Source: a virus. Taken from it: a stretch of DNA of 64,000 nt. Both the position numbers and the translations under genes were made by a program. The notes below the pieces were generated by a model that ran no database searches, was not told where the DNA came from, and was given only the letters and a program-made list of their open reading frames with translations. This document shows positions 1 through 64,000 of the stretch, in pieces. Each line of letters starts with the position of its first letter. Positions within the stretch are counted from its first letter, which is position 1. The DNA lies in IMG/VR virus record IMGVR_UViG_3300044957_000729; one strand, given 5' to 3'.

Positions 1-1
1 T

Positions 2-667
2 GGAGATCCTAATAAAATGCCTAGAGATTACCAAATAGAAACAGCTTGGAAGATAATAAAATTTAAACTTTCAGTTTCAGAAGTTGCAACAAGCTCAGGT
101 AAAACATTAATTGCTTTTATGGTAATGGCTTACCTAAAAGAGGTAATGAAAGTTAAGAAATTCTTAATGATTGTTCCTAATACGAATCTTGTTATACAAG
201 GATCTGAAGATTTTGAAGAATATGGACTTCAAAAATTAGAGGACTGTGAAATTCAACAGATACATGGAGCAAATAAGAAAAAAATATCTGGGGGATTAAT
301 GATAGGGACATATCAATCCCTTGTAAAGATGGATCCTGAATTTTTTGAAGATGTTGAAGCTGTGTTTGTTGATGAGTGTTTGCATCCAGATTCTTTAATA
401 ACTATATATGATGGATCTCTAAAAAAAATAAGCGATGTTAAAATAGGTGAAATGGTTTTAACTGTAAATAATAAAACAGGGGATATGGAATCTAAGCCGG
501 TTGATTTTGTTTATCATAATATGTCTAAAGATAATCAAATGTATGAGATAGAGACTGAATGCGGTAAGATATTAAAGGTCACGGGTAATCATAAATTGAG
601 ACTTTCTAATGGTGAATGGAAAGGAGTGGAAGATTTGAAAGATTCTGATGAGCTTTGGGATATATAA
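2..667 (+). CDS. uvsW: UvsW-like SF2 helicase, N-terminal part fused to an N-terminal split intein (5'-partial; frame open from the window start)
   Basis: PRDYQ Q-motif, Walker A ATSSGKT, motif Ia IVPNTNLV, then VFVDE directly followed by intein block A CLHPDSLI. Confidence 0.9.
   Translation, partial: GDPNKMPRDYQIETAWKIIKFKLSVSEVATSSGKTLIAFMVMAYLKEVMKVKKFLMIVPNTNLVIQGSEDFEEYGLQKLEDCEIQQIHGANKKKISGGLMIGTYQSLVKMDPEFFEDVEAVFVDECLHPDSLITIYDGSLKKISDVKIGEMVLTVNNKTGDMESKPVDFVYHNMSKDNQMYEIETECGKILKVTGNHKLRLSNGEWKGVEDLKDSDELWDI
377..664 (+). mobile_element. Split intein N-half (IntN) in UvsW
   Basis: Starts with Cys (CLHPDSLITIYDG), block B VTGNHKL, ends LKDSDELWDI-stop with no block F/G. Confidence 0.9.
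659..667 (+). promoter_or_regulatory. Putative late promoter GATATATA(A), overlapping the IntN stop codon
   Basis: The same motif occurs shortly upstream of many ORFs in the window; analogous to the T4 late promoter TATAAATA. Confidence 0.65.
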
Positions 668-680
668 TATTAAAAGAGCC

Positions 681-1517
681 ATGTGTAGCAATCAAATCAA
701 AAAACAAATTAATGAATATATAATCAAGAACAAAAAATTTATAACCCAATATAGAATGAGGGAAATATTAGATAAGGAAAAAAGAGCCTTATCTAATATT
801 AGACTTTTTTCCGGTATAGATATTCCAGATACAGTGGGCACTGTTAAATCGCTTTTATGTTTAATCGATGATAATAATGGTATATGTGAGATGGATGGAT
901 GTATTAACGAAAAGTCAAGGGATTCTGGTAGATGGGTGCTAAGAAAGTTTTGTAGTAGAAAGTGTGCAGATAGAGATTTTGCATTGAAACAATCTGGATT
1001 AGGAAATTCTTTTCATAAGATATCAGAGGAATCTAGGAAAAGTATGGGCGAAAAAATATCCGAAAAAATTAATAAGAAAATACTAAAAGGTGAATTCACA
1101 CCGAATATAACTAATTCTTGGTTAAATAGCAAGATATCTGTTAATATTAATGGCAAATTAAAATTTGTAAGATCATCTTGGGAAGCATATTTTTATATAT
1201 TAAACCCAGAACTTAGTTATAAATTAATAAGGATTCCTTATTTAGACAAAAAAACAAAAAAACCTAGGAATTATATAACGGATTTTTGTGATTTTACTAA
1301 TAAGATAATATACGAGATAAAACCTAAGACAAAAATTAAAGATAATCCTGAAAAAATAGAGAGCGCTAAAGAATGGTGTTCTCTAAATTTCTATTCTTAT
1401 GTGATAATAACACAAGATTGGATAATAGAGAGATATAATAAGAAATTATTAGAGAATCAACCGGAGGGTGAAAGAATATCGATGCTTATTGAAAAAATGA
1501 TAAAATATGAAAATTAA
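681..1517 (+). CDS. Free-standing homing endonuclease, PD-(D/E)XK / TnsA-like, between the UvsW intein halves
   Basis: Cys cluster FCSRKC, RSSWE motif, YITDF...IIYEIKP; likely start ATG 681 just after GATATATA at 659. Confidence 0.75.
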   Translation: MCSNQIKKQINEYIIKNKKFITQYRMREILDKEKRALSNIRLFSGIDIPDTVGTVKSLLCLIDDNNGICEMDGCINEKSRDSGRWVLRKFCSRKCADRDFALKQSGLGNSFHKISEESRKSMGEKISEKINKKILKGEFTPNITNSWLNSKISVNINGKLKFVRSSWEAYFYILNPELSYKLIRIPYLDKKTKKPRNYITDFCDFTNKIIYEIKPKTKIKDNPEKIESAKEWCSLNFYSYVIITQDWIIERYNKKLLENQPEGERISMLIEKMIKYEN

Positions 1518-2445
1518 ATCTATAAGAAAGATTAACAACGCTGAGGATGTTTATAATTTGAGAATAAAATCTGATGATGGAAATAATCATAATTATATAG
1601 CTAATGGAATCCTTGTAAGCAATTGTCACCAAGCTCAGAGTGCATCTATAAAGAAGGTTGTTGCAGTATGTAAAGATTCTAAATGGAGATTTGGATTATC
1701 TGGAACTCTAGCAAACAAAAACACCGCTGAATATCTAACAATCCAACAGTTTTTAGGTCCTCTAATAATGGAGATATCTCCCAAGTTTTTATTTGATAAC
1801 AAATATGCTACTCCGGTTTCAATTAAGATTGTAAAAATGGACTGGATGGATGACGAGATAAAGGAAAAGCTATCATCCCTTAAAGAGAACAAGACTGAAA
1901 TGGAAGGTAACGAGATTTTTAATTTGGAAAGAAAATTAGTTGTTGGCTCAGATAAAAGACTTAATTATATAATAGATTTTGTTCTCAAAACATCAAAGAA
2001 CTCATTAATACTTTTCCAATCTGTTGGAGAAGGTTACGGTAAGAAAATTTATGATGGAATAAGAGAAAGAACTAATGATAGAGAAGTCTACTATATTGAT
2101 GGAGATACAGATCCTGACAAGAGAGACATATTTACTAAGAGGATGGAAGAAGGGGTTAACAAAATAATGGTTGCTTCTTTTGGTACTATGTCCACTGGTA
2201 TATCTGTAAAAAATATTCATAATATATTCTTAACCGAATCATATAAGTCGGAGGTACTTATAAAACAGAGTTTAGGAAGGGGCATGAGATTGTTCGAGGG
2301 TAAGGAAAAAGTTAACATAATAGATTTCGTAGATGATTTTGCTTGGGGCGGAAAAGAGAACTATTTGCTAAAGCATTCGAAGGAAAGAATAGAAATTTAT
2401 AAAAGGGAACATTTCGATTATAAAATTTATAATGTCAAAATTTAG
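1507..2445 (+). CDS. uvsW: IntC (39 aa, 1507-1623) plus UvsW C-terminal part
   Basis: MKIKSIRKI...DVYNL...HNYIANGILVSN/C. Splicing restores DE-CH (DExH motif II). Also GLSGT motif III, STGISV and QSLGRGMR motif VI. Confidence 0.9.
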   Translation: MKIKSIRKINNAEDVYNLRIKSDDGNNHNYIANGILVSNCHQAQSASIKKVVAVCKDSKWRFGLSGTLANKNTAEYLTIQQFLGPLIMEISPKFLFDNKYATPVSIKIVKMDWMDDEIKEKLSSLKENKTEMEGNEIFNLERKLVVGSDKRLNYIIDFVLKTSKNSLILFQSVGEGYGKKIYDGIRERTNDREVYYIDGDTDPDKRDIFTKRMEEGVNKIMVASFGTMSTGISVKNIHNIFLTESYKSEVLIKQSLGRGMRLFEGKEKVNIIDFVDDFAWGGKENYLLKHSKERIEIYKREHFDYKIYNVKI

Positions 2446-2481
2446 GAAATAGGATATATAAAGTAGAAATAAAGAAATTTG

Positions 2482-3087
2482 ATGTATAAAATTAAAAACT
2501 TCAAGGATTTTTGCCAAATTAATGAGTCTAATGAGGAGCTTTTCTTCAGAAGACATTTGGGTGGAAATGCCTCTACTTATGATGATAGAGCTAAGAACCA
2601 TTATGATTTAGGCAGTAATCCCACTGTCCTACAGAAAACTCGAGACTTTTTCCAAAAAATGGAAAATAGAATAAACAGAGCGGCAGAAATAGGAAAGCAA
2701 CAGGTAAGACAAAACAGAGCAACAAGAACTCATGGGGGTCCAGACACAGGATTCGAGATGCTTTTTGGAGCTTTATCAGTTGTACCCAATGTGTTAAAAA
2801 GAGTATTTGGTCCTACTAAATATGAATTCACTAAAAAATCCCCTAGCGATGAGAAAGTGGATATAGAATTCATGAGACACACAAATGAAGACTTTGCACA
2901 AAATGAACTTCCCGCTATAAAAACGGAAGATCAATTAGCAGATCATATAGGAGATCTTTATAATAGAGGCGACGTAGTAATAGGACAAGTTCCTGTATTA
3001 GATGATATAGCTAGAAATAGGGTAAATCTCTATTATCAACATCAGGCAAACCCAGCTCAGCCTATATTCCAAACAAATAATGTATAA
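2482..3087 (+). CDS. Hypothetical protein with capsid-targeting-like N-terminus
   Basis: MYKIKNFKDFCQINES; GATATATA at about 2453. Confidence 0.6.
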   Translation: MYKIKNFKDFCQINESNEELFFRRHLGGNASTYDDRAKNHYDLGSNPTVLQKTRDFFQKMENRINRAAEIGKQQVRQNRATRTHGGPDTGFEMLFGALSVVPNVLKRVFGPTKYEFTKKSPSDEKVDIEFMRHTNEDFAQNELPAIKTEDQLADHIGDLYNRGDVVIGQVPVLDDIARNRVNLYYQHQANPAQPIFQTNNV

Positions 3088-3090
3088 AAA

Positions 3091-3936
3091 ATGAAAAAAT
3101 TCTCTTCAGCAGTAGAAAAAAAGAAGCAAGAACTAAAAGAAAGTCAGGTAGTTAATGAAAGAAACATGTACCTTGAATTCTCTAAAAAATATCACAAAAA
3201 ACATGGTGTTTCTGGACCTTTCGATAAAAAATTCCAGGGAGATAAAAAAGCTCAGGAAGAATACATGGAAGGCCTATCTAAAGCTTGGAGTGATTATAAA
3301 AAAGAGAAAGGTATAAAACCTAAATCTACTGGATCGAAATTCGATTTTGCTAAAAAGAAAGTAAATGAATCTAAATCTCTAAAAATGGCTAAGAGCATGA
3401 TAGGTGACGGAGGGGATCCTAATTATCATTTCGTAACAATGTGTGATGACTTTTATTTTGAAAAAGATGGAGAAATGATCAGATACAGTAAAGACATGAT
3501 GTCTGCTCCACTTAAAGTGAAAACCACTCCAGATTTAGGAGCTTACACTTTTGGACCTTTTGCTAATTTAAATGAGTCTAAAATGTTTGCAGCAAGTATA
3601 GAATTAGACGAGATCAATGGTCCTAGAATGGTAACAATCGAAGACAGAAAAAATGGAGACGTCTACTTTAAATATTTAACTTGTAAGATGCAGCCAGTTT
3701 GGAACGAGATAGAGGAAGAAGAAATGGAGGACGAGGAAGAACACGAAGATCCAAATTCTGGGTATACTTACGGGAGGGAGCACAATGGTCATCCAGAGGA
3801 AACAGAAGACCGCTACGATGATGAAGATGAGGATGAAGATGATGAGTACGCTGCTACTATCCCTCAAGGAGATGACGATGAGGTCGAAGATGAAATTGAA
3901 GACGACGAAGACGAGGACGAATACGACGAGGAATAA
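3091..3936 (+). CDS. Hypothetical protein with long Asp/Glu-rich C-terminal tail
   Basis: Basic N-terminal half; last ~75 aa dominated by D/E. Confidence 0.6.
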   Translation: MKKFSSAVEKKKQELKESQVVNERNMYLEFSKKYHKKHGVSGPFDKKFQGDKKAQEEYMEGLSKAWSDYKKEKGIKPKSTGSKFDFAKKKVNESKSLKMAKSMIGDGGDPNYHFVTMCDDFYFEKDGEMIRYSKDMMSAPLKVKTTPDLGAYTFGPFANLNESKMFAASIELDEINGPRMVTIEDRKNGDVYFKYLTCKMQPVWNEIEEEEMEDEEEHEDPNSGYTYGREHNGHPEETEDRYDDEDEDEDDEYAATIPQGDDDEVEDEIEDDEDEDEYDEE

Positions 3937-3941
3937 TAAAA

Positions 3942-4385
3942 ATGTTTGGACCTATACAAAGTACCGCACTTTATACGGTTTTACATCACTATACAGGATG
4001 TAAGATACATTCAATCTCACCCGACGGTGATGATTTTTCATTTAGAACATTTCTAGGAGAAAGAGGAATACTTACTGAAAATAATACTGGGAACTGGAAC
4101 ATTACTATAGGAAAAGAGCTTGTATACACGATCGAAAGGGATATCTTTAAGGTATTGATTAAGCCAGATAAAAAAAGCTCTTTAGAAGACTATATGGACA
4201 TATTAAATGATTTAAATAACAATCCAGACGTAAGCTATAGATCCAGGATTTTGGTAGTAAATATCATGAAATTTTTAGAGGAATATGTAATAAGTTCTGG
4301 TTTTGTCCCAAATAAAAATTTAAGGATAGGACCTCTTTTAATTTGTAATTTAAAAGGTAAAAAAATTATTAATTGTTTAAACTAA
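3942..4385 (+). CDS. Hypothetical protein
   Basis: 147-aa ORF in operon arrangement. Confidence 0.55.
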   Translation: MFGPIQSTALYTVLHHYTGCKIHSISPDGDDFSFRTFLGERGILTENNTGNWNITIGKELVYTIERDIFKVLIKPDKKSSLEDYMDILNDLNNNPDVSYRSRILVVNIMKFLEEYVISSGFVPNKNLRIGPLLICNLKGKKIINCLN

Positions 4386-6391
4386 TGGCTGGAATAAAAT
4401 ATTTAACGGACATATACGAAAAAAAAGGAAAGTCCTTTATTGAAAGCCTTTTCAATAAAAATTTAACTGTAACAGAAAATCTAGACGGTCCTTCTTTTTC
4501 TTTTGAAAGGGATTTTACTGGCGATAACATATCTTTCTATAAAAAGGATCAAGATAATCCTATAACCAAGGTGGATAGGATATTAATGAGATATTACGAA
4601 AAGCCTATAAGCTATATAGAATCTCTATCTCTTGAAATCACAGATCAGCTTCCTAAGGGATGGAGATTCGGAATGGTTTACTTTCCTAACAAAAAGCCAG
4701 TCAGAATTGAGTACGATAGGATACCAAAGAATCATCTTGTTTTAACACATGTTGTTGTTAGGGATGAATTCGGAGATATTATTAAAAATTTACAGGACAG
4801 AGACGAGCTCGATGAATGGGCAGACAAGTTAGGGGTTGAAAGATCGCCCATCATATTTCAAGGTAAACTTGACAGGGACCAAAAAATAGCTATAATGGAT
4901 TTCCTTTCTACTCCATTGGCAGATCTTAAGAATAAATTTCAGACCTCTAGTTTTAGTAACTATCTAATTTCAATCTTAAATAAAAATGTAGAAAGAACAA
5001 CACTCGGTAAGGATTTACAGGGGGAGATAGATTCTCTGGTTTTTAGATTCGAGGATGAAGACGGAAAGGAGGAAACTGTTTTAGCAAAAATGGTTGATCC
5101 TATTTTTCATGAGATAAACAGAAGCAGAAAAGTTACTCAAACATCTTATTTTCCTAGTGATGTTTATTCTTTGTGTCTTATAGATGTAATGAATTTTATA
5201 CTAGAGGAGGGGGTAGAAAACTTTATGGCTAAAGGTAATGACCCAGAGGAAAGATACATCAGTTTTGTTTTTGATGTATTTAAGAAGTTTGTATACGAGG
5301 AGGGTGATAAATATGTAGGTGCGGATTTTCAAAAACCAGAATACTTAAAAACCGAAGGATTTGAAATAAATAAGGATTTAATAACTGACGAAGAAATTTT
5401 AAAGTCTATAGAAGACGACGAAGTTTATATAGACATTTTACAAATGATCCTTAACTCTTTTAGAAAGCTTAAAAGAAAACCGCATGGATTTTTTACAGAG
5501 GGACTAATCCAGCAATTTAATATACTAATTGAAGATATTGCTAGCTATATAAACGCCAAAAAGAAAGATTTAGTTGAAGAGTCTTTAGGGGTTCCCAGCT
5601 TTGTTTGGTTTAAAAAAGCCGTTAGTAAATTTAATCCAATAATAAGTGATGAGTATGAAATAGACGAGCTAAAAGAAATAATAGAAGGCTCTTCTTCTGG
5701 AGAGATTACACCTCTTAATGAATCTGAAACTCCTGAGGTTATAACCGAAGATGAGCAGAAGGAAGAAGACGCTTCAGAATTTTTCTCCTTTAAAGATTTT
5801 AAAAAAGTAGTAGCTACTCACAAAGAAAAAAAGAAGATAAAGATATTAAACGAGAACAATCAGAAAGTAAATATAGTAATAGGTAAATTTCAGCCCTTTA
5901 ATAACGGACATTTAAAAATGTGTACAAGATTAAAGAAGGAAAATAATTTACCAGTATTTCTGTGTGTAGTTCATCCCCGGAGTGAGCCAGGATCTAAATA
6001 TCCATTCTCCGATGATTTAATAAAAAAATCCATAGGATCTTTAACATCAGAGAACAACAAACTTTTTGCAGGATATGAAATGATCCCGTCCAACCTTTTG
6101 GAGGATGCTCTAAATGCAGTAGTAAAACATGCTAATCCTGCTTCTATATGTATAGGTGAGAGAGATTTTGAAAATATGATTCTTCAAAGAGAATGGGTAA
6201 GGAATAAATATGATTTAGAGGGGGGAGATATAGAAATATACAAAACCCCGCAATGGTCAAATAATAATGATATTAGAACTTACATAAAAGATGGTGATTT
6301 CCAGCAATTTAAAGATAAAGTTCCAAAATCGATAGCAGTGCTTTTCAATGAATTTACTAAACAAATAAATGGATCTGAGGAAGATATATAA
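4385..6391 (+). CDS. Fusion of an RNA-ligase-like nucleotidyltransferase fold (degenerate) and a C-terminal HxGH cytidylyltransferase-like domain (degenerate)
   Basis: VTENLDG resembles ligase motif I (E-K-x-D-G) with K replaced by N; IGKFQPFNNGH resembles GRFQPxHxGH. Confidence 0.6.
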   Translation: MAGIKYLTDIYEKKGKSFIESLFNKNLTVTENLDGPSFSFERDFTGDNISFYKKDQDNPITKVDRILMRYYEKPISYIESLSLEITDQLPKGWRFGMVYFPNKKPVRIEYDRIPKNHLVLTHVVVRDEFGDIIKNLQDRDELDEWADKLGVERSPIIFQGKLDRDQKIAIMDFLSTPLADLKNKFQTSSFSNYLISILNKNVERTTLGKDLQGEIDSLVFRFEDEDGKEETVLAKMVDPIFHEINRSRKVTQTSYFPSDVYSLCLIDVMNFILEEGVENFMAKGNDPEERYISFVFDVFKKFVYEEGDKYVGADFQKPEYLKTEGFEINKDLITDEEILKSIEDDEVYIDILQMILNSFRKLKRKPHGFFTEGLIQQFNILIEDIASYINAKKKDLVEESLGVPSFVWFKKAVSKFNPIISDEYEIDELKEIIEGSSSGEITPLNESETPEVITEDEQKEEDASEFFSFKDFKKVVATHKEKKKIKILNENNQKVNIVIGKFQPFNNGHLKMCTRLKKENNLPVFLCVVHPRSEPGSKYPFSDDLIKKSIGSLTSENNKLFAGYEMIPSNLLEDALNAVVKHANPASICIGERDFENMILQREWVRNKYDLEGGDIEIYKTPQWSNNNDIRTYIKDGDFQQFKDKVPKSIAVLFNEFTKQINGSEEDI

Positions 6392-6402
6392 AACAACTTA
6401 TT

Positions 6403-7275
6403 ATGGGAATGAAAAGAATATTATCCTTCAACGATTTTGCTATTTTTGAGTATAAAGGATTTGATTATTTGGAACACAGAAATTTAAATGAAGCAATTTA
6501 TTTAGACGAAAGAAACAAAACACCACACGATCCCGCAGCTCTAAAGAAAATGAGGGCTTGTGTGTTTTTATTAAATGGATCATATCCATTTTTTGCATCG
6601 ATGCTATCTCGATTGATGATCAGAGAAAACAGAAATCTTAAATTTAAAACGATGGCAACTGACGGTGTTAGTATACACTATGATCCTGATTTTGTTCTTA
6701 ATCACAGTGATGCTGAGATAATTTGGGTTATTGCACATGAGGTTTTACATAATACCCTAGTTCACTTTTTAAGATGCCCTAAAGATAAAACAAAAGCAGG
6801 TGTATGGAACGTTGCAGCGGATTATGCACTTAATCAATTGTTAACTCCAATAGATCCTAGCACATTAAACACAACTAAACCTAAGCCAGCTACTAAAGGC
6901 GGTATAGGAAAAATGGTAGAAGGATCTTTATATCCTGGATGTGGTCACGTTCCTTACGACCACGAATTTGTAAATAGAGGAGCCGAATGGATTTACGAAA
7001 AACTTCTAGCTAATGGATATGTTCCTGAACCTGGAGATGATACAACTCCGCCTCCGTATCCACCTTCACCACCTCCACCACGGGATCCTGAAGTTGGTGA
7101 TATTATCTATGATAAAGATAATGATTCATATGGTATAATTAAATCTATAGATAATTCATTGGGTGAGCTTGAGTATGATCCTATACCAAAAAATAAGGTT
7201 AAAGAATACTTACAAAGAAAAGTTAATGATAAGAATATATTAGGAGATGATATAGAAAAAGAATTAGATTTCTGA
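6403..7275 (+). CDS. DUF2201-N-like HExxH metallopeptidase with capsid-targeting-like N-terminus
   Basis: PFFASML, TMATDG...YDPDF, AHEVLH, WNVAADYALN; N-terminus MKRILSFNDF. Confidence 0.8.
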   Translation: MGMKRILSFNDFAIFEYKGFDYLEHRNLNEAIYLDERNKTPHDPAALKKMRACVFLLNGSYPFFASMLSRLMIRENRNLKFKTMATDGVSIHYDPDFVLNHSDAEIIWVIAHEVLHNTLVHFLRCPKDKTKAGVWNVAADYALNQLLTPIDPSTLNTTKPKPATKGGIGKMVEGSLYPGCGHVPYDHEFVNRGAEWIYEKLLANGYVPEPGDDTTPPPYPPSPPPPRDPEVGDIIYDKDNDSYGIIKSIDNSLGELEYDPIPKNKVKEYLQRKVNDKNILGDDIEKELDF

Positions 7276-7322
7276 TTTAATATATTATGAAAGCTAAGAT
7301 AACAGTAAAAAGAATTTAAGAA

Positions 7323-8327
7323 ATGAAAGCAAAAATAACAGGTGTAAGAATTCAGGAAATAAAAGGAAGCGGAGGATCTGGAGATGATACAATGGGGGAT
7401 GACTTCGGAATCCAAAAACCAGAAAATGTTGATGAATGGATAGACGATATTCCTGACGGAGATACCCCGGAAAGAGATAAAGACGGAAAGATAAAAGAGG
7501 AGGATCCCGAGTTCAAAAGATCAGATAGTCCAGGTGGTGGAAAATCAGCTCCTGACGGATATAATCCCGGGGAGGTTCTTAGACCGGGAGAGTTAGGTGA
7601 TCTCGGAGGGGACAGTGGTCTTAACGGTGAAGCGTTAGCTGAAGAATGGGGGAGTGTTACTAGAATAGCATCTAGTAATGCAGGAAACATACCCGGAGAA
7701 TTAAAAAGAGCAATTAGAAAAGTTAAAAGACCGGTTATAGATTGGAAGAAGGAGCTTTCAAAGTACATAGATCAGGCAATATCTAAATCAAAATATACAT
7801 TACCTGCTAGGAGATTTTTAGGAGCAGGAAAAGCTCAGTATGGATACAAGAGATACAAGGAGGATTTTGAGAGTGCGGTTATTGCTATAGATACCTCAGG
7901 ATCTATTACCAGGGAAATAATAGAGCAATTTCTGGGTGAAGTAATGAGTATAACACAGGAATATAGTCCGCAGAAAACTGTTATATTGTATTGTGACACT
8001 CAAGTTTATCCTCCGGATATATTAGAGCCAGGAGATACCCCTGATTTTAGTAAAATAGCTGGCGGTGGTGGTACTTATTTTTGGCCCCCTTTCAAATGGG
8101 TACAAAAAAATATGATAGATGAAGAGGGAGAAAAACCCACGGTGTTTATATACTTTACCGACGGTGAAGCAGACTTTCCTTCGGAGATGGATTATGATAT
8201 TTCTGAATATAGCGATAGATGTATTTGGGTATTCCTCACATTTAATGATGAACCATATCCAAATCCACAGCCTTTTGGAGAAAGAATAGATATTATTCTT
8301 GCCAATAAGAATGTCAAAAGAATATAG
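7323..8327 (+). CDS. VWA (MIDAS) domain protein, DUF2201 C-terminal-like
   Basis: IDWKKEL, AIDTSGSI (DxSxS), GGGGTYF, IYFTDGE. Confidence 0.85.
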   Translation: MKAKITGVRIQEIKGSGGSGDDTMGDDFGIQKPENVDEWIDDIPDGDTPERDKDGKIKEEDPEFKRSDSPGGGKSAPDGYNPGEVLRPGELGDLGGDSGLNGEALAEEWGSVTRIASSNAGNIPGELKRAIRKVKRPVIDWKKELSKYIDQAISKSKYTLPARRFLGAGKAQYGYKRYKEDFESAVIAIDTSGSITREIIEQFLGEVMSITQEYSPQKTVILYCDTQVYPPDILEPGDTPDFSKIAGGGGTYFWPPFKWVQKNMIDEEGEKPTVFIYFTDGEADFPSEMDYDISEYSDRCIWVFLTFNDEPYPNPQPFGERIDIILANKNVKRI

Positions 8328-8361
8328 AAGTAGATATATAAAGCAAATAACAAAAAATAAA

Positions 8362-9963
8362 ATGGGCAAAAGAATTTATAATTTCAATGAGTTCGTAAAT
8401 GAATCTTATATGAGCGAGGGATTTTTCTCAGATTTGGGATCAAAAATATCATCATGGGCAAAAGGCTTATACAATGCAATTAAGTCAGGTTTAATTAGAT
8501 TAATATCTTCAGGTCCTAAAGCAGGAACACGAAGAGTTGCTCTATTTGACGATTCAAAGAGTGAATCAATTTTAGATCAGGTTAACAATTTCTATAGGGG
8601 AACTGAATACTATAACATGTTCAATCTTGAAAAACCCGAGACCCTCGGAGAAAGTTACTTATGGGAAGAAGTTGTTCCTTTAGAATATCCAATGAAAGAT
8701 GATGTTCCTAATTATTCAGAGCCAGAAATAAAAGAGGACATCAAAATAAACATGAGAGAGATCTTCAGAATTGCTGATGAAATGGATGCTGCTAGAAAAG
8801 CTGGAGCAACTGAAGACGAATTAGATGATATGTACAGGGGAATTCTTGATGTTAAACCTATCTTTATTTATGGAGCTCCTGGGATTGGTAAAACACAAAT
8901 CGTAGCCCAAGTGTGTGATGAATTAGGAAAAGAATTATATGGACATAAACTTTCTTTAGTTAACATAGATGGTGAAAATGCAGAACCGGTTGATTTCGCT
9001 GGTGTACCTAGTGTGGTAGACATTGAAGCTCCATCTAAAGAAAATCCTTTAGGTAGAGGCGTTACAAGATCAAATGTTAACGCAGACATTTTACCCTATG
9101 ATAACGGAAGAAACGGTAAAGGAGGGATCATCTTTATTGATGAGTTAAATCGTATGCCCGAGGAGGTTATTAAAATCTTTATGAAACTTGCACAATCAAG
9201 AAGAATCGGTAACAACTATAATATCCCTGAGAGATGGTACATAGTAGCAGCAGGTAACAGAAAAGAAGACGATAAATCAGTTAAAGAATTAGGAACTGCA
9301 CTTAGAGACAGATTCCAGGCAGTTAACTTTGTCCCTACTGTAAAAGGATTTATATCATATGTAGAGAGAACCAGATATAAAGACGTGGTTCTTCCAGAAC
9401 TTTTAGATTTCTTAGAATTCCAGCCGGAATTCTTCCATAGTTTAGATCCAGCAATTAAGAAAACTAAATATCCTACGCCTAGATCTTGGGTTGATGCCTC
9501 TAACTCTCTGGGAAGGGTAATCAGAAATCTAAAATCGGAAGGGATTACTAATATACCAGAAGAAGTCATAAGAAAAGAATTTGCTAAAAACGTAGGTTAT
9601 GACGCTACTGAAGCTTTCTTGAATTTCTATAAAATTGCTAAGGATATTCCTGTAAAGGAGCTCACCTTAGTTTTCACTGATCCAGAAAAAGCTCCTGTAC
9701 CTGCAGACAAAGGAAACAGAGCGGATTATACACATGCTTTATTCTCCGCAGTTATTAGAAAGAGTAAGGAAATGTCATTAACAACTAAAGAAGTTTGTAA
9801 CTTTGCTAAATGGTTAGACAGAACAGATCTTGAAGAGGAAGGATCAGCAGCTCTTACTACGTTCTTTAATACTCACCCAGAATTGAAAAAAAATCCTGAA
9901 ATGTACTCTTGTATAGGTCCTTTAGCAGATAAATGGGGAACTAAATTGGGAATAGAATTCTAG
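8362..9963 (+). CDS. MoxR-like AAA+ ATPase with capsid-targeting-like N-terminus
   Basis: GAPGIGKT, IFIDELNR, AAGNR, ALRDRF, PTPRSW; N-terminus MGKRIYNFNEFVNES. Confidence 0.85.
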   Translation: MGKRIYNFNEFVNESYMSEGFFSDLGSKISSWAKGLYNAIKSGLIRLISSGPKAGTRRVALFDDSKSESILDQVNNFYRGTEYYNMFNLEKPETLGESYLWEEVVPLEYPMKDDVPNYSEPEIKEDIKINMREIFRIADEMDAARKAGATEDELDDMYRGILDVKPIFIYGAPGIGKTQIVAQVCDELGKELYGHKLSLVNIDGENAEPVDFAGVPSVVDIEAPSKENPLGRGVTRSNVNADILPYDNGRNGKGGIIFIDELNRMPEEVIKIFMKLAQSRRIGNNYNIPERWYIVAAGNRKEDDKSVKELGTALRDRFQAVNFVPTVKGFISYVERTRYKDVVLPELLDFLEFQPEFFHSLDPAIKKTKYPTPRSWVDASNSLGRVIRNLKSEGITNIPEEVIRKEFAKNVGYDATEAFLNFYKIAKDIPVKELTLVFTDPEKAPVPADKGNRADYTHALFSAVIRKSKEMSLTTKEVCNFAKWLDRTDLEEEGSAALTTFFNTHPELKKNPEMYSCIGPLADKWGTKLGIEF

Positions 9964-9964
9964 G

Positions 9965-10237
9965 ATGAAAAAATATAGCCAGATAAAAGAGGGTCATACC
10001 TACAAGTATGACCTTTCTAATAGTAAAAAACTTTTAGAAGAGGCTATAGAAAGGATAAATCTAGTTAAGGAGGAATTCTCTAAATTAGAGGATGTAGATT
10101 TAGAAGAACTAGAAGAAGGCTGGAACCTTATAGATAAATACTACGGAAACGTTGTAAGAGGAGAGATATTCAAAAGAAAGAAAAAAAGATATATCCCAAA
10201 CACCTCTGCAGTTTTTCCAAGAAAAGGAGATAGTTAA
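9965..10237 (+). CDS. Hypothetical protein
   Basis: 90-aa ORF in operon arrangement. Confidence 0.55.
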   Translation: MKKYSQIKEGHTYKYDLSNSKKLLEEAIERINLVKEEFSKLEDVDLEELEEGWNLIDKYYGNVVRGEIFKRKKKRYIPNTSAVFPRKGDS

Positions 10238-10239
10238 TT

Positions 10240-10776
10240 ATGAAACATATAAAATTATTTGAGCATTTTTTAATGGAAGAAGACGGATTCGGTAGAGGCT
10301 TTTTTGCTAAAAGAAAGAACGGAAAAGTTTCCAAGTACTATTTTAAAATGGAAGGTGAGGAAGAAAATCTAGGATTTATCATCAATATAGGTAAACTTTC
10401 ACGTGGATCTTCTATAGATGAAGCAGAAAATAGTTATTGTGTTGTATCGGTAGAGCCAATTAAAATACGAATACTTGATGACTATTTAGTAAATGATACA
10501 GATTATAAGTCTAGAGAGGATGACGATTTTAATCTCACTAAATCAGAGTTTATGAGATTTTATAGTATCTTAAGTGAAGCAATAAAAGACTATTTACAAA
10601 ATAATCCTAAGGTCTCTAAAATCTATGACGAGATTACAATGAATCTGAGTGTGGATTTCTCTGAGTATAAAGACAGAGTAGAAACATTAATGGGAGAATG
10701 GAGCTACGAAAAATGGAGCGTTCAGGAAGGACCGGATGATGAAACTTTAATTTATACTAGAAGGGATCATGACTAA
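10240..10776 (+). CDS. Hypothetical protein with capsid-targeting-like N-terminus
   Basis: MKHIKLFEHFLMEE. Confidence 0.6.
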   Translation: MKHIKLFEHFLMEEDGFGRGFFAKRKNGKVSKYYFKMEGEEENLGFIINIGKLSRGSSIDEAENSYCVVSVEPIKIRILDDYLVNDTDYKSREDDDFNLTKSEFMRFYSILSEAIKDYLQNNPKVSKIYDEITMNLSVDFSEYKDRVETLMGEWSYEKWSVQEGPDDETLIYTRRDHD

Positions 10777-11080
10777 TAATATTCTTTCATATAAAGAATT
10801 TATAAATGAATCTAGGATTCCAATAGCTTGGGCTAAGCCATCAGCTACAACAATAAAGGTTCTTTCTTTTATAATGGAGAAAGAAAAAGTAACCAAAAGA
10901 GAACTTATGGAATTTCTAGATAGCATACCAGAAGATGCTTCCGGGAAAAAGCCTTCTATGAATTGGATTAGAGGTCAAAAAAAGTATATCAAATATAAAG
11001 TACAGGAGGAGGAAGCAAACTATTTTTCACTAACAACTCTGGGTAAAAGAATTCTAAAAGCATCTAGCGTAAACGAATAA
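10769..11080 (+). CDS. Possible winged-helix protein with capsid-targeting-like N-terminus
   Basis: NILSYKEFINES; C-terminal YFSLTTLGKRIL resembles the end of a wHTH wing. Confidence 0.5.
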   Translation: MTNNILSYKEFINESRIPIAWAKPSATTIKVLSFIMEKEKVTKRELMEFLDSIPEDASGKKPSMNWIRGQKKYIKYKVQEEEANYFSLTTLGKRILKASSVNE

Positions 11081-11156
11081 ATCGTATATTTTTTTACTAA
11101 ATCCTTTAAAAAATTAAACATTTTAATAGATTTGCGGTAGAATAATATATTTAGAA

Positions 11157-11336
11157 ATGGAAAATTACGAAAAAATCAAGGAATTAGTAGAAAGCATGTC
11201 TAAAGATATGGAAGCTTTTTACGTAAAAGGTAACAAGTCTGCTGGTACACGTGTAAGAACTGCTTGTCAAGAGCTTAAGAAACTAGCTCAAGATTTAAGA
11301 ATTAATGTACAAGAAACTAAAAACACTAAAGCTTAA
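11157..11336 (+). CDS. Histone H1-like (Hc1 family) small protein, 59 aa; not in the ORF track
   Basis: MENYEKIKELVESMSKDMEAFYVKGNKSAGTRVRTACQELKKLAQDLR contains the GNKxAGTRxR signature. Confidence 0.8.
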   Translation: MENYEKIKELVESMSKDMEAFYVKGNKSAGTRVRTACQELKKLAQDLRINVQETKNTKA

Positions 11337-11341
11337 TCTTT

Positions 11342-11572
11342 ATGGGTTACTATATTTGTAAAGTTAGCTTTTTTACTGGTAAGGTTTCTAAAAGTACCAG
11401 TAAGGCAAAGGCATCTAGATCTGAAATACTTGTAGAGGCGGAGAATGTAACTGATGCTGAAGCAACCCTTCACAAGCACTTAGCTGGTGATAATGCAACT
11501 GCTCATTTAGATTTCTAAGTTACTTCAGTAGCACAGTCTAAAATCGAGTCTATAGTACAGAATAGAGGTTAA
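11342..11572 (+). pseudogene. DUF4494-like small protein interrupted by an in-frame TAA at 11516
   Basis: YYICKVSF...EILVEAENVTDAEA...LDF*VTSVAQSKIESIV; family-like pattern continues past the stop. Confidence 0.55.
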
Positions 11573-11638
11573 AAAATATAATCCACGATGGATATATAAT
11601 CTATCGGGGATTTTTGTATTCCCTAATTGAATTAAACT

Positions 11639-11812
11639 ATGGGAAAACATAAAAAAGAATCTGCGGAGACCAGTTCATATGAACCTCCTGTTTCTCCAGT
11701 AAAAATACCAAAGGGGGATAAGGGGTTTAATATAGTTAAAAATAATTACAGAAGATTTATTTGGACTTGGAATCAATACACGGATAAAAGGCCCAAGTTT
11801 CAAAAAACGTAG
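11639..11812 (+). CDS. Small hypothetical protein (57 aa)
   Basis: ATG downstream of GATATATA at about 11591; MGKHKKES...RRFIWTWNQY. Confidence 0.45.
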   Translation: MGKHKKESAETSSYEPPVSPVKIPKGDKGFNIVKNNYRRFIWTWNQYTDKRPKFQKT

Positions 11813-11816
11813 TGAT

Positions 11817-12161
11817 ATGCCAGCAGTTTCTAAAACACAACAGAGATTAATGGGACAAGCCCACGGGGTCAGAAAATTCTTGGACACCAATGGGAAAGAG
11901 GGTTTGAACCCAAGAAAGATTGATTCAGTATACAGGGAAACTATAGTGGAGATAGCTAAGAACATGAAGAAAAAAGCTCTTAAGGATTACGCTAGCACTA
12001 AACACTCTAACCTTCCAGAGGAAGTTGAGGAAGTAGAAGAGGGGATTGCTACTATAATACCGCATCTTAGTCCCGAGTCTAATAAGCCTAAGAAGTCTAA
12101 AGCAAAAAAGATGCAGAATCTTTCTGATTATAGAGAATTTGTAACTAAAATAAAAAAATAA
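11817..12161 (+). CDS. DUF3008-like protein
   Basis: MPAVSKTQQRLMG...LKDYASTKHSNLPE. Confidence 0.6.
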   Translation: MPAVSKTQQRLMGQAHGVRKFLDTNGKEGLNPRKIDSVYRETIVEIAKNMKKKALKDYASTKHSNLPEEVEEVEEGIATIIPHLSPESNKPKKSKAKKMQNLSDYREFVTKIKK

Positions 12162-12162
12162 T

Positions 12163-12630
12163 ATGAGTGAAGATTGCGGATGTGGCGGAGTCACAGATAA
12201 TATCAGAAGCTATGATTCTTATAGAGCTTCTAAATACGACCAAGATTCTTTAGTTGGTAAAAGAGTTTCTCTTATAGATGGAAGAAGCGGAAGAATCGAT
12301 GATTCTATTAGAAACAGTGTTGGCGAGGTGATAGGATATGTTATAGAAGGCGAAAGAGGTATGTATAGGGTGTTTAAAGATAAGATCTCTAGCGAACTTG
12401 AAGAAAGCGGGGGCGCTATGGCTTCTTTAGCGGGAACCCTCGGAATGGGTAACGTTGTGCCTCCTGGACCCGGGAGAACTGGATCTGGGGATCAATTTCC
12501 TAGTTTAACTGTGGGTACACCTGCAGCTAAAAAAAAGAAGAAAAAGGTTTCTAAAGAAACACCTAATCCAATAAGTAACTCGTTGATGGATTTTAAAACT
12601 TTCCAAAGAGCATCAAAATCGAACCAATAA
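12163..12630 (+). CDS. Hypothetical protein
   Basis: 155-aa ORF with a Gly-rich segment and poly-Lys. Confidence 0.55.
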   Translation: MSEDCGCGGVTDNIRSYDSYRASKYDQDSLVGKRVSLIDGRSGRIDDSIRNSVGEVIGYVIEGERGMYRVFKDKISSELEESGGAMASLAGTLGMGNVVPPGPGRTGSGDQFPSLTVGTPAAKKKKKKVSKETPNPISNSLMDFKTFQRASKSNQ

Positions 12631-12655
12631 TATTTATTTTTCTTAATTTAGCTAT

Positions 12656-13042
12656 GTGCAAAGAATTAAGATAATACAGGAAGAATATGCTAATGATCCT
12701 TGGAAAGTTTTAGTATGCTGTATATTACTTAATCAAACTAGTAATAAACAGGTAAGACCTTTAATAGAAAGCTTCTTTAAAAGATGGTCAAATCCTAAAT
12801 CTCTAATGTATGAGGATGATATGACCATTTCTGATTTTATAAAGGCCACAGGATTTCAAAACATAAAAGCAAAAAGAATAAAAAATTTCTCTCATGCTTG
12901 GTATTCTGGTATAAGAGATCCTTTTAAGTTTCCTGGTATAGGAGATTATGGAAGGGAAGCCTGGCGGATTTTTGTAACCAAAGACACATCATTTATTCCT
13001 AAGGATAAGAAGCTTAAAATGTATTTAGAATCGATTCAGTAA
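12656..13042 (+). CDS. MBD4-like HhH-GPD DNA glycosylase
   Basis: IQEEYANDPWKVLVCCILLNQT...PGIGDYGREAWRIF...PKDKKLKMY parallels the MBD4 catalytic domain. Confidence 0.8.
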   Translation: MQRIKIIQEEYANDPWKVLVCCILLNQTSNKQVRPLIESFFKRWSNPKSLMYEDDMTISDFIKATGFQNIKAKRIKNFSHAWYSGIRDPFKFPGIGDYGREAWRIFVTKDTSFIPKDKKLKMYLESIQ

Positions 13043-13052
13043 TATATACTAC

Positions 13053-13634
13053 ATGAATCATCTATTTACGTTTCAACAGCTTTTTGAAAAGCTTCAAATG
13101 GTAACAGCTAACTGGGCAGTAGTAAGCAACGAATCTTCTTTTGAAAAGAAAGATGAGAATGGATATTTAGTTTTTAGTAAAAATGGAACATTCTCAATTA
13201 TATACAACAAGAAAAAAGAGAACGAAGAAGCTAGGATAGAATTTTATTCTAGTAAAGAAAATTCAACGGATAAAAAATCAGTTTGTGAGTGTAAAATAAC
13301 TACTACTTCGGGATCTGACAGAGTAAAAAAAGGATTTCCTGATATCACACCAGATAATATGTGGGATATATTGGTGACTTTCTTTGATTACAGTGATCTC
13401 GAGAAAGTAGATAAAAATGCGGTAGATGTATTCATGATGGGATTCACTAAATCTATCAAAGAGGTTAATAGGAGTGAGGAAAAAGATCAGCTAGCACCTT
13501 CATTTAAAGTTTTCTATAAATATTTAAGCGAGTGGAGTAAGAAATCTAAAGAAATTCCTCCGGTTACCACTGACGAGTATAATTTCATGGATATAATAAA
13601 CAAATTTGCTTCCTATTTTAAATCAAACAAATAA
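13053..13634 (+). CDS. Hypothetical protein with capsid-targeting-like N-terminus
   Basis: MNHLFTFQQLFE; AATATATA upstream. Confidence 0.55.
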   Translation: MNHLFTFQQLFEKLQMVTANWAVVSNESSFEKKDENGYLVFSKNGTFSIIYNKKKENEEARIEFYSSKENSTDKKSVCECKITTTSGSDRVKKGFPDITPDNMWDILVTFFDYSDLEKVDKNAVDVFMMGFTKSIKEVNRSEEKDQLAPSFKVFYKYLSEWSKKSKEIPPVTTDEYNFMDIINKFASYFKSNK

Positions 13635-13940
13635 TTAGATTGATTCTTTCTTTTTGAGTTGTTCTAGATAGTCTTTCCAGACAAGTCCACCCTCTTTAAT
13701 TCCTGCTTTTTGAAATTTATGGAGCTCTGCTCTTTTAGACATTATATAGGAAGCTATAATTGCGTCCTTCAATTCTATTTCTTTTCGATCTAGCATTTCC
13801 TGAACCTTTTTAATTGATTTCATTGCTTCATCCCTGTTAGCAAATCTAAGGCCTGGGGTATACTTCCTTTCTCCGTCAAAAGGATTTACGTCTTTTAGGT
13901 ATACATCCTCGAATAATTTGAAAGATAGAATTTTTTTCAC
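13635..13940 (-). CDS. Hypothetical protein with capsid-targeting-like N-terminus
   Basis: MKKILSFKLFE (GTG start); AATATATA upstream on the minus strand. Confidence 0.55.
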   Translation of the reverse strand: MKKILSFKLFEDVYLKDVNPFDGERKYTPGLRFANRDEAMKSIKKVQEMLDRKEIELKDAIIASYIMSKRAELHKFQKAGIKEGGLVWKDYLEQLKKKESI

Positions 13941-13992
13941 CTATTATATATTCCTTTTTGAAACCTCTTCCCTACAACACTATAAAATAGAT

Positions 13993-15399
13993 ATGATCAT
14001 AGATATTGAGAATACAGGAAATGGATTATCTGTTTCACATTATACAGAGGAAGGAGAAGTTAATTTATTGAAAATTCAGGTACCAAAGCATCTACAATTT
14101 GTTTGGCAAAAAACATTGGAGAACGACAAAAGTAAAGATAAGGAATGGAGGTCGTGGGACAATTTTCCTGTGAAGAAAGTTAACACTAGTAAGTTTGACA
14201 AGTATAGGGTGGTAGAAATATTAGAAGCTATAGATCCTGAAATAACAAAACCCCTTTGGGATTACCAAACTCCAAAAAAATACTTTGTCGATATAGAGGT
14301 TGAAATCACGGATAATCGTGCAGATTCTTTAGATAATGAAAACTCTAAGAACCGGGTGCTTTCAATAGGAATGGCTTCTTCACAGGGAAAGATCCTTGTT
14401 ATTGGACTTGAAGATATTCTTCAGGATAAAATATTAAAAATAGAGAAAAGGATAAAGGAGCACTTTAAAGATCAAGCAGGGGAATGGACTTTTAATTATA
14501 GGAAGTTTGAGACTGAGTTTGATATGCTTTATACTTTCTTCTCTAAGCTAGTTCCTAAGATGCCTTTGATAACTGGGTGGAACTGGTTTGGATATGACTG
14601 GCCTTATCTTATCAATAGAGCAAAAAGATTAGGAATAGATCCAAAAATAGCTTCACCTAGTGGAATTCTCTTAGGAATGAATCAGATTCCGATGCACATT
14701 TTAATGGTTGACTATCTTGACATCTATAAGAAATGGGATAGGGTCATAAAGATCAGAGAATCTAACTCATTAGACTACGTTGCTAATCAAGCTATAGGAA
14801 TAAAAAAGATTTCTTATAGTGGAACATTAAAAGATTTATACGAATCAGATTTTGAGACATTTATCTTTTATAACGCAGTCGACTGTGCTTTAGTCCATTA
14901 TATAGATAAAAGGTTGGACACCCTTTCAACTTTCTTTAAAATTGCCGAAGTTAGTAGAGTGGAAATAAACAGAGCTTTATCCCCGGTATGGACTACTGAG
15001 GTACTGATGCTAAGAAAATTCTTGGAAAGAAAAAGAGTTATTGTCAACGAGAGAAAAGGAGAATCTCATGTAAAGTTTGAGGGAGCTTATGTTAAGAAGC
15101 CAGAGAAGGGATTATACGAATGGATTGCTTGTTTTGACTTTGCCTCCCTATATCCTAATACAATGATGCAATGGGGAATTTCTCCTGAGGCTTACATAGG
15201 AAAAAATCTAAAGGAAATACCTGAAGGAGCAATAAAGACCTCCTCGGGAGCAGTTTTTTATAATAAAGATGGGCAAGAACCTATACTTAGAGAAATATTG
15301 AAAGGACTTTATTCTCAAAGAAAAGCTACTAAGAAAAAATATTTTGAGTGTGAAAAGGAAATAGAAAAAATTAAAAAAGAAATAAAATTAAAATCATAA
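13993..15399 (+). CDS. polB: Family B DNA polymerase, N-terminal subunit (3'-5' exonuclease, motif A, first fingers helix)
   Basis: ExoI DIEVE, ExoII GWNWFGYDWPY, ExoIII YNAVD, motif A FDFASLYP; stops before motif B. Confidence 0.9.
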   Translation: MIIDIENTGNGLSVSHYTEEGEVNLLKIQVPKHLQFVWQKTLENDKSKDKEWRSWDNFPVKKVNTSKFDKYRVVEILEAIDPEITKPLWDYQTPKKYFVDIEVEITDNRADSLDNENSKNRVLSIGMASSQGKILVIGLEDILQDKILKIEKRIKEHFKDQAGEWTFNYRKFETEFDMLYTFFSKLVPKMPLITGWNWFGYDWPYLINRAKRLGIDPKIASPSGILLGMNQIPMHILMVDYLDIYKKWDRVIKIRESNSLDYVANQAIGIKKISYSGTLKDLYESDFETFIFYNAVDCALVHYIDKRLDTLSTFFKIAEVSRVEINRALSPVWTTEVLMLRKFLERKRVIVNERKGESHVKFEGAYVKKPEKGLYEWIACFDFASLYPNTMMQWGISPEAYIGKNLKEIPEGAIKTSSGAVFYNKDGQEPILREILKGLYSQRKATKKKYFECEKEIEKIKKEIKLKS

Positions 15400-15402
15400 A
15401 TT

Positions 15403-15867
15403 ATGGCAAACACAGATAACAAATGTTCAGATCTTTCGGTGGAGGATTTTTACACGGGGTCTGAAGACACTTTAGGATTAGTTTACAACAAACAAAAAGA
15501 ACTCCAGGAAAGGTATGGGTTCGATTTCAAAGATTGGTCTATCAAACAGATATCAGATTTTTGGATGGTCAATAAGCACGCACTTGGTGATGAACTAAAT
15601 GAAATGTTCGATGCACTGGGAGGAATTAACGATGGTATAGGATCTGCTGGTTGGAAATACTGGAAAGGCGACAACAAAAAAACAGAGACTATGAAAATCT
15701 CAGATCTTTCAGAAGCTGACAAGTTGGAGCTATATTATGAGTGGATAGACGGATTACATTTTTATATGAACTTCGCTATTTCTATTGGTATGACAAGTAA
15801 GGATATTGTTAATCTTTATATGTCTAAACATAAAGAAAATCATAGAAGACAGGATTCAGGATATTAA
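15403..15867 (+). CDS. Dimeric dUTPase / T4 gp56-like dCTPase
   Basis: QKELQ...ELNEMFDALGG...WKYWK...YEWIDGLHF...ENHRRQDSGY. Confidence 0.75.
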   Translation: MANTDNKCSDLSVEDFYTGSEDTLGLVYNKQKELQERYGFDFKDWSIKQISDFWMVNKHALGDELNEMFDALGGINDGIGSAGWKYWKGDNKKTETMKISDLSEADKLELYYEWIDGLHFYMNFAISIGMTSKDIVNLYMSKHKENHRRQDSGY

Positions 15868-15902
15868 AATACAGATTCTCGTATTTCTTTGATATATAAA
15901 AA

Positions 15903-16765
15903 ATGAAAGCTTTTGTATATCTTTGGACTAATAGTAAAAATCTTATGTTGAATCTCATATAGGAGATATGGATGATGGATACATAGGATCTGGTAAATAT
16001 TTTATTAATTCATATAATAAAAATCCTGAATTTTTTTCAAGAGAGATATTGGAGGTTATAGAAGGTCCATACGTAAAGGAAAGAATAAAAGAAAGATAGG
16101 AATATTATTTAGATCTTTATAAGGTTTCAAAAGATCCTCTATATTATAACATAAGTAATAGGTATTTTGGAGGCGATGTTTATTCTGGATTAAGCGAGGA
16201 GGATAAAAAAAATATGATTAATAAAACAGTCGAAAAAACTAATGAAGATAGAATTAATAATCCGGAAAAATGGAAAATGATATACAGTAAAATGTCCAAA
16301 TCAAAAAGGGATAAATCATTACCAGTTAATCAGTTTGATAGTGAAGGAGTATTTATTAATTCTTATTCATGTATAGAAGAAGCACATGAAATAACTGGAA
16401 TATCTAAAGGAAATATCCATTCCGCTATAACAGGTAAGAGAAATAGTGCAGGTGGATTTAGATGGTCGTTTACAAAAGAACCGAATAACATTGTTAGTAA
16501 AAAATGTGGAAGGCCTAATGGAATTAAGAATAAGATTAAGATTGAAAGATCACATACTAATATAAGAAAAATGCAGGTAACTCAATATGATTTGTTTGGT
16601 AATTTAATTAAGATTTGGGAATCAGCATCCGAAGCATCTAAAGAATTGGCCCTAAGCTCCGGATGTATAACACATTTTGTTAATGGAAGAAAACCAAAGT
16701 CTGGAAACTATGGTGGATTTATATGGGAAAAAGGAAATTATATCACATATACTATATACGAGTAA
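15903..16765 (+). pseudogene. Decayed Seg-like GIY-YIG homing endonuclease with NUMOD1 repeats
   Basis: MKAFVYLWTN, frameshift near 15938, SYVESHIGDMDDGYIGSG, in-frame TAG at 16097, then the 16214 ORF with two NUMOD1 motifs. Confidence 0.8.
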
Positions 16766-16796
16766 TAAAATAATATTAATATATAAAATAAAAAAA

Positions 16797-17777
16797 ATGG
16801 AAAAATTATTGACACCCAATCCTAAAAGATTCTCGTTGTTTCCCGTTCAACATCACGACATGTGGACAATGTATAAAACAGCTGAAGCATCTTTTTGGAC
16901 AGTAGAAGAAATAGATCTAGCTCAAGATATAACACACTGGAGAGATAAATTAAACGATAACGAGAGATATTTTATTAAGCATGTAATTGCTTTCTTTAAT
17001 AACTCCGATGGAATTGTAAATGAAAATTTAGCTGCAAACTTTTTTAATCAAGTACAATATCCAGAGGCAAGATGCTTTTATGGATTCCAATTAGCAATAG
17101 AGAACATTCACGGAGAAACGTATTCTCTTCTTATTGATTCCTATATAAGAGACGGAGAAGAAAAGGAACATCTATTTAATGCTATTGATACTGTTCCCTC
17201 AGTCAAAAGAAAAGCTGATTGGGCTATGAAATGGATAGAGAAAGGGTCATTCATAGAAACATTAATTGCTTTTGCTGCTGTGGAAGGAATCTTCTTTTCT
17301 GGATCATTTTGTTCCATCTTCTGGTTAAAGAAAAGAGGACTAATGCCAGGACTATGTTTTGCTAATGAACTAATATCTAGAGATGAAGGATTACATTGTG
17401 ATTTTGCTTGTTTACTTTACACTAGTCACATCGAAAACAAACTTCCAGAAGAAACAGTTGTCAAGATAATTAGTGAAGCTGTAGAGATCGAAAAAGAGTT
17501 TGTTACTTCATCATTACCTGTAAGACTTATTGGAATGAACTCTGAGCTTATGTGTCAATATATAGAATTCGTTGCTGATCGTTTGCTAATTTCTTTAGGG
17601 TGTAATAAGATTTATAATAATAAATGTCCTTTTGATTTTATGGTTAACATAGCCCTTGAAAACAAAGGTAACTTCTTTGAAGGAAGAGTGGGTTCATACC
17701 AAAAATCCGGTGTTATGGACAGTACTAAAGACAATAAAGATTCTGGTAAATCCTTTACTATGGATGCTGACTTTTAA
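16797..17777 (+). CDS. nrdB: Ribonucleotide reductase class Ia beta subunit
   Basis: [37 protein letters not shown]. Confidence 0.95.
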
Positions 17778-17828
17778 TTTGGTAACAGATCCCCAATTGA
17801 ATATATATAAGGCATATAATTAACAACT

Positions 17829-18155
17829 GTGGCTCAGAAAACTAGATCTCAATTTAAAGTAATATTTTCCCAAGGAAATATCCTAAATCAACAGGATTTC
17901 CATGACTTTATAGATAGTTATTGGAACTTGCCCGATGATGGTTCTTTTACTGGGATAACTGGGCCTTCTGGACCTACCGGACCTACTGGATATGGTGTTC
18001 AAGGAGCAACCGGGCCAACAGGTGACACGATGTTAACATCAGTTCCTGGTGCAACCTCAACAACTGGAACAACTGGAAATTATGCAGCTGGTTCCGGAGC
18101 TTTCTATTTTCATGACGGCTCCCAATGGTGGAAGGTTAACGGTACAGGATTTTAA
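17829..18155 (+). CDS. Small collagen-like (G-x-T) fibre/adaptor-type protein
   Basis: N-terminal [11 protein letters not shown] motif, GPTGPTG repeats, [11 protein letters not shown]. Confidence 0.55.
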
Positions 18156-18263
18156 TTTTTATTTGTATCATAAATACAGATACACAAAGCTCACAATTCT
18201 TAAAAAATATTAAAAGAATCGAAACTAACTGTCGACTAAAAAATAAAAAAATAAACTTGTAAA

Positions 18264-20630
18264 ATGGAAGTAATAAAAAGAGATGGCTCTAGGGAAAGAG
18301 TGAAACTAGATAAGATTCTTAACCGAGTTAAAAAGCAGTGTTATGGATTAAATATGGACTATATAGAGACGATGGAGATAGCAAAAAAGGTTATACATGG
18401 ACTTTATGATGGAATTACTTCCGTAGAATTAGATACATTAGCTGCTGAAACTGCTGCAGCATTAACCCCTACACATCCAGACTACTCTATATTGGCTTCT
18501 AGGATTTGTGTTACATCCTTACATAAAAGAACTCCAAAAAGTTTTTCCCTAGTTATTGAGCAACTCTATAATTACATTGATCCTAGAACAGGATTGAAAG
18601 CACCTATGATTGCTGATGATGTCTACGAGATCATCATGAATAATTCAAAAGATATAGATTCTCAAATAATAACTGATAGAGATTTGGAATATGATTATTT
18701 TGGGTTCAAAACTCTGGAAAAATCATATCTATTAAAAATAGATGGTCTTCCAGCAGAAAGACCACAGCAAATGTTAATGAGAGTAGCGATAGGAATTCAT
18801 AAAAATGATTTGACCTCTGCTTATAAGACATACGATTTAATGAGTCAGGGATATTTTACTCACGCAACACCTACATTGTTTAACTCTGGTACTAGAAGAC
18901 CACAGCTTTCTTCTTGTTTTTTAGTTTCAATGGATGATGATTCGATCCGGGGAATTTATAAAACTCTTTCGGATGTAGCTCATATTTCTAAGAATGCAGG
19001 AGGTATTGGATTACACATACACAACGTAAGAGGTACAGGAGCTTACATTAGAGGCACTAACGGAACATCTAATGGTATTATCCCGATGCTTAAGGTGTTC
19101 AATGAGACTGCAAGATATGTTGACCAGGGGGGAGGAAGAAGAAAAGGATCCTTTGCTGTTTATTTAGAGCCTTGGCATTGTGACGTTGAAGATTTTTTAA
19201 ATCTTAGAAAAAATCACGGTAAGGAAGAAATGAGAGCTAGAGATCTTTTCTTGGCTTTATGGACGCCTGATTTATTTATGGAGAGAGTAAGAGAAAACGG
19301 GGATTGGACGTTATTCTCACCAGACGAAGCCCCTGGATTAGATGACTGCTATGGAGAGGAGTTCAATAAGCTTTATACTAAATATGAATCTGAAGGAAAG
19401 GGTAGAAAAACTGTAAAAGCTCAAGATCTATGGTATAAAATTATAGAGGCACAGATAGAAACTGGAACACCTTATATTCTCTACAAGGATTCTGCTAACG
19501 GTAAGTCAAATCAAAAGAATTTAGGTACAATTAAATCATCTAATCTTTGTACGGAAATTATAGAGTACTCAGATGCTAAAGAAACTGCAGTTTGTAACCT
19601 TGCTTCCATTGCCCTTCCTAAATTTATTATACCGGGTAAGAAACCTAAGTATGATTTTAATGCACTCAAAGATATAGCATATACGGCTACAATAAATCTT
19701 AATAGAGTAATAGATGTTAATTATTATCCTACTAAGGAGACCAAGACTTCTAATATGAAGCACAGACCTATAGGTATAGGCGTACAGGGATTAGCAGATA
19801 CTTTTGCTATATTAAAAATACCTTTCGATTCTGAAGAAGCTAAGCAATTAGATAGAGAAATGTTTGAAGCAATATATTATGGTGCTATGTGTGCTTCTGT
19901 CGATCTTGCAGAGAAAGAGGGAGCATACCAATCTTTTAAAGGATCTCCTCTATCTAAAGGATTATTTCAATTTGATCTATGGGATGAAAAACCTAGTACA
20001 AGGTGGGATTGGGAGGAATTAAGAGAAAAAGTTAAAACACATGGTGCTAGAAACTCTTTATTACTTGCACCAATGCCTACTGCATCGACTAGTCAGATTC
20101 TAGGTAACAATGAATGTTTTGAACCTTTCACTTCTAATATCTATATTAGAAAAACACTATCTGGAGAATTTCCAGTAGTTAATAAACATCTTGTTAAAGA
20201 TTTAGTTAAGCTTGGATTATGGAATGAATCATTAAGGGATAAGATTATTATTAATAACGGATCAGTTCAGGATATACCAGAAATACCAGAGGAACTTAAA
20301 TCTATCTACAAAACTGCTTGGGAAATGAGTCAGAAGATTATAATAGATCACGCTGCTATTAGGTCTCCGTTCATCTGTCAGAGTCAGAGTATGAATCTTT
20401 TTGTACAGGATGCTAATTTTGCTAAACTATCTTCAGCACATTTTTATGGGTGGTCTAAAGGGTTAAAAACCGGAAGCTATTATATCAGAACTAAAGCTGC
20501 TTCAACAGCTATAAAGGGATTAGGGATAGATACTAGTAAAACAGAGGACATAAAAACGGAGGAAGACAATTATAGCGATCTAGTTTGTAGTATTGATAAT
20601 CCTGGAGATTGTAAAGCCTGTGGATCATAA
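18264..20630 (+). CDS. nrdA: Ribonucleotide reductase class Ia alpha subunit with ATP cone
   Basis: [39 protein letters not shown]-terminal CxxC. Confidence 0.97.
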
Positions 20631-20638
20631 ATAAAATT

Positions 20639-21295
20639 ATGGATAAAAAGAATAATCCTAAGAAAATAAACAACTTCAAAGAATTCGTAAAAGAATTTGG
20701 AGACATTGACGGCAAGGAAAATTTAGAAGATATACCTTGTATAATTTTAACTGGTCCTCCTGGATGCGGCAAAGGTACACAGTCAAAGATAATATCTAAG
20801 GGTATGAGATGGAAACACGTTTCTACCGGCGATATATTAAGAGCTTCTGATGACAGGGATATTAAAAAGATGATGAAGAACGGAGAGTTACTTCCTGATG
20901 AATTAGTAGGAAAGGAACTAATTGCATATCTCAAAGACTACTCTAAGCATCACGATCCTAAGGGATTTATATTTGATGGTTATCCAAGAAATCTTGCACA
21001 GAGAGATATTTTTGAAGAAATATGTAGGGTAAACAAATTAAAGCTCGTATATATTTTCTTTTTAAACGGACCTGAAGATTTATTAAAGAAGAGAATTATT
21101 AACCGAGGTAAATCTTCGGGAAGATCAGACGACAAAAGCGAGAAAGCTTTTGAGAAAAGAATGAAAGAATATAACGAGCAAACCCTTCCCATGATAGAAT
21201 CAATGAGGAATGGAGGAAACTTCCTAGAGATATCTGCCACTAAGGATCTTGAGGGGGTTTCTTCTTTAATATTTAAGAAATTGAATGAAATTTAA
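20639..21295 (+). CDS. adk: Adenylate kinase with capsid-targeting-like N-terminal extension
   Basis: GPPGCGKGTQ, HVSTGDILR, FDGYPR, RSDD; extension KINNFKEFVKE. Confidence 0.9.
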   Translation: MDKKNNPKKINNFKEFVKEFGDIDGKENLEDIPCIILTGPPGCGKGTQSKIISKGMRWKHVSTGDILRASDDRDIKKMMKNGELLPDELVGKELIAYLKDYSKHHDPKGFIFDGYPRNLAQRDIFEEICRVNKLKLVYIFFLNGPEDLLKKRIINRGKSSGRSDDKSEKAFEKRMKEYNEQTLPMIESMRNGGNFLEISATKDLEGVSSLIFKKLNEI

Positions 21296-21343
21296 TTTAT
21301 AAAATAGTCTATAACTATTAAAAAACAATTAAAAAACAATAAA

Positions 21344-22576
21344 ATGGATAATGTCGAAAAAGAATCCCCTGTTGAGAATCAGGAAATAAATCAACCAACC
21401 CAGCCAACTATCTGTTTAACTATGATAGTTAAAAACGAATCTCAAGTAATTAGAAGATGTATAGATTCGGTAAAAGATTATATCAGCTATTGGGTTATTG
21501 TAGACACAGGATCTACTGACGGAACACAAGATCTCATTAAAGAAATCATGGCTGAGTATAACATTCCCGGGGAACTACACGAAAGACCTTGGGTTGATTT
21601 TGGACACAATAGAACTGAAAATCTACGATATGCCAAGGATAAGGCAGATTACCGATTAATAATAGATGCGGATGATGTACTTGTCGTTGAAAATCCTGAA
21701 GTTAATCCATTCTTAAATGTAACCAAGGATTTCTATAAAATAAAAATAAGACTAGGTTCATTAGCATATTATAGATCCCAACTAATTAGAGGGGATCAAG
21801 ATTGGAAATATGTTGGTGTTTTACACGAATATCTTTCTGGACCAGAAGACATGGATCTCGAGGAGGACTTTTTAGAAGGGGTAGAAATGCACGCTTCAGT
21901 TTCGGGACACAATAGAGACATTAAAGGTAAAGACAAATACTATAATGATGCTTTAATTTTCGAAAAGGCTATTTTAACTACCACAAAAGAAGAACTTCCT
22001 ATAGATTTGGAAAGAAGATATGTCTTTTATATGGCACAAAGCTATAGAGATGCTGGAATGCACGAAAGATCTATCGAAGCTTATCAAAGAAGAGCTGATC
22101 TAGGAGGATGGAACGAAGAAGTTTATATTTCCAAATATTGGATTGCTAGACAAAAGCAGACAATGCAAAAACCCGACGAGGAAATAATTGATGCTTATTT
22201 AAAAGCTTGGGAATACAGACCAAATAGACTTGAATCATTATATCACCTTATTAAATTCCTGGGGAGCAGAAAGAGATATGCTTTAGCTTTTGCTCTATCT
22301 TCAATAGGAATGAAAACTGGACCATGCTCAGATATCCTTTTCGTCGAAGATGAAATTTGGAAATGGAGAATGCCTGATGAATATTCAGTACTTGCTTACT
22401 ATAACGGAAATGCAGAGGAAGCACGTAAGACTACAAGTATTATAATTAATTCCCCAGTATTCCAAAAAATAACTAAGGGTGAGCAAGATAGAATCCTTAA
22501 GAATTTGGATTTCTATAAAAAAGCTATAGACCGAAATACAGAAGAAGAGCCTAAAGAGGAATTACAGGAATCTTAG
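21344..22576 (+). CDS. GT2-family glycosyltransferase with TPR-like C-terminus
   Basis: ICLTMIVKNES, VDTGSTDGT, IDADD, GVLHEY. Confidence 0.85.
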   Translation: MDNVEKESPVENQEINQPTQPTICLTMIVKNESQVIRRCIDSVKDYISYWVIVDTGSTDGTQDLIKEIMAEYNIPGELHERPWVDFGHNRTENLRYAKDKADYRLIIDADDVLVVENPEVNPFLNVTKDFYKIKIRLGSLAYYRSQLIRGDQDWKYVGVLHEYLSGPEDMDLEEDFLEGVEMHASVSGHNRDIKGKDKYYNDALIFEKAILTTTKEELPIDLERRYVFYMAQSYRDAGMHERSIEAYQRRADLGGWNEEVYISKYWIARQKQTMQKPDEEIIDAYLKAWEYRPNRLESLYHLIKFLGSRKRYALAFALSSIGMKTGPCSDILFVEDEIWKWRMPDEYSVLAYYNGNAEEARKTTSIIINSPVFQKITKGEQDRILKNLDFYKKAIDRNTEEEPKEELQES

Positions 22577-22609
22577 GAAATGTAGATATATAACATAAAA
22601 AGTTATATA

Positions 22610-23092
22610 ATGAGAATTCTAAGATTTGCGGATTTTTTAAATGAGTCTGTTTATAACGTAGGAATTCCTCTTTACAGAGGATCTAGCTTCCAACCAGAAA
22701 GAACAATAAAAAGAAATAAGTTTATTGGGGAGCTTCAGGATTTCCTTACTCAAGTTGCTAACGGTACACTTTCCGAAATCACAGTAATAGCTGAAATACC
22801 AACACAAGGTAAGAATGTGCCACAATATCTAAAAGATATTTATGCTGAAATGGGATATGATCCTAGCGAAAATCAGGAAGATATGTATGACCCTGAGACT
22901 GATGTTTACATGGGAAATAGAAGCAGAACAGCAGATGAACCTTATAGAAATATATTTGTAGACTCGGAGTTTATTGTTAAAGATGTTGATCAAACAAAAG
23001 GAGTTATTATTGCAGTTCCTTATTCTTTAAAAAGAAAGAATGTTACTGTAGAATTAACACCTGATATGATTGACGAGGCTTACGTTAAATAA
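22610..23092 (+). CDS. Hypothetical protein with capsid-targeting-like N-terminus
   Basis: MRILRFADFLNES; GATATATA at about 22585. Confidence 0.6.
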   Translation: MRILRFADFLNESVYNVGIPLYRGSSFQPERTIKRNKFIGELQDFLTQVANGTLSEITVIAEIPTQGKNVPQYLKDIYAEMGYDPSENQEDMYDPETDVYMGNRSRTADEPYRNIFVDSEFIVKDVDQTKGVIIAVPYSLKRKNVTVELTPDMIDEAYVK

Positions 23093-23110
23093 TTTAGCAC
23101 TTACTAACAT

Positions 23111-23470
23111 ATGGATTTTGATGATTTTTATATAGCAAAAATCGGAGACCATACTTTCATATTAGAAGATTGCAAAGACTTTCCAAAAGGGCTTTCAGAA
23201 AGAGAGCATCTCCTCGAAAATGAGGGGATGCTTTTTAAGTTTAATGATCCTGGACATAGATCTTTTCATATGAAAGGATGTCTAATACCTTTGGATATTA
23301 TATTCATAAAAGGGGGTAAGATACAAAAAATATATCATAACTGTAATCCTTGCGAGCTTAATGAGTGCGAGCGGTTCGAACACGAGGATGCTGATACTGT
23401 AGTTGAACTTATGGGAGGTACATGCAAGAAAAATAGAATCAATGAGGGTTTAATTTATAGGCTTATGTGA
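23111..23470 (+). CDS. DUF192 family protein
   Basis: GLSERE...EGMLF...FHMKGCLIPLDIIFI...VVEL. Confidence 0.8.
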   Translation: MDFDDFYIAKIGDHTFILEDCKDFPKGLSEREHLLENEGMLFKFNDPGHRSFHMKGCLIPLDIIFIKGGKIQKIYHNCNPCELNECERFEHEDADTVVELMGGTCKKNRINEGLIYRLM

Positions 23471-24623
23471 TTTCTTGATTACTTTTAATTTTTTCTATGA
23501 TTTTATTAATTGTTAATTCTATTGTTTTTTCATTAGAATCGTCAGAAAATATTTCTATTACATCAAATCCTAATCTTTCCGCTATTTTATTTTTATAAAC
23601 ATCAAGATCTCTTTTTTCCTCTGCATTTAATCCCATGAAATTCCATTTGTCCCATTTATTCTTTTCCCATTTGGGATTGGGATGGTATCTTTTTCCGTGA
23701 TATTCTATAATTATTTTTAATTTTGGTATAGTAAAATCATAAAAAAATATTTTTTTTGAATCCTTATCATATAAAAAATATTCCTTAGATCCTGATATCC
23801 CCCAATATATCTCATTTATTTGTAAATACCTTCTAATTTTTTTGTATATTTTTTTAAATAGAATTAGGGATTCCTTAGATGTGTATGTATTGGAGCATCT
23901 TTTAATTATTGTTTCTGTGTATTTTTTATTTCCCTCTTCTTGTCCGTATCTGCTTATAAATCCATTAAGAGATTGAGAATTACTTAGATTTTTACACATA
24001 TTTTCATATCTTATCGTGCCCTCTATTTTTCCATATTTCTTAATTATTTTTTCTAGATCGAAAGTTTTCTGTAATTCTGAAACTTTTTTCTTTGCATCTT
24101 CCTCGGATATTTTTTCTTTTTTCATCCAGTATTCATATTGATTCCAAGTGACCCCATGATATTTTTTCCTTTTGGCTGAATTTTCTTTCTGTGTATCTTT
24201 TATTTTTAAAATTGCTTCTTTTTCAGATAGCCCCCTCTCTATCCAATATTCAATATTAAATTTTCTTTGTGATTTTATTTTATATTCTGCTTCCTCCTTG
24301 GTGTAATTGATCCCGGTCTTAGGATTTATTTTATTTTTCCAGTAATCTATTTGCATAGGACTTCCGTTCGGTATATTATTTACACGATTTTCTTGCCTTT
24401 TCAACAAGGAATCCTCTCTACTCCATCCTCTTTGTTCCCAGTATGTAATAGTAAATTTTCCAACTTTCATAAATCCTTTGTCCATTCTAAATTTTGATAA
24501 TATCTTATTAATGGATTGGCCGGTTTTAGGAGATTCTTTTTCTATTATAATTCTTAACTCCTCCTTATATTTTGGTGGAAGATCTATTAAAAATTTTTCT
24601 AATTCTATGTTTGATTTATTCAT
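23463..24623 (-). CDS. Free-standing homing endonuclease (Vsr/DUF559-like PD-(D/E)XK C-terminus, YW and YGxxEG repeats)
   Basis: FFYDFTIPKLKIIIEYHGKRYHPNP...D..K...GFDVIEI; architecture parallels 35745..36887. Confidence 0.75.
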   Translation of the reverse strand: MNKSNIELEKFLIDLPPKYKEELRIIIEKESPKTGQSINKILSKFRMDKGFMKVGKFTITYWEQRGWSREDSLLKRQENRVNNIPNGSPMQIDYWKNKINPKTGINYTKEEAEYKIKSQRKFNIEYWIERGLSEKEAILKIKDTQKENSAKRKKYHGVTWNQYEYWMKKEKISEEDAKKKVSELQKTFDLEKIIKKYGKIEGTIRYENMCKNLSNSQSLNGFISRYGQEEGNKKYTETIIKRCSNTYTSKESLILFKKIYKKIRRYLQINEIYWGISGSKEYFLYDKDSKKIFFYDFTIPKLKIIIEYHGKRYHPNPKWEKNKWDKWNFMGLNAEEKRDLDVYKNKIAERLGFDVIEIFSDDSNEKTIELTINKIIEKIKSNQEIT

Positions 24624-24718
24624 ATCTGCTAATGGATATTATATTTTTATATATCCATTAGAAGCAGAGAAACTTTTGATATATATATCATATAAATCTA
24701 ATAGATAAATATTAATTG

Positions 24719-26509
24719 ATGGAAGAAAAGAATAAGGAAATTAGAGTCCTTTCTGAAAAAGATCATGTTAGACAAAGAAGCCATGTATATGTGGGGTCCG
24801 TTATTAAAACCGAAGAGAAGATTCCTATAATTAAAAATAATGCTATTTACATTGAGCCTAAGGAGATGTCTATAGGAATGTATAAAATTCTTAATGAAAT
24901 AATAGATAATTCATTAGACGAAGCTAAAAGAATGAAGGGGAAAATGGAAAAAATCCAAATATTGGTCGATAGCAAATCCAATAAAGTAAAGGTTACTGAT
25001 ACGGGAAATGGATTTTATAAAGGTGCATCGATTAATAAGGATTCTAGTAGATCTAATATAGAAACTGCTGTATCTATGTTAAGATCTGGTTCCAATTTTA
25101 ATAATGAAAATATAGAGGAATCGCTTATAGGAAACAATGGGTTAGGATCTGCACTCTGTAACTGCTTATCTGAGGAATTTTCTATAGTTACAGTAAATGA
25201 CACACATTATTATGAACAAAAGTGGGAGGATTTTGTAAGAACTGAACCAATAATTAGAAAAAAAGCTCCAAAAGATAAAATGGGTACTTCTATAGAGTTT
25301 AAACCCCTGAGAAGTTTATTTAAAAATTATAAATGGGATTTAGAAATTTTAAGATCCTCATTAATACTAAAATATAATCTTATAAAAAGAGATCATATTC
25401 TTTCCAATCTAAATCTAGAGCTTTTGTGGGATGGTGAAAAAATAGATCTTAATTGTAGCTTTTTACCAGAGGATTCTTTTAAGATTAACACTGATATAGG
25501 ACAGATAACCATTTGGGAAAAGTATGAGGGATCTGGATCTATTAGTTTTGTTAATTCCGCTATGTGCACTGGAATACACCAGAAGATAGTAAATGATTTC
25601 ATAAACTCTAGGTTGGAAGATACATTAGGGCATCATTTTTATGACGCAATGATTGTTTTGAATCTTCCCCCTAAGTATGTTAAATTTGGAGACCAGAACA
25701 AAACTAGGTTTGTAACAACAAGAGAAGAGATAGAAAATCTTCTTATGAACAAATTCGGATCTAAACTCCAGGAATTTTTCAAAACCGAAATTTTTGAAAG
25801 GATCTTAAAAAAAGTGGAAGAGAGAAAGAATGATGGGTATGTAAAAAAATTAAGAGCAGAAAAAAGGAAGGTTAATTTAAAACATTCACATAAATATTTT
25901 CCAGCGCAGAAATCATTAGCTGAGAATCTTTTTATAGTTGAGGGATTATCTGCGATGGGATCTATACTCCAAAAAAGAAATCCTAAAGAAGACGGGGTAT
26001 ATGCGCTAAAAGGAAAAATAAAGAACTGTAAGAATATAGGAGATTTATCTGACAATAAGGAGATATTAGAACTAATGCAAATATTAGGTCTTGACCCTAC
26101 TGCTAGAAACATAGAGGCCGTGGGATATAAAAGGATTGTTATAGCTACAGATCCGGATCCTGACGGATCTCATATCACATCTCTGCTTATAAATCTTTTC
26201 TACAAATGGTTTCCTATGATTATAAGATCAAAGAGACTTAGTTTTTTAAAGATCCCTTTAGTTTCTGTTGGGGATTCTAAGAAAAGAAAATACTATTGGG
26301 ATATGAATGAATTCAAAAAAGCAAAACCCAGTGGAAATATTAGGTATCTAAAAGGACTAGGATCTCTATCATTGGATGATTGGGAATGGGTAATGAGCGA
26401 TAAAACACTCATATCAATTGAAGAAAGCGGGGACAGTAAAGAAAAACTAGAAATGGCTTTTGGCGATTCCTCAGAATTAAGAAAAAAATGGCTTTCAAAT
26501 GTTAAGTAG
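24719..26509 (+). CDS. Type II topoisomerase large (ATPase/TOPRIM, GyrB-like) subunit
   Basis: EIIDNSLD, DTGNG, GNNGLG, IVEGLSA, LKGK, ATDPDPDGSHI, YLKGLGS. Confidence 0.92.
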   Translation: MEEKNKEIRVLSEKDHVRQRSHVYVGSVIKTEEKIPIIKNNAIYIEPKEMSIGMYKILNEIIDNSLDEAKRMKGKMEKIQILVDSKSNKVKVTDTGNGFYKGASINKDSSRSNIETAVSMLRSGSNFNNENIEESLIGNNGLGSALCNCLSEEFSIVTVNDTHYYEQKWEDFVRTEPIIRKKAPKDKMGTSIEFKPLRSLFKNYKWDLEILRSSLILKYNLIKRDHILSNLNLELLWDGEKIDLNCSFLPEDSFKINTDIGQITIWEKYEGSGSISFVNSAMCTGIHQKIVNDFINSRLEDTLGHHFYDAMIVLNLPPKYVKFGDQNKTRFVTTREEIENLLMNKFGSKLQEFFKTEIFERILKKVEERKNDGYVKKLRAEKRKVNLKHSHKYFPAQKSLAENLFIVEGLSAMGSILQKRNPKEDGVYALKGKIKNCKNIGDLSDNKEILELMQILGLDPTARNIEAVGYKRIVIATDPDPDGSHITSLLINLFYKWFPMIIRSKRLSFLKIPLVSVGDSKKRKYYWDMNEFKKAKPSGNIRYLKGLGSLSLDDWEWVMSDKTLISIEESGDSKEKLEMAFGDSSELRKKWLSNVK

Positions 26510-26541
26510 AGTTATCTAACAATAAGTAGATATATACAAAG

Positions 26542-27288
26542 ATGATTTTAAGGTTAAAAGATTTTGTTAGTGAGCAAGAAAACGTAGGAGCTAAAACTCC
26601 TCAAAGCTCTCCTTCTACTAGTTCTAGAAAGAACCTAAAGATAAATTGGACTAAGCCAGACCTAGCTAAGGAGATTAATCACTATGATGATAAAGCAAAA
26701 TTAGAGTTTTATCAACACAACATAACTATAGGAAACAAGGACATTGGTAAAACATCTCCAAGAGCAACTAAATTTTATAAGTATATTTCAGAGCCTTTTC
26801 GGAGCGGTCACTTTGAAGATATTCCAATAGTTTCTGAAGGGAGCTTTTATGTTAAGAGTATACAGAACTTTATGGTTTATGAATACGACAACATCGTAAA
26901 CGGAGCATACGGAAGAGCATATGGCGATGTACTTATAAAAACAACCGAAGAATTAAAGAAAAGCGGATCTATAAGTTTACCTGCTCCGATCGTAATAAAA
27001 TTTATAAACTTCGGAGAAACTAGAACATCAGAGGAAGAAAGTTATTATCTATTCTCTGGAAACAGAGTCGCTAACTTGGCTCTCCAATATAATATACCTA
27101 TAAAAGCATGGGTGGTTGACCTAATTCCTTCCAGGAGGGATGTTAGACAATTTGCAGATCAATCTGGCGCTTCTGCAAATCCTACTAAATTTAAGAAACT
27201 TCTTAGAAGAGAAACAGGGAAAGAAAACATCGACGACTTAAATGCCAGGGAAAGATTCAAAATCATCCAATCTCTTAAGAATTTTTAA
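26542..27288 (+). CDS. Capsid-targeted-like protein with a ParB/Srx-like motif
   Basis: MILRLKDFVSE; LPAPIVIK...YYLFSGNRVA. Confidence 0.45.
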   Translation: MILRLKDFVSEQENVGAKTPQSSPSTSSRKNLKINWTKPDLAKEINHYDDKAKLEFYQHNITIGNKDIGKTSPRATKFYKYISEPFRSGHFEDIPIVSEGSFYVKSIQNFMVYEYDNIVNGAYGRAYGDVLIKTTEELKKSGSISLPAPIVIKFINFGETRTSEEESYYLFSGNRVANLALQYNIPIKAWVVDLIPSRRDVRQFADQSGASANPTKFKKLLRRETGKENIDDLNARERFKIIQSLKNF

Positions 27289-27302
27289 TTTAGCTTTATA
27301 GT

Positions 27303-28220
27303 ATGAAATATAATACTAGAATGGGTTATTGTTGTCTTTGTCTTTCATTAGAAAAAGAAAAAGTCACAACAAACAGAGGAATGGTAAAAAAGACGTTTCT
27401 AGAAAAAGGACTTCCTTACGTCTCTGAACTTGCCGTAAAGAACACAGAAGATCTTATAAGAGTAATAAATTTTAATGCCAAAAGTGGAATTGGAATGTAT
27501 AGAATGAGTTCTGATATGTTCCCTTGGATGTCTGAATATGCAATATCTGATCTACCGGACTACGAAATTATAAATCTTAATCTTAAAATAGCTGGAGATA
27601 TAGCTAGGGCTATGGACCAGAGACTAAGTTTCCACCCATCCCCCTATTGTGTAATTGCTTCAGAAAATCCTGCTGTTGTTGAAAAATCGATAAAGGAACT
27701 CAGACAACATGCAGAGATAATGGATCTAATGGGATTAGAAAGAAGTCATCAGTATCCAATAAACATACACATAAACACAACTAAGCCTTCCAAGGAAGAT
27801 GCTGCTAAAAGATTTTTAAAATCTTTCGAATTACTTCCTGATGGTGTAAAGAAGAGGTTGGTTGTTGAAAATGACGATAAGAAAAGCCAATTCACTCCTA
27901 CTGATTTATATAATATGATATATAAAGAGTCGGGGATTCCTATAACATATGATTTTTTACATCATAAATGTAATCCAGACGAGATATCTGAAGAAGAAGC
28001 TTTAGATCTTTGTATATCAACCTGGCCTGAAAATACAATAGCTTTAACTCATTTTTCAGATTCTAGAAAACTTTATGAAGATTCTAGTGCTAAAGAGGTA
28101 GCACACTCCGACTGGATTTGGAGTAAAATAGAAACTTATGATCGAGTTTTCGATATAGAATTAGAGGTCAAGATGAAAGATCTTGCCTTACTAAAATATT
28201 TGGAGAAATGGAAGGAATAG
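27303..28220 (+). CDS. uvsE: UV-damage endonuclease (UVDE)
   Basis: GYCC, YRMSSDMFP, RLSFHP, INIH, VVENDD, DFLHH, AHSD, EVKMKD. Confidence 0.9.
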   Translation: MKYNTRMGYCCLCLSLEKEKVTTNRGMVKKTFLEKGLPYVSELAVKNTEDLIRVINFNAKSGIGMYRMSSDMFPWMSEYAISDLPDYEIINLNLKIAGDIARAMDQRLSFHPSPYCVIASENPAVVEKSIKELRQHAEIMDLMGLERSHQYPINIHINTTKPSKEDAAKRFLKSFELLPDGVKKRLVVENDDKKSQFTPTDLYNMIYKESGIPITYDFLHHKCNPDEISEEEALDLCISTWPENTIALTHFSDSRKLYEDSSAKEVAHSDWIWSKIETYDRVFDIELEVKMKDLALLKYLEKWKE

Positions 28221-28423
28221 AAGAAATAGATTTATCTAAATCTAAATGGAGCCCGGAAAATGAGATTTATCTCATGTCTGTCGTGGAAGGTATAAAAGAA
28301 AATTACCCCCAGATAGATCTGGACGAAGAGCTAAAAGAATCTGGTTATCCAATAGATGAATTAACAGATCCTAAAATTATTGTTTCATTTATGAAAAAGC
28401 TCAATAAAAAATATACGGATTAA
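28208..28423 (+). CDS. Hypothetical protein
   Basis: 71-aa ORF overlapping the uvsE end. Confidence 0.45.
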   Translation: MEGIEEIDLSKSKWSPENEIYLMSVVEGIKENYPQIDLDEELKESGYPIDELTDPKIIVSFMKKLNKKYTD

Positions 28424-28563
28424 TGCTTATGTTATTGTTATTAAAAAGGATATCTTTTATGGCTCTTGCTTTAGCTAGCGGGTTTTTTATCTATGCTCTT
28501 TTATTTCTGATAGAGTTTTCCAAAATAATTTCTTGTATTTTTTATTCTTTTAAAAAACATTAA
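28423..28563 (+). CDS. Small hydrophobic (membrane) protein, 46 aa
   Basis: MLMLLLLKRISFMALALASGFFIYALLFLIEF...; TAATG coupling to the upstream gene. Confidence 0.35.
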   Translation: MLMLLLLKRISFMALALASGFFIYALLFLIEFSKIISCIFYSFKKH

Positions 28564-28565
28564 AG

Positions 28566-29603
28566 TTGATTAATTACTACGAAATTTTAGGCGTCCAAGA
28601 AAATGCCGGCCAGGAGTCTATAAAGAAAGCTTACCGACAAATGGCTAAGAAATTCCATCCGGATCGAAACAGGGATCAAGGAGCGGAAGAAAGGTTTAAG
28701 AAAATTACTGAGGCTTATGAAAACATAGGGGATCCTACTAAAAGGAGAGAATATGATAATAAAAGAAATTTTAAAGATCATTTCTTTGGCGGCTTTGAAA
28801 ATTTTAATAGCTGGAATCAAAAAGACCCTTTTGCAAGTCACTATGATCCCGAATTTCATCAAGATCCTAAAGGAGGACACATTAGTATCACACTAAAAGT
28901 GACGCTCGAGGATGTGTTAAACGGAGTTGAAAGGAGAATCAAATTAAAGAGAGATAGAAAGTGTAAATGTTGTGAAGCCACAGGAGCTGAGGGGAGTAGA
29001 TCTTTTCAAACCTGTGGTGCATGTAATGGAACTGGACAAATTACAATAAATAAAACCAATGGATTTGTGCAGATCAATTCTGTTACAGTTTGTAATGTTT
29101 GTAGAGGTAACGGAAAAACCATACTAGAATATTGTATGAGTTGTCTAGGAAAAGGATTGATAGCGGAGGAGGATTTAATTGATATAAACATACCCGCAGG
29201 ATCTTCGGATGGAATGCAATTTGTAGTGGCAAATAAAGGAAACGACGGTAAAGGAAACGGATTACCGGGGGATCTTTATGTGAAGATAAGCGAGATCGAA
29301 GATGAAAATTTTGTGAGAAGGGGGATTGATCTTATATCAGCAAAACAAATAACCTTCATAGACGCTGTTCTTGGAACTAATATAGATGTTGAAATGCCGG
29401 ACGGGGAAGAATTGAAAGCTATTATTTCTCCTGGTACAATTCCTGGTACTATCCTTAAATTTTCTCAAAAAGGAATACCTAATATGGGATACGGTGGCAG
29501 AGGAGATTTCTTAGTGGAAATAAATGTAAAGATTCCTTCTGATCTTAATAAGGAAGAGATAAGATTCATGGAGGAGTTAAGAGAGTATGATATGTTTAAA
29601 TAA
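28566..29603 (+). CDS. dnaJ: DnaJ co-chaperone
   Basis: J-domain HPD, four CxxCxGxG-type repeats, C-terminal domain GDLYV. Confidence 0.92.
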   Translation: MINYYEILGVQENAGQESIKKAYRQMAKKFHPDRNRDQGAEERFKKITEAYENIGDPTKRREYDNKRNFKDHFFGGFENFNSWNQKDPFASHYDPEFHQDPKGGHISITLKVTLEDVLNGVERRIKLKRDRKCKCCEATGAEGSRSFQTCGACNGTGQITINKTNGFVQINSVTVCNVCRGNGKTILEYCMSCLGKGLIAEEDLIDINIPAGSSDGMQFVVANKGNDGKGNGLPGDLYVKISEIEDENFVRRGIDLISAKQITFIDAVLGTNIDVEMPDGEELKAIISPGTIPGTILKFSQKGIPNMGYGGRGDFLVEINVKIPSDLNKEEIRFMEELREYDMFK

Positions 29604-29612
29604 ATTTAACTA

Positions 29613-29939
29613 ATGACGAATTTCTTTTTTTATATACTTGCAGTTTGGGGACTAACTCACATACTAGTAGCATCCAAAATAATGGAACCCACTAGAAATT
29701 GGCTTCTTATAAACGCTCCTTTTTTTGGAGATATGCTTAATTGCTACCAGTGCACTTCCTTTTGGTCATCTATGATTTTATACTTTATGTTTAATGATTT
29801 AAGTGTGGGTGGCCTTTATTTTTATCTTAATGAAATCAAAATAGGATTCGATTTCTTATTAATTTCTTTTATTGGATCTGGTATAGTGTCATTTATATCT
29901 ATAATAATGTCAATCCTGATAAATAAATCTAAAGGATAG
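29613..29939 (+). CDS. Membrane protein, DUF1360-like
   Basis: Hydrophobic helices with LNCYQCTSFW. Confidence 0.55.
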   Translation: MTNFFFYILAVWGLTHILVASKIMEPTRNWLLINAPFFGDMLNCYQCTSFWSSMILYFMFNDLSVGGLYFYLNEIKIGFDFLLISFIGSGIVSFISIIMSILINKSKG

Positions 29940-29956
29940 GTTTTGATATATACATT

Positions 29957-31462
29957 ATGGAAAGAAAAGTATTATCATTTAGCCAATTTTTAAATGAAGA
30001 AGAAACCGGAATAACCGGAGCCACGGGATCTTCGGATTCAGGAAATCTAGGTAGACCAGAAACTGAAAGGGAAGCAAAGTCGAGGATCGCAAAAAATATA
30101 GTACAATCTGTTTTTGGTGGTATAGGAGGAAGCGGCGGGGTTGATAGTTATATCGATCAAACTAAAGAAGTAAAAGAATCTTTACCTTACAAAGGATGCG
30201 GAGTATCTGATCCATATAAATTAGAGAAGACTCCTCTCTCTGTAATGACTATTAAATTGCTTCTTAACTATTTACAAGAGAAAAAAGTTGGTGACTATAC
30301 GAGAGTTATAAACGAACTAAATGAGAAGAGAGCGGTAATAATTGGTATAAGAAATAGAATAGCAACAAAAAAAGAAAGCTCAAATCAAGATAGATTTTGT
30401 GATGCCTTATATTTCATACCAGGTAATGCAAAAGATGGAACCGAAAGTGCTGGCGCTACAGGAGCTACGGGAGCTACTGGAGCATCGTCTGGTTTTATGC
30501 AGCAAAAGAAAAATGAATCTCTGTCCCTTTACAACTACATAGAACAAAGAATAACGGAATTAGAAACTGTTTCTGAATCTGGACTTTGGACATTTGAGGA
30601 TTTTTCTCGGATGAATGAAGAAAGAGAATTTTTAATTAAAAATAGGGATCTTTTAGAGTCAGGAGAAATATCAGAGAATGATTTCTTAGAGTTATACGAG
30701 GATATCTTAGGAATAGGAGGATTTCTTAAAGGAGCTTGGGATAAAGGAAAACAAGCAGCTAACTGGGTAGGTAGGAAACTTGGATTGGTCGATGATAAAC
30801 CTAAAACTGGGAAAGTTGATATGGATAGCGAGGACAATACTAAATCTCCCTCACAACAACAATCTGGTGCTACCGGAACTACTGGACCAACACCCCCGTC
30901 AGACTTGGGGGATAAAATTGAACCCTATCAAATAACAACAGTTGCTAGCTTAGCTTACTATGGTAAAAAGCCTATGAATCCTAAAGGTGTAGGTATTAAG
31001 CTACCCGGGGATACTCTTTATGTATTGCAGGAAAGTACATTGGGAGGAAAAACTAAATATAAGATGATGGTGGAGGCCGAAAAAATTAAAGTAGGCCGAT
31101 ATCCTATAGGGGTTACTAAATATGAAACATATAAACCAGCTGAAACATACACTGAAAGCTGCGGAATGCAAATACATAGATCATCAACTAAAGGCGTAGG
31201 AGTTTGTATAGGACCTTGGTCAGCAGGATGCCAAGTATTTTCTGATTATACTGAATGGCAAGAATTTATATCTAAAGCTGAAAAGGAATCGATGAATGCC
31301 TCAAAATTCCTATATGGATTAATCCAACTGGACGACATACCAGAGGAAGTATTAAAGTCTGCAATAATCGGTTTACCATATAGTCCTCAACAAGAACAAC
31401 AACCTGTTGCCCAAAACAGATCTGGGAAAGACGTAAGAAAGGTCGGTTTCAGCGAGGAATAG
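29957..31462 (+). CDS. Capsid-targeted-like protein with an L,D-transpeptidase-like (H...SxGC) domain and GAT repeats
   Basis: MERKVLSFSQFLNEE; IIGIR, RFCD, GMQIHRS...WSAGCQVF. Confidence 0.6.
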   Translation: MERKVLSFSQFLNEEETGITGATGSSDSGNLGRPETEREAKSRIAKNIVQSVFGGIGGSGGVDSYIDQTKEVKESLPYKGCGVSDPYKLEKTPLSVMTIKLLLNYLQEKKVGDYTRVINELNEKRAVIIGIRNRIATKKESSNQDRFCDALYFIPGNAKDGTESAGATGATGATGASSGFMQQKKNESLSLYNYIEQRITELETVSESGLWTFEDFSRMNEEREFLIKNRDLLESGEISENDFLELYEDILGIGGFLKGAWDKGKQAANWVGRKLGLVDDKPKTGKVDMDSEDNTKSPSQQQSGATGTTGPTPPSDLGDKIEPYQITTVASLAYYGKKPMNPKGVGIKLPGDTLYVLQESTLGGKTKYKMMVEAEKIKVGRYPIGVTKYETYKPAETYTESCGMQIHRSSTKGVGVCIGPWSAGCQVFSDYTEWQEFISKAEKESMNASKFLYGLIQLDDIPEEVLKSAIIGLPYSPQQEQQPVAQNRSGKDVRKVGFSEE

Positions 31463-31489
31463 AAACTTTAATCCGGTATTCCAGTATAA
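31462..31489 (+). promoter_or_regulatory. Putative middle promoter class GAAA(C/T)-N16-18-TATAA, representative copy
   Basis: Copies at 13960, 21287, 24669, 31462, 40707, 49486(-) and 56843(-), several before replication genes. Confidence 0.55.
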
Positions 31490-31513
31490 TTTTCATCAGC
31501 GAAAATATTTTAG

Positions 31514-32074
31514 GTGGACAAAAGGATAACAATTTCAGATCAGATAAATCAGGATTACCGTAAGTACGCATTATACGTTATTCAAAGCAGGGGCATCCCG
31601 AATTTCTACGATGCACTAACCCCTGTACAAAGATTAATTCTTCAGAATTCCCCAAGCATTTTTAAAAAAACTGTTGGTGTTATAGGTGGGGTTTTTAGTA
31701 CTGGCCTATATCATCACGGAGACTGCGTTTCTGGGGATACAAAAATAGAATTGGCAGATGGGGGTCAGATTAGAATAGAAGACTGGTACGATAAAAATCC
31801 GGGTTGTGATCTTTTAGTTTCTTGTATAGATACAGATACAGGTGAAAAGACTTTTGGAGTTGGTCATTCACCTAGGATAGGACAAATTAATGACGAATTA
31901 ATTGAGCTCGAATTAGAGAGTTGCGAAATAATTAAATGTACTAGGAATCATCCCTTTTATGTAAATTCTACTTGGATTAAGGCCGAGGATCTTGAGGAGG
32001 GAATGGATATAAAAGATTTTTATCATCACGCTGGATATATAAATATAAACATCCATGATGATAAAGAAATGTAA
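31514..32074 (+). CDS. Topoisomerase II small (GyrA-like) subunit N-part plus IntN (31724-32071)
   Basis: YALYVIQSRGIP, DALTPVQR, YHHGD, then CVSGDTKI; block B CTRNHPF. Confidence 0.9.
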   Translation: MDKRITISDQINQDYRKYALYVIQSRGIPNFYDALTPVQRLILQNSPSIFKKTVGVIGGVFSTGLYHHGDCVSGDTKIELADGGQIRIEDWYDKNPGCDLLVSCIDTDTGEKTFGVGHSPRIGQINDELIELELESCEIIKCTRNHPFYVNSTWIKAEDLEEGMDIKDFYHHAGYININIHDDKEM

Positions 32075-32924
32075 ATCGTGCGGGAATGATTTTGAGTCAG
32101 ATCTAAATCTTAACCAGTATTGCACAACAAAATGTAGATCTCGGGATAAATTCTTCAAAATACAAAACGAGGGAAAGTCTTTTAATGTATGGAAAAAAAA
32201 TTACGAGAAATACCCCGAATTTTATAATTCCCTTTCTAGTTATAAAGATAGGTATAAGAATAAGTGCTTCATCTGCGGGAAAGAATATGAAAATTTTAGT
32301 ATGTGTTGCTCTAAGGAATGTTCTTTAGCAATGAAAAATTATTCTACTTTTTTAACTACTGGATCCAATCATAATTTATCTAGGAATTCAATATCAAGAA
32401 AGAATATGGAGAAATCTTTATATGAGAAATATGTTGTCAATAATGTTTTTTCTAGAGATGATGTTTTAAATAAGCTTAAGGAAACATGGGTTAAAAAATA
32501 TGGATATATTAATCTTTCTAAGGTTGATTATATAAAAAATAAAAAAAGATCAACTGCAGAAAAAAATGGATTTTGGGCTCCTAAAGAAACGATGGATTTA
32601 AAAAATATTTATGACGAGAACGTTTATAATATTACATGGAGTCAAATGAAAAGGTTTTCTACAATTAAATTTGGCAATGATATATGGAAAAAGATAAATG
32701 ATTCTAAAAATCTTAAACAATCTGAATGGCTTACAGTTGATCATAGATATTCAAGATCTAAAGGATTTATAGATGGTATATCTCCAGAAATAATAGGACA
32801 TATATGTAATCTTGAGATTATTAATTTCGGGGATAATCGTAAAAAAAATAGTAAATGCTCGGTTACAATGGACCAATTAATCAAGGAGATAAATGAATTT
32901 GATAAAATAGTTTATAAAAAATGA
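32055..32924 (+). CDS. Free-standing HNH-type endonuclease with Zn-finger and KYG repeats, between the topoisomerase intein halves
   Basis: CKSC/CTTKC, CFIC/CSKEC, TVDHRYS...HICNLEII...NRKKNSKC. Confidence 0.75.
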   Translation: MMIKKCKSCGNDFESDLNLNQYCTTKCRSRDKFFKIQNEGKSFNVWKKNYEKYPEFYNSLSSYKDRYKNKCFICGKEYENFSMCCSKECSLAMKNYSTFLTTGSNHNLSRNSISRKNMEKSLYEKYVVNNVFSRDDVLNKLKETWVKKYGYINLSKVDYIKNKKRSTAEKNGFWAPKETMDLKNIYDENVYNITWSQMKRFSTIKFGNDIWKKINDSKNLKQSEWLTVDHRYSRSKGFIDGISPEIIGHICNLEIINFGDNRKKNSKCSVTMDQLIKEINEFDKIVYKK

Positions 32925-34243
32925 GGATAAAGAAAATTAATAGGATAAAGTTAGAATCCCCTTCTGCTTTTTATGATATTACTGTAGAAAAATATCACAA
33001 TTTTATCATAGGTGACTCGAAAATAGTTTGTCATAATTCATCAATGGCTCAAGCAATATCCAAACTTGCGAGACCTTTTTCTTGTGCTGAACAGATATTA
33101 TTGGGTGATGGATTTTTTGGAAGTCCAGTTAATCCTGTACCTTCAGCTCCTAGATATACTCAGGTAAAGATCTCCAGTAAATACAAAGATATAATAGAAA
33201 AATATAAGGATCTAAATGTTCCCAATGAGGAGGGTGGATTTGATTGGATCCATGTTGACTATCCTGTGGGTCTTTCCACTCACATTGTTGGGATAGCAGT
33301 TGGATATAAGTCTAATGTGCTTCCCCGAAAGCCTGAAGACATAGTTGCATACTTAACTGGAAATAAATCTAAGAAATTAAAACCATATTTTAGAGGATTT
33401 AAAGGAAAGGTAACAAAAATGGATTCTCTTAAATCTGCTTGGCTTATAGAAGGGGACACTGAAATAGATGTTACAACTAGAACATTCAAGATAAACTCTA
33501 TATCACCCCTTCAGAGATATGAATCTTTTTTTATTAGGCTCAACAACATTCTGGAAAGAAAATCCCTTAATTACAAGATGGATAATTTCTCAACTGATGA
33601 AGTTAAGATCACGATAAAGTTTAGATGCACAGATCAGGAATTTAAGGAAGTCTCAGATCTAATAGCTAAAGAAACAAAACAGATAGTTACTGAAAATATA
33701 GTTTTCGTGCGGGACGGATCAGTCTTGGAATATGATTGTATAGAAGATTATTTAGAAGACTTCATTGTACACAGGGAAAGAACTATTTTAAAAAGATATG
33801 AGAGGGATCTACTTTATCTTGACGATGAATTAGAATTCTTGGAAGCCAAGGTTAAATTTCTTATTTTTATGCAGGAAAAGAAGAGAGGTGATGATGAGGT
33901 TTCAGCATTTCTTAGTGGTTATAAAAAGGAAATATCCAGAAGACTAGAATCCATATCTTTAATAAAGCTAACAAAAGAGGAAATAATTAAGACAAAAGAA
34001 GAAATTAATTCCATAAAATCCGATATAAAGATTAAGAACCAAGAAATAAAGAAACAAAGGGATAGAGTTAAAGTTGTTGAAAAAGAAAATTCTTTATTAA
34101 AAAAGAAAACGACTTCAAGAACAACTTCACTCTTAGGAGAAGTAAAAGAAGAATTTCATAATGGAATAAGAATATTTGATCCAGAAGAAGAAATAATAGA
34201 AGAAGTAGAACAAGAAAACGAATTAAATATAGAAAATGAGTAA
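32921..34243 (+). CDS. IntC (39 aa, 32921-33037) plus topoisomerase II small subunit C-part with the catalytic Tyr
   Basis: MRIKKINRI...FYDITVEKYHNF...VCHN/S. Splicing restores YHHGD-SS. Also GFFGS, APRYT, GIAVGY. Confidence 0.9.
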   Translation: MRIKKINRIKLESPSAFYDITVEKYHNFIIGDSKIVCHNSSMAQAISKLARPFSCAEQILLGDGFFGSPVNPVPSAPRYTQVKISSKYKDIIEKYKDLNVPNEEGGFDWIHVDYPVGLSTHIVGIAVGYKSNVLPRKPEDIVAYLTGNKSKKLKPYFRGFKGKVTKMDSLKSAWLIEGDTEIDVTTRTFKINSISPLQRYESFFIRLNNILERKSLNYKMDNFSTDEVKITIKFRCTDQEFKEVSDLIAKETKQIVTENIVFVRDGSVLEYDCIEDYLEDFIVHRERTILKRYERDLLYLDDELEFLEAKVKFLIFMQEKKRGDDEVSAFLSGYKKEISRRLESISLIKLTKEEIIKTKEEINSIKSDIKIKNQEIKKQRDRVKVVEKENSLLKKKTTSRTTSLLGEVKEEFHNGIRIFDPEEEIIEEVEQENELNIENE

Positions 34244-35003
34244 GAAACAAGCAACTTTGAATTTTAGGATTACTAATCCTACCAATTTTATGTCTTTCCT
34301 TAAAAAATTAAAATTGGTAGACAAAAGCGTTCCTTTAGAAATAGAAGGAGGAAATTTATTTGCTAAAGTTAGAACCCCTGACAAATCTGTTTTAAAATAT
34401 GTGAGCGTAGATATCAATGAAATACTGGAGGGAGACTTTCCTCCAAATAGATTAAAAATAGGTATTCTTGAGATAAGTAAGTTAATCGATGTTTTTAAAT
34501 ATTTTGGGCCGGAAGAAGAACTTAACTTGACAGTTGATTCCCAGTCTTATGATTCAGATCTAATCGCAACGGGATTAAAATTCTCTTCCTCATCATTAAA
34601 CATATTTGTTAAGTGTGCAGATATAAGTTTACTTGCTTATATAGACGATAATATACAAAGACAGATACATTCAACTGAAGGATCGCAAGTTAATTTTGAA
34701 ATATCAAAAGAAAACTTCCAAAAAGTATCTTTATTAACGGGAATAGAATCTAACTCTGAAGAACTACTAAATTTTGATATCGAAGAAAACGGGGTGACTA
34801 TCAGAGGAAATTCATTCCAATACAATTTAATAAAAGGCAAAAAGCCTAATGGATTTTCTAGCTCTAGTGTTTATACAATCTACAAAAACCAATTCTCTTA
34901 TATAGATCAGGAAAATTCGGAGATACACTTTCATGACAATAGAATATTAGTTAAATCAACGGAATCAGATTCTATAATAGCAATAGGTTTAGTAGAGGTA
35001 TAA
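34236..35003 (+). CDS. Sliding clamp (gp45/PCNA-like)
   Basis: 255 aa, IGILEISKLIDV segment, directly upstream of the polymerase gene. Confidence 0.6.
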   Translation: MSKKQATLNFRITNPTNFMSFLKKLKLVDKSVPLEIEGGNLFAKVRTPDKSVLKYVSVDINEILEGDFPPNRLKIGILEISKLIDVFKYFGPEEELNLTVDSQSYDSDLIATGLKFSSSSLNIFVKCADISLLAYIDDNIQRQIHSTEGSQVNFEISKENFQKVSLLTGIESNSEELLNFDIEENGVTIRGNSFQYNLIKGKKPNGFSSSSVYTIYKNQFSYIDQENSEIHFHDNRILVKSTESDSIIAIGLVEV

Positions 35004-35004
35004 T

Positions 35005-35727
35005 ATGGAAGAAGTAGATTACATGTCAATGAGCTTGGAAGAGCTCAATAAAAAACTGCAGGAATATCAACAAAAATCCTCCGACTTTTATAACACTGAA
35101 CAAGGTATTAAATTAACTCTTAACAGTATATATGGAGCGACAGGAAACCAGTACTTTGCACTTTTCAATCCCGATGTAGCAGAAAGTGTAACTCTACAAG
35201 GACAGGACATATGGAGATTTGCTGAGAAGATAATTAACAAGTACTTCACCGAGATGTGGCACCTTGATAGTGAATTACACGAAAAAATGGGGGTCGCTAA
35301 TGTTAGGCCTCTAAATTTAGATTTTGTTGTCTACGGGGATACTGATTCGGTTTTTTCCAGATCTAAGATAATGATAATGAATAACTTGGGTGAAAAAAAA
35401 GAAATTGAAATTGGGGAATTTTTTAATGAATTAGCTGAATCGGAGGATATTTTATTAGACGATAAGGGTAATCATATTATAGAAACAAAAGGGTTTTTCT
35501 CGCTTAATTCAATTGATGAAGAATTAAGATATTCCCCGATAAAAAAAATAATAAGACACAAAGTAAGAAAGCCTAAATGGAAAATAACTACAGAATCTGG
35601 TAAAGAAGCTATAGTAACTAATGACCACTCCTTGACTGTTTTTAGATTCGGTAAAAAAATTCATATTAAGCCTTCTGAAATAAATTTAGAAACTGATAAA
35701 ATTTTATCAGTTGATGCTGATATATAA
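35005..35727 (+). CDS. polB: DNA polymerase B second subunit, N-part (motif B to YGDTD) plus IntN (35347-35724)
   Basis: KLTLNSIYG, VTLQGQ, YGDTD, then SVFSRSKI; block B VTNDHSL; ends ADI-stop. Confidence 0.9.
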   Translation: MEEVDYMSMSLEELNKKLQEYQQKSSDFYNTEQGIKLTLNSIYGATGNQYFALFNPDVAESVTLQGQDIWRFAEKIINKYFTEMWHLDSELHEKMGVANVRPLNLDFVVYGDTDSVFSRSKIMIMNNLGEKKEIEIGEFFNELAESEDILLDDKGNHIIETKGFFSLNSIDEELRYSPIKKIIRHKVRKPKWKITTESGKEAIVTNDHSLTVFRFGKKIHIKPSEINLETDKILSVDADI

Positions 35728-35744
35728 TATATAAAAAATATTAT

Positions 35745-36887
35745 ATGGAGACGCAAATATTGAAGTCGTTGGTTAAAAGGTATAATAAAGAAAGAACCCG
35801 TGAAAATTGGGATCTTTTAGAAACTCATATAGAGGATAAGCATTTTTGTAAGGACTGTGGTGGATCTATATTTTATGAGAATTCGGTAATTAGAGTTTCT
35901 AGGGAAGGTTCTTTATATTATGATCCTACTATGACCTCTTGTAAAACATATAAAAAAATAGAGGATAGTATTTACTATCTAAATGTTTGTCGGGATTGTA
36001 TTGGTAAGAAGTTCCCAGAATATCTTAAAATGAATCGATCCAGAGTTTTCAATGTGATGAATAAAATTACTATATACGCTTTTGATATTCCAGAATATGA
36101 GGCTAAAAAATTTACCAAAACCACTGCAGTAACGCTAGAAAACTTAACTAATAAATATGGAGAATCAGAGGGATTAAAAAGATGGGAAAGATATAGAAAA
36201 TTACAATCTCTAACAAATACTTTTGAATACAAGAAAGAAAAATATGGGTGGGGAGAAAAAGAATTCAACGATTTTAATAAATCACGTGCAGTTACTCTTA
36301 AAAATATGATTAAAAAATATGGGGAAGAGAAGGGGGTCCGCATTTTTAATGAATACCTAGAAAAACAAAAGGTCAACGGAAAATCAATTTCTTGGTTCTT
36401 AGAAAAACACGGGGAGGAGATAGGTAGAAGAATTTTTAAAGAAATGCTACAAGGTAAGCTAAAAGGCATTAACTGTGTTGTAAATTCTAAACCAGCGGGA
36501 GAATTTTTTGCTAGAATTGAAAATCTTCTTGAAGATAGATTTGAAATTTATTATTTTAATAAAAATTTCGAATTTGAAGTTGTAATAGAAGAAATCGGAA
36601 ATGTTTATTATCTCGATTTTTTTATTAAAGAATTAAATGTTTGTATAGAATTTTTCAGTGATTATTACCATGCTAATCCAAAAAAATATAAAGATCCTGA
36701 GGCACTAATTAAATTTTCTAGGATTCATAAGGTTTCTGAAATTTGGGATAGGGATAAAAAAAGAATTCAAAATCTTGAAAAATATAAAGCAATAAAAACT
36801 ATAGTAGTTTGGGAATCCGACTATTATAAAAACAAAGATAACGAGGATTTTTACAAGAAAATAATTAAACAATGTATAGAGAAATAG
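35745..36887 (+). CDS. Free-standing Vsr/DUF559-like endonuclease between the PolB intein halves
   Basis: CKDC zinc motif, KYGESEG/KYGEEKG repeats, YLDFFIKELNVCIEFFSDYYHANP...VVWESD. Confidence 0.8.
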   Translation: METQILKSLVKRYNKERTRENWDLLETHIEDKHFCKDCGGSIFYENSVIRVSREGSLYYDPTMTSCKTYKKIEDSIYYLNVCRDCIGKKFPEYLKMNRSRVFNVMNKITIYAFDIPEYEAKKFTKTTAVTLENLTNKYGESEGLKRWERYRKLQSLTNTFEYKKEKYGWGEKEFNDFNKSRAVTLKNMIKKYGEEKGVRIFNEYLEKQKVNGKSISWFLEKHGEEIGRRIFKEMLQGKLKGINCVVNSKPAGEFFARIENLLEDRFEIYYFNKNFEFEVVIEEIGNVYYLDFFIKELNVCIEFFSDYYHANPKKYKDPEALIKFSRIHKVSEIWDRDKKRIQNLEKYKAIKTIVVWESDYYKNKDNEDFYKKIIKQCIEK

Positions 36888-37855
36888 AGTACCAATCAAA
36901 ATTTGAAAAGATTAAATCGTGTGAATGTATTGGTGAGTTCGAGAATGATTATGTTTACGATTTAGAGATTGACGAGGAGGGATATGACAATCAAACTTTC
37001 TTTGCTAATCACATTTTAGTTCATAATTCCAATTACATAAATCTTGGTGCTGTTATGGATTCTTGTGAATTTGATTATGATCCTTTTGATTTTGTAAAAA
37101 ATTTAAATGACTATAGACTTAAGGACTATATAAAGAAGTGCTATGACATCTATGCTAAAAAATGGAATACTGAGAACTATCAAGACTTTGAACTGGAAAG
37201 TTTATCTTATGCAGGTATATTCTTAGGAAAAAAGAAATACGTACTTCACATAGCTTGGGAAGACCCAAACAAGGATCTATTTCCCAAGCTATCTAAAATT
37301 AAATCAACCGGTATAGAACTAGCTCAAGGAGGTACTGCTCCTTTTGCAAGGGAAAAACTTACTTTCCTTCTTAGACACATATTTGAAAAGGGTAAAGGGT
37401 TTGATATTAGGGAATTTGTAAAGATACTGAAGGATATCAAGAATGAATTCAAAGTACAAAGTCCAGATCAAATATCAATAGGTACTTCAGTTAACAATAT
37501 AGAAAATTTCATAGTAAATGATACAAGTAAATTAGAAGTTGCTAAGGGATGTCCAATGCACGTTAGAGCTGCTGGGTATCATAACTATATCTTGAATAAT
37601 TCTAAACACAAAGCAAAGTACAGCTTGATAAGATCCTCGGAGAAGATAAAATACTATTACGTTAAAGTTAACAAAGAAAGGGAGAATAACGTATTCGGAT
37701 ATCTTAATGGTTCTTATCCCTACGAGTTTGCTCCCCCGGTCGATTTTGACGAGCAGTTTAATCGTGTTATCCTGGATCCAATAAATAGATTCATTGAAGC
37801 TATGGGATATACCCCACTTTCTCCTAATCTTTTACTAGTTAGAGCTCTTTTTTAA
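36872..37855 (+). CDS. polB: IntC (52 aa, 36872-37027) plus DNA polymerase B palm/thumb
   Basis: YVYDLEI...FFANHILVHN/S. Splicing restores YGDTD-S. Also KKKY, KSTGIE, PMHVRAA. Confidence 0.9.
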   Translation: MYREIEYQSKFEKIKSCECIGEFENDYVYDLEIDEEGYDNQTFFANHILVHNSNYINLGAVMDSCEFDYDPFDFVKNLNDYRLKDYIKKCYDIYAKKWNTENYQDFELESLSYAGIFLGKKKYVLHIAWEDPNKDLFPKLSKIKSTGIELAQGGTAPFAREKLTFLLRHIFEKGKGFDIREFVKILKDIKNEFKVQSPDQISIGTSVNNIENFIVNDTSKLEVAKGCPMHVRAAGYHNYILNNSKHKAKYSLIRSSEKIKYYYVKVNKERENNVFGYLNGSYPYEFAPPVDFDEQFNRVILDPINRFIEAMGYTPLSPNLLLVRALF

Positions 37856-37928
37856 TTCTTTGTATATTATTTTTTTAATGTTTTTTTATGCTTCTAGTTG
37901 GATACATAAGATATATAAAAAAGTAAAG

Positions 37929-38300
37929 ATGTTTAAAAGAATAAAAAATTTCTCCGATTTTGTTAATGAGTCATACAGTCCTTCAGGTATAAATGAAGGT
38001 TTCGTTTCAGCAATTAAAGACTATGCAAAAAGATTTTTCGGATGGACCGGGAAATTTTTAAAAAGTATAGTTGATGGATTAATACCTCCTTTTGCTTGGT
38101 TACAAAAAGAGAAGATCATTCCTTCTGTATTTGTTTATTTTACAGATACTAATGCAGATATGCCAGATCCTAGCATGTATAACATTAGAAAATATGCTAA
38201 GAAGACAATATGGTTTGTTTGTTCGCCTAAACTATACAATAATCCTCCATTTGGTAAGGTATTATATGTTCCTTTAGCAGGTATAGCTGGTGGAAAATAA
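37929..38300 (+). pseudogene. In-frame chimera of an AAA-ATPase-type N-terminus and a VWA-protein C-terminus (deletion remnant)
   Basis: First ~52 aa parallel the 8362 N-terminus; the rest (PPFAW...YFTD...PFGK) parallels the 7323 C-terminus. Confidence 0.7.
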
Positions 38301-38310
38301 AAGTAAGTAG

Positions 38311-39177
38311 ATGAAAAAAATAGTAAGCTTTAAATTATTCGAAAATGGTAAATTTGACTACAATGATCTTTTTTTAAGAAAAGATTATAAAAAGCATCTT
38401 GAGTTTTCATTAAGAGGTGAAGCTAAGTGTAACGAGGATAAAGATTTTGTTAGATGGTGTGCTTATAAAGCATACACAAATTCTATATTAGAAATGAATC
38501 CTCCTAGTAGTGTAATTGATTCATTTGACATTGAGAAAAAAACACCATTCCCTGATGGATTATTAACATCATTCAATTTTAACAAGGAGATAAGCATGGA
38601 TTCTAGTCTAGGTACAAAAAGTGTAGCTTGGTTTATAAAAAACTTCCTAGAGGAAAAAATAAAAAGAATACCTCCAGTAAATTCTGCAGTAACAATGGAA
38701 GTTAAAGAAGCTATAGCTTCTGCTGTACATGAATCTATAAAGAATGTGATAAACGAAATATTCTTACCTTCTAATATTAGTAATATTCAAAAATTAAAAT
38801 ATCTAGACTATTTAAAAAAATACACTAAGGAGAATTATTATAATTCATTAGGAGTGGACGATCTTGTTATTAATGAGCTGGATAAAAACTTCAAAATGGC
38901 TTCAGATCTTTATAAAGGAATTGAATTCTCTACTGATCTAGGAAAAAGAATATTTAATTTTATTAAGATATTTTCTATCCATAATATGGAATATTTTAAA
39001 AATATTCCACTCCCTGAGAGAATGGCAAATTATGTAGTTTTATACTTCAGAGAATCTGAAGATTCATTTAAAGCTGCAGACGAACTTAGAAAATCTAATG
39101 TGGGGATATATAACAGAATAAAAGATCTTTTACCTAATATAGACACTGCTGCAGATTTAGGGGATCTAGGATTTTAA
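38311..39177 (+). CDS. Hypothetical protein with capsid-targeting-like N-terminus, ending AADLGDLGF
   Basis: MKKIVSFKLFE. Confidence 0.6.
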   Translation: MKKIVSFKLFENGKFDYNDLFLRKDYKKHLEFSLRGEAKCNEDKDFVRWCAYKAYTNSILEMNPPSSVIDSFDIEKKTPFPDGLLTSFNFNKEISMDSSLGTKSVAWFIKNFLEEKIKRIPPVNSAVTMEVKEAIASAVHESIKNVINEIFLPSNISNIQKLKYLDYLKKYTKENYYNSLGVDDLVINELDKNFKMASDLYKGIEFSTDLGKRIFNFIKIFSIHNMEYFKNIPLPERMANYVVLYFRESEDSFKAADELRKSNVGIYNRIKDLLPNIDTAADLGDLGF

Positions 39178-39196
39178 AAATAAATAAAACAAAAAA

Positions 39197-39643
39197 ATGA
39201 CTTTCGACGAATTCAAAGACAAAGGAACAGAATTAAAAATGGACCTAGATATGGTTACAAGAAAAACCAAATCTTTAGGATCATCATCTGATATTGATGA
39301 TCATTTCATAAACCTTCTTTTATTCCAAGCACAGCTTAAAATAATGCACTGGGGTACAGAATCATATGCTGAACATAATGCCTTCGGATCTACATATGTA
39401 AGTATTGATGAAGGCTTAGATGCTTTAGTAGAATCATATCAAGGATATCACGGAAGAATAGATTTCGGGTGTGAATGTGAGTTTATAAGTTTTAAAAACG
39501 TTGAGTGCGACTCTTGGCTTAATTCTATGCTAGAATGTCTAGATAACTTAAGAGGAATGTTAAAAGAATCAGATTTACAAAATCTTATTGATGAGTTAAT
39601 AGCAGCAGTTTCTAAACTTAAATATCTATTAACCCTTAAATAA
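39197..39643 (+). CDS. Ferritin/Dps-like four-helix protein (DUF5856-like)
   Basis: QLKIMHW.TESYAEHNAFG...LVESYQG.HGRI...LQNLIDE...KYLLTLK. Confidence 0.7.
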   Translation: MTFDEFKDKGTELKMDLDMVTRKTKSLGSSSDIDDHFINLLLFQAQLKIMHWGTESYAEHNAFGSTYVSIDEGLDALVESYQGYHGRIDFGCECEFISFKNVECDSWLNSMLECLDNLRGMLKESDLQNLIDELIAAVSKLKYLLTLK

Positions 39644-39693
39644 CATTTTTTGATTGGTGGTATTTTTGTACCTTTGTTAAAACATTGTACACT

Positions 39694-40704
39694 ATGAAAA
39701 TAATGAATTTTAATCAGTTTATAAATGAGAGTTATTCACAATTTAATGAATTACCTAAAGCTGTTAAGGACTTCTTTATTAATGGTGCTCAAAAGAATAT
39801 TCTCTCCAAGGTTATAGGACTTAGAAATTTTTCCATAACCCTTGAAGGAGATAGAATTTATTTTACTATAAATGGTAGAAAGATATTGTTTCCGTTTGTT
39901 AATTATATAGGTGGAGAAGTCGTACCAAATACTAATAATCTTAAAGACCTTACATTAATAGAGAATTTTTATAAGGATTTAGGATTGAACTATTCAACTG
40001 GAATGTATCACCAAGATATAAAGAAAAGAATAGAAATCGAAGAGGGAAATTACACCCCTATCGAGGATGTTGACTACAGGATAATGTCTAGTGGGGAAAA
40101 ATTGCATTTTACAACAAGGGGTGTTGATGAAAATCTAGGATGGATAATCTATATAATTTTCGATTCTTTAAGAAAAGTGGTAAAGGAAGATATACCAGTT
40201 CTAAACCCCTTCTCCGATTTAGATTTAAATAATAATCCTTTAATTAAAATATTAGAAAAGCTTGGAGCTTATGTAGATACAAGCGAAGCTAGAAGGAAAA
40301 AGGGGATTCTAAGATTTTCCATTAAGGATTTTAATTATGGCTTGATAATACAGCCTAATGGTTATATCAGAAGGGAACTTGGACATAAAACACCTATTCT
40401 TAGCTCCAATATGGAGATATCAGAGCCCATGTATACTGAGGAGGATTTAAATCTAAAGCTTAGCTATTTAATAAGTTATCTTATGAAGGATTTACTTGTT
40501 TACAAGTTCAATGTTCCAGTAAAAGATGCAAACAAACTATGTAAATCTTATGTTTCTGGCGATCTGGATTCATATAGTAATTTACTCTTACAGATAGCAT
40601 CAACGAATCCCCAGATCGTTGTCATGATGCCAGACCCTAACGATGTATTAGATCCTGAGGTTAAAAAGGGTGCTTCTATGTTAAGCCGCTTTGGTTTGTT
40701 CTAA
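39694..40704 (+). CDS. Hypothetical capsid-targeted-like protein, paralogue of 51775
   Basis: MKIMNFNQFINES; C-terminus KGASMLSRFGLF. Confidence 0.6.
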   Translation: MKIMNFNQFINESYSQFNELPKAVKDFFINGAQKNILSKVIGLRNFSITLEGDRIYFTINGRKILFPFVNYIGGEVVPNTNNLKDLTLIENFYKDLGLNYSTGMYHQDIKKRIEIEEGNYTPIEDVDYRIMSSGEKLHFTTRGVDENLGWIIYIIFDSLRKVVKEDIPVLNPFSDLDLNNNPLIKILEKLGAYVDTSEARRKKGILRFSIKDFNYGLIIQPNGYIRRELGHKTPILSSNMEISEPMYTEEDLNLKLSYLISYLMKDLLVYKFNVPVKDANKLCKSYVSGDLDSYSNLLLQIASTNPQIVVMMPDPNDVLDPEVKKGASMLSRFGLF

Positions 40705-40753
40705 TTGAAACTTAACCAACCAACATCCATATAAAAGACATATTTTTTAGATT

Positions 40754-41113
40754 ATGTCATTTCACAAAAGGTACTATAATTGGGACAAAATAATGGATTA
40801 CTCTAAAAACCACGATTTTAATGGTTTTGATTTATGGATATCAAAGCCAGAGGCTCATATACTTCAGGATAATGAATCTAATGGTTTCTTCAAAGCATAT
40901 TTTTGTTACGAAAGTGACGACAGCAGAAACATTCTTTTTGATTGTCTTAAAAAGGAGTCTATTGAATTTGTAAGGGATCTTATAAAGTGTATAAATGTTG
41001 TAATGGATGAAAGAAATCAAGAAATACACAAAGAGTCTATTGAAATTTATCGAGATCTGTTTATAGTTAAATGGGACACACTAGCAGATAAATATAAATC
41101 ATTAATATTTTAA
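40754..41113 (+). CDS. Hypothetical protein
   Basis: 119-aa ORF after a GAAAC-N18-TATAA motif. Confidence 0.55.
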   Translation: MSFHKRYYNWDKIMDYSKNHDFNGFDLWISKPEAHILQDNESNGFFKAYFCYESDDSRNILFDCLKKESIEFVRDLIKCINVVMDERNQEIHKESIEIYRDLFIVKWDTLADKYKSLIF

Positions 41114-41118
41114 ATAAG

Positions 41119-41376
41119 ATGGAAGAAAAAACACTAAAAGTAGATCTTAGTTCTACGCCTTGGATTAAATGCGAGGGAGGTAATATGTTATGGGAATCAT
41201 CCATGCTTTTTAAAAGACTGTCCCCACTTATGAGCCCTTCTGGGAAAGAAGAGCTTATGCCTGCCGAGGTAATTACTTGTAAGAAATGTGGTAAAGTTCC
41301 TAAATTTTTCTTTGATGCTGCTAAGGGTATTCCAGAAGAGCTTAAATCAACATGTCACACCGACATAATATCATAA
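41119..41376 (+). CDS. Small Zn-ribbon-like protein
   Basis: IKCEGG...LSPLMSPSGKE...CKKCG. Confidence 0.55.
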   Translation: MEEKTLKVDLSSTPWIKCEGGNMLWESSMLFKRLSPLMSPSGKEELMPAEVITCKKCGKVPKFFFDAAKGIPEELKSTCHTDIIS

Positions 41377-41450
41377 AATAAACATTTTTACTGAATCGTT
41401 TTTTTCTTGTATCCTTTTACTTACCTTTGGGTAAACTAAAAATAAAAAAA

Positions 41451-41759
41451 ATGGAAAGAAAAGAAATAAAAGTCATTTTGACTAACTACGCAACTAAAGC
41501 TGGTAAATTTGCCTTAATAGGCGGAATCTTTATTTTAGGATACGTTTGCTCCGATGTTTATCACATGATAATTAAAGCAGAATCGCAAAAAACAGAGGAG
41601 TCTTCAATTCCCAAGTTAACCAAAAAGATTGATAAGATATCAGTAGCCATAAACGAAAGAAATGAGCTAATGATTATCGACCGTACAGATGGTAGCTACG
41701 AGATTTACCAGGACTCGATAGGTCGATGTATATTTAATCTTTATGCAAACGTAATTTAA
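41451..41759 (+). CDS. Single-pass membrane protein
   Basis: FALIGGIFILGYVC TM segment; early-type promoter upstream. Confidence 0.55.
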   Translation: MERKEIKVILTNYATKAGKFALIGGIFILGYVCSDVYHMIIKAESQKTEESSIPKLTKKIDKISVAINERNELMIIDRTDGSYEIYQDSIGRCIFNLYANVI

Positions 41760-41776
41760 ACTAAATACCAGAATCC

Positions 41777-42304
41777 ATGAAAACCTATTCTTTAGTGCTA
41801 AAGATAGGATTAGTAGGCATTTTAACAGTCCCATTAAGGCTATATTTTGAGTCTAATGAGATAAAAAGGATAAATTATAATGTAAACCATGGGAGCGTTA
41901 TTTTAAACGCTCCTACGGCTGTTAAAATGTTTAATTCTATCGAGGTATACTCCAAAAAATATGATATACCTTTAAAGTATGCGTTGGGTATTGCCTATGC
42001 AGAAACAAGATATCAAGGACCCTTTCATTGGTCTTATAATCCTCAGCAAAAATCTTCCGCGGGAGCATTAGGACCTATGCAAATAATGCCAGGCACCGCT
42101 AATTCTGTATGGGGAAAGCAAATACCGAAGGATCAATTGATTTCTGATATAGATTTTAATGTTGAAACTTCAATGAAGGTTTTGAGAAGACTACATGACA
42201 AGTATGGTGATTGGAAGCTAGTTTTTGGGTGTTATAATACTGGAAGACCTTGCATCAATGGTTATGCTGAAAAAGTTTATAATTTTAATCCGAGCAAAAA
42301 ATAA
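41777..42304 (+). CDS. SLT-domain lytic transglycosylase with N-terminal hydrophobic anchor
   Basis: AYAETRY catalytic Glu, SSAGALGPMQIMP, CYNTG. Confidence 0.85.
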   Translation: MKTYSLVLKIGLVGILTVPLRLYFESNEIKRINYNVNHGSVILNAPTAVKMFNSIEVYSKKYDIPLKYALGIAYAETRYQGPFHWSYNPQQKSSAGALGPMQIMPGTANSVWGKQIPKDQLISDIDFNVETSMKVLRRLHDKYGDWKLVFGCYNTGRPCINGYAEKVYNFNPSKK

Positions 42305-42359
42305 AATACGTATCAATTGATAATTTAACAATAAAGGTGATATATAATGTAAAAATTAT

Positions 42360-42872
42360 ATGGAAATGAGCTCAATAAAAAGATTTGATCAGTTTCTTAA
42401 TGAAGAAAAATGGATCAAAAGCGCTATAGAACACCCAGGAGCTCTTAGAAGACATTTTCATAAGAAGGAGGGAGAAAAGATCACTAAAACTGAAATAAGT
42501 GATGAAATAGCGGATCTTATGAGAAAAGACATGGACAAGAAAAAGCCAGGTGCTCAGTTAGGTAAAAGAGATGCTACTCTTTACAAAAGACTTCAATTAG
42601 CAAAAACTCTCAGAGGTATGAATGAGGATCACGATGAGATGGATAATTATATGTTCTTTGCAAATGTTTCTAATATAAAAAGAATGTGTGAGGAAATATT
42701 ACAAATGGATCCCACAGAAGTCGATTCCCTTCTTAGTGACGGACACGGATGGGCTACTGATCATATAGCAACTTCTAAAGATGATGTTGAAGAAGTTTAT
42801 GGATTTTTAAAATCCTCAATGGAATTACATCATGATGAAGAGGGTATGATCTACGATGGAGAGGAATGTTAA
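42360..42872 (+). CDS. Hypothetical protein with capsid-targeting-like N-terminus
   Basis: IKRFDQFLNEE; GATATATA at about 42339. Confidence 0.6.
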   Translation: MEMSSIKRFDQFLNEEKWIKSAIEHPGALRRHFHKKEGEKITKTEISDEIADLMRKDMDKKKPGAQLGKRDATLYKRLQLAKTLRGMNEDHDEMDNYMFFANVSNIKRMCEEILQMDPTEVDSLLSDGHGWATDHIATSKDDVEEVYGFLKSSMELHHDEEGMIYDGEEC

Positions 42873-42886
42873 AATAAAAATAAAAA

Positions 42887-44959
42887 ATGAGATACCTGTC
42901 ACTATTCGACGATTTTAACCAAATTGACGAGTCTTACTCATTCGATCAGGAATCTTTGTTAGAGGCAAAGATAAACCAGATGATAATGCTTAGAGAAGAT
43001 TGTACTGCCGCTTGGGATGTACAAGAATTTATCGATTTCTTCTCACCTGTGGTTAACACACTTAATGAAAGTGCTTTCCTTGAGGATAAAGAATTTTTAT
43101 TAGAAAAAGCATATTACACATATGAACTAGGTGTTCTTTATGAAAATAAGAAAGAGTGGTTTCAAGACAACGAAAAAATTCATTATCTAGTTGATCAAGA
43201 GGAGGACGATCAAAAAGTTATACTCTTCAAAAACAATCAGCTTCATTTTATACAGAAAGAATCATTAGAAGCAGTGCAGAGGGGAGAGCTTATAACTGAG
43301 GGTTTTTTTAGTAGTGTAGGAAATTTCTTCAGTAATGTTTATGCTGGTGCTAAAAATCTAGCAAAAAAGGCTGTAAGTGCAGTAAAAACATACGTTATTG
43401 AACCAGTTAAAAAAGCAGCTTCTTGGGTGGCTGATAAGGCAAAGCAAGCTTGGGAGTTTCTTAGTGATGGAGCAATAAAAGTCTGGAATTTCTGTAAGAA
43501 AATTTATGCAGCTGTCGCTGCTTTCGCCAAAGAAAACCCTCTAACTGCAATAGGTATTGGATTACAGATATTAGCTACCGTTGTTGGCTTTATTCCAGTT
43601 GCTGGCCAAGCTATAGCCGGTGTACTACTAATGATTGCTGGGGGTATTACTGTCTACGAGGGTGGATCCAATATAATTAAAGCTAGTAAGGAAGTAGGAA
43701 AAGCTGAAAAGGTTGTTAATATTGTTAAAGGAGGAGCTAAAATAGTATTAGGTACAGCTAGTACAATACTAGGAATAAGAGACGTTGTAATGGCAGCGGG
43801 AGAAGCTGCTACAGGAACAGGGGGATTCGGATTAGCATTAAAGACTTCAGTAGTTGGTTGGACTGAGAAATTTACAAAAACAGCATTTGGTGGCATTGCA
43901 GCGGCTGGAGTTGGTAAAGCTTTAGGATGTTCAGCTTTGCTGGGTGAATTCTTCCAAACACTTTGCGCAAAAGCACCTTTTATGGCTAAACTTGGTGGAA
44001 CTGGTGCTAAGGTTGCTAAATATACTTCTCAAGGTTTAGATGCAGCTAAAAAATCCGGAGAAGATGAAGTACTAGCAAACAGCGGTGAAACCAATTCATA
44101 TCAATGGGATCAAAGAATAAATGAGGATGCCTCAGGGTCTTGGGGATTTGGTGAAATAGTTATTAATTTCTTAGCCTATATCGGTAACGCTTGTTTTTCT
44201 TGGCTTTATAACGTTGTAGTTTCTGGTATATCAGCAGTTGGATCCGCTATTAAAAGCCTACTTAATCTGCCTGGTAATATATCAAAGTCCATAGAAAGAT
44301 TTCAGAAGAATGCAGATGGATGGATATCTAGAAAAATTGCAGGAGCCCTCTCATATGTTGTTAAGCCTTTAACTAACTGTGCACAAGGATTCATTGATAA
44401 GTATGTGAAACCAGCTGCAGAACCTATAGCAAACTGGATGGTTTCCCTGGGGAAAAGAAATAAAGGAATAATCAAAGCAATAAACGATAATCCTAATCTT
44501 AAATCTCCAGTACCTGGATTAAAGAAGCAAGGACCTAAGGAAATACCGAAAAAAGAGGTCAAGTTAACATCAGCAGATAAAAAGAATATAGCTAAAATAG
44601 GTGACAAAGGAACCAAAACAATGGTTAAAGCTGGTGGAGGAAGTCAAAAGCTACTAAAAATGATAGATAAAAAGCAAGAGGGGTTTACAAAAAAATTCCC
44701 TGGTGTTGCTAAAATAAAAGGATCTTTTGGAGAGAGTAAAACAGGGACTCCAGTTTTCACTTATAAATCAAGAGCTGCTGATGGTTATGTTACGTTATTT
44801 AATAATGCTAGATACTTTGTACTGGACGGGCCAAATAAAGGAACTAAAGGAGACTTTAAATCTGAGAAAGATAAAATAGTCCTAGTTGAACCTAAAGGGG
44901 GGTTTAAAAATAACGAATCGAGAAGGTATATCCTATCTATAAATTCTTTCTTTGGTTGA
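42887..44959 (+). CDS. Large Gly/Ala-rich protein with hydrophobic helices and capsid-targeting-like N-terminus (possible ejected membrane protein)
   Basis: MRYLSLFDDF; LTAIGIGLQILATVVGFIPVAGQAIAGVLLMIAGG hydrophobic hairpin. Confidence 0.55.
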   Translation: MRYLSLFDDFNQIDESYSFDQESLLEAKINQMIMLREDCTAAWDVQEFIDFFSPVVNTLNESAFLEDKEFLLEKAYYTYELGVLYENKKEWFQDNEKIHYLVDQEEDDQKVILFKNNQLHFIQKESLEAVQRGELITEGFFSSVGNFFSNVYAGAKNLAKKAVSAVKTYVIEPVKKAASWVADKAKQAWEFLSDGAIKVWNFCKKIYAAVAAFAKENPLTAIGIGLQILATVVGFIPVAGQAIAGVLLMIAGGITVYEGGSNIIKASKEVGKAEKVVNIVKGGAKIVLGTASTILGIRDVVMAAGEAATGTGGFGLALKTSVVGWTEKFTKTAFGGIAAAGVGKALGCSALLGEFFQTLCAKAPFMAKLGGTGAKVAKYTSQGLDAAKKSGEDEVLANSGETNSYQWDQRINEDASGSWGFGEIVINFLAYIGNACFSWLYNVVVSGISAVGSAIKSLLNLPGNISKSIERFQKNADGWISRKIAGALSYVVKPLTNCAQGFIDKYVKPAAEPIANWMVSLGKRNKGIIKAINDNPNLKSPVPGLKKQGPKEIPKKEVKLTSADKKNIAKIGDKGTKTMVKAGGGSQKLLKMIDKKQEGFTKKFPGVAKIKGSFGESKTGTPVFTYKSRAADGYVTLFNNARYFVLDGPNKGTKGDFKSEKDKIVLVEPKGGFKNNESRRYILSINSFFG

Positions 44960-45000
44960 AAACAATTTATTAATTAGATATATAAAGTATAAAAAACAAA

Positions 45001-46596
45001 ATGAAAAAACAAGTATTATCATTTAATGAATTTATAAATGAAGCCTATCAGATGATTCAAGAGGCATCAAAAACTAGGGACTGGGCTCAAGTTAGTGCCT
45101 TTTTTAGTGAATATTTTAACACTGATCAAAAAAAAATATTCGCGGATATACGGACTATTCTTGATGATGATTCACGTGAATCAGAGGAAAAAGGTTCGAT
45201 CTTAAAAAAAATAAGCAACTATTTCGGAGCAATCCTCAATGATCAATTAGCCGGACAATATTTAAATGTCGAAAGTATTGACGTAGATGTAGAACAAATA
45301 GAATTTGATAAGTGTATAATGAGGATGTTTCCAGTTACTACGGAAGGAACCCCCATAGGCAAGGATGTAAAAATATTAGACACAGATTCAAATGAAATAA
45401 CATTCGGAAAATTTACTCAAAAAGATGGATATATGAAAATTACAGATTTTCTAAATATGGTTAACATCCTTAACATGGGTAAGCTTGGAAATGAAAATGT
45501 AATAGCAGTCAACAAGAGAGGTAAGGCTCAATTTGACCGCATGGAGAAAGAAGAAAGAGGGCAAAAATCTAAATTTGGTGGTTTTGTAGGATTATTTTAT
45601 AGAAGATTCGACAAAACAAAAATAGAAGGATCTGGTGCACAGAACAACTACTTCATTACTCAAGCAACGGATAACATTGAAATACAGCAATGGAGAGATA
45701 ATAGTAGGATCAAACCACTTGTAGGAAAAGCTGAGGGCGTCAATAAAAATAAGGCTGCGATCGATGCTCCTTTAAAAGCGTCCCTACAAGGAGCTTTATC
45801 AGCAACAAGATTAACCAAAAAAGCTGGCATGGCATTATTCCAGTTTGTTCTATATTCGATGGATCCTGTAAAAGGATATAAAAGGGGGAAAGGAACAGAA
45901 TTCTATAAAAATGAAATTCGAATGGTTAAAGTTCCTAGTAAAAGCGAAGGTAACATAACAAAAACCCTTGTTATAAATGATCCAGGCTCCTATGTATTTA
46001 AAGTAAATTCAACCGAGCTTACACCAACTGGGGGCCAAAAAATTTATACAGAAATAATGACTGATTTTAACACCGTTAGTTCTATTGAGCTTACTGGCTA
46101 TGCTTCTGCTGAAGGACCGGATCTTAACAATTTAAAGCTTTCCAAAGGAAGAGCTGATGCAACTAAAGATTTTTTAGATGAATATTTTAACGGAGTAAAA
46201 GTAGTAAATGGCGAAGTTCCAGCGGCAACAGACACTAAAGCAATTGCTGCAGAAATGAAAAAGTACGTTCAGCCAAAATCTGAAATAAATCAAACAATGA
46301 ACCAAACGCAGAAAGAGGAAGCGTACAAACCCTGGAGAAAAATATCCCTTAAAATTACGGGTACTACAATTTTACCTGCTCCAACACCTAAAGATGAGGA
46401 GAGGCCAATCAAAATTATAGAAAAAATCAAATATGATACAGTGGTGCTTAATCAAATGACAATAAGTATAAAAGTAGAGTTGGACAAGAAATTTGCTGTT
46501 AGAGCAGCCCAAACTAAATCTGGTGTTAGAGGAGGATCTGTGGCGTCAACGGAACCTGGAAAGAGGTTCAAAACTTCAAAGAAAGAATCTGAATAA
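45001..46596 (+). CDS. Capsid-targeted-like protein with an OmpA-like peptidoglycan-binding domain
   Basis: MKKQVLSFNEFINEA; FKVNSTELT...IELTGYASAEG...NLKLSKGRA...WRKI. Confidence 0.65.
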   Translation: MKKQVLSFNEFINEAYQMIQEASKTRDWAQVSAFFSEYFNTDQKKIFADIRTILDDDSRESEEKGSILKKISNYFGAILNDQLAGQYLNVESIDVDVEQIEFDKCIMRMFPVTTEGTPIGKDVKILDTDSNEITFGKFTQKDGYMKITDFLNMVNILNMGKLGNENVIAVNKRGKAQFDRMEKEERGQKSKFGGFVGLFYRRFDKTKIEGSGAQNNYFITQATDNIEIQQWRDNSRIKPLVGKAEGVNKNKAAIDAPLKASLQGALSATRLTKKAGMALFQFVLYSMDPVKGYKRGKGTEFYKNEIRMVKVPSKSEGNITKTLVINDPGSYVFKVNSTELTPTGGQKIYTEIMTDFNTVSSIELTGYASAEGPDLNNLKLSKGRADATKDFLDEYFNGVKVVNGEVPAATDTKAIAAEMKKYVQPKSEINQTMNQTQKEEAYKPWRKISLKITGTTILPAPTPKDEERPIKIIEKIKYDTVVLNQMTISIKVELDKKFAVRAAQTKSGVRGGSVASTEPGKRFKTSKKESE

Positions 46597-46616
46597 TAAT
46601 ATTTTTTAATCATAAC

Positions 46617-46648
46617 AAAAAAGCCCAGAATATTCTGGGCTTTTTTTT
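46617..46648. terminator. Bidirectional intrinsic terminator
   Basis: AAAAAAGCCCAGAATATTCTGGGCTTTTTTT between convergent genes. Confidence 0.85.
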
Positions 46649-46657
46649 GTTTATTTT

Positions 46658-47104
46658 TTAATCTATTGCTATTATAAAATAACAATCGTCCCCGTCCACT
46701 ATCTCTTCCACCCATATTTTCTTTGGGATATATATTTTGAAGTACAGTGGATTTGATTCTACTGTTTTAACAAGAAGCGTGTTGAAAAAATCAAAAGGTA
46801 CATCCTGGTAAAAATCTAGCGGAATAATTGCCGCTTTGTGTATGTGTGCGTCTACTTCGGAATTATAATTTTCTCCGCCTCCTTTTAATTCGCCAAAAAA
46901 GTTAAAGCAACCCTGTTTAAGCGACTCATCTATGGATAATTCATATCCGTATTTTTCTTTCATTGTGATTTGTATCGAATCAATAATTTTATTTAAGTTT
47001 TTATTGATTGGTGGGTCCGCTGCTAAAGACACTGTACTAATTAGTACGAAAGAAAGTGCAATCACTGAGGATTTTAGGACTTTCAAAAAATTAATTGTTT
47101 TCAT
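46658..47104 (-). CDS. Secreted/periplasmic protein (Sec signal peptide) under an early-type promoter
   Basis: MKTINFLKVLKSSVIALSFVLISTVSLA-ADPP. Confidence 0.65.
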   Translation of the reverse strand: MKTINFLKVLKSSVIALSFVLISTVSLAADPPINKNLNKIIDSIQITMKEKYGYELSIDESLKQGCFNFFGELKGGGENYNSEVDAHIHKAAIIPLDFYQDVPFDFFNTLLVKTVESNPLYFKIYIPKKIWVEEIVDGDDCYFIIAID

Positions 47105-47171
47105 AACTTTATTTTTTTTAATTGTTAGACCACTCAAATGTAGAGCATAACCTATAATAAAAAAAAGGATT
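47098..47171. repeat. ~74-bp direct repeat, copy 1 (promoter and leader of the minus-strand gene)
   Basis: Differs from 49011-49083 by one substitution and one T. Confidence 0.9.
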
Positions 47172-47219
47172 CTTTGAATTTATTTTAAAATAGAGATATA
47201 TAATAGAAAAACAAAAAAA

Positions 47220-48503
47220 ATGAAAAAACAGGTATTATCGTTCGTCGAATTCGTGTTTGAAGCATATAACACTATTAATGAGGAAGACAAAGTTACAGTA
47301 GGATCTTTTGATCCCCTAAAAAAAACCCTAGGAGGGGGATTAAGTTTTAATAAAACTGAGAATGAAAGATTTAAGTTAACAATCGACAGACTAAATATGC
47401 TTAATCCTTCTAAAACAGTAGCTGAAGAGGTTCTCGAAAGGGCAGAGGGTATAACGGAGAGGATAAACCAATCATCAGAAGGGGTTAAGATATCATCAGC
47501 AGGAATAACACAGGCTGCTACCGTTAAAAACAAATATGGATGGCTAGTAAATGGTACATGCAGAGTTCAAAATGATATTTCTTCCGACGTTTCTGATCCG
47601 GGAGCAGATACTCCTGGGTATAATGGAACAGATACCACTACTGTAGCTGTGGCACCAATAGCAGCAGTGTTAAAAAAATTGTTTGCACATAACCTAGATA
47701 CAGCTAATAAATTGTTATCGCGACCAAAAAAGGAACTTAAATCCGACTCAAATTTTGGAACAAAAGGTAAGGGTAAGGGGAAAGCTGGTTACGTGTTTTA
47801 TACTATTGATGAAGACTCATTGAAAGGAGATGTTATACAAATTATTGAATTTAAGGATGATGTCCCAGGAACTCCAACTGGAGAATATGGATTTGGATTC
47901 CCTGTTTATACAATTGCAGAAGATCCGGAAGGAGGTCTTGCAATTGAGACAGGAACTAATGAGATATCCAAGGATATTTACGATGTGGTGCTTCCCCCAG
48001 ATCCAACAGCAACAGTTGTGACTGTGGAGAATAAGCCTTACAAATCCTCGGGAGTAGATTTCTTTGAAGAAAATGAGGTTAAGATTGGTGAGGATGGTAT
48101 GGCAGCTCTTAGAGCTATTCTATCTGAATTTAATACAATTTCAAAAATCGTAGTTAATGGAGGAGCATCTAGCAAACCAACTTCCAGACCAGGAGGAAAC
48201 GAAAAATTAGCCAAGGATCGAAGGGCTGCTGGAATTGCTGCTTTGAACCAAATGAAAAAAGATGAGGTTACTCAGTTAGCTAAGGCTACTATTACTGAAG
48301 GCGAAGCAAAAGTACAGGCTGCAGCACCTTCGGAAAGTGATCCTAAGAATCAGCAGGTTTCTTTTATAATCTCAGGAACAATTAAAAAAATGGTAGAGAG
48401 CCCAGATCCAACACCGGTTGTTATAAAGAAAGTTGATTCCAAAATGGCTATGGTAGTAACATTTAAAAAACAATATTTATATTGTAGTTATAATATATCT
48501 TAA
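47220..48503 (+). CDS. Second capsid-targeted-like OmpA-like domain protein (paralogue of 45001)
   Basis: MKKQVLSFVEFVFEAY; FFEENEVKI...IVVNGGASS...NEKLAKDRRA...NQQV. Confidence 0.6.
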   Translation: MKKQVLSFVEFVFEAYNTINEEDKVTVGSFDPLKKTLGGGLSFNKTENERFKLTIDRLNMLNPSKTVAEEVLERAEGITERINQSSEGVKISSAGITQAATVKNKYGWLVNGTCRVQNDISSDVSDPGADTPGYNGTDTTTVAVAPIAAVLKKLFAHNLDTANKLLSRPKKELKSDSNFGTKGKGKGKAGYVFYTIDEDSLKGDVIQIIEFKDDVPGTPTGEYGFGFPVYTIAEDPEGGLAIETGTNEISKDIYDVVLPPDPTATVVTVENKPYKSSGVDFFEENEVKIGEDGMAALRAILSEFNTISKIVVNGGASSKPTSRPGGNEKLAKDRRAAGIAALNQMKKDEVTQLAKATITEGEAKVQAAAPSESDPKNQQVSFIISGTIKKMVESPDPTPVVIKKVDSKMAMVVTFKKQYLYCSYNIS

Positions 48504-48516
48504 TATCAAAGAACAC

Positions 48517-48548
48517 AAAAAAGCCTATCCGAAAGATAGGCTTTTTTT
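48517..48548. terminator. Bidirectional intrinsic terminator
   Basis: AAAAAAGCCTATCCGAAAGATAGGCTTTTTTT. Confidence 0.85.
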
Positions 48549-48561
48549 GCGATAAGGAAAT

Positions 48562-49017
48562 TTATTCGTTACTAGAAGATAAATTTCTACTAAATCTACT
48601 AAAGTTGTTGTCTATGATAATTCCATAACGAACCATCCCGTTTTCTTTGGTAGCAGTTGCACAGAATTCTGTAAATCCACATCTTTTTAAAGCTGCATCA
48701 TCCATATACAAAACTTTTTTAAGGTATTCCTTGTAAGCTGCAACTAATTTTTTGGCTTCTGCCTTTTCCTCGTTGGCTGTGTTTACCATGCCTCCTTCTT
48801 TAGTTCCGTAGCAATCTGGATACCCTGCCTCTGCCTGACTTGTAGCTCTTGTAGCAAAATTTAATGTTGTATCCAATGTCATACCTGGAAATTGCTTATA
48901 CATTTCAGAGATTAGCAGACTCTCGAATTTTTCAACTTTAAAGTTGTTGGCTTTTTGTGCTTTCAATCCTGTTACTGATACCAGGCTGACAGCTAAGATT
49001 AAAAATAGATTTTTCAT
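48562..49017 (-). CDS. Secreted/periplasmic protein (signal peptide, Gln at +1) under an early-type promoter
   Basis: MKNLFLILAVSLVSVTGLKA-QKANN. Confidence 0.65.
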   Translation of the reverse strand: MKNLFLILAVSLVSVTGLKAQKANNFKVEKFESLLISEMYKQFPGMTLDTTLNFATRATSQAEAGYPDCYGTKEGGMVNTANEEKAEAKKLVAAYKEYLKKVLYMDDAALKRCGFTEFCATATKENGMVRYGIIIDNNFSRFSRNLSSSNE

Positions 49018-49083
49018 AACTTTATTTTTTTAATTGTTAGACCACTTAAATGTAGAGCATAACCTATAATAAAAAAAAGGATT
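49011..49083. repeat. ~74-bp direct repeat, copy 2
   Basis: Near-identical to 47098-47171. Confidence 0.9.
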
Positions 49084-49151
49084 TCTAAAAAAATAAAGCC
49101 ACACAAAAAAAGGCCCCTTTCAGGCCCTTTTAGTAGTTTGGTTAGGGTTGA

Positions 49152-49433
49152 TTAAGCGTTAGCCCAAACAAATCCACCAGCAGTTTTCATGATTCCCCGA
49201 ACCACTTTAGAGATTGAACCAGTGTTAACTCCTGTTGCTCTTTCAGCATCAGACATTGAGTTGTACTTTCTGATTCTTCTCCCTCTTGGAGTAAGCTGGA
49301 TAACTGCAATAGTATTTCTATTACTAGTTTTAGATTTAGTAGCTACTGCCTTAGTAGCTTTAGGAGCTGTTTTAGAAACGGCTCTAACAGTCTTAGCCGT
49401 AGCCTTAACAGTTTTCTTTGTTTTTGTACTCAT
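49152..49433 (-). CDS. Lys/Ala/Thr-rich histone-like tail fused to a NUMOD1 HTH DNA-binding domain
   Basis: MSTKTKKTVKATAKTVRAVSKTAPKATKAV...VIQLTPRG...YNSMSDAERATGV...KTAGGFVW. Confidence 0.7.
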   Translation of the reverse strand: MSTKTKKTVKATAKTVRAVSKTAPKATKAVATKSKTSNRNTIAVIQLTPRGRRIRKYNSMSDAERATGVNTGSISKVVRGIMKTAGGFVWANA

Positions 49434-49533
49434 TTTTTGTTTTTTATGATTATATAATTTATACTCATTTATCATCAAAAAGTTTCATTTAACGCGTTTT
49501 AAAAGCACTTAGGAGTTTGATATATAGATTAGG

Positions 49534-49734
49534 ATGGCAAAGAAAAAAAGACGTATTAAAACGTTTAAAAACTGGCTTCTTGCTAGGGACTCAGCTAGTA
49601 GGATATCCACTAAATCTAATTATATGGGATTTTTTGAATCCCTAGATAAATACAATGATATAAAACACCCCGAGATATTTGAAAATTTTATTAAAAATGA
49701 CAGGCTTGACGAAAAGTTCAACATGAACTCCTAA
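49534..49734 (+). CDS. Small hypothetical protein
   Basis: GATATATA at about 49519; RIKTFKNW motif variant. Confidence 0.45.
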   Translation: MAKKKRRIKTFKNWLLARDSASRISTKSNYMGFFESLDKYNDIKHPEIFENFIKNDRLDEKFNMNS

Positions 49735-50140
49735 TGCTTACCTACGGACGCATAAATTACAACCACGCACTCGAGTACATTAACTTAACACGAACTACGA
49801 ACCGACCACCCCACAACACAAAGCTTGAATAATAGCACTCAACGAATTCGAGGCTATGTACAAAGCCGAACTACGAACCGAAACATTGCCATTTCATTTC
49901 AGCTATAACAAAGGACGAGTGTATTCACCTGCCTCGATGCTACCTCGAGACCTTGAACAATTTACTTACTTTATAGGCTATGAGCACGAAACGAGTATTA
50001 ACCTCGATATGCCGAATTCACAGCTGTGCTTTTTCGACCACCTAATAAATACAAAAATGCACCACATAGGGAAGAGAGTATGCGAGTATGGGAGTTTGAC
50101 CTCGAAAGCGAACCACAACCCTCCTCTCAATAAACTTTAA
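49734..50140 (+). pseudogene. CpG-rich foreign gene fragment with a polymerase-A-like motif
   Basis: Composition shift; broken frames; KGRVYSPASMLPRDL...INLDMPNSQL. Confidence 0.35.
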
Positions 50141-50398
50141 AGTTGATATAACTCAAAATATATGGCTTTATAAATTTAGTGAACTCCAAGTTTATCCCCC
50201 GGTAATAGAATTAAGTAGTGATATGTATGATCTAGGATTAGTTTGGGCTTGGCTCTCTAATAACAAGTTTAGAGTAAAGAATTCAATAGCGGGAGAGTAT
50301 TCATGGCCTATCCCAATACAATCGAATGTTAATAAATCATTTAATAACAATGAGGGTCCTATGAAATTTAATATAACTGAGGACATAAAAAAAATATA

Positions 50399-51409
50399 TC
50401 AAGATCTAGTTTTTCTCCTTTTTTTGATATCAGTTTTCTTCTTATATGAAACTTTAGCCTGTCCTATCCTGTCTATAGTAAATTTGTTTAACTCTTCAAA
50501 TACTATGTACTGAAAGGGTTCTTCTTTGTTTTTCGATTCATATATGATTATAGAATCCAATGAGCAGAGAATAAAATACTGTTCCAATGGAATAGGGGCT
50601 AAGTCACCAATACCTAATATGTTATTTACATAGTCATTTAGCTCTTTTTTTTGTATTCTAGATGTTCTATTGGGGTCAATTATCTCGGCTAACCTCACAC
50701 TCAGCAGTCCCCTCCCTAGCCAATTTCTTAAAGAATTCCTTACCATTGAGTAGTTAATGTATTCCCGAGGGGAATCCTTGCTTAATTTAAAGACTATTGT
50801 GTCGTCTGTCTTTGTTTCAAGCTTCCAAATGTTGCTGTTTAGCTCAATATAACCCCTAGGACACAAAAAACTCTCGCAGAAATGTCTTAAACCCTTCCTT
50901 ATATCATTATTATTTACATCTGTTAAGCTCGTAATAAACCCACCCTGTACTAGAGCTTGTATGATTGTCCCTAAATCAGTAAAAAAAGATGTTGCTTCTG
51001 TGAGTCTGAAGTTTTCTCCATAAGATTTTATCTCTATCCTTCTGCTGGAATCTAAGAAAAGCAGATCCGGGTTTCTTTTACCTCCACTGTAACTGTTGCC
51101 CGAGAGTAAAAGACATATTATTTCGCCCGGTCCTAGGTATGAATGACTCCAATCCGAAACGAAATAAAATGTCTTAGTTAATTTCTTGTCCCCCGAGAGA
51201 AACTTATTTAGAACTAATAAAGAATCCTTTAACTGATTTTCCCTGTTTTCTTTTATGAATTCCCAAAAAATCTTAAATGGTTTTTGGTTCTCATTTATGT
51301 GAGAGTAAAAACAGGTTAGAAATCTTTTGGATATAGTTGGACTGATTAATTTGGCCCTGAAATATTCTTCAAATTCCTGTTTGTAAATCTCAACAGTGCT
51401 TCTTCTCAT
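50399..51409 (-). CDS. PD-(D/E)XK nuclease-like protein
   Basis: GPGE...NPDLLF...RIEIKS. Confidence 0.55.
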   Translation of the reverse strand: MRRSTVEIYKQEFEEYFRAKLISPTISKRFLTCFYSHINENQKPFKIFWEFIKENRENQLKDSLLVLNKFLSGDKKLTKTFYFVSDWSHSYLGPGEIICLLLSGNSYSGGKRNPDLLFLDSSRRIEIKSYGENFRLTEATSFFTDLGTIIQALVQGGFITSLTDVNNNDIRKGLRHFCESFLCPRGYIELNSNIWKLETKTDDTIVFKLSKDSPREYINYSMVRNSLRNWLGRGLLSVRLAEIIDPNRTSRIQKKELNDYVNNILGIGDLAPIPLEQYFILCSLDSIIIYESKNKEEPFQYIVFEELNKFTIDRIGQAKVSYKKKTDIKKRRKTRS

Positions 51410-51604
51410 TCATAATATTATATCCAATAAGACATAATAAGTTACAAATCATCCTTTTGCCAGAATGGCTTTTGATATTTCGGTCTTAGTGCTCTCCAAA
51501 TAATCCGATCGTAATTCTTTTTATACCAAATGGGTATTTACTGAGGATTCTTATACTGTATTTCTTTCCTACCATAACAATAAAATTAGATAAAATTAGA
51601 GAAT

Positions 51605-51635
51605 AAAAAAAACCGATTCCTGGGAATCGGTTTTT
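51605..51635. terminator. Terminator-like hairpin
   Basis: AAAAAAAACCGATTCCTGGGAATCGGTTTTT. Confidence 0.7.
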
Positions 51636-51774
51636 GAGAGATATCGAGAAACAGAAAGCCCTAAAGCTTTTGCTGGATGTATTATTTATCCGGTATTTAA
51701 AGAAAAGTTTAAATAAAACAAAAAAACCCCGGACTCCCACAAGAAAAAAGATATATAATAGAAAACTTGAATAG

Positions 51775-52485
51775 ATGAAAGTTAAAAATTATAAGAACTT
51801 TATAAAACTCCAAGAAGTTAGGAGGGAGAAAAAATGCCCAATATTAAGTTTTAAACCAATTAGAGAATCTGAAACATATCAAGATATGATCGGAATGGGA
51901 TGGATTGAGGTGCTAGCAGACAATCCTAAAGGAATTTTAGCGTGGGCAACAGCAGAAGAAAGAAGCCATAAAGATAGAATGGGTAACATCGCATTCTATC
52001 ATCCAGTATTTCAAGGTAGAAGATTAACAAGAAGAGCATCTTCGAATGCACCAGAGGGATATCCACACTTTAACATAAAACACGACGGTGGAGTTAGAGT
52101 TGTTGAGGGTCTTCAAAACAGTGCTGAATTTCCAAGATTAACTACAGATCTAACAAGATCCTGTATGACTATTGAGGATTACCTTTACAAAATGAGTTTT
52201 TTAATAAAATATGCTATGAGAGAACAAGGATTTCCTATCTTAGATATTGAACTCTATAATAATGAATCCTACAAAGATCTTATAAAAAGAAAAATGCAGG
52301 AGGATCCAACAGTAATCAAACATTTCGAAGATGTAGGTGTGCCTTCAGATCCTAGAGAAACAAGTATTGCTGGATCAGAAAAAATATACAAACAAGTTTC
52401 ACTTCCTTCTAGTTTAAAAAAGGATGATTTAGGAAAAGCAGCTGCAATGATGAAGAGGTTTGGAGCATTTGATGGAGATGAATAA
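51775..52485 (+). CDS. Hypothetical capsid-targeted-like protein, paralogue of 39694
   Basis: MKVKNYKNFIKLQE; C-terminus KAAAMMKRFGAF; GATATATA at about 51750. Confidence 0.6.
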   Translation: MKVKNYKNFIKLQEVRREKKCPILSFKPIRESETYQDMIGMGWIEVLADNPKGILAWATAEERSHKDRMGNIAFYHPVFQGRRLTRRASSNAPEGYPHFNIKHDGGVRVVEGLQNSAEFPRLTTDLTRSCMTIEDYLYKMSFLIKYAMREQGFPILDIELYNNESYKDLIKRKMQEDPTVIKHFEDVGVPSDPRETSIAGSEKIYKQVSLPSSLKKDDLGKAAAMMKRFGAFDGDE

Positions 52486-52501
52486 GAGTAGGATCTAAGC
52501 A

Positions 52502-53110
52502 ATGATAGAGATAGCACAGATAATAATAACTGGAATTTTTTCCGTAGTAGTGGCCTTTGGTACCGTTTGGATAAAACACTATCTAGATACTAAAAAAAAA
52601 GCTACTGACGAAGAAAATTATGAGAGAATCTCACAGCAAGACATAGACTCTATGCTGGAAGTTCAGGAATTTCTAGAAGATTTCAGAGAAAAATGGGGGT
52701 TTGATAGAGTAGGTATATTCCAATTTCATAATGGAGGTAAATTTTTTCATGGTATTCCGATGAAAAAATATTCACAGACCTTTGAATCAGTATCCCACGG
52801 AGTTTCTAAGTCTAAAGAACATAATCAGGGCGTGTTTGTAACTGAACACCCATCTCTTATGAAGCATCTTAGCGAGAAAGAGTACTTCTATGTTGATGCA
52901 GAGGATCCTGTTTTAGATTACATCAGAGGAAGAGTAACAGAGGAAGGCATACTACAGATCTTTAGTTCCCCTATAAGAAGCCTTTCTGGGCAACTTATTG
53001 GATTTATTCAGCTACACACGGTTAAACACAAGGTTGAAATGACAGATGAGCTAATAGTTGAGATAATAGATCTAGCTAACAACATCTCCGGATATCTAAT
53101 AAAAAAATGA
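52502..53110 (+). CDS. N-terminal TM helix plus GAF-like domain (possible T4 gpT-type holin)
   Basis: IIITGIFSVVVAFGTVWI TM; DRVGIFQFHNGG...SPIRSLSGQLIGFI. Confidence 0.5.
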   Translation: MIEIAQIIITGIFSVVVAFGTVWIKHYLDTKKKATDEENYERISQQDIDSMLEVQEFLEDFREKWGFDRVGIFQFHNGGKFFHGIPMKKYSQTFESVSHGVSKSKEHNQGVFVTEHPSLMKHLSEKEYFYVDAEDPVLDYIRGRVTEEGILQIFSSPIRSLSGQLIGFIQLHTVKHKVEMTDELIVEIIDLANNISGYLIKK

Positions 53111-53535
53111 CCACAGAATACGAGATAAATTTTTTTACTAAAAGAGGGGGAGAATTAGTTTTTACTCTTGGTATAGAAGGAGGATCCAGAACTAAACTAC
53201 TCTATAATATTATCACTCAAAATTGGGATCAAGGTGGGTATTTCCGAGTTGATGAAGACGATTGGGATGATATAGAATGGAATTTTTTAGATATAATCTG
53301 TGAGAATGTCCCGTATCATCATGAAGATTCAGATGGATATAATAAATTCATCTATAATTTAGAAATGCTTTGTAAATACAATCTTAATATAAGAAGTGTA
53401 TTATCAAAATCAAAATATAATGCTGAGATAAAAGAAAAAGCTATATTAGAAACTCTTTGTGATTGTCTAGTGGAATATTTTGGCTACGAGGCGGCAGGAA
53501 TGGACAGGTTTAAATACAAAATAGTAAAATCATGA
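53107..53535 (+). CDS. Hypothetical protein, paralogue of 53532
   Basis: RTKLLYNIITQNWD versus RSDLLYNILNSRWD. Confidence 0.55.
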   Translation: MTTEYEINFFTKRGGELVFTLGIEGGSRTKLLYNIITQNWDQGGYFRVDEDDWDDIEWNFLDIICENVPYHHEDSDGYNKFIYNLEMLCKYNLNIRSVLSKSKYNAEIKEKAILETLCDCLVEYFGYEAAGMDRFKYKIVKS

Positions 53536-53927
53536 GATATCTATTTCGATTTTCAACAGATCCTGATAAAGACCCTGAGGTATTAAAGATGGTAATAAAA
53601 GCGGATAATAGATCCGACCTACTTTATAATATATTAAATAGCAGATGGGATACTGAACACTTGTATTTTAAAGATGAAGAAATTAATAAGATATTTCGTG
53701 ATATCTTTGGTGGGTTATGGGAGAATTTTGATAAGAAAAAATATGCAGAGGATCGATATGATTTTTTAATGAGATGTCAATTTAAGCTTGATCTTAGAAG
53801 GTTTCTAGGTGAAAACAACGATGGATCTTTAAAAAGGGTATTACATTTATTTGGGCAGGCCGTTTGCTACAATCTTTATATAAAATCTGGGGGTCTTGAT
53901 TACGAGTACGAATTTTTAGAAAGGTAA
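53532..53927 (+). CDS. Hypothetical protein, paralogue of 53107
   Basis: ATGA coupling; shared motif. Confidence 0.55.
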   Translation: MRYLFRFSTDPDKDPEVLKMVIKADNRSDLLYNILNSRWDTEHLYFKDEEINKIFRDIFGGLWENFDKKKYAEDRYDFLMRCQFKLDLRRFLGENNDGSLKRVLHLFGQAVCYNLYIKSGGLDYEYEFLER

Positions 53928-54158
53928 ATCCATAGCAATTAAGAATATGTGCTCCTTGTTAGCATTATACATTGCCATTTTTTCTAGCATCTCTTCTTTA
54001 CCTAACTTATTAAAAAGATAAGATTTATCCCCAATGATACATTCATGGTCCTCATCACCTAGATTATTATCCCACAATTCATAGAAGTATCCTAGAACGT
54101 GATCGTGTCCATATACAAATTCTCTATTTCTCTCTAATTGTATAACGTATCTGCTCAT
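53916..54158 (-). CDS. Hypothetical protein
   Basis: YGHDHVLGYF...MDLPF; coupled to the upstream gene. Confidence 0.55.
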   Translation of the reverse strand: MSRYVIQLERNREFVYGHDHVLGYFYELWDNNLGDEDHECIIGDKSYLFNKLGKEEMLEKMAMYNANKEHIFLIAMDLPF

Positions 54159-54517
54159 TATATCAGTTGTTTTTGTTTGTTTTTAAGCTCGCTATTAAGA
54201 TATTTTGCCAAGACTTGACCATGACAAAAAAAAGTCTTTTCTGATCCATCTGAGGGCTTATTACAACACCAACACCCCAACACTTTACCTCTTAATTCCC
54301 CAATATCTTTTATCAGTCCACTATCTTTTAAGTGTTTTTCGTATCTCTCAATCGCTTCTTTTCTTGAATCTACCTTAAACTTAGCTTGAGTTTTTTCTAG
54401 ATCTTTGTGTGTGTATGGATTAGACCATTTACTAGGCCTACCTATATAAACATCGTGATTGTATTTTTTAAAGTGAACCACGTAAGTTACTCCTTCGATT
54501 CTCTCAAAATTATCCAT
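54158..54517 (-). CDS. DUF4326 family protein
   Basis: DVYIGRPSKWSNPY...ELRGKVLGCWC...CHGQVL. Confidence 0.85.
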   Translation of the reverse strand: MDNFERIEGVTYVVHFKKYNHDVYIGRPSKWSNPYTHKDLEKTQAKFKVDSRKEAIERYEKHLKDSGLIKDIGELRGKVLGCWCCNKPSDGSEKTFFCHGQVLAKYLNSELKNKQKQLI

Positions 54518-54754
54518 AGTGTAAATATAGGAAAAGATATAGTATTAAAAAAACTATTTATCGTAATATGAGGAACACTGTGATATAAGATCACAGCTAA
54601 ATAATGACAGGAATTCTATAGTTAATAAGGCTTTCATGGTTTTGATTACATATCTATGTATTATTAAATACATCATATTATGGTAATTTAAATTAAAGTT
54701 AACGTTATATCGTAAAATAGATTATAACCATATTCATATATAAATTATATTTAT

Positions 54755-55432
54755 ATGAAAAAAAAACTATCCATAATAATACCCTGTAAGAACGAGGAAG
54801 ATATTATTATAAATTCGATAAAATCTATAAATAATCGAAAAAAATACAATATAATTGTTTCAGATTCATCTACTGATAAAACTGTCGAGCTATTAAAAAA
54901 ATTTGACAAGAATATAGTAATAGTTAATGGGGGATTACCAGGTTTTGCTAGAAATCAAGGTGCAATTAAATGCGAAACCCCGTATATTTTGTTTATGGAT
55001 GCAGATATGGATATATCCTCGATAAATCTGGATAAACTTATTAAGGATATGGAGGATAATCAGATATTTCTTTCAACTTGCAAAATAACAGTGAATGAAA
55101 TATTTTATAAATTCCCATATTTTATATTTTCTATAGCTCAGAAGATAATATCTAAAAGAACACCTTTTGCTGTTGGTGGTTTTATGCTTTTCAATAATAA
55201 TGAATTCAAAAGATTAGGGGGATTTAATGTTGATGATGTATTTGCAGAAGATTATCACTTGTCAATGAAAGTTAATCCAAATAAATTTAAAGTTTATTCA
55301 TATAGAATAAAAACTTCAAATAGGAGATTGAAAAACAAGTCAATCTTTTATATGATTAGATTAATGATTCTATGTTGGATTAATAGAAATAATGATAAAT
55401 TTTATAAAAATGATTATAATTACTGGAACTAG
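54755..55432 (+). CDS. GT2 glycosyltransferase
   Basis: SIIIPCKNEE, SSTDKT, ARNQGA, FMDAD, GGFN...AED. Confidence 0.85.
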   Translation: MKKKLSIIIPCKNEEDIIINSIKSINNRKKYNIIVSDSSTDKTVELLKKFDKNIVIVNGGLPGFARNQGAIKCETPYILFMDADMDISSINLDKLIKDMEDNQIFLSTCKITVNEIFYKFPYFIFSIAQKIISKRTPFAVGGFMLFNNNEFKRLGGFNVDDVFAEDYHLSMKVNPNKFKVYSYRIKTSNRRLKNKSIFYMIRLMILCWINRNNDKFYKNDYNYWN

Positions 55433-55435
55433 TAT

Positions 55436-56152
55436 ATGAAAAAATGGAAAACAATAATAATGAGTGATCTTCATTTAGGAGCAAGACAATCCCAAGTTGA
55501 TAAGATATTAAAGTTTCTAAACGAAAATGAATCAGAAATACTAATACTTAATGGAGATATTATAGATGGATGGGCAATTAAATCTGGGGGTAAATGGAAA
55601 AAAGATTGTTCTAAGATTTTTAGAAAATTTATGAAAAGAAGCGAAGATGGAACTAAGGTGATATACATTAGGGGGAACCATGACGATTTTTTAAAACCTT
55701 TTGTTCCTTTCAAAATGAATAATATAGAGATACTTAGAAAATATGTTCATATCGGAATAGATGGTAGGAAGTATTTTTGCTTTCATGGGGATGTCTTAGA
55801 TTTTATAATAATGAAGGTGAGGTGGCTAGCTTTAATAGGAGGATGGTCATATGATTTTATCGTTAGGCTAAATACTATTTATAACTATATTAGAAAAAAA
55901 TTAAATTTGCCATATCACTCATTGGCAAATTCAATAAAACAATCAGTAAAAGGAGCTATCAATTTCGTATCAGATTTTGAAACAAATGCAAAGGGGCTAA
56001 CAAAACAAAAAGGATATGATGTCGCAGTGTGTGGTCATATACATCAGCCTAAAATTGATACAGATTATATGAATTCTGGGGACTTCTGCGAAAATTCGAC
56101 ATGTCTAGTTGAGGATCACTCTGGTAAATGGAGTATAATATTTGTAGTTTAA
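55436..56152 (+). CDS. LpxH-like calcineurin-type metallophosphoesterase (UDP-2,3-diacylglucosamine hydrolase family)
   Basis: SDLHLG, GDIID, GNHD, HGD, GHIH, NSGD. Confidence 0.85.
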   Translation: MKKWKTIIMSDLHLGARQSQVDKILKFLNENESEILILNGDIIDGWAIKSGGKWKKDCSKIFRKFMKRSEDGTKVIYIRGNHDDFLKPFVPFKMNNIEILRKYVHIGIDGRKYFCFHGDVLDFIIMKVRWLALIGGWSYDFIVRLNTIYNYIRKKLNLPYHSLANSIKQSVKGAINFVSDFETNAKGLTKQKGYDVAVCGHIHQPKIDTDYMNSGDFCENSTCLVEDHSGKWSIIFVV

Positions 56153-56249
56153 TTAAACAGAACGAACTAGTCTTGCTTTTATTCTCTCGTATTTATTCTC
56201 TCGTATTTAGGAATGCCCCCATATCTTCTCAATGAGAAATAATATACTC

Positions 56250-56808
56250 TTATTTATCCGTGTTTTCTATTAAAAAATAAAGTTCCTCTGGAAATTCTGG
56301 AATATCCATAATAGAATTGAGATCAAAAACTGATTTTTTTAGGAATTTGTATGATTTTCCATTGAATTTAGAGGGTGAACTAAACGATTTTCCACTAAAA
56401 AGCGCATCAAAATTAATATTTCCGTGTCTAGAAGCATAGATATTTCTAATTTTCCATCCTTTAGGAACTCCAAAATATAAATGAAGACCCCCATTCATAG
56501 TGGTTTTCACTAGATAATCTCCAATTTTTAGAGATTTCTCCTCCAAAATACTCATAAATTCCTCTACCGAATGTGGTGTTCCCTCTATATTTAAGCACAT
56601 AATCCCAGAATCTTTCAAACAGATCCCATAAAATTATACCCCGATAGTTTTCTCTGAAATTTTCTGCAGTATCAACAGAAAAATAAACGGAATTTTTGTG
56701 TAGTTTTCTTATTCCTAACTCTTTTTCTATCTTACATATTTTTGTTTCTATACCTAAGCCGTACCACTTGATACAGTGTCTTAAAATCTCTGATATGTTA
56801 TCTCTCAT
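56250..56808 (-). pseudogene. Frameshifted Prim-Pol (bifunctional primase-polymerase N-terminal) domain
   Basis: Two overlapping frames joined near 56630; GICLKDSGIMCLNIE...VKTTMNGGLHLYF...SPSKFNGKSY. Confidence 0.6.
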
Positions 56809-56978
56809 TTCTATTTTTATAGGGGAAATAGAGTAAAGATTTCAACAAAAAAGCCCCCATTTCTAGGGGCTAGCTGTAAATCGTAGATCTTCTCTACCTT
56901 GTCCTGGGACAATATTTATTAGTTATTCAATAGTATACCCAAGCTCCTCAATCTTACCCAAGAATTTCTTTGTTACAT

Positions 56979-57422
56979 TCATAAAAAAACCCGTTGTTTA
57001 ACCATCAACTTAAATAACCTCTTAGTTGATACATCATCTATAGAACCCACCCAGGATTGACCCCAATCTCCTGATGTGTTAAACATATATTTTCCACCCC
57101 CTTGATATCCAAGCATAATCTTACTCTTTCCATTATTAAATTGAACTGAAGGATGTATCTTAATTCCCCGATCAGATAATCCCAAAGTAATATTACCTCC
57201 ATTATTAAACTGAACGCCCTCGGGAATATCACCTAACTCTTTAATAAAAACATAACCCTTGTTACTAAATATAACACCAGAAGGCAATGCCTTGACATGC
57301 TGAATAGTCACGTTCCACTTATAAGCAAGAACATTTGATCCAGTGATCTCAATCACATCACCAGATAAATTATAAGCGATCTTATCCTGATCTAACTGTT
57401 CTATAAACTCCTCCCTTGTCAT
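56979..57422 (-). CDS. Repeat protein (LPxGVxFxNxG repeats)
   Basis: Three 22-24 aa repeats; C-terminus KRLFKLMVKQRVF. Confidence 0.6.
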   Translation of the reverse strand: MTREEFIEQLDQDKIAYNLSGDVIEITGSNVLAYKWNVTIQHVKALPSGVIFSNKGYVFIKELGDIPEGVQFNNGGNITLGLSDRGIKIHPSVQFNNGKSKIMLGYQGGGKYMFNTSGDWGQSWVGSIDDVSTKRLFKLMVKQRVFL

Positions 57423-57828
57423 ATAAATATACCTTGTTTTATCATCAAGTTCAATAATCTCTTACTACCTATTCCTTCTACATGGGCTTTAAACCATCCT
57501 TCAACTAATGAGCCCAAAACGACATCCCTTGTATTCTTGAACTCCAGCCCAGGGGAATCTTCTTAAATGAGCCCAAAACGATATACCCTTTATTCTTGAA
57601 CTCCACCCCAGGGGGAATCTTCTTTAATGAACCCAATGAACCCAATTCGACATGCCCTTCATTCGAAAACTCCACCCCAGGGGGAAGGACCTCTAATGAG
57701 CCCAAAACGACATGCCCTACATGGGTAACAACTAGCTTATCTGCTTCTTCCCTATAGGAATACCCTCCCTTGTCTCTGTAGGAATACCCTCCCTTGTCTA
57801 ATATTCTCTTAAACTCTTCTTGTGTCAT
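57419..57828 (-). pseudogene. Paralogue of 56979 with a -1 frameshift in a G4 (otherwise G5) tract at 57552-57555
   Basis: Restoring one base gives ...IPPGLEFKNTRDVVLGSL...KRLLNLMIKQGIFI-stop, matching the paralogue end. Confidence 0.7.
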
Positions 57829-57841
57829 ACTCTAATATATC

Positions 57842-58330
57842 TTATATATCTGACAGTACCCTATTTAAGTCCTCTCTAGAAAACCCATTAGGAAGAGCCA
57901 TAATCTTGTCCTTAATCTCCTCTGTTATTCTAGCCCTGATACTATACCTCTGATAGTGCTCACTGTTTTCGTAATGAGAAGACCACTCAAGATTATCTAT
58001 ATGATTATTCTTCTTATCTAGATCCTTATGATTAACTACTAGATCCTGACATCCCTCCACAGGCTTAAATGTTAACATCACCAATCTATGTACAAAACTC
58101 TTGGTGTCTCTTAGATGAACTTTATAGTAGCCAGTATAATGATCCTCAAGTTTTATTAGATTACCCCTCGGTCCTAAAACATTACCTTTAATAGAAACAC
58201 AATACCCTGCAGCATCAGGAATCTCCTTATATAAATCTCCACCAAATATCACAATCTTATCATCCGACGAAAGATGTAAATCTGGTAACTTTGCTAGTAG
58301 ATTATCCACACATTCTTTGATTATATCCAT
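57842..58330 (-). CDS. NUMOD4-HNH homing endonuclease-like protein
   Basis: YCVSIKGNV, VHRLVMLTF, VNHKDLDKKNNHIDNLEWSSHYEN. Confidence 0.85.
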   Translation of the reverse strand: MDIIKECVDNLLAKLPDLHLSSDDKIVIFGGDLYKEIPDAAGYCVSIKGNVLGPRGNLIKLEDHYTGYYKVHLRDTKSFVHRLVMLTFKPVEGCQDLVVNHKDLDKKNNHIDNLEWSSHYENSEHYQRYSIRARITEEIKDKIMALPNGFSREDLNRVLSDI

Positions 58331-58339
58331 ACACTTTTT

Positions 58340-59250
58340 ATCTTATTTATCCCGCCGGACCACGATTTCCCCGGGGTCCCCGATTTCACTACCCAATTTC
58401 GCCTCATTTTTCCATTTCGCCTCGCCTTCGTCTCGTTACCTTAGCTTAAACCTCCACAAAGCGCGGAATAGAAAAATCCCCGTTTAGTCCCCCGATTTTT
58501 CTACTAAAATCCCCCGAAATTTCTACCCTAAAAATGGGGGGACAAAACACCAAAAATCCCCCAAACACGCCCCCGCTCTTATAGACAATAATATTATCAC
58601 TACCCCTATACATAAGCACATACATATACCACTACCTATACAGTACACCATACACATATACACTAGACAAGTACCTACCCACATAAACACACATACCTTA
58701 ACTAAACTAATAAAAACAAAAAGAATCACCATTCCTACTATAGTACATAGTATACCTATACCTATATAGACACCTACCCCTACTGTATACACAACCCATA
58801 TCCCTACTACATGTCAAAGGGGACGTATAGTAGACCCCTTGCTCACACGTATACGCGTTCTTATAAGTAAGACCCTCAAGGGGTTTTTCTCAGCGTCCCG
58901 TGCAGCTAAAATACTCTCAGATAACTACCCCTTTAACCTCTCGTGGAAAGACCCGTAGAATATACCACAGAGCGAGCAAGGTTAAACCCACTTTCTACGT
59001 GCACCTCGGAAGGCCCCCAGGGGGTCCCCACGTGGTCCCCACGCGGTCCCCACGCGGTCAATTATCTGGGATTATCTGGGAATTTCCTGGATATCTAGGA
59101 TACCTTCTGGGAAACTTCCGTGGATTCTCTAGGATTCCCCTGGATATTCTTAGAAATTCTTGGAAAATCCCCGAATGCGTGCGAGTGCGGGGGCGAATCC
59201 GGGTGATCCCGGGGGTCACAAAAATATTTGGTGGGGGATTTACTTTTTGA
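58340..59250. other. Non-coding, strand-biased, repeat-rich region at a divergence point (candidate genome terminus or origin)
   Basis: Almost G-free TAC/ACA tract 58580-58810; GGTCCCCACG x3 at 59023-59054; 10-11 bp periodic repeats 59061-59175. Confidence 0.55.
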
Positions 59251-59362
59251 TAAACTTTTTATATAATTGAAATATTATAAGAAAGGAAGGAAAATCAAGG
59301 AATCGTTTTTTTCTTCCGAGGAGAACTGCTAAATTTGCAAAAAACTAAAAACGTAAAAAGCG

Positions 59363-59740
59363 ATGATTATAAAAAGAAAAAAAGAAACTCCCCCGAACGA
59401 TTCTCGTCTGTGGTCTAAGAGAGATCGTAAGACTTTGAAGGCTATGGTGAAGGAGGGTAAGACACTTAAAGATATCGCAGAGGAGCTTGGGCGAACCCCT
59501 GCTGCTGTGCAATATCAGAAGAGTGCGATGGGATTGGTTAAGACGGTGAAGGAGAAGAAGGTGAAAATGAAGACTAAGGAAGGTAATAAGATTGAAGTTA
59601 ATGTGTCTGCTGAGGCTCTCTCTGATAAGGAGATGAGTCCTAGGGATAATTCCAAGGAGTTGGCGAAGGTTGCTCGGGGAATAGCCAGGGCAAATGGTAA
59701 AAGGATAACGATGGCTATGTTCTTTGTTGAAGATTTGTAA
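59363..59740 (+). CDS. Myb/HTH-like DNA-binding protein
   Basis: WSKRDRKTLKAM...TLKDIAEELGRTPAAV. Confidence 0.7.
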   Translation: MIIKRKKETPPNDSRLWSKRDRKTLKAMVKEGKTLKDIAEELGRTPAAVQYQKSAMGLVKTVKEKKVKMKTKEGNKIEVNVSAEALSDKEMSPRDNSKELAKVARGIARANGKRITMAMFFVEDL

Positions 59741-59760
59741 ACAATTAAAATCAAATAAGT

Positions 59761-60420
59761 ATGGCAAAACAAATTCCAAGAAATGTAAAGGTGGCTGCTA
59801 TGAAGGCATATGTGACCGATGGCAAAAATTTAAAAGATGCTGCGATTGAGCATGGGGTTAGTCGCGAGAGTCTTCGTAGATGGTTAGGTGGCAAGGTGCG
59901 TAAGAAAGGCACTTACGTTAGAAAAGGTAATAAATCGGTGGTTGATCCAAGCTCTTCTATTAGTCGAGCATCTATGATTGCACTTAAGCCTAAAACATCT
60001 AAGGCGTCTTTGGAGAATACCCGCTCTAATAAGCGATGGACTTTGACTGAGGACGAACTACTAAGAGACGCGGTTCTTAGCAAGATGACTGTTAAGGAGA
60101 CCGTTGATTTACTAGGAAGAACCTCCGTGGCTATTTGCTGTCGTAAGAACCATCTAATCGATAATAGATTCATTAACGAGACGAGTAAGTTTGTAATGCC
60201 GACAGGCATCAAAAGAGTGCGTAAGAAGATGGAGACTCCTTTCGATACTGCTGAGGTGGAAGCTATCATGGATATCCCTGCGGATGAGCCATTACAAGAA
60301 TCTAATGGGGCTTACCAGAACATTGAGCTTTCCGATCTTGCTAAAATTGTCCGAGACTATGGTGTTAACATCACTGTGTCTATGACATCCCGAGGTATGG
60401 AGGTTAAGATGACGAAATAA
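59761..60420 (+). CDS. HTH plus Myb-like DNA-binding protein
   Basis: LKDAAIEHGVSRESLRRW; KRWTLTEDELL...LLGRTSVAI. Confidence 0.7.
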   Translation: MAKQIPRNVKVAAMKAYVTDGKNLKDAAIEHGVSRESLRRWLGGKVRKKGTYVRKGNKSVVDPSSSISRASMIALKPKTSKASLENTRSNKRWTLTEDELLRDAVLSKMTVKETVDLLGRTSVAICCRKNHLIDNRFINETSKFVMPTGIKRVRKKMETPFDTAEVEAIMDIPADEPLQESNGAYQNIELSDLAKIVRDYGVNITVSMTSRGMEVKMTK

Positions 60421-60440
60421 TCTCAAACCCCCTCGAGATT

Positions 60441-60475
60441 AAAAAAGAAGGTCAGTCTTATGACTGATCTTTTTT
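60441..60475. terminator. Bidirectional intrinsic terminator
   Basis: AAAAAAGAAGGTCAGTCTTATGACTGATCTTTTTT between convergent genes. Confidence 0.7.
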
Positions 60476-60529
60476 GTGGGGAGCCCACCTTAGGACCCCT
60501 TACGTGTGTGCGTGAGTATGTGGATTTTT

Positions 60530-60982
60530 CTAATATTCATCCTCTTCCCCTAGGTGTAGGGTGATCTTCCAGAGTTTAGGATCTTCGGATTTGTTCATGT
60601 GGATTTCGATTGCGGTGAGTGCTAAAGGAAGTCTGTGTACCTCCGAGGTGAATGTGTCGTAATCAAAATCTGATTCTGTGAGTTCGATGGTGTCTTCTTC
60701 AGTATCTCCGGTGTGTGGATCTTCTATTTCGATGGTCATGGAGAGAGATTTTAGTCTTGCTCCATTGGAACCTATGTCAATGCCCCAGTTTCTATAGTCT
60801 AGATCTATTGTCCATTCTGCGATGCCGTCGACGACTCTTGCCATGTGGAGGGATTTGGGTTCGTCATAGAAGTCTATGGCTGTGGGTGCTCCGCTGCTGG
60901 AGTAGGTGGCTATCTTGGTGCGGTATACGAAGGTGTCCGATGCGGATTCCGAGATGAGGTTGAAGGGTTTGATACGTTTCAT
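60530..60982 (-). CDS. Hypothetical protein with capsid-targeting-like N-terminus
   Basis: MKRIKPFNLISES; GATAAATA directly upstream. Confidence 0.6.
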   Translation of the reverse strand: MKRIKPFNLISESASDTFVYRTKIATYSSSGAPTAIDFYDEPKSLHMARVVDGIAEWTIDLDYRNWGIDIGSNGARLKSLSMTIEIEDPHTGDTEEDTIELTESDFDYDTFTSEVHRLPLALTAIEIHMNKSEDPKLWKITLHLGEEDEY

Positions 60983-61139
60983 ATGATATTTATCCGTGAA
61001 TTGTTTTTTTATTCCGCTAATGTATCGTATATTTGTAGTGTTAAACATTTCTTGTTTTGTATATTATTTAGGTTTTAATTGGTTATCGTAAGACCGAGTC
61101 CGCAAAGGCTCGGTTTTTTGTTGGGCGAAGGTCTTGCGG

Positions 61140-61265
61140 ACATCCAAGAATTTCCCAGAAAATCCCAGCGGCATGCCGAGCGGAACTCGAGCGGAATCCG
61201 AGCGGAAGGTCTGCGACATCTCTGCGGAAGTCTCCGAGGATTAATCCCCAGGGGAGCCACCGGGA
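61140..61265. repeat. GC-rich ~11-bp periodic repeats (CGAGCGGAA x3 and variants)
   Basis: ccgagcggaa ctcgagcggaa tccgagcggaa ... ctgcggaa. Confidence 0.7.
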
Positions 61266-61313
61266 AATATAATGCGAGGGGAAATTTATCGGATCGGATT
61301 AGAATTTTTTGGA

Positions 61314-61350
61314 AATCATTTTTTTGATTGTAGAGAATTTTCTATCTTTG
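61314..61350 (+). promoter_or_regulatory. Early promoter class AATC(A/G/C)T7-N17-TAnnTTT(G/A), representative copy
   Basis: Copies at about 39642, 41394, 47171(-), 49083(-), 54558(-), 59301, 61314, 61897, 62826 and 63738; the downstream box matches the Bacteroidota -7 element TAnnTTTG. Confidence 0.75.
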
Positions 61351-61366
61351 TAAGAAAAAGGGGATT

Positions 61367-61897
61367 ATGAAAGACACTACCAAAGTTGCAGCATTAGCGG
61401 TCGCGAGGAACATCGCAGACAAGCTTTACGAGGGTAACGACGTGAGCAAGCGTATGGGACGTATACTAGCTATATCAGCAGCGGTTTTAGAAAAGAGTGA
61501 TGCACGCTTTGATAGAATGCGGGAGGATCTACAGAGTGTATACGAGGAGATGAGCCGTGTACATAATAAGTTGTATCAGGATTTAGGAGGGCAATTAGGT
61601 TCTGGTGAATTCTTCGGAGTGGACATAGAGGATCTCGAAGGTAAGACGGATTTAAACTTTAAGAGGTTGGTTGATGGAATCGACCCAGATGGATTTATGC
61701 ACCTTCAGATTTCTCTTGGGGGATTACGAGAGCTTATCGCTAAACTCGCAGGAGGTGTTCCTTTTAAAACCCCGGATTTGGTTTTCGTGGAGCGGCTTCA
61801 GTTCGCCCATTGGTTGACGTTCATGAGTCTGTACGAGAGTAAGCACCGAGACAAGGTTTTAAAAATAATCTCTAAGTACGATCCAAAAGCTTCTTAA
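61367..61897 (+). CDS. Early hypothetical protein
   Basis: Preceded by AATCATTTTTTT-N17-TATCTTTG. Confidence 0.6.
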   Translation: MKDTTKVAALAVARNIADKLYEGNDVSKRMGRILAISAAVLEKSDARFDRMREDLQSVYEEMSRVHNKLYQDLGGQLGSGEFFGVDIEDLEGKTDLNFKRLVDGIDPDGFMHLQISLGGLRELIAKLAGGVPFKTPDLVFVERLQFAHWLTFMSLYESKHRDKVLKIISKYDPKAS

Positions 61898-61948
61898 ATC
61901 ATTTTTTTCTTTAAATAGAATTTTCCACATTTGTAAAAACAATCAAAT

Positions 61949-62824
61949 ATGCCAAATCACATTTCAAACATTTTGACTATCGAAGGTGACGCCAAGAGGG
62001 TAGCTCAGATTAAGAGTGATATCATTTCCGTTGATGAGGATAGGAATATCAGACATATCGATTTCAACAAGATCGTTCCGATGCCGGAGAGTTTAAATAT
62101 CACTAGTGGCAGCAGTACGAGTAACGGGATTGCTATCTTGGAGTATCGTGCTGGTAACGCCACCAAGATTAACGAGATAATGGGGTATGCTTGGGCGACT
62201 GAGTTTGCGACACCTGAAGATTTAATCAATCATATGATTGAGAAGGGTACGGCTAATCTCGAAGAGGCTCAGAAGGCTTTGGATAATGGGCGATTATACG
62301 GACACCTTGATTGGTATTCGTGGAGTAATGCTAACTGGGGTACGAAGTGGAACGCATATGACACGAATGAGAATGAAAACGGTGATATTTATTTCCAGAC
62401 GGCTTGGAGTAATCCGTTGCCTGTCATGGAGGCTTTGAGTCGTAAGTATCCGGATGTTGTATTTCGTGTGAGATTTGCCGATGAGGATTTTGGTCATAAT
62501 GTGGGTGAGTACAGTTTAGGAAACGGAGAGGTGGTGTCGGAGAACATTCCTGAGGGTGGTTCAAAGGAGGCTTATGATCTGGCCGCTGATATCAAAGGAT
62601 ATGAAAGTTATCTCACTGACCGTGTGTATGATATCAAAGCTGAGACTATCGACGAGCTAGAGGATTACGAGAAGACTTATATCAAATCGGTTTACAACAA
62701 GGGTGTCATTGAAGACTTCCCGAGGGTTGTTATAGACTACATGTTGGAGTTAGCCGTTGCTGATGAGGATTTCGAATTAGCTATTAAGCTAAGAAATATG
62801 ACCGCTTGTAAAGACGAAGATTAA
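61949..62824 (+). CDS. DUF1281/YubB ferredoxin-like domain protein
   Basis: MPNHISN, DFNKIVPMP, NWGTKWNA, FQTAWSNP, FADED. Confidence 0.75.
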   Translation: MPNHISNILTIEGDAKRVAQIKSDIISVDEDRNIRHIDFNKIVPMPESLNITSGSSTSNGIAILEYRAGNATKINEIMGYAWATEFATPEDLINHMIEKGTANLEEAQKALDNGRLYGHLDWYSWSNANWGTKWNAYDTNENENGDIYFQTAWSNPLPVMEALSRKYPDVVFRVRFADEDFGHNVGEYSLGNGEVVSENIPEGGSKEAYDLAADIKGYESYLTDRVYDIKAETIDELEDYEKTYIKSVYNKGVIEDFPRVVIDYMLELAVADEDFELAIKLRNMTACKDED

Positions 62825-62867
62825 AAATCATTTTTTTAAACCGGAAGGTGTTTCTATATTTAGGTGG

Positions 62868-63686
62868 ATGGACGACAAATCTAAGATAGTTAGGATGCGA
62901 GATATAAGCTTCGATCCCTCCTTATTCGAAACAATGAGGACTGGAAAGAAGATCGATAACTTGCTAAGCTCTGAAGGTGGATTCACAAGATCCACCAATT
63001 TTATTTTGGTGGGTGATCCTGGGATCGGTAAGAGCACAGTGTCAATGGATATCTTAGCGGATTTAAAGCGGAACGGTCATTCTGTTCTTTTTATCTCCGG
63101 TGAGATGGACCGAGTGGATCTTTACCGATACGTTAAGCGATATCCCAAGTTTGGGGATCTCGACATTCTTTTCCTCGGCGAGTACATAGACGAAAATCCG
63201 ATGAGGGTTATAGAGAGTACACTCAACCTAGGATACGATGTGGTGCTAATAGATTCATTCATCGAAGTTTGTGACACGGTTAAGGAAAGATGTAAGATCA
63301 CTTCGAATGCTGCGGAAAAATGGTTGATTGATTTAATGCGTAAGCACAATGCGGGTGGCAACTCTAAATCCGCTTACACCTCGTTTCTTTGTATTCAACA
63401 AGTAACTAAAGAGGGTGTGTTTGTCGGATCAAACAAGTTGAAGCACAATACGACTGGTATGATGGAGCTTCGGTTTACACCAGAAGGATCCCGCTTCATT
63501 ATGTTTACTAAGAACAGAAGAGGCGAGGTCAACAAGAAATTATACTTCGACCTTTCTTCCACTTCGGATGTTGCATATGAATACGAGACATTCCATGTCG
63601 CAATAGAGAAAGCCGCAAAACATGTGATGTCACGTAAAGACGATGATGACGAAGAGAATATCACTAATATATTTTTCGGGATGTAA
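62868..63686 (+). CDS. RecA-superfamily (RadA/Sms- or KaiC-like) ATPase
   Basis: GDPGIGKST, FISGEM, LIDS, QVTKEG, KNRRG. Confidence 0.8.
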   Translation: MDDKSKIVRMRDISFDPSLFETMRTGKKIDNLLSSEGGFTRSTNFILVGDPGIGKSTVSMDILADLKRNGHSVLFISGEMDRVDLYRYVKRYPKFGDLDILFLGEYIDENPMRVIESTLNLGYDVVLIDSFIEVCDTVKERCKITSNAAEKWLIDLMRKHNAGGNSKSAYTSFLCIQQVTKEGVFVGSNKLKHNTTGMMELRFTPEGSRFIMFTKNRRGEVNKKLYFDLSSTSDVAYEYETFHVAIEKAAKHVMSRKDDDDEENITNIFFGM

Positions 63687-63706
63687 TTCCTGCTTGTTGC
63701 ATCCTT

Positions 63707-63734
63707 AGGCCCAGGAGCGACCTTGGGCTTTTTT
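63707..63734 (+). terminator. Intrinsic terminator
   Basis: AGGCCCAGG-AGCGA-CCTTGGGCTTTTTT. Confidence 0.7.
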
Positions 63735-63778
63735 GTGAATCATTTTTTTAATTAAATAGAATTTTCTACATTTACAAT

Positions 63779-64000
63779 ATGAAATTAACACAAGAACAAA
63801 TCAATTGGCTTAACAAGTGTACTAAAGGAACTTGGACACTTAACGAGAAAACAGGATTGGTTGATGTGAAGGGGGATTTCTATTGTAGTGAACAAAATCT
63901 TGAGGACTTTAAGGGGGTTAGATTCGGAACAGTTACTGAGGGTTTCTATTGCCGGAATAACCAGCTCACAAGTCTAGTGGGAGCACCACAAAAGGTTGGA
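63779..64000 (+). CDS. LRR-like repeat protein (3'-partial)
   Basis: MKLTQEQINWL...GDFYCS...FYCRNNQLTSLVGAPQKVG runs off the window. Confidence 0.65.
   Translation, partial: MKLTQEQINWLNKCTKGTWTLNEKTGLVDVKGDFYCSEQNLEDFKGVRFGTVTEGFYCRNNQLTSLVGAPQKVG

Follow-up and report, generated by a model that had tools for sequence, protein, structure and literature searches.

In an uncultured T4-like phage, a late-type promoter-like motif ends the N-inteins of fractured replication genes where the frame permits

The stretch of DNA analyzed here (hereafter, the window; 64,000 nucleotides of IMG/VR record IMGVR_UViG_3300044957_000729) derives from an uncultured T4-like phage, is part of a 148-kb contig that is about 51% complete, and has no cultured-phage match in a megablast search. 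Three of its replication genes, encoding a UvsW-like helicase, topoisomerase II, and PolB, are fractured (Table 1). Based on Pfam, PHROG, and the translations, all three loci show the hallmarks of split inteins in the expected gene order. The N-intein halves begin with Cys or Ser, carry a TxxH block B (TGNH, TRNH, and TNDH; junction sequences in Table 1), and match the Pfam families Hint, Intein_splicing, and PT-HINT, in some cases below the cut-off. The C-intein halves end in (H/S)N, the next residue is the nucleophile Cys or Ser, and the host protein continues from there (Pfam and PHROG extein matches); the VSN/CHQ joint restores DECH in the helicase and the VHN/SNY joint restores YGDTDS in PolB. 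Between the halves of each gene lies a separate nuclease ORF on the same strand, whose 3′ end overlaps the C-intein ORF. The N-terminal part of PolB is encoded 20 kb away from its other two pieces.

Table 1 Features of the three fractured genes, of the motif GATATATAA at their junctions, and of comparison sites in the window.
Feature	Position	Strand	Evidence and remarks
UvsW-like helicase N-part + N-intein (VFVDE/CLHPDS...TGNH...ELWDI-stop)	2..667	+	Pfam ResIII, DEAD, Hint, Intein_splicing; phrog_16259; translation
GATATATAA	659..667	+	TAA (665-667) is the UvsW N-intein stop; ORF end TGG GAT ATA TAA
Free-standing nuclease 1, PD-(D/E)xK type (TnsA/Vsr-like)	681..1517	+	Pfam Tn7_TnsA-like_N, 29.3 bits, above cut-off; phrog_15427 'endonuclease', 4e-26
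C-intein (39 aa, ...GILVSN/CHQ) + helicase C-part	1507..2445	+	Overlaps nuclease 1 end by 11 nt
GATATATAA, control copy	6383..6391	+	TAA is the stop codon of an ordinary 672-aa gene (4373-6391); DUF2201_N gene 20 nt downstream
PolB N-terminal part (exonuclease domain + polymerase-domain start)	13918..15399	+	
Free-standing Vsr-like paralogue of nuclease 3	23463..24623	-	GATATATAA copy at 24647-24655, 32 nt upstream
Topoisomerase II (DNA_topoisoIV-type) N-part + N-intein (HHGD/CVSGD...TRNH)	31514..32074	+	Pfam, PHROG, translation
GATATATAA	32034..32042	+	Out of the N-intein frame (GGA TAT ATA AAT; stopless frame)
Free-standing nuclease 2	32055..32924	+	HNH-like DH...N...N near C-terminus (read from sequence); weak PHROG 'homing endonuclease' match
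C-intein (...KIVCHN/SS) + topoisomerase C-part	32921..34243	+	4-nt ATGA overlap with nuclease 2
PolB middle part + N-intein (YGDTD/SVFSRS...TNDH...SVDADI-stop)	35005..35727	+	Pfam, PHROG, translation
GATATATAA	35719..35727	+	TAA is the PolB N-intein stop; ORF end GCT GAT ATA TAA
Free-standing nuclease 3, Vsr-like family	35745..36887	+	phrog_22677, 1.7e-44
C-intein (...HILVHN/SNY) + PolB C-part	36872..37855	+	Overlaps nuclease 3 end by 16 nt
GATATATAA, control copy	57842..57850	-	TAA is the stop codon of an HNH_3 endonuclease gene (58330-57842); next gene 22 nt downstream

The motif GATATATAA precedes all three nuclease genes, and its placement is as an earlier interpretation made from the letters alone (hereafter, the sequence-only reading) had described it. 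The UvsW and PolB N-inteins end in D-I-stop within the motif, whereas in the topoisomerase gene the N-intein tail crosses the motif and overlaps the first 20 nt of the nuclease 2 ORF, and the stop codon (32072–32074), anticipated about 40 nt on, lies 38 nt after the motif start. The ATGs of nucleases 1, 2, and 3 are 22, 21, and 26 nt past the motif start, respectively, in agreement with the 21–26 nt given before. Throughout the UvsW clade, even where nuclease identity falls to about 40%, the N-intein ends in D-I-stop or N-I-stop. The same topoisomerase arrangement, with GATATATAA out of frame, is present in L120 and L121, and the stops of the topoisomerase orthologues precede the motif by 17–19 nt or follow it by 32 nt and never fall inside it; therefore, the motif is not needed to split this intein. 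The proposal that the motif itself provides the stop codon thus holds for UvsW and PolB, where its TAA ends the N-intein and is kept in orthologues, but does not extend to the topoisomerase. Two relatives of nuclease 2 were found in metagenomes and none in IMG/VR, and tblastn matched nuclease 3 to 'VSR endonuclease' genes of Tenacibaculum phage PTm1 and the Aeromonas Aes phages. Folding predicts a conserved stem (−10.85 kcal/mol) that covers AUGAUG at the topoisomerase junction, and a weak hairpin at PolB in which GATATATAA is the 5′ arm pairing with the nuclease 3 AUG; no conserved (consensus) hairpin is predicted at UvsW, and the single-sequence fold z-scores of the junction hairpins are weak.

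Across the window, GATATATAA occurs 18 times (16 on the plus strand) versus 2.24 expected, a count reached in 0 of 100 shuffles, and the whole contig holds 22 copies. It is also enriched in related contigs (20 vs. 3, 9 vs. 1, and 17 vs. 9). The sequence-only reading had regarded the motif as the nuclease's own promoter, but the same 9-mer is also found ahead of fibre-like genes, a head maturation protease gene (phrog_207, 5e-38), and numerous further genes. Like T4-type late promoters, it is short and A/T-rich, resembles a −10 element, has no −35 element, and immediately precedes virion genes, and orthologous positions in other phages are occupied by NATAAATA or by the T4 late promoter TATAAATA. 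From its position, the types of downstream genes, and this positional equivalence, we infer that GATATATAA is the general late-type promoter-like element of the lineage and the counterpart of T4 TATAAATA, not an element of the nucleases. For this uncultured lineage, GATATATAA marks out a non-canonical dialect of the late promoter. Because most leaders have no evident Shine-Dalgarno sequence, an unusual initiation signal is conceivable at GATATATAA, yet it is very improbable that the motif is not a promoter but an RNA-processing, translation, nuclease, or recombination site: it is a fixed, strand-specific 9-mer without conserved flanks, its distance to the ATGs varies from 12 to 32 nt, the T4 late promoter TATAAATA or NATAAATA takes its place in other lineages, and a late sigma factor of the gp55 family is encoded in the lineage (phrog_234; 9.7e-15 in related contig G003 and 8.4e-9 in G005). 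No gp55 homologue was found in the half-complete contig studied here, where tblastn with T4 gp55 and gp45 gave nothing significant. A scan of positions 29500–38500 for sigma-70 promoters and intrinsic terminators found nothing exceeding shuffled sequences, and no terminator-like site lies between the pieces of the fractured genes. The ORF at 6403–7275, downstream of a control copy of the motif, has a PHROG match to 'HNH endonuclease', but its Pfam assignment is DUF2201_N and it was not counted as a fourth nuclease cassette.

The stop-in-promoter arrangement is also present at ordinary gene junctions. Both control copies in the window end an upstream gene in the same way (Table 1), and among 16 ordinary late junctions of T4, the TAA of TATAAATA is the stop of the upstream gene in five and the stop overlaps the motif end in one more. 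Moreover, an in-frame stop in two of the three inteins here is unremarkable against the one-in-three frame expectation (p = 0.26). A survey covered 61 homologous PolB junctions from other phages, 32 of which have a T4-type promoter. In most cases the N-intein frame extends into the late promoter at its junction: the stop overlaps it in 19/32 junctions and is within ≤3 nt in 23/32 (pooled controls: 10/36, p = 0.014), although the overlap at T4 ordinary junctions (6/16) is not significantly different from that at PolB junctions (p = 0.22). The point at which the N-intein ends depends on its reading frame; in the 23 homologous junctions that reach the motif, the frames are distributed 11:7:5, close to random (p = 0.30), with five third-frame read-throughs. 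These frames give no sign of selection for an in-frame stop, a reading that was rejected. A three-frame stop design at the 5′ edge of the cassette was likewise rejected, all frames being closed locally in only 3/31 junctions, as in the T4 controls. N-intein ORFs reach the promoter in 24/32 cases versus 6/16 for ordinary upstream genes (p = 0.025; the junctions are homologous and hence not independent), an excess that fits a cassette model and could also hide some selection.

These data bear on whether selection has shaped the promoter's role as a stop into a functional design of a mobile promoter-plus-nuclease cassette, which would make one-step fracture possible and in which an N-intein ending exactly at the promoter might, for example, let a regulatory hairpin form or keep the tail short. 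The overlap at two of three inteins, the conserved D-I-stop or N-I-stop of the UvsW clade, and the excess over pooled controls speak for such a design. Nevertheless, we regard it as unlikely, considering the near-random frames with their third-frame read-throughs, the absence of three-frame closure, the lack of overlap in Aes509 and PTm1, and the equivalent overlap at ordinary T4 junctions. In addition, three phages share the read-through tail of the topoisomerase N-intein, while in two further orthologues the stop lies upstream of the motif. The overlap is real, yet it seems to be a by-product of reading frame in the compact genomes of T4-like phages rather than a new mechanism.

The suggestion that a cassette entered an intein loop is partly supported: the motif is at the left edge of each insert, and a contiguous mini-intein at the same PolB site, in Campylobacter phage CC_R7, has a 9-residue linker where the insert lies. 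The nucleases occupy the canonical position of an intein nuclease domain, which would also be expected if bifunctional inteins had been split in situ by point mutations creating the stop, promoter, and start without any cassette invasion, and interconversion of both states is discussed by Dassa et al. (PMC2677866). Such fission is nonetheless very improbable here. The nucleases are of free-standing types (PD-(D/E)xK/Vsr-like or HNH-like), and a paralogue of nuclease 3, preceded by the same promoter, occurs on its own at another site in the genome. The PolB gene of L017 is split by a homologous Vsr-like nuclease without any intein, and Pseudomonas phage PA5oct has a different, Hef-like nuclease at the same PolB site. 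Furthermore, an intein-less PolB allele (in the relative G003) exists alongside the mini-intein.

We therefore favor, with a probability of about 0.8, a fractured-gene reading with a general late-type promoter whose TAA, frame permitting, ends the N-intein. In this reading, each fractured gene carries an intein in two halves, and the intein loop, the usual seat of intein nuclease domains, holds a free-standing homing-nuclease gene. The insert would start essentially at, or a few bases before, GATATATAA, and an N-intein without a stop of its own would continue into the insert until it meets its first stop in frame. For one of the three possible frames this would be the TAA of the promoter, giving D-I-stop as at UvsW and PolB; otherwise the frame would read on, as in the topoisomerase. 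Selection that maintains the promoter would then also preserve an in-frame TAA as the stop. Early or middle read-through transcripts would encode all three ORFs, and the promoter would add late transcripts starting just 5′ of the nuclease. Promoter-proximal sequence may pair with the nuclease start codon in a hairpin that silences the nuclease on read-through RNA (cf. T4 I-TevI and Aeh1 mobE), and trans-splicing would restore each enzyme.

A speculative and rather doubtful extension starts from the need to retain the promoter for nuclease expression: an in-frame promoter TAA would then work as an evolutionary lock on the split state of the intein. More generally, nuclease cassettes that start with a TAA-containing late promoter would be pre-adapted 'gene breakers', able to break up whatever intein or gene they invade in a single step. 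If true, this would account for the higher share of N-intein ORFs than of ordinary genes that extend to the promoter (24/32 vs. 6/16). The three naturally split inteins of this one phage (helicase, topoisomerase, and polymerase) also enlarge the stock that yielded protein-ligation tools such as gp41-1.

Split gp43 genes with an N-intein/VSR endonuclease/C-intein order are found in Aeromonas phages (JN377902 and relatives), Tenacibaculum phages PTm1 and PTm5, Lak megaphages, and PA5oct. The insertion site after YGDTD is common to them, and all but PA5oct share a homologous Vsr-like nuclease. Aes509 has a three-piece polymerase as well (annotated gp43A, gp43B1, and gp43B2), but its N-intein stop overlaps the nuclease start and there is no late-promoter motif, whereas PTm1 has a long spacer after the N-intein stop. 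At the ordinary late junctions of T4 the TAA overlap is alike, but the upstream genes are complete and not intein halves; in the literature searched, no passage was found that spells out an overlap of late promoters with stop codons.

With regard to regulation, Edgell, Gibb, and Belfort (2010; PMC2988022) described control of T4 I-TevI, I-TevII, I-TevIII, segB, and Aeh1 mobE by a late promoter and a start-site hairpin, in which the nuclease start pairs with promoter-region sequence and only late transcripts are translatable. As in those systems, the nuclease genes studied here would lie in an early/middle unit with a putative late promoter of their own directly upstream, and comparable pairing is predicted at the topoisomerase and PolB junctions. 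Unlike those systems, the leaders have no clear Shine-Dalgarno sequence and the predicted stems are weak and AT-rich, with none for UvsW.

The closest precedent is the textbook description of 'fractured genes' by Dassa, London, Stoddard, and Pietrokovski (2009; NAR 37:2560; PMC2677866). It reports the same order of N-extein plus IntN, free-standing Vsr-like or other nuclease, and IntC plus C-extein, the overlap of the nuclease 3′ end with the IntC ORF start, and a T4-type late promoter 5′ of the nuclease. It also reports upstream hairpins, which here are conserved only at the topoisomerase, weak at PolB, and absent at UvsW. The text searched does not point out the overlap of stop codon and promoter explicitly, and the present phage differs from the cases it presents in combining uvsW-like helicase, topoisomerase II, and PolB hosts in one genome and in using the dialect GATATATAA instead of TATAAATA. 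The paper also proposes a nuclease promoter that may transcribe the downstream half, and a one-step cassette model in which the 5′ end of the element makes the stop codon. Accordingly, the one-step cassette route put forward in the sequence-only reading fits but is not new, and we consider the promoter–stop overlap an ordinary side effect of this published arrangement. Our comparative survey provides sequence-level support for the 2009 model, in which the stop codon is supplied by the invading nuclease element.

The window carries three fractured genes, each consisting of three same-strand ORFs that encode the N-part of the host protein with an N-intein, a free-standing nuclease, and the C-intein with the rest of the host protein (see table). 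In translation, the C-intein junctions read VSN/CHQ (UvsW), VCHN/SS (topoisomerase), and VHN/SNY (PolB), and the 3' end of each nuclease ORF runs into the C-intein ORF, by 11, 4, and 16 nt, respectively. The nucleases belong to three different families: nuclease 1 (UvsW locus) is a TnsA/Vsr-like PD-(D/E)xK enzyme (Pfam Tn7_TnsA-like_N above cut-off; phrog_15427), nuclease 2 (topoisomerase locus) has no match in Pfam, a weak PHROG 'homing endonuclease' match, and an HNH-like DH...N...N near the C-terminus of its translation, and nuclease 3 (PolB locus) falls in phrog_22677, with homologues annotated as 'VSR endonuclease' in Tenacibaculum phage PTm1 and Aeromonas Aes phages. PHROGs families already exist for pieces of fractured genes (phrog_16259, phrog_9690, phrog_27191). 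PolB is in three pieces: the exonuclease domain and the beginning of the polymerase domain form an N-part 20 kb upstream of the middle and C parts, which the split intein separates.

Features of the window discussed in the text (slash, intein junction)
Feature	Coordinates	Strand	Remark
UvsW-like DECH helicase N-part + N-intein	2-667	+	junction VFVDE/CLHPDS...TGNH
Topoisomerase II subunit (DNA_topoisoIV type) N-part + N-intein	31514-32074	+	junction HHGD/CVSGD...TRNH
PolB N-part	13918-15399		
PolB middle part + N-intein	35005-35727	+	junction YGDTD/SVFSRS...TNDH
PolB C part	36872-37855		
Ordinary junction with motif TAA as stop	6383	+	after 672-aa gene
Ordinary junction with motif TAA as stop	57850	-	after HNH_3 endonuclease gene
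Vsr-like paralogue (fourth nuclease)	23463-24655	-	phrog_22677, 7.8e-16
UvdE UV-endonuclease gene	27303-28220		Pfam 1.8e-48; internal motif copy at 27917
ORF with motif copy at 39105	38311-39177		copy 92 nt 5' of DUF5856 / rI.-1-like gene
DUF2201_N ORF	6403-7275		profile positions 16-102
DUF2201_N / VWA-like ORF	7323-8327		profile positions 202-261 + VWA-like domain
MoxR/CobS-like AAA_5 ATPase gene	8362-9963		

The sequence-only reading held that the late-promoter motif of the nuclease supplies the stop codon that splits the intein, and its description of the three ORF ends, motif positions, and ATG distances was reproduced. The UvsW-like ORF ends in TGG GAT ATA TAA and the PolB ORF in GCT GAT ATA TAA; in the topoisomerase ORF, the 9-mer GATATATAA (at 32034) is in a stop-less frame and the stop comes 38 nt past the motif start. 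The next ATG (681, 32055, and 35745 for UvsW, topoisomerase, and PolB) lies 22, 21, and 26 nt past the motif start. At four GATATATAA copies in this genome, the upstream gene stops at the motif TAA; two of these are inteins and two ordinary junctions, and several further genes stop 0-8 nt 5' of the motif. Only one frame of three is closed by GATATATAA (GAT ATA TAA), and this frame is used by 2/3 inteins (p=0.26) and 4/7 ORFs entering the motif (p=0.17).

The window has 18 copies of GATATATAA (16 on the plus strand) versus 2.24 expected, 18 being reached in 0/100 shuffles, and the whole 148-kb IMG/VR contig has 22 (CheckV completeness ~51%). Across the contig, copies lie strand-specifically 12-32 nt 5' of the start codons of many genes, with flanks that are not conserved; these genes encode, among others, a head maturation protease (phrog_207, 5e-38), fibre-like proteins, an OmpA-domain protein, and an AAA ATPase. 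The motif is not confined to the nucleases, whose own late promoter the sequence-only reading took it to be. Related contigs with the same fractured genes are also enriched for it (20 vs 3, 9 vs 1, and 17 vs 9 against a reversed-pattern control), and distant homologues carry TATAAATA or NATAAATA, the late promoter of T4 and cyanophages, just 5' of the nuclease. The related contig G003 carries a gene for a late sigma factor of the gp55 family (phrog_234, 9.7e-15); searches of the window's own contig, about half complete, gave no such gene. Based on its positions, the downstream genes, the enrichment in relatives, the TATAAATA/NATAAATA at the same site, and the G003 factor, it is a reasonable inference that GATATATAA is a late promoter.

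Other copies were recorded within the UvdE gene and at 39105, and the Vsr-like paralogue of nuclease 3 (27% identity over 138 aa), which is free-standing, has its own copy 32 nt upstream. A DUF2201_N / VWA-like (CobT-like) protein is apparently split over two adjacent ORFs, followed by the AAA_5 ATPase gene, with motif copies at 6383 and 8333. In 42339-51775, the leaders of several motif-preceded genes (45001, 47220, among others) are A-rich and lack a Shine-Dalgarno sequence; together with the nearest cultured relative, a Tenacibaculum phage, this suggests a host of Bacteroidota type.

Stop-promoter overlap is found generally in compact T4-like genomes, because ordinary T4 junctions show it too: among 16 TATAAATA copies with an ORF on both sides (135 kb analysed), the TATAAATA TAA is the upstream stop at five, and the stop overlaps the motif end at one more. 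For split inteins, the survey drew on 80 IMG/VR loci that encode Vsr-like nuclease relatives, 76 with an upstream N-intein ORF, nearly all at the same PolB site (61 unique junctions), and scored the 32 with ATAAATA 8-60 nt 5' of the nuclease ATG. The stop was the motif TAA in 11, formed by the final TA of the motif and a following purine in seven, a TGA on its 5' edge in one, 1-3 nt upstream in four, and further upstream in four; five N-inteins read through in the third frame. N-intein ORFs reached the promoter more often than T4 ordinary genes (24/32 vs 6/16, p=0.025, the junctions being homologous and not independent), which fits an N-intein without a stop of its own. The frames (11:7:5) are compatible with chance (p=0.30), and no three-frame stop design was present at the junctions surveyed.

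The D-I-stop ending, proposed as a signature to survey in related fractured genes, recurs in part. Within the GATATATAA dialect, L013 to L015 (PolB) and L123 to L125 (UvsW) keep it; the PolB junctions of Aes509 and PTm1 show no stop-motif overlap. In the UvsW orthologue L122 the motif has decayed and the ending is D-L-Y-stop, L127 stops 30 nt upstream, and a deeper UvsW clade has N-I-stop inside AATATATAA or TATAAATA. The motif TAA is the stop at 0/5 topoisomerase junctions: three phages conserve the read-through tail, and two (L160 of G003, L161 of G001) have TAA or TAATAA 17-19 nt 5' of the motif, then the conserved segment TTTTATCATCACG, then the motif. TTTTATCATCACG is the 5' arm of a predicted hairpin over the nuclease start and, in the lineage of the window, is translated as N-intein tail. 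The best explanation for the overlap of promoter and stop is a by-product that depends on reading frame.

Alignment with a contiguous intein allele, suggested for mapping the cassette boundaries, did locate the left one. In Campylobacter phage CC_R7, a single ORF of 1035 aa encodes PolB and holds an uninterrupted mini-intein at this site; the N-lobe alignment ends at DDILILT and that of the C-lobe resumes 9 residues on. Because the window's motif starts two codons past the homologous KILSV, the putative promoter is placed right where the insert begins on its left side. In G003, PolB middle+C is an unbroken 382-aa ORF with no intein (L159, G003:C1:1555-4890, minus strand 1501-2649), and PA5oct has a Hef-like nuclease at the same PolB site. 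These allele data, and the L017 locus described below, are in keeping with the proposal of Dassa et al. that free-standing nuclease genes invaded, but do not establish the order of events. G003 also has GATATATAA and fractured forms of uvsW and topoisomerase; the PolB intein-nuclease unit is present in one of the related phages and absent from the other, a presence/absence polymorphism. Two loci (L017, L018; IMGVR_UViG_3300028832_000094, 3300037512_001110) have a homologous Vsr-like nuclease between PolB ORFs without intein halves, the downstream ORF starting just 5' of GGDTDS, which looks like fracture without an intein.

What can be read directly from the sequence is the ORF structure, the intein motifs, and where the promoter-like motif lies. 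Transcription would read through all three ORFs, since a promoter/terminator scan of 29500-38500 gave no terminator-like site between the pieces, and the motif would add late transcripts for the nuclease and C-half; a late boost of C-half expression is a possibility put forward by the sequence-only reading. A stem may pair promoter-proximal sequence with the nuclease start: the predicted topoisomerase stem is conserved (-10.85 kcal/mol) and covers AUGAUG, the predicted PolB stem is weak, with the motif pairing with AUAUUAUAUG, and the UvsW junction has no predicted stem. Such an arrangement would parallel how T4 I-TevI and Aeh1 mobE are regulated (PMC2988022). T4-type PolB junctions (L051-L114) have a strongly conserved leader (...ATGGNGATAGGAGTATCNNCAT ATG) ~30 nt 5' of the nuclease ATG, forming a stem with the Shine-Dalgarno AGGAG in its loop and apparent compensatory changes (e.g., ATGG/CCAT vs ACGG/CCGT); it probably corresponds to the hairpins in Figure 4A of Dassa et al.

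The cassette model of the sequence-only reading is already published, because Dassa et al. 2009 (PMC2677866) describe a stop codon made by the element's 5' end, a downstream start created by its 3' end, and a nuclease promoter that may transcribe the downstream gene; they also report ten loci in which a hairpin 5' of the nuclease contains TATAAATA. That the stop codon and the promoter hexamer overlap was not found stated in the literature searched and is a small added detail over that model. The window's feature is real and was correctly read; it is a known arrangement with a distinct promoter dialect. Its loci have the arrangement of the fractured genes of Dassa et al., and a three-piece PolB is already in GenBank for Aeromonas phage Aes509, with adjacent gp43A, gp43B1 with N-intein, VSR endonuclease, and gp43B2 with C-intein, and is likewise annotated for PTm1.

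Follow-up and report, generated by a model that had tools for sequence, protein, structure and literature searches.

A probable three-polypeptide family-B DNA polymerase, divided by a split intein and at the tip of the fingers, in a huge uncultured phage

The window analysed here is a 64,000-nucleotide stretch of the virus record IMGVR_UViG_3300044957_000729. It contains three separate ORFs that each resemble a part of a replicative DNA polymerase. The exonuclease motifs, motifs A, B, and C, a KKRY-type motif, and the fold of the N-terminal half assign the parts to the T4/RB69 gp43 type of family B. Very probably, a huge uncultured phage related to Lak and PTm1 makes its replicative polymerase, of the T4 gp43 type in family B, from these three polypeptides by a split intein combined with a non-covalent split.

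Piece 1 (13993..15399, plus strand; 468 amino acids) is a gp43A-like subunit, as judged from Pfam, an RB69 alignment, motifs, and an AF2 model. It comprises an N-terminal domain, a 3′-5′ exonuclease (Exo I–III), the part of the palm with motif A, and the first fingers helix. Both PF03104 and PF00136 match it, and residues 187-500 of RB69 gp43 align with it (E 8e-28). Exo I (FVDIEVE, 98-104), Exo II (GWNWFGYD, 195-202), Exo III (FYNAVD, 292-297), and motif A (DFASLYPN, 382-389) were all located. RB69 gp43 chains are the best PDB matches to the model (pLDDT 86.5) in Foldseek (TMq 0.64-0.71), with a TMq of 0.70 for the top match. The last helix is continuous (431-467), corresponds to the first fingers helix of RB69 gp43, and contains R443 and K447; the C-terminal end reads ..EKEIEKIKKEIKLKS. 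The original prediction of a piece at this position that holds the exonuclease and motif A and ends in a basic helix is therefore borne out. Homologues of piece 1 form 681 clusters; among the 120 listed, almost all are 466-480 residues long, on contigs of up to 474 kb.

Two further ORFs on the plus strand carry the remaining motifs. Piece 2 (35005-35727, 240 amino acids) consists of an N-extein (35005..35346, residues 1-114), with the second fingers helix, motif B, and the palm up to the motif C sequence YGDTD, and of an N-terminal intein half beginning with Ser1. PF00136 also matches this ORF, and RB69 residues 533-641 align with its residues 9-133. As had been proposed, it starts with an acidic helix (MEEVDYMSMSLEELNKKLQE; modelled helix 11-43) and holds motif B (KLTLNSIYG, 36-44) and YGDTD (110-114, with the following Ser at 115). 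Piece 3 (36872-37855, 327 amino acids) begins with a C-terminal intein half and continues as the C-extein (37028..37855, residues 53-327), which carries Ser+1, the remaining palm, a KKKY motif (residues 120-123 of piece 3), the thumb, and a C-terminal tail (..LLLVRALF). Ser+1 is S53, which completes YGDTDS.

The N-terminal intein half (35347..35727, plus strand; residues 115-240 of piece 2 and the stop codon) is matched by PF14890 and by PDB 9hth_A (E 9e-9). Its splicing residues are S115 (Ser1), R184-H185 (motif NX), and T205-N-D-H208 (block B), and its model shows a beta-rich fold over residues 121-221 (pLDDT 83-88). The C-terminal half (36872..37027, plus strand; residues 1-52 of piece 3) is matched by PF14890 and by the PolB16 intein (PDB 8cpo), and ends in ILVHN, with H51-N52 directly before S53. 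Under the motif definitions of PMC10189870, the residues of a class 1 Ser1/Ser+1 intein (Ser1, TxxH, (R/K)H, HN, and Ser+1) are complete, and they are conserved across the alignments.

Intein-free relatives fix the splice junction because their 389-residue protein (..YGDTDSNYINLG..) equals exactly 114 + 275 residues. The N-extein is collinear with residues 1-114 of these proteins and the C-extein with residues 115-389 (88-95% identity); the intein-free 389-residue homologues, which are 82-95% identical, read ..YGDTDSNYINLGAVMDSCEF... In relative L019, which does not have the N-intein half, the empty site reads ..GATACTGAT followed by TCCAAC.., and the window has a 1681-bp insert at this point. 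Forms with a continuous intein (554-568 residues) also exist. The six PF14890 matches in the 148 kb record are three intein pairs of three fractured genes. In the polymerase gene, the two parts run in the same direction, with IntN at the end of the first, IntC at the beginning of the second, and an endonuclease ORF between them. Pieces 2 and 3 are thus one gene fractured at motif C, as originally proposed.

The gene between the intein halves (35745..36887, plus strand; 380 amino acids) encodes a free-standing homing endonuclease and shares its last 16 nt with the beginning of piece 3. It matches phrog_22677 (E 2e-44) and the annotated VSR endonucleases at the same position in phages Aes509 ("putative VSR endonuclease", 35% identical, E 3e-34) and PTm1 (28% identical). 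Searches of Pfam, NCBIfam, and PDB gave no significant match; the only Pfam matches were weak, to PF18741 (E 0.011) and, for the PTm1 ortholog, to DUF559 (E 0.12). The endonuclease is probably Vsr-like. A C-terminal stretch (..LDFF..DYYHANP..WDRD..VVWES) shows some resemblance to the Vsr motifs. Together with the intein, it is a recent mobile insertion, present in some close relatives and absent from others.

The break between pieces 1 and 2 falls between RB69-equivalent residues ~500 and ~533 (the end of piece 1 corresponds to ~500-505), between the two modelled fingers helices. Pfam searches of piece 1 and of the head of piece 2 found no intein, a PF14890 scan of the record gave no intein signal at this junction, and no Rfam family matched anywhere in the window. 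The position of this junction at the fingers tip, without an intein, thus agrees with the original prediction. The next gene begins 4 nt past the end of piece 1, and the start ATG of piece 2, preceded by GAGG, lies 1 nt past the stop of the upstream ORF; because of this tight packing at both ends, there is no room for an intein or intron. The succession of piece 1, piece 2, and piece 3 is collinear with single-chain relatives, in which a variable loop is all that occupies the position of the break.

On average, 44 tails of the piece 1 type carry a net charge of +2.6 and 37 heads of the piece 2 type one of −2.6. The basic tail and acidic head are thus a family-wide property; because single-chain relatives have them too, they derive from the fingers hairpin and do not set this phage apart. 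In family-B polymerases, as the RB69 structure shows, segments on both sides of the fingers also contribute to the palm. The interface between the subunits should therefore be much larger than two helices, and by this analogy the earlier description as a coiled-coil heterodimer appears too narrow. In models of the isolated pieces, confidence is low at residues 357-367 of piece 1 and at residues 39-65 and 109-117 of piece 2. Low confidence where a partner should pack fits partner dependence but proves nothing.

In the enzyme that we propose, piece 1 would provide proofreading through its exonuclease, along with the N-terminal domain, motif A of the palm, and the first of the two fingers helices. 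Pieces 2 and 3 would be translated separately, and their intein halves would associate and trans-splice in vivo by the class 1 Ser1/Ser+1 route. Splicing would join ..YGDTD to SNYINLG... The resulting gp43B-like chain of 389 residues would contribute motif B on the second fingers helix, motif C, KKKY, the thumb, and the C-terminal tail. This chain is predicted to bind piece 1 without a covalent link, with the fingers helices of the two chains packed against each other in an antiparallel hairpin and with parts of both chains making up the complete palm. The assembled and presumably active enzyme would have 857 residues.

The closest competitor of this scheme is a three-subunit enzyme without splicing, in which the intein halves splice poorly or only hold pieces 2 and 3 together and the polymerase works while bearing the intein. 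The Aes123 PolB1 split intein, a homologue of the one in the window, trans-splices in vitro, and the wild-type form reaches only ~30% splicing (10.1101/2025.01.22.634254), which would suit such an enzyme. However, all of the splicing residues are intact and conserved, an insert of ~180 residues inside motif C should block the active site, and close relatives manage with exactly the spliced sequence. We regard an enzyme that works unspliced as quite improbable.

It is less probable still that the pieces are decaying remnants of a gene broken by mobile elements, while replication depends on a different polymerase, from the host or from the unsequenced half of the genome. The record is ~51% complete (CheckV), and homing elements have invaded the genome heavily, as its three fractured genes indicate. 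Decay is contradicted by strong purifying selection on all three parts: omega is 0.047 for piece 1 (against relative L010), 0.065 for the N-extein, and 0.010 for the C-extein, where dS is saturated. Every catalytic motif is intact, and hundreds of clusters share the lengths of the pieces and the position of the break. Within the ~51%-complete record, neither a PF00136 match besides these pieces nor a Pol III alpha was found; a single-chain polymerase elsewhere that would leave the pieces inactive, the refutation originally envisaged, is thus missing from it. The complete genomes of Lak-A1 and PTm1 have one place for each piece and no further PolB.

Covalent joining of pieces 1 and 2 by an unrecognised route (RNA trans-splicing, a cryptic split intein, or translational bypass) is a very remote prospect, for which we found no supporting point. 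The empty Rfam and intein searches and the close neighbours at both ends argue against it. In Lak-A1 and LR756504, moreover, the two halves are encoded on opposite strands at a distance of 220-280 kb, and phage 25 makes gp43A and gp43B as separate polypeptides, which co-purify and are active (PMC2988022).

The gap between the two genes, first put at about 20 kb, measures 19.6 kb (15399 to 35005). The region within it (15403..35003) is not part of the enzyme and holds ~20 ORFs, all on the plus strand except 23463-24623 and mostly for replication and nucleotide metabolism. They include a dUTPase-like gene, a NUMOD1 endonuclease-like ORF, nrdB, nrdA, adenylate kinase, GT2, DUF192, topo II ATPase/Toprim, UvdE, DnaJ, and a fractured topo II A subunit; a 255-residue ORF at the end is coupled to piece 2. 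This synteny is kept in the independent assemblies L010, L012, and L019. That the separation arose from a chimeric or misjoined contig is scarcely credible even for a metagenome-derived virus record, because L010, L011, L012, and L019, independent assemblies from other samples, agree with it in gene order on either side of the gap, and piece 1 is followed by a dUTPase in the cultured phage PAU as well.

The same break at the fingers tip occurs in LR756500, LR756504, Lak-A1, PTm1, PAU, MA9V-1, and Aes509; the protein clusters that share it number in the hundreds and come from huge phages (Lak, 462-735 kb phages, PTm1, and PAU). Only 19 of the 150 best representatives at 50% identity have a single-chain length (at least 740 residues). 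These forms are scattered, with at least 15 changes between the split and single-chain states among the 150 lineages. Distances of 9-280 kb separate the two halves in the window phage, in Lak, and in the phages of 460-735 kb, and in some cases the strands differ or the order is reversed. Within this Lak/PTm1-related phage group, the finger-tip split is an old and fixed feature.

The novelty that the original prediction implied for the three-piece layout does not hold because the layout is already annotated in Aes509 and PTm1. The genomes of the Aeromonas phages Aes509 and Aes123 (GenBank JN377902 and JN377899) contain gp43A, gp43B1 with an N-intein, a putative VSR endonuclease, and gp43B2 with a C-intein. 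The Aes509 layout is identical to that of the window part for part, with an intein-free finger-tip split, an intein between ..DTD and S, and an endonuclease between the intein halves, and it matches all six window parts (endonuclease 35%, IntN 33%, IntC 50%, and exteins 24-31%). However, the Aes509 polymerase is distant (~25% identity), its phage belongs to the T4-like Straboviridae, unlike the Lak/PTm1-related huge phages, and the head of its gp43B1 is ~60 residues longer than that of piece 2. The gap between its gp43A and gp43B1 is 28 bp, in contrast to 19.6 kb in the window. PTm1 (AP019524), a cultured jumbo phage of Bacteroidota that infects Tenacibaculum, likewise has three pieces, the intein site, and a homologous endonuclease (ORF236; ORF239, "intein-containing split DNA polymerase precursor"; ORF240, "VSR endonuclease"; and ORF241). 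Its intein halves are 47% (IntN) and 60% (IntC) identical to those of the window, whereas its pieces 1 and 2 are separated by only two hypothetical genes (~2 kb). The one unusual feature of the window layout is the 20 kb gap between the halves.

Each of the two breaks also has precedents of its own. According to PMC3061061 and PMC2988022, gp43A/gp43B of the T4-related phages 25, 31, 44RR, 65, and 133 (Petrov et al. 2006, 2010) have an intein-free break at the variable fingers tip, as in the window; unlike in the window, the genes are 2 bp to 3 kb apart, without an intein in those described. The PolB split intein of the Pseudomonas jumbo phages MIJ3/PA5oct (PMC6892783) and the PolB16 intein (PMC10189870) occupy the same site as the window intein, between GDTD and S, and block G (GNNILVHNS) is close to ANHILVHNS in the window. 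MIJ3, however, carries an HNH endonuclease and has no finger-tip split reported (PMC6892783), and the PolB16 split is atypical, with an IntN of 15 residues (PMC10189870). In the fractured genes of Dassa et al. 2009 (PMC2677866), Vsr-like endonucleases occur at half of the loci and control elements come in with the endonuclease gene. The fractured polymerase in the excerpt of that paper is DnaE and not a family-B enzyme.

Family-B polymerases tolerate splits, as Pfu, Methanothermobacter, and Nanoarchaeum equitans PolB indicate. Pfu polymerase engineered with a finger-tip split keeps full activity (PMC3061061). The Methanothermobacter halves are split in the palm and encoded 85 kb apart, and those of N. 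equitans are joined by a split intein (PMC2677866, PMC3061061). These enzymes are archaeal or engineered and have one split each, in contrast to two in the window.

We consider it unlikely that the huge-phage lineage has kept the finger-tip split because separately encoded halves are useful, and not as a neutral scar. Such a use may lie in expressing the exonuclease half and the catalytic half at different times or in different amounts, or, by analogy with engineered split Pfu, in a looser finger tip that accepts unusual nucleotides. If the split is useful, the scattered single-chain forms and the 9-280 kb dispersal of the halves would reflect selection and not drift.

A final observation concerns the sequence just ahead of the endonuclease gene, where the motif GATATATA (35719..35726, plus strand) overlaps the TAA stop of the N-intein half (35725-35727). 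The window contains 24 copies of GATATATA, against 6.75 expected, and one copy precedes each of its three free-standing nuclease genes.

Four ORFs in one orientation constitute the three-piece polymerase locus in the window. Piece 1 (13993–15399; 468 aa) matches the Pfam family-B exonuclease and polymerase models, aligns with residues 187–500 of the reference family-B DNA polymerase (PolB) RB69 gp43 (E = 8e-28), and holds Exo I, Exo II, Exo III and motif A. In its AlphaFold model (44 homologues; mean pLDDT 86.5), the chain ends in an unbroken helix (residues 431–467), and RB69 gp43 chains are the top PDB matches of the model (TMq ~0.70). Piece 2 (35005–35727; 240 aa) aligns through residues 9–133 with RB69 residues 533–641. 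In the predicted structure, its opening helix (residues 11–43) leads into motif B (KLTLNSIYG, 36–44), and YGDTD occupies residues 110–114. Piece 3 (36872–37855) begins with a 52-residue C-intein (IntC) ending in ILVHN, which is followed by Ser53. A free-standing endonuclease gene (35745–36887; 380 aa) lies between the intein halves, and its last 16 nt are shared with the start of piece 3. The ORFs, Pfam matches, RB69 alignment and motifs confirm the placement of the three pieces in the original prediction. Because the RB69-equivalent alignments stop at ~500 and resume at ~533, the polymerase is split between pieces 1 and 2 at the tip of the fingers, a two-helix domain.

The N-intein (IntN) begins after Asp114 of piece 2, with Ser115, Arg184-His185 and Thr205-Asn-Asp-His208, and matches PF14890 and PDB entry 9hth (E = 9e-9), whereas IntC matches the PolB16 intein structure. 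The splice junction was confirmed by natural empty alleles, in which dozens of close relatives encode a 389-aa protein reading ..YGDTDSNYINLGAVMDSCEF.. across it. These intein-free proteins correspond exactly to the N-extein (114 residues) plus the C-extein (275 residues), and the exteins are 82–95% identical. They bear out the proposal that a split intein interrupts pieces 2 and 3 at the catalytic motif C. At the DNA level, the empty site in the relative L019 reads ..GATACTGAT/TCCAAC..; at this point, the window has an insert of 1681 bp. Continuous-intein forms of 554–568 aa were also found, so that the C-terminal subunit occurs in intein-free, continuous-intein and fractured forms among the relatives.

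These observations support the original interpretation of the three-piece polymerase. Pieces 2 and 3 would be trans-spliced into a 389-aa chain, which would associate non-covalently with piece 1 to form an 857-residue enzyme. In RB69 gp43, the two fingers helices run antiparallel as a hairpin, and segments from both sides of it make up the palm. We infer the association of piece 1 with the spliced chain from this architecture and by analogy with gp43A and gp43B of phage 25, which co-purify with activity (PMC2988022), and with Pfu polymerase split at the finger tip, which is fully active (PMC3061061). The scheme involves no new mechanism and leaves the known working of such enzymes unchanged.

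The tail of piece 1 is basic (mean +2.6, 44 sequences) and the head of piece 2 is acidic (mean −2.6, 37 sequences) throughout the family, which might be taken as charge complementarity adapted to the split. However, single-chain relatives carry the same basic tail and acidic head, so the pattern is a property of the hairpin itself, and we rejected this explanation. A degenerate intein at the junction was likewise rejected, because both the 24-aa tail and the 29-aa head form helices that align with the finger tip of single-chain relatives; the junction therefore lies at the fingers tip and lacks an intein, as had been proposed. RNA splicing was rejected because an Rfam scan found no family, intron or other RNA, anywhere in the whole window, and RNA-level joining of pieces 1 and 2 does not appear plausible.

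The ω values estimated by the Nei-Gojobori method against close relatives were 0.047 (piece 1), 0.065 (N-extein) and 0.010 (C-extein), with dS high or saturated in all three, and every catalytic and splicing residue is intact in the pieces. Judged from these sequence comparisons, the polymerase genes are functional rather than debris, and it is unlikely that the pieces are inactive. A complete single-chain PolB elsewhere was the other possibility considered; in the record, which is about half complete, there is no other family-B polymerase besides the pieces and no Pol III alpha. In Lak-A1 and PTm1, whose genomes are complete, each piece occurs at a single place. Automatic annotation will label the three genes as fragments or partial DNA polymerase and miss a complete replicase.

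Pieces 1 and 2 are separated by 19.6 kb, in agreement with the predicted distance of ~20 kb. The gap is a replication and nucleotide-metabolism module containing a dUTPase-like gene, nrdB, nrdA, adenylate kinase, topo II subunits, UvdE and DnaJ. The gene order across it is repeated in independent assemblies, which indicates that misassembly does not explain the gap. The gene following piece 1 begins 4 nt downstream. This dUTPase-like gene (15403–15867; L021 4464–4967) lies directly 3′ of piece 1, and the same pairing is present in Sphingomonas phage PAU (gp105, gp106) and close relatives. At the other end of the gap, piece 2 starts 1 nt past the stop of the preceding ORF, with GAGG ahead. Translational coupling links piece 2 to this 255-aa ORF (34236–35003), whose stop lies 1 nt ahead of the ATG. 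The ORF matches no Pfam family, resembles a sliding clamp only faintly (NF002218, E = 0.12) and has an unchanged position in L019. The window belongs to a 148 kb IMG/VR virus record, which has a G+C content of ~33% and is estimated to be about half complete. Within the window, G+C is 41–43% at 58001–64000 versus 28–38% elsewhere.

A second fractured gene is situated inside the gap. The topo II A subunit (31514–34243) has the N-half of its intein in 31514–32074 and the C-half at the start of 32921–34243, with an unclassified 289-aa ORF (32055–32924) between them; in L019 the gene is intact (470 aa). A NUMOD1-domain endonuclease-like ORF (16214–16765) just ahead of nrdB is another present/absent homing element, since it is missing from the 88%-identical relative L010. 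PF14890 matches at 401–664 and 1363–1623 mark a third intein pair in the window (401–1623).

The three-piece layout is not new, being already known from public annotation; our literature search found no paper on the layout as such. Aeromonas phage Aes509 (GenBank JN377902) is annotated with gp43A, gp43B1 ('includes putative N-intein'), a 'putative VSR endonuclease' and gp43B2 ('includes putative C-intein'), and has counterparts of all six parts in the window. The three-piece polymerase of PTm1 is annotated in the same manner. Between Aes509 and the window, identity is 35% for the endonuclease, 33% for IntN and 50% for IntC, compared with 24–31% for the polymerase parts. The mobile parts are thus more alike than the polymerase parts, a pattern expected from horizontal homing, and the intein and its probably Vsr-like endonuclease appear to move between polymerases that are only ~25% identical. 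Dassa et al. (PMC2677866) defined both the fractured-gene arrangement and the family of Vsr-like endonucleases. The same GDTD/S site is occupied by the PolB16 intein (PMC10189870) and, in MIJ3, by a split intein accompanied by an HNH endonuclease (PMC6892783). Biochemical characterisation is available for the Aes123 PolB1 split intein (10.1101/2025.01.22.634254), which serves protein engineering; the intein described here adds another natural relative of the Ser1/Ser+1 type. The present system stands out by how far apart the two non-covalent halves lie in the huge-phage lineage, and by how much this distance varies.

The endonuclease (35745–36887) gave no significant family in Pfam, NCBIfam or PDB sequence searches, and is probably Vsr-like by homology to depositor-annotated proteins. 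Its homologue in Lak-A1 (L007 5244–6284; 35% identical) has two in-frame stops under table 11. Lak phages use recoding, and this homologue is either decaying or affected by recoding. The motif GATATATA occurs in 24 copies in the window versus 6.75 expected (659, 32034, 35719 and 21 other sites) and stands directly ahead of each of three free-standing nuclease genes. The copy at 35719–35726 extends into the TAA stop of the N-intein. The motif looks like a phage promoter that arrived with the endonuclease genes.

Piece 1 has 681 homologous clusters (E ≤ 1e-20); among the 120 listed, almost all are 466–480 aa, on contigs of up to 474 kb. A second search covered 1.8 billion cluster representatives. 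Among the best 150 hits, 19 are at least 740 aa and are genuine collinear single-chain polymerases, whereas most others measure 450–520 aa and stop at the same point as piece 1. The halves are ~2 kb apart in PTm1, ~10.5 kb apart in LR756500 (462 kb), and on opposite strands in Lak-A1 (~222 kb apart) and in the intein-free LR756504 (636 kb; ~280 kb apart). The C-terminal half lies ~2.4 kb downstream in Sphingomonas phage PAU and ~2.2 kb downstream in Chryseobacterium phage MA9V-1, and in Lak-B piece 1 is downstream of pieces 2 and 3. Across a very large set of huge phages, among them the Lak megaphages and those with the largest genomes known, PolB is usually of this two-subunit, finger-tip-split type.

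In a quick FastTree tree of 153 N-terminal halves, all the phages listed above with this break form a single clade with good support, separate from the gp43 of T4-like phages and cyanophages. Split and single-chain forms are interleaved in this clade (proteins P0319–P0468), and its well-supported branches require at least 15 state changes. A simple one-event origin of the split has no support in this tree. As the tree is quick and covers half of the protein, we claim that the finger tip is labile and do not claim a direction of change. One 757-aa protein, P0432, aligns with piece 1 and, beyond it, with no more than the first ~144 residues of the C-terminal chain; it may carry an N-intein.
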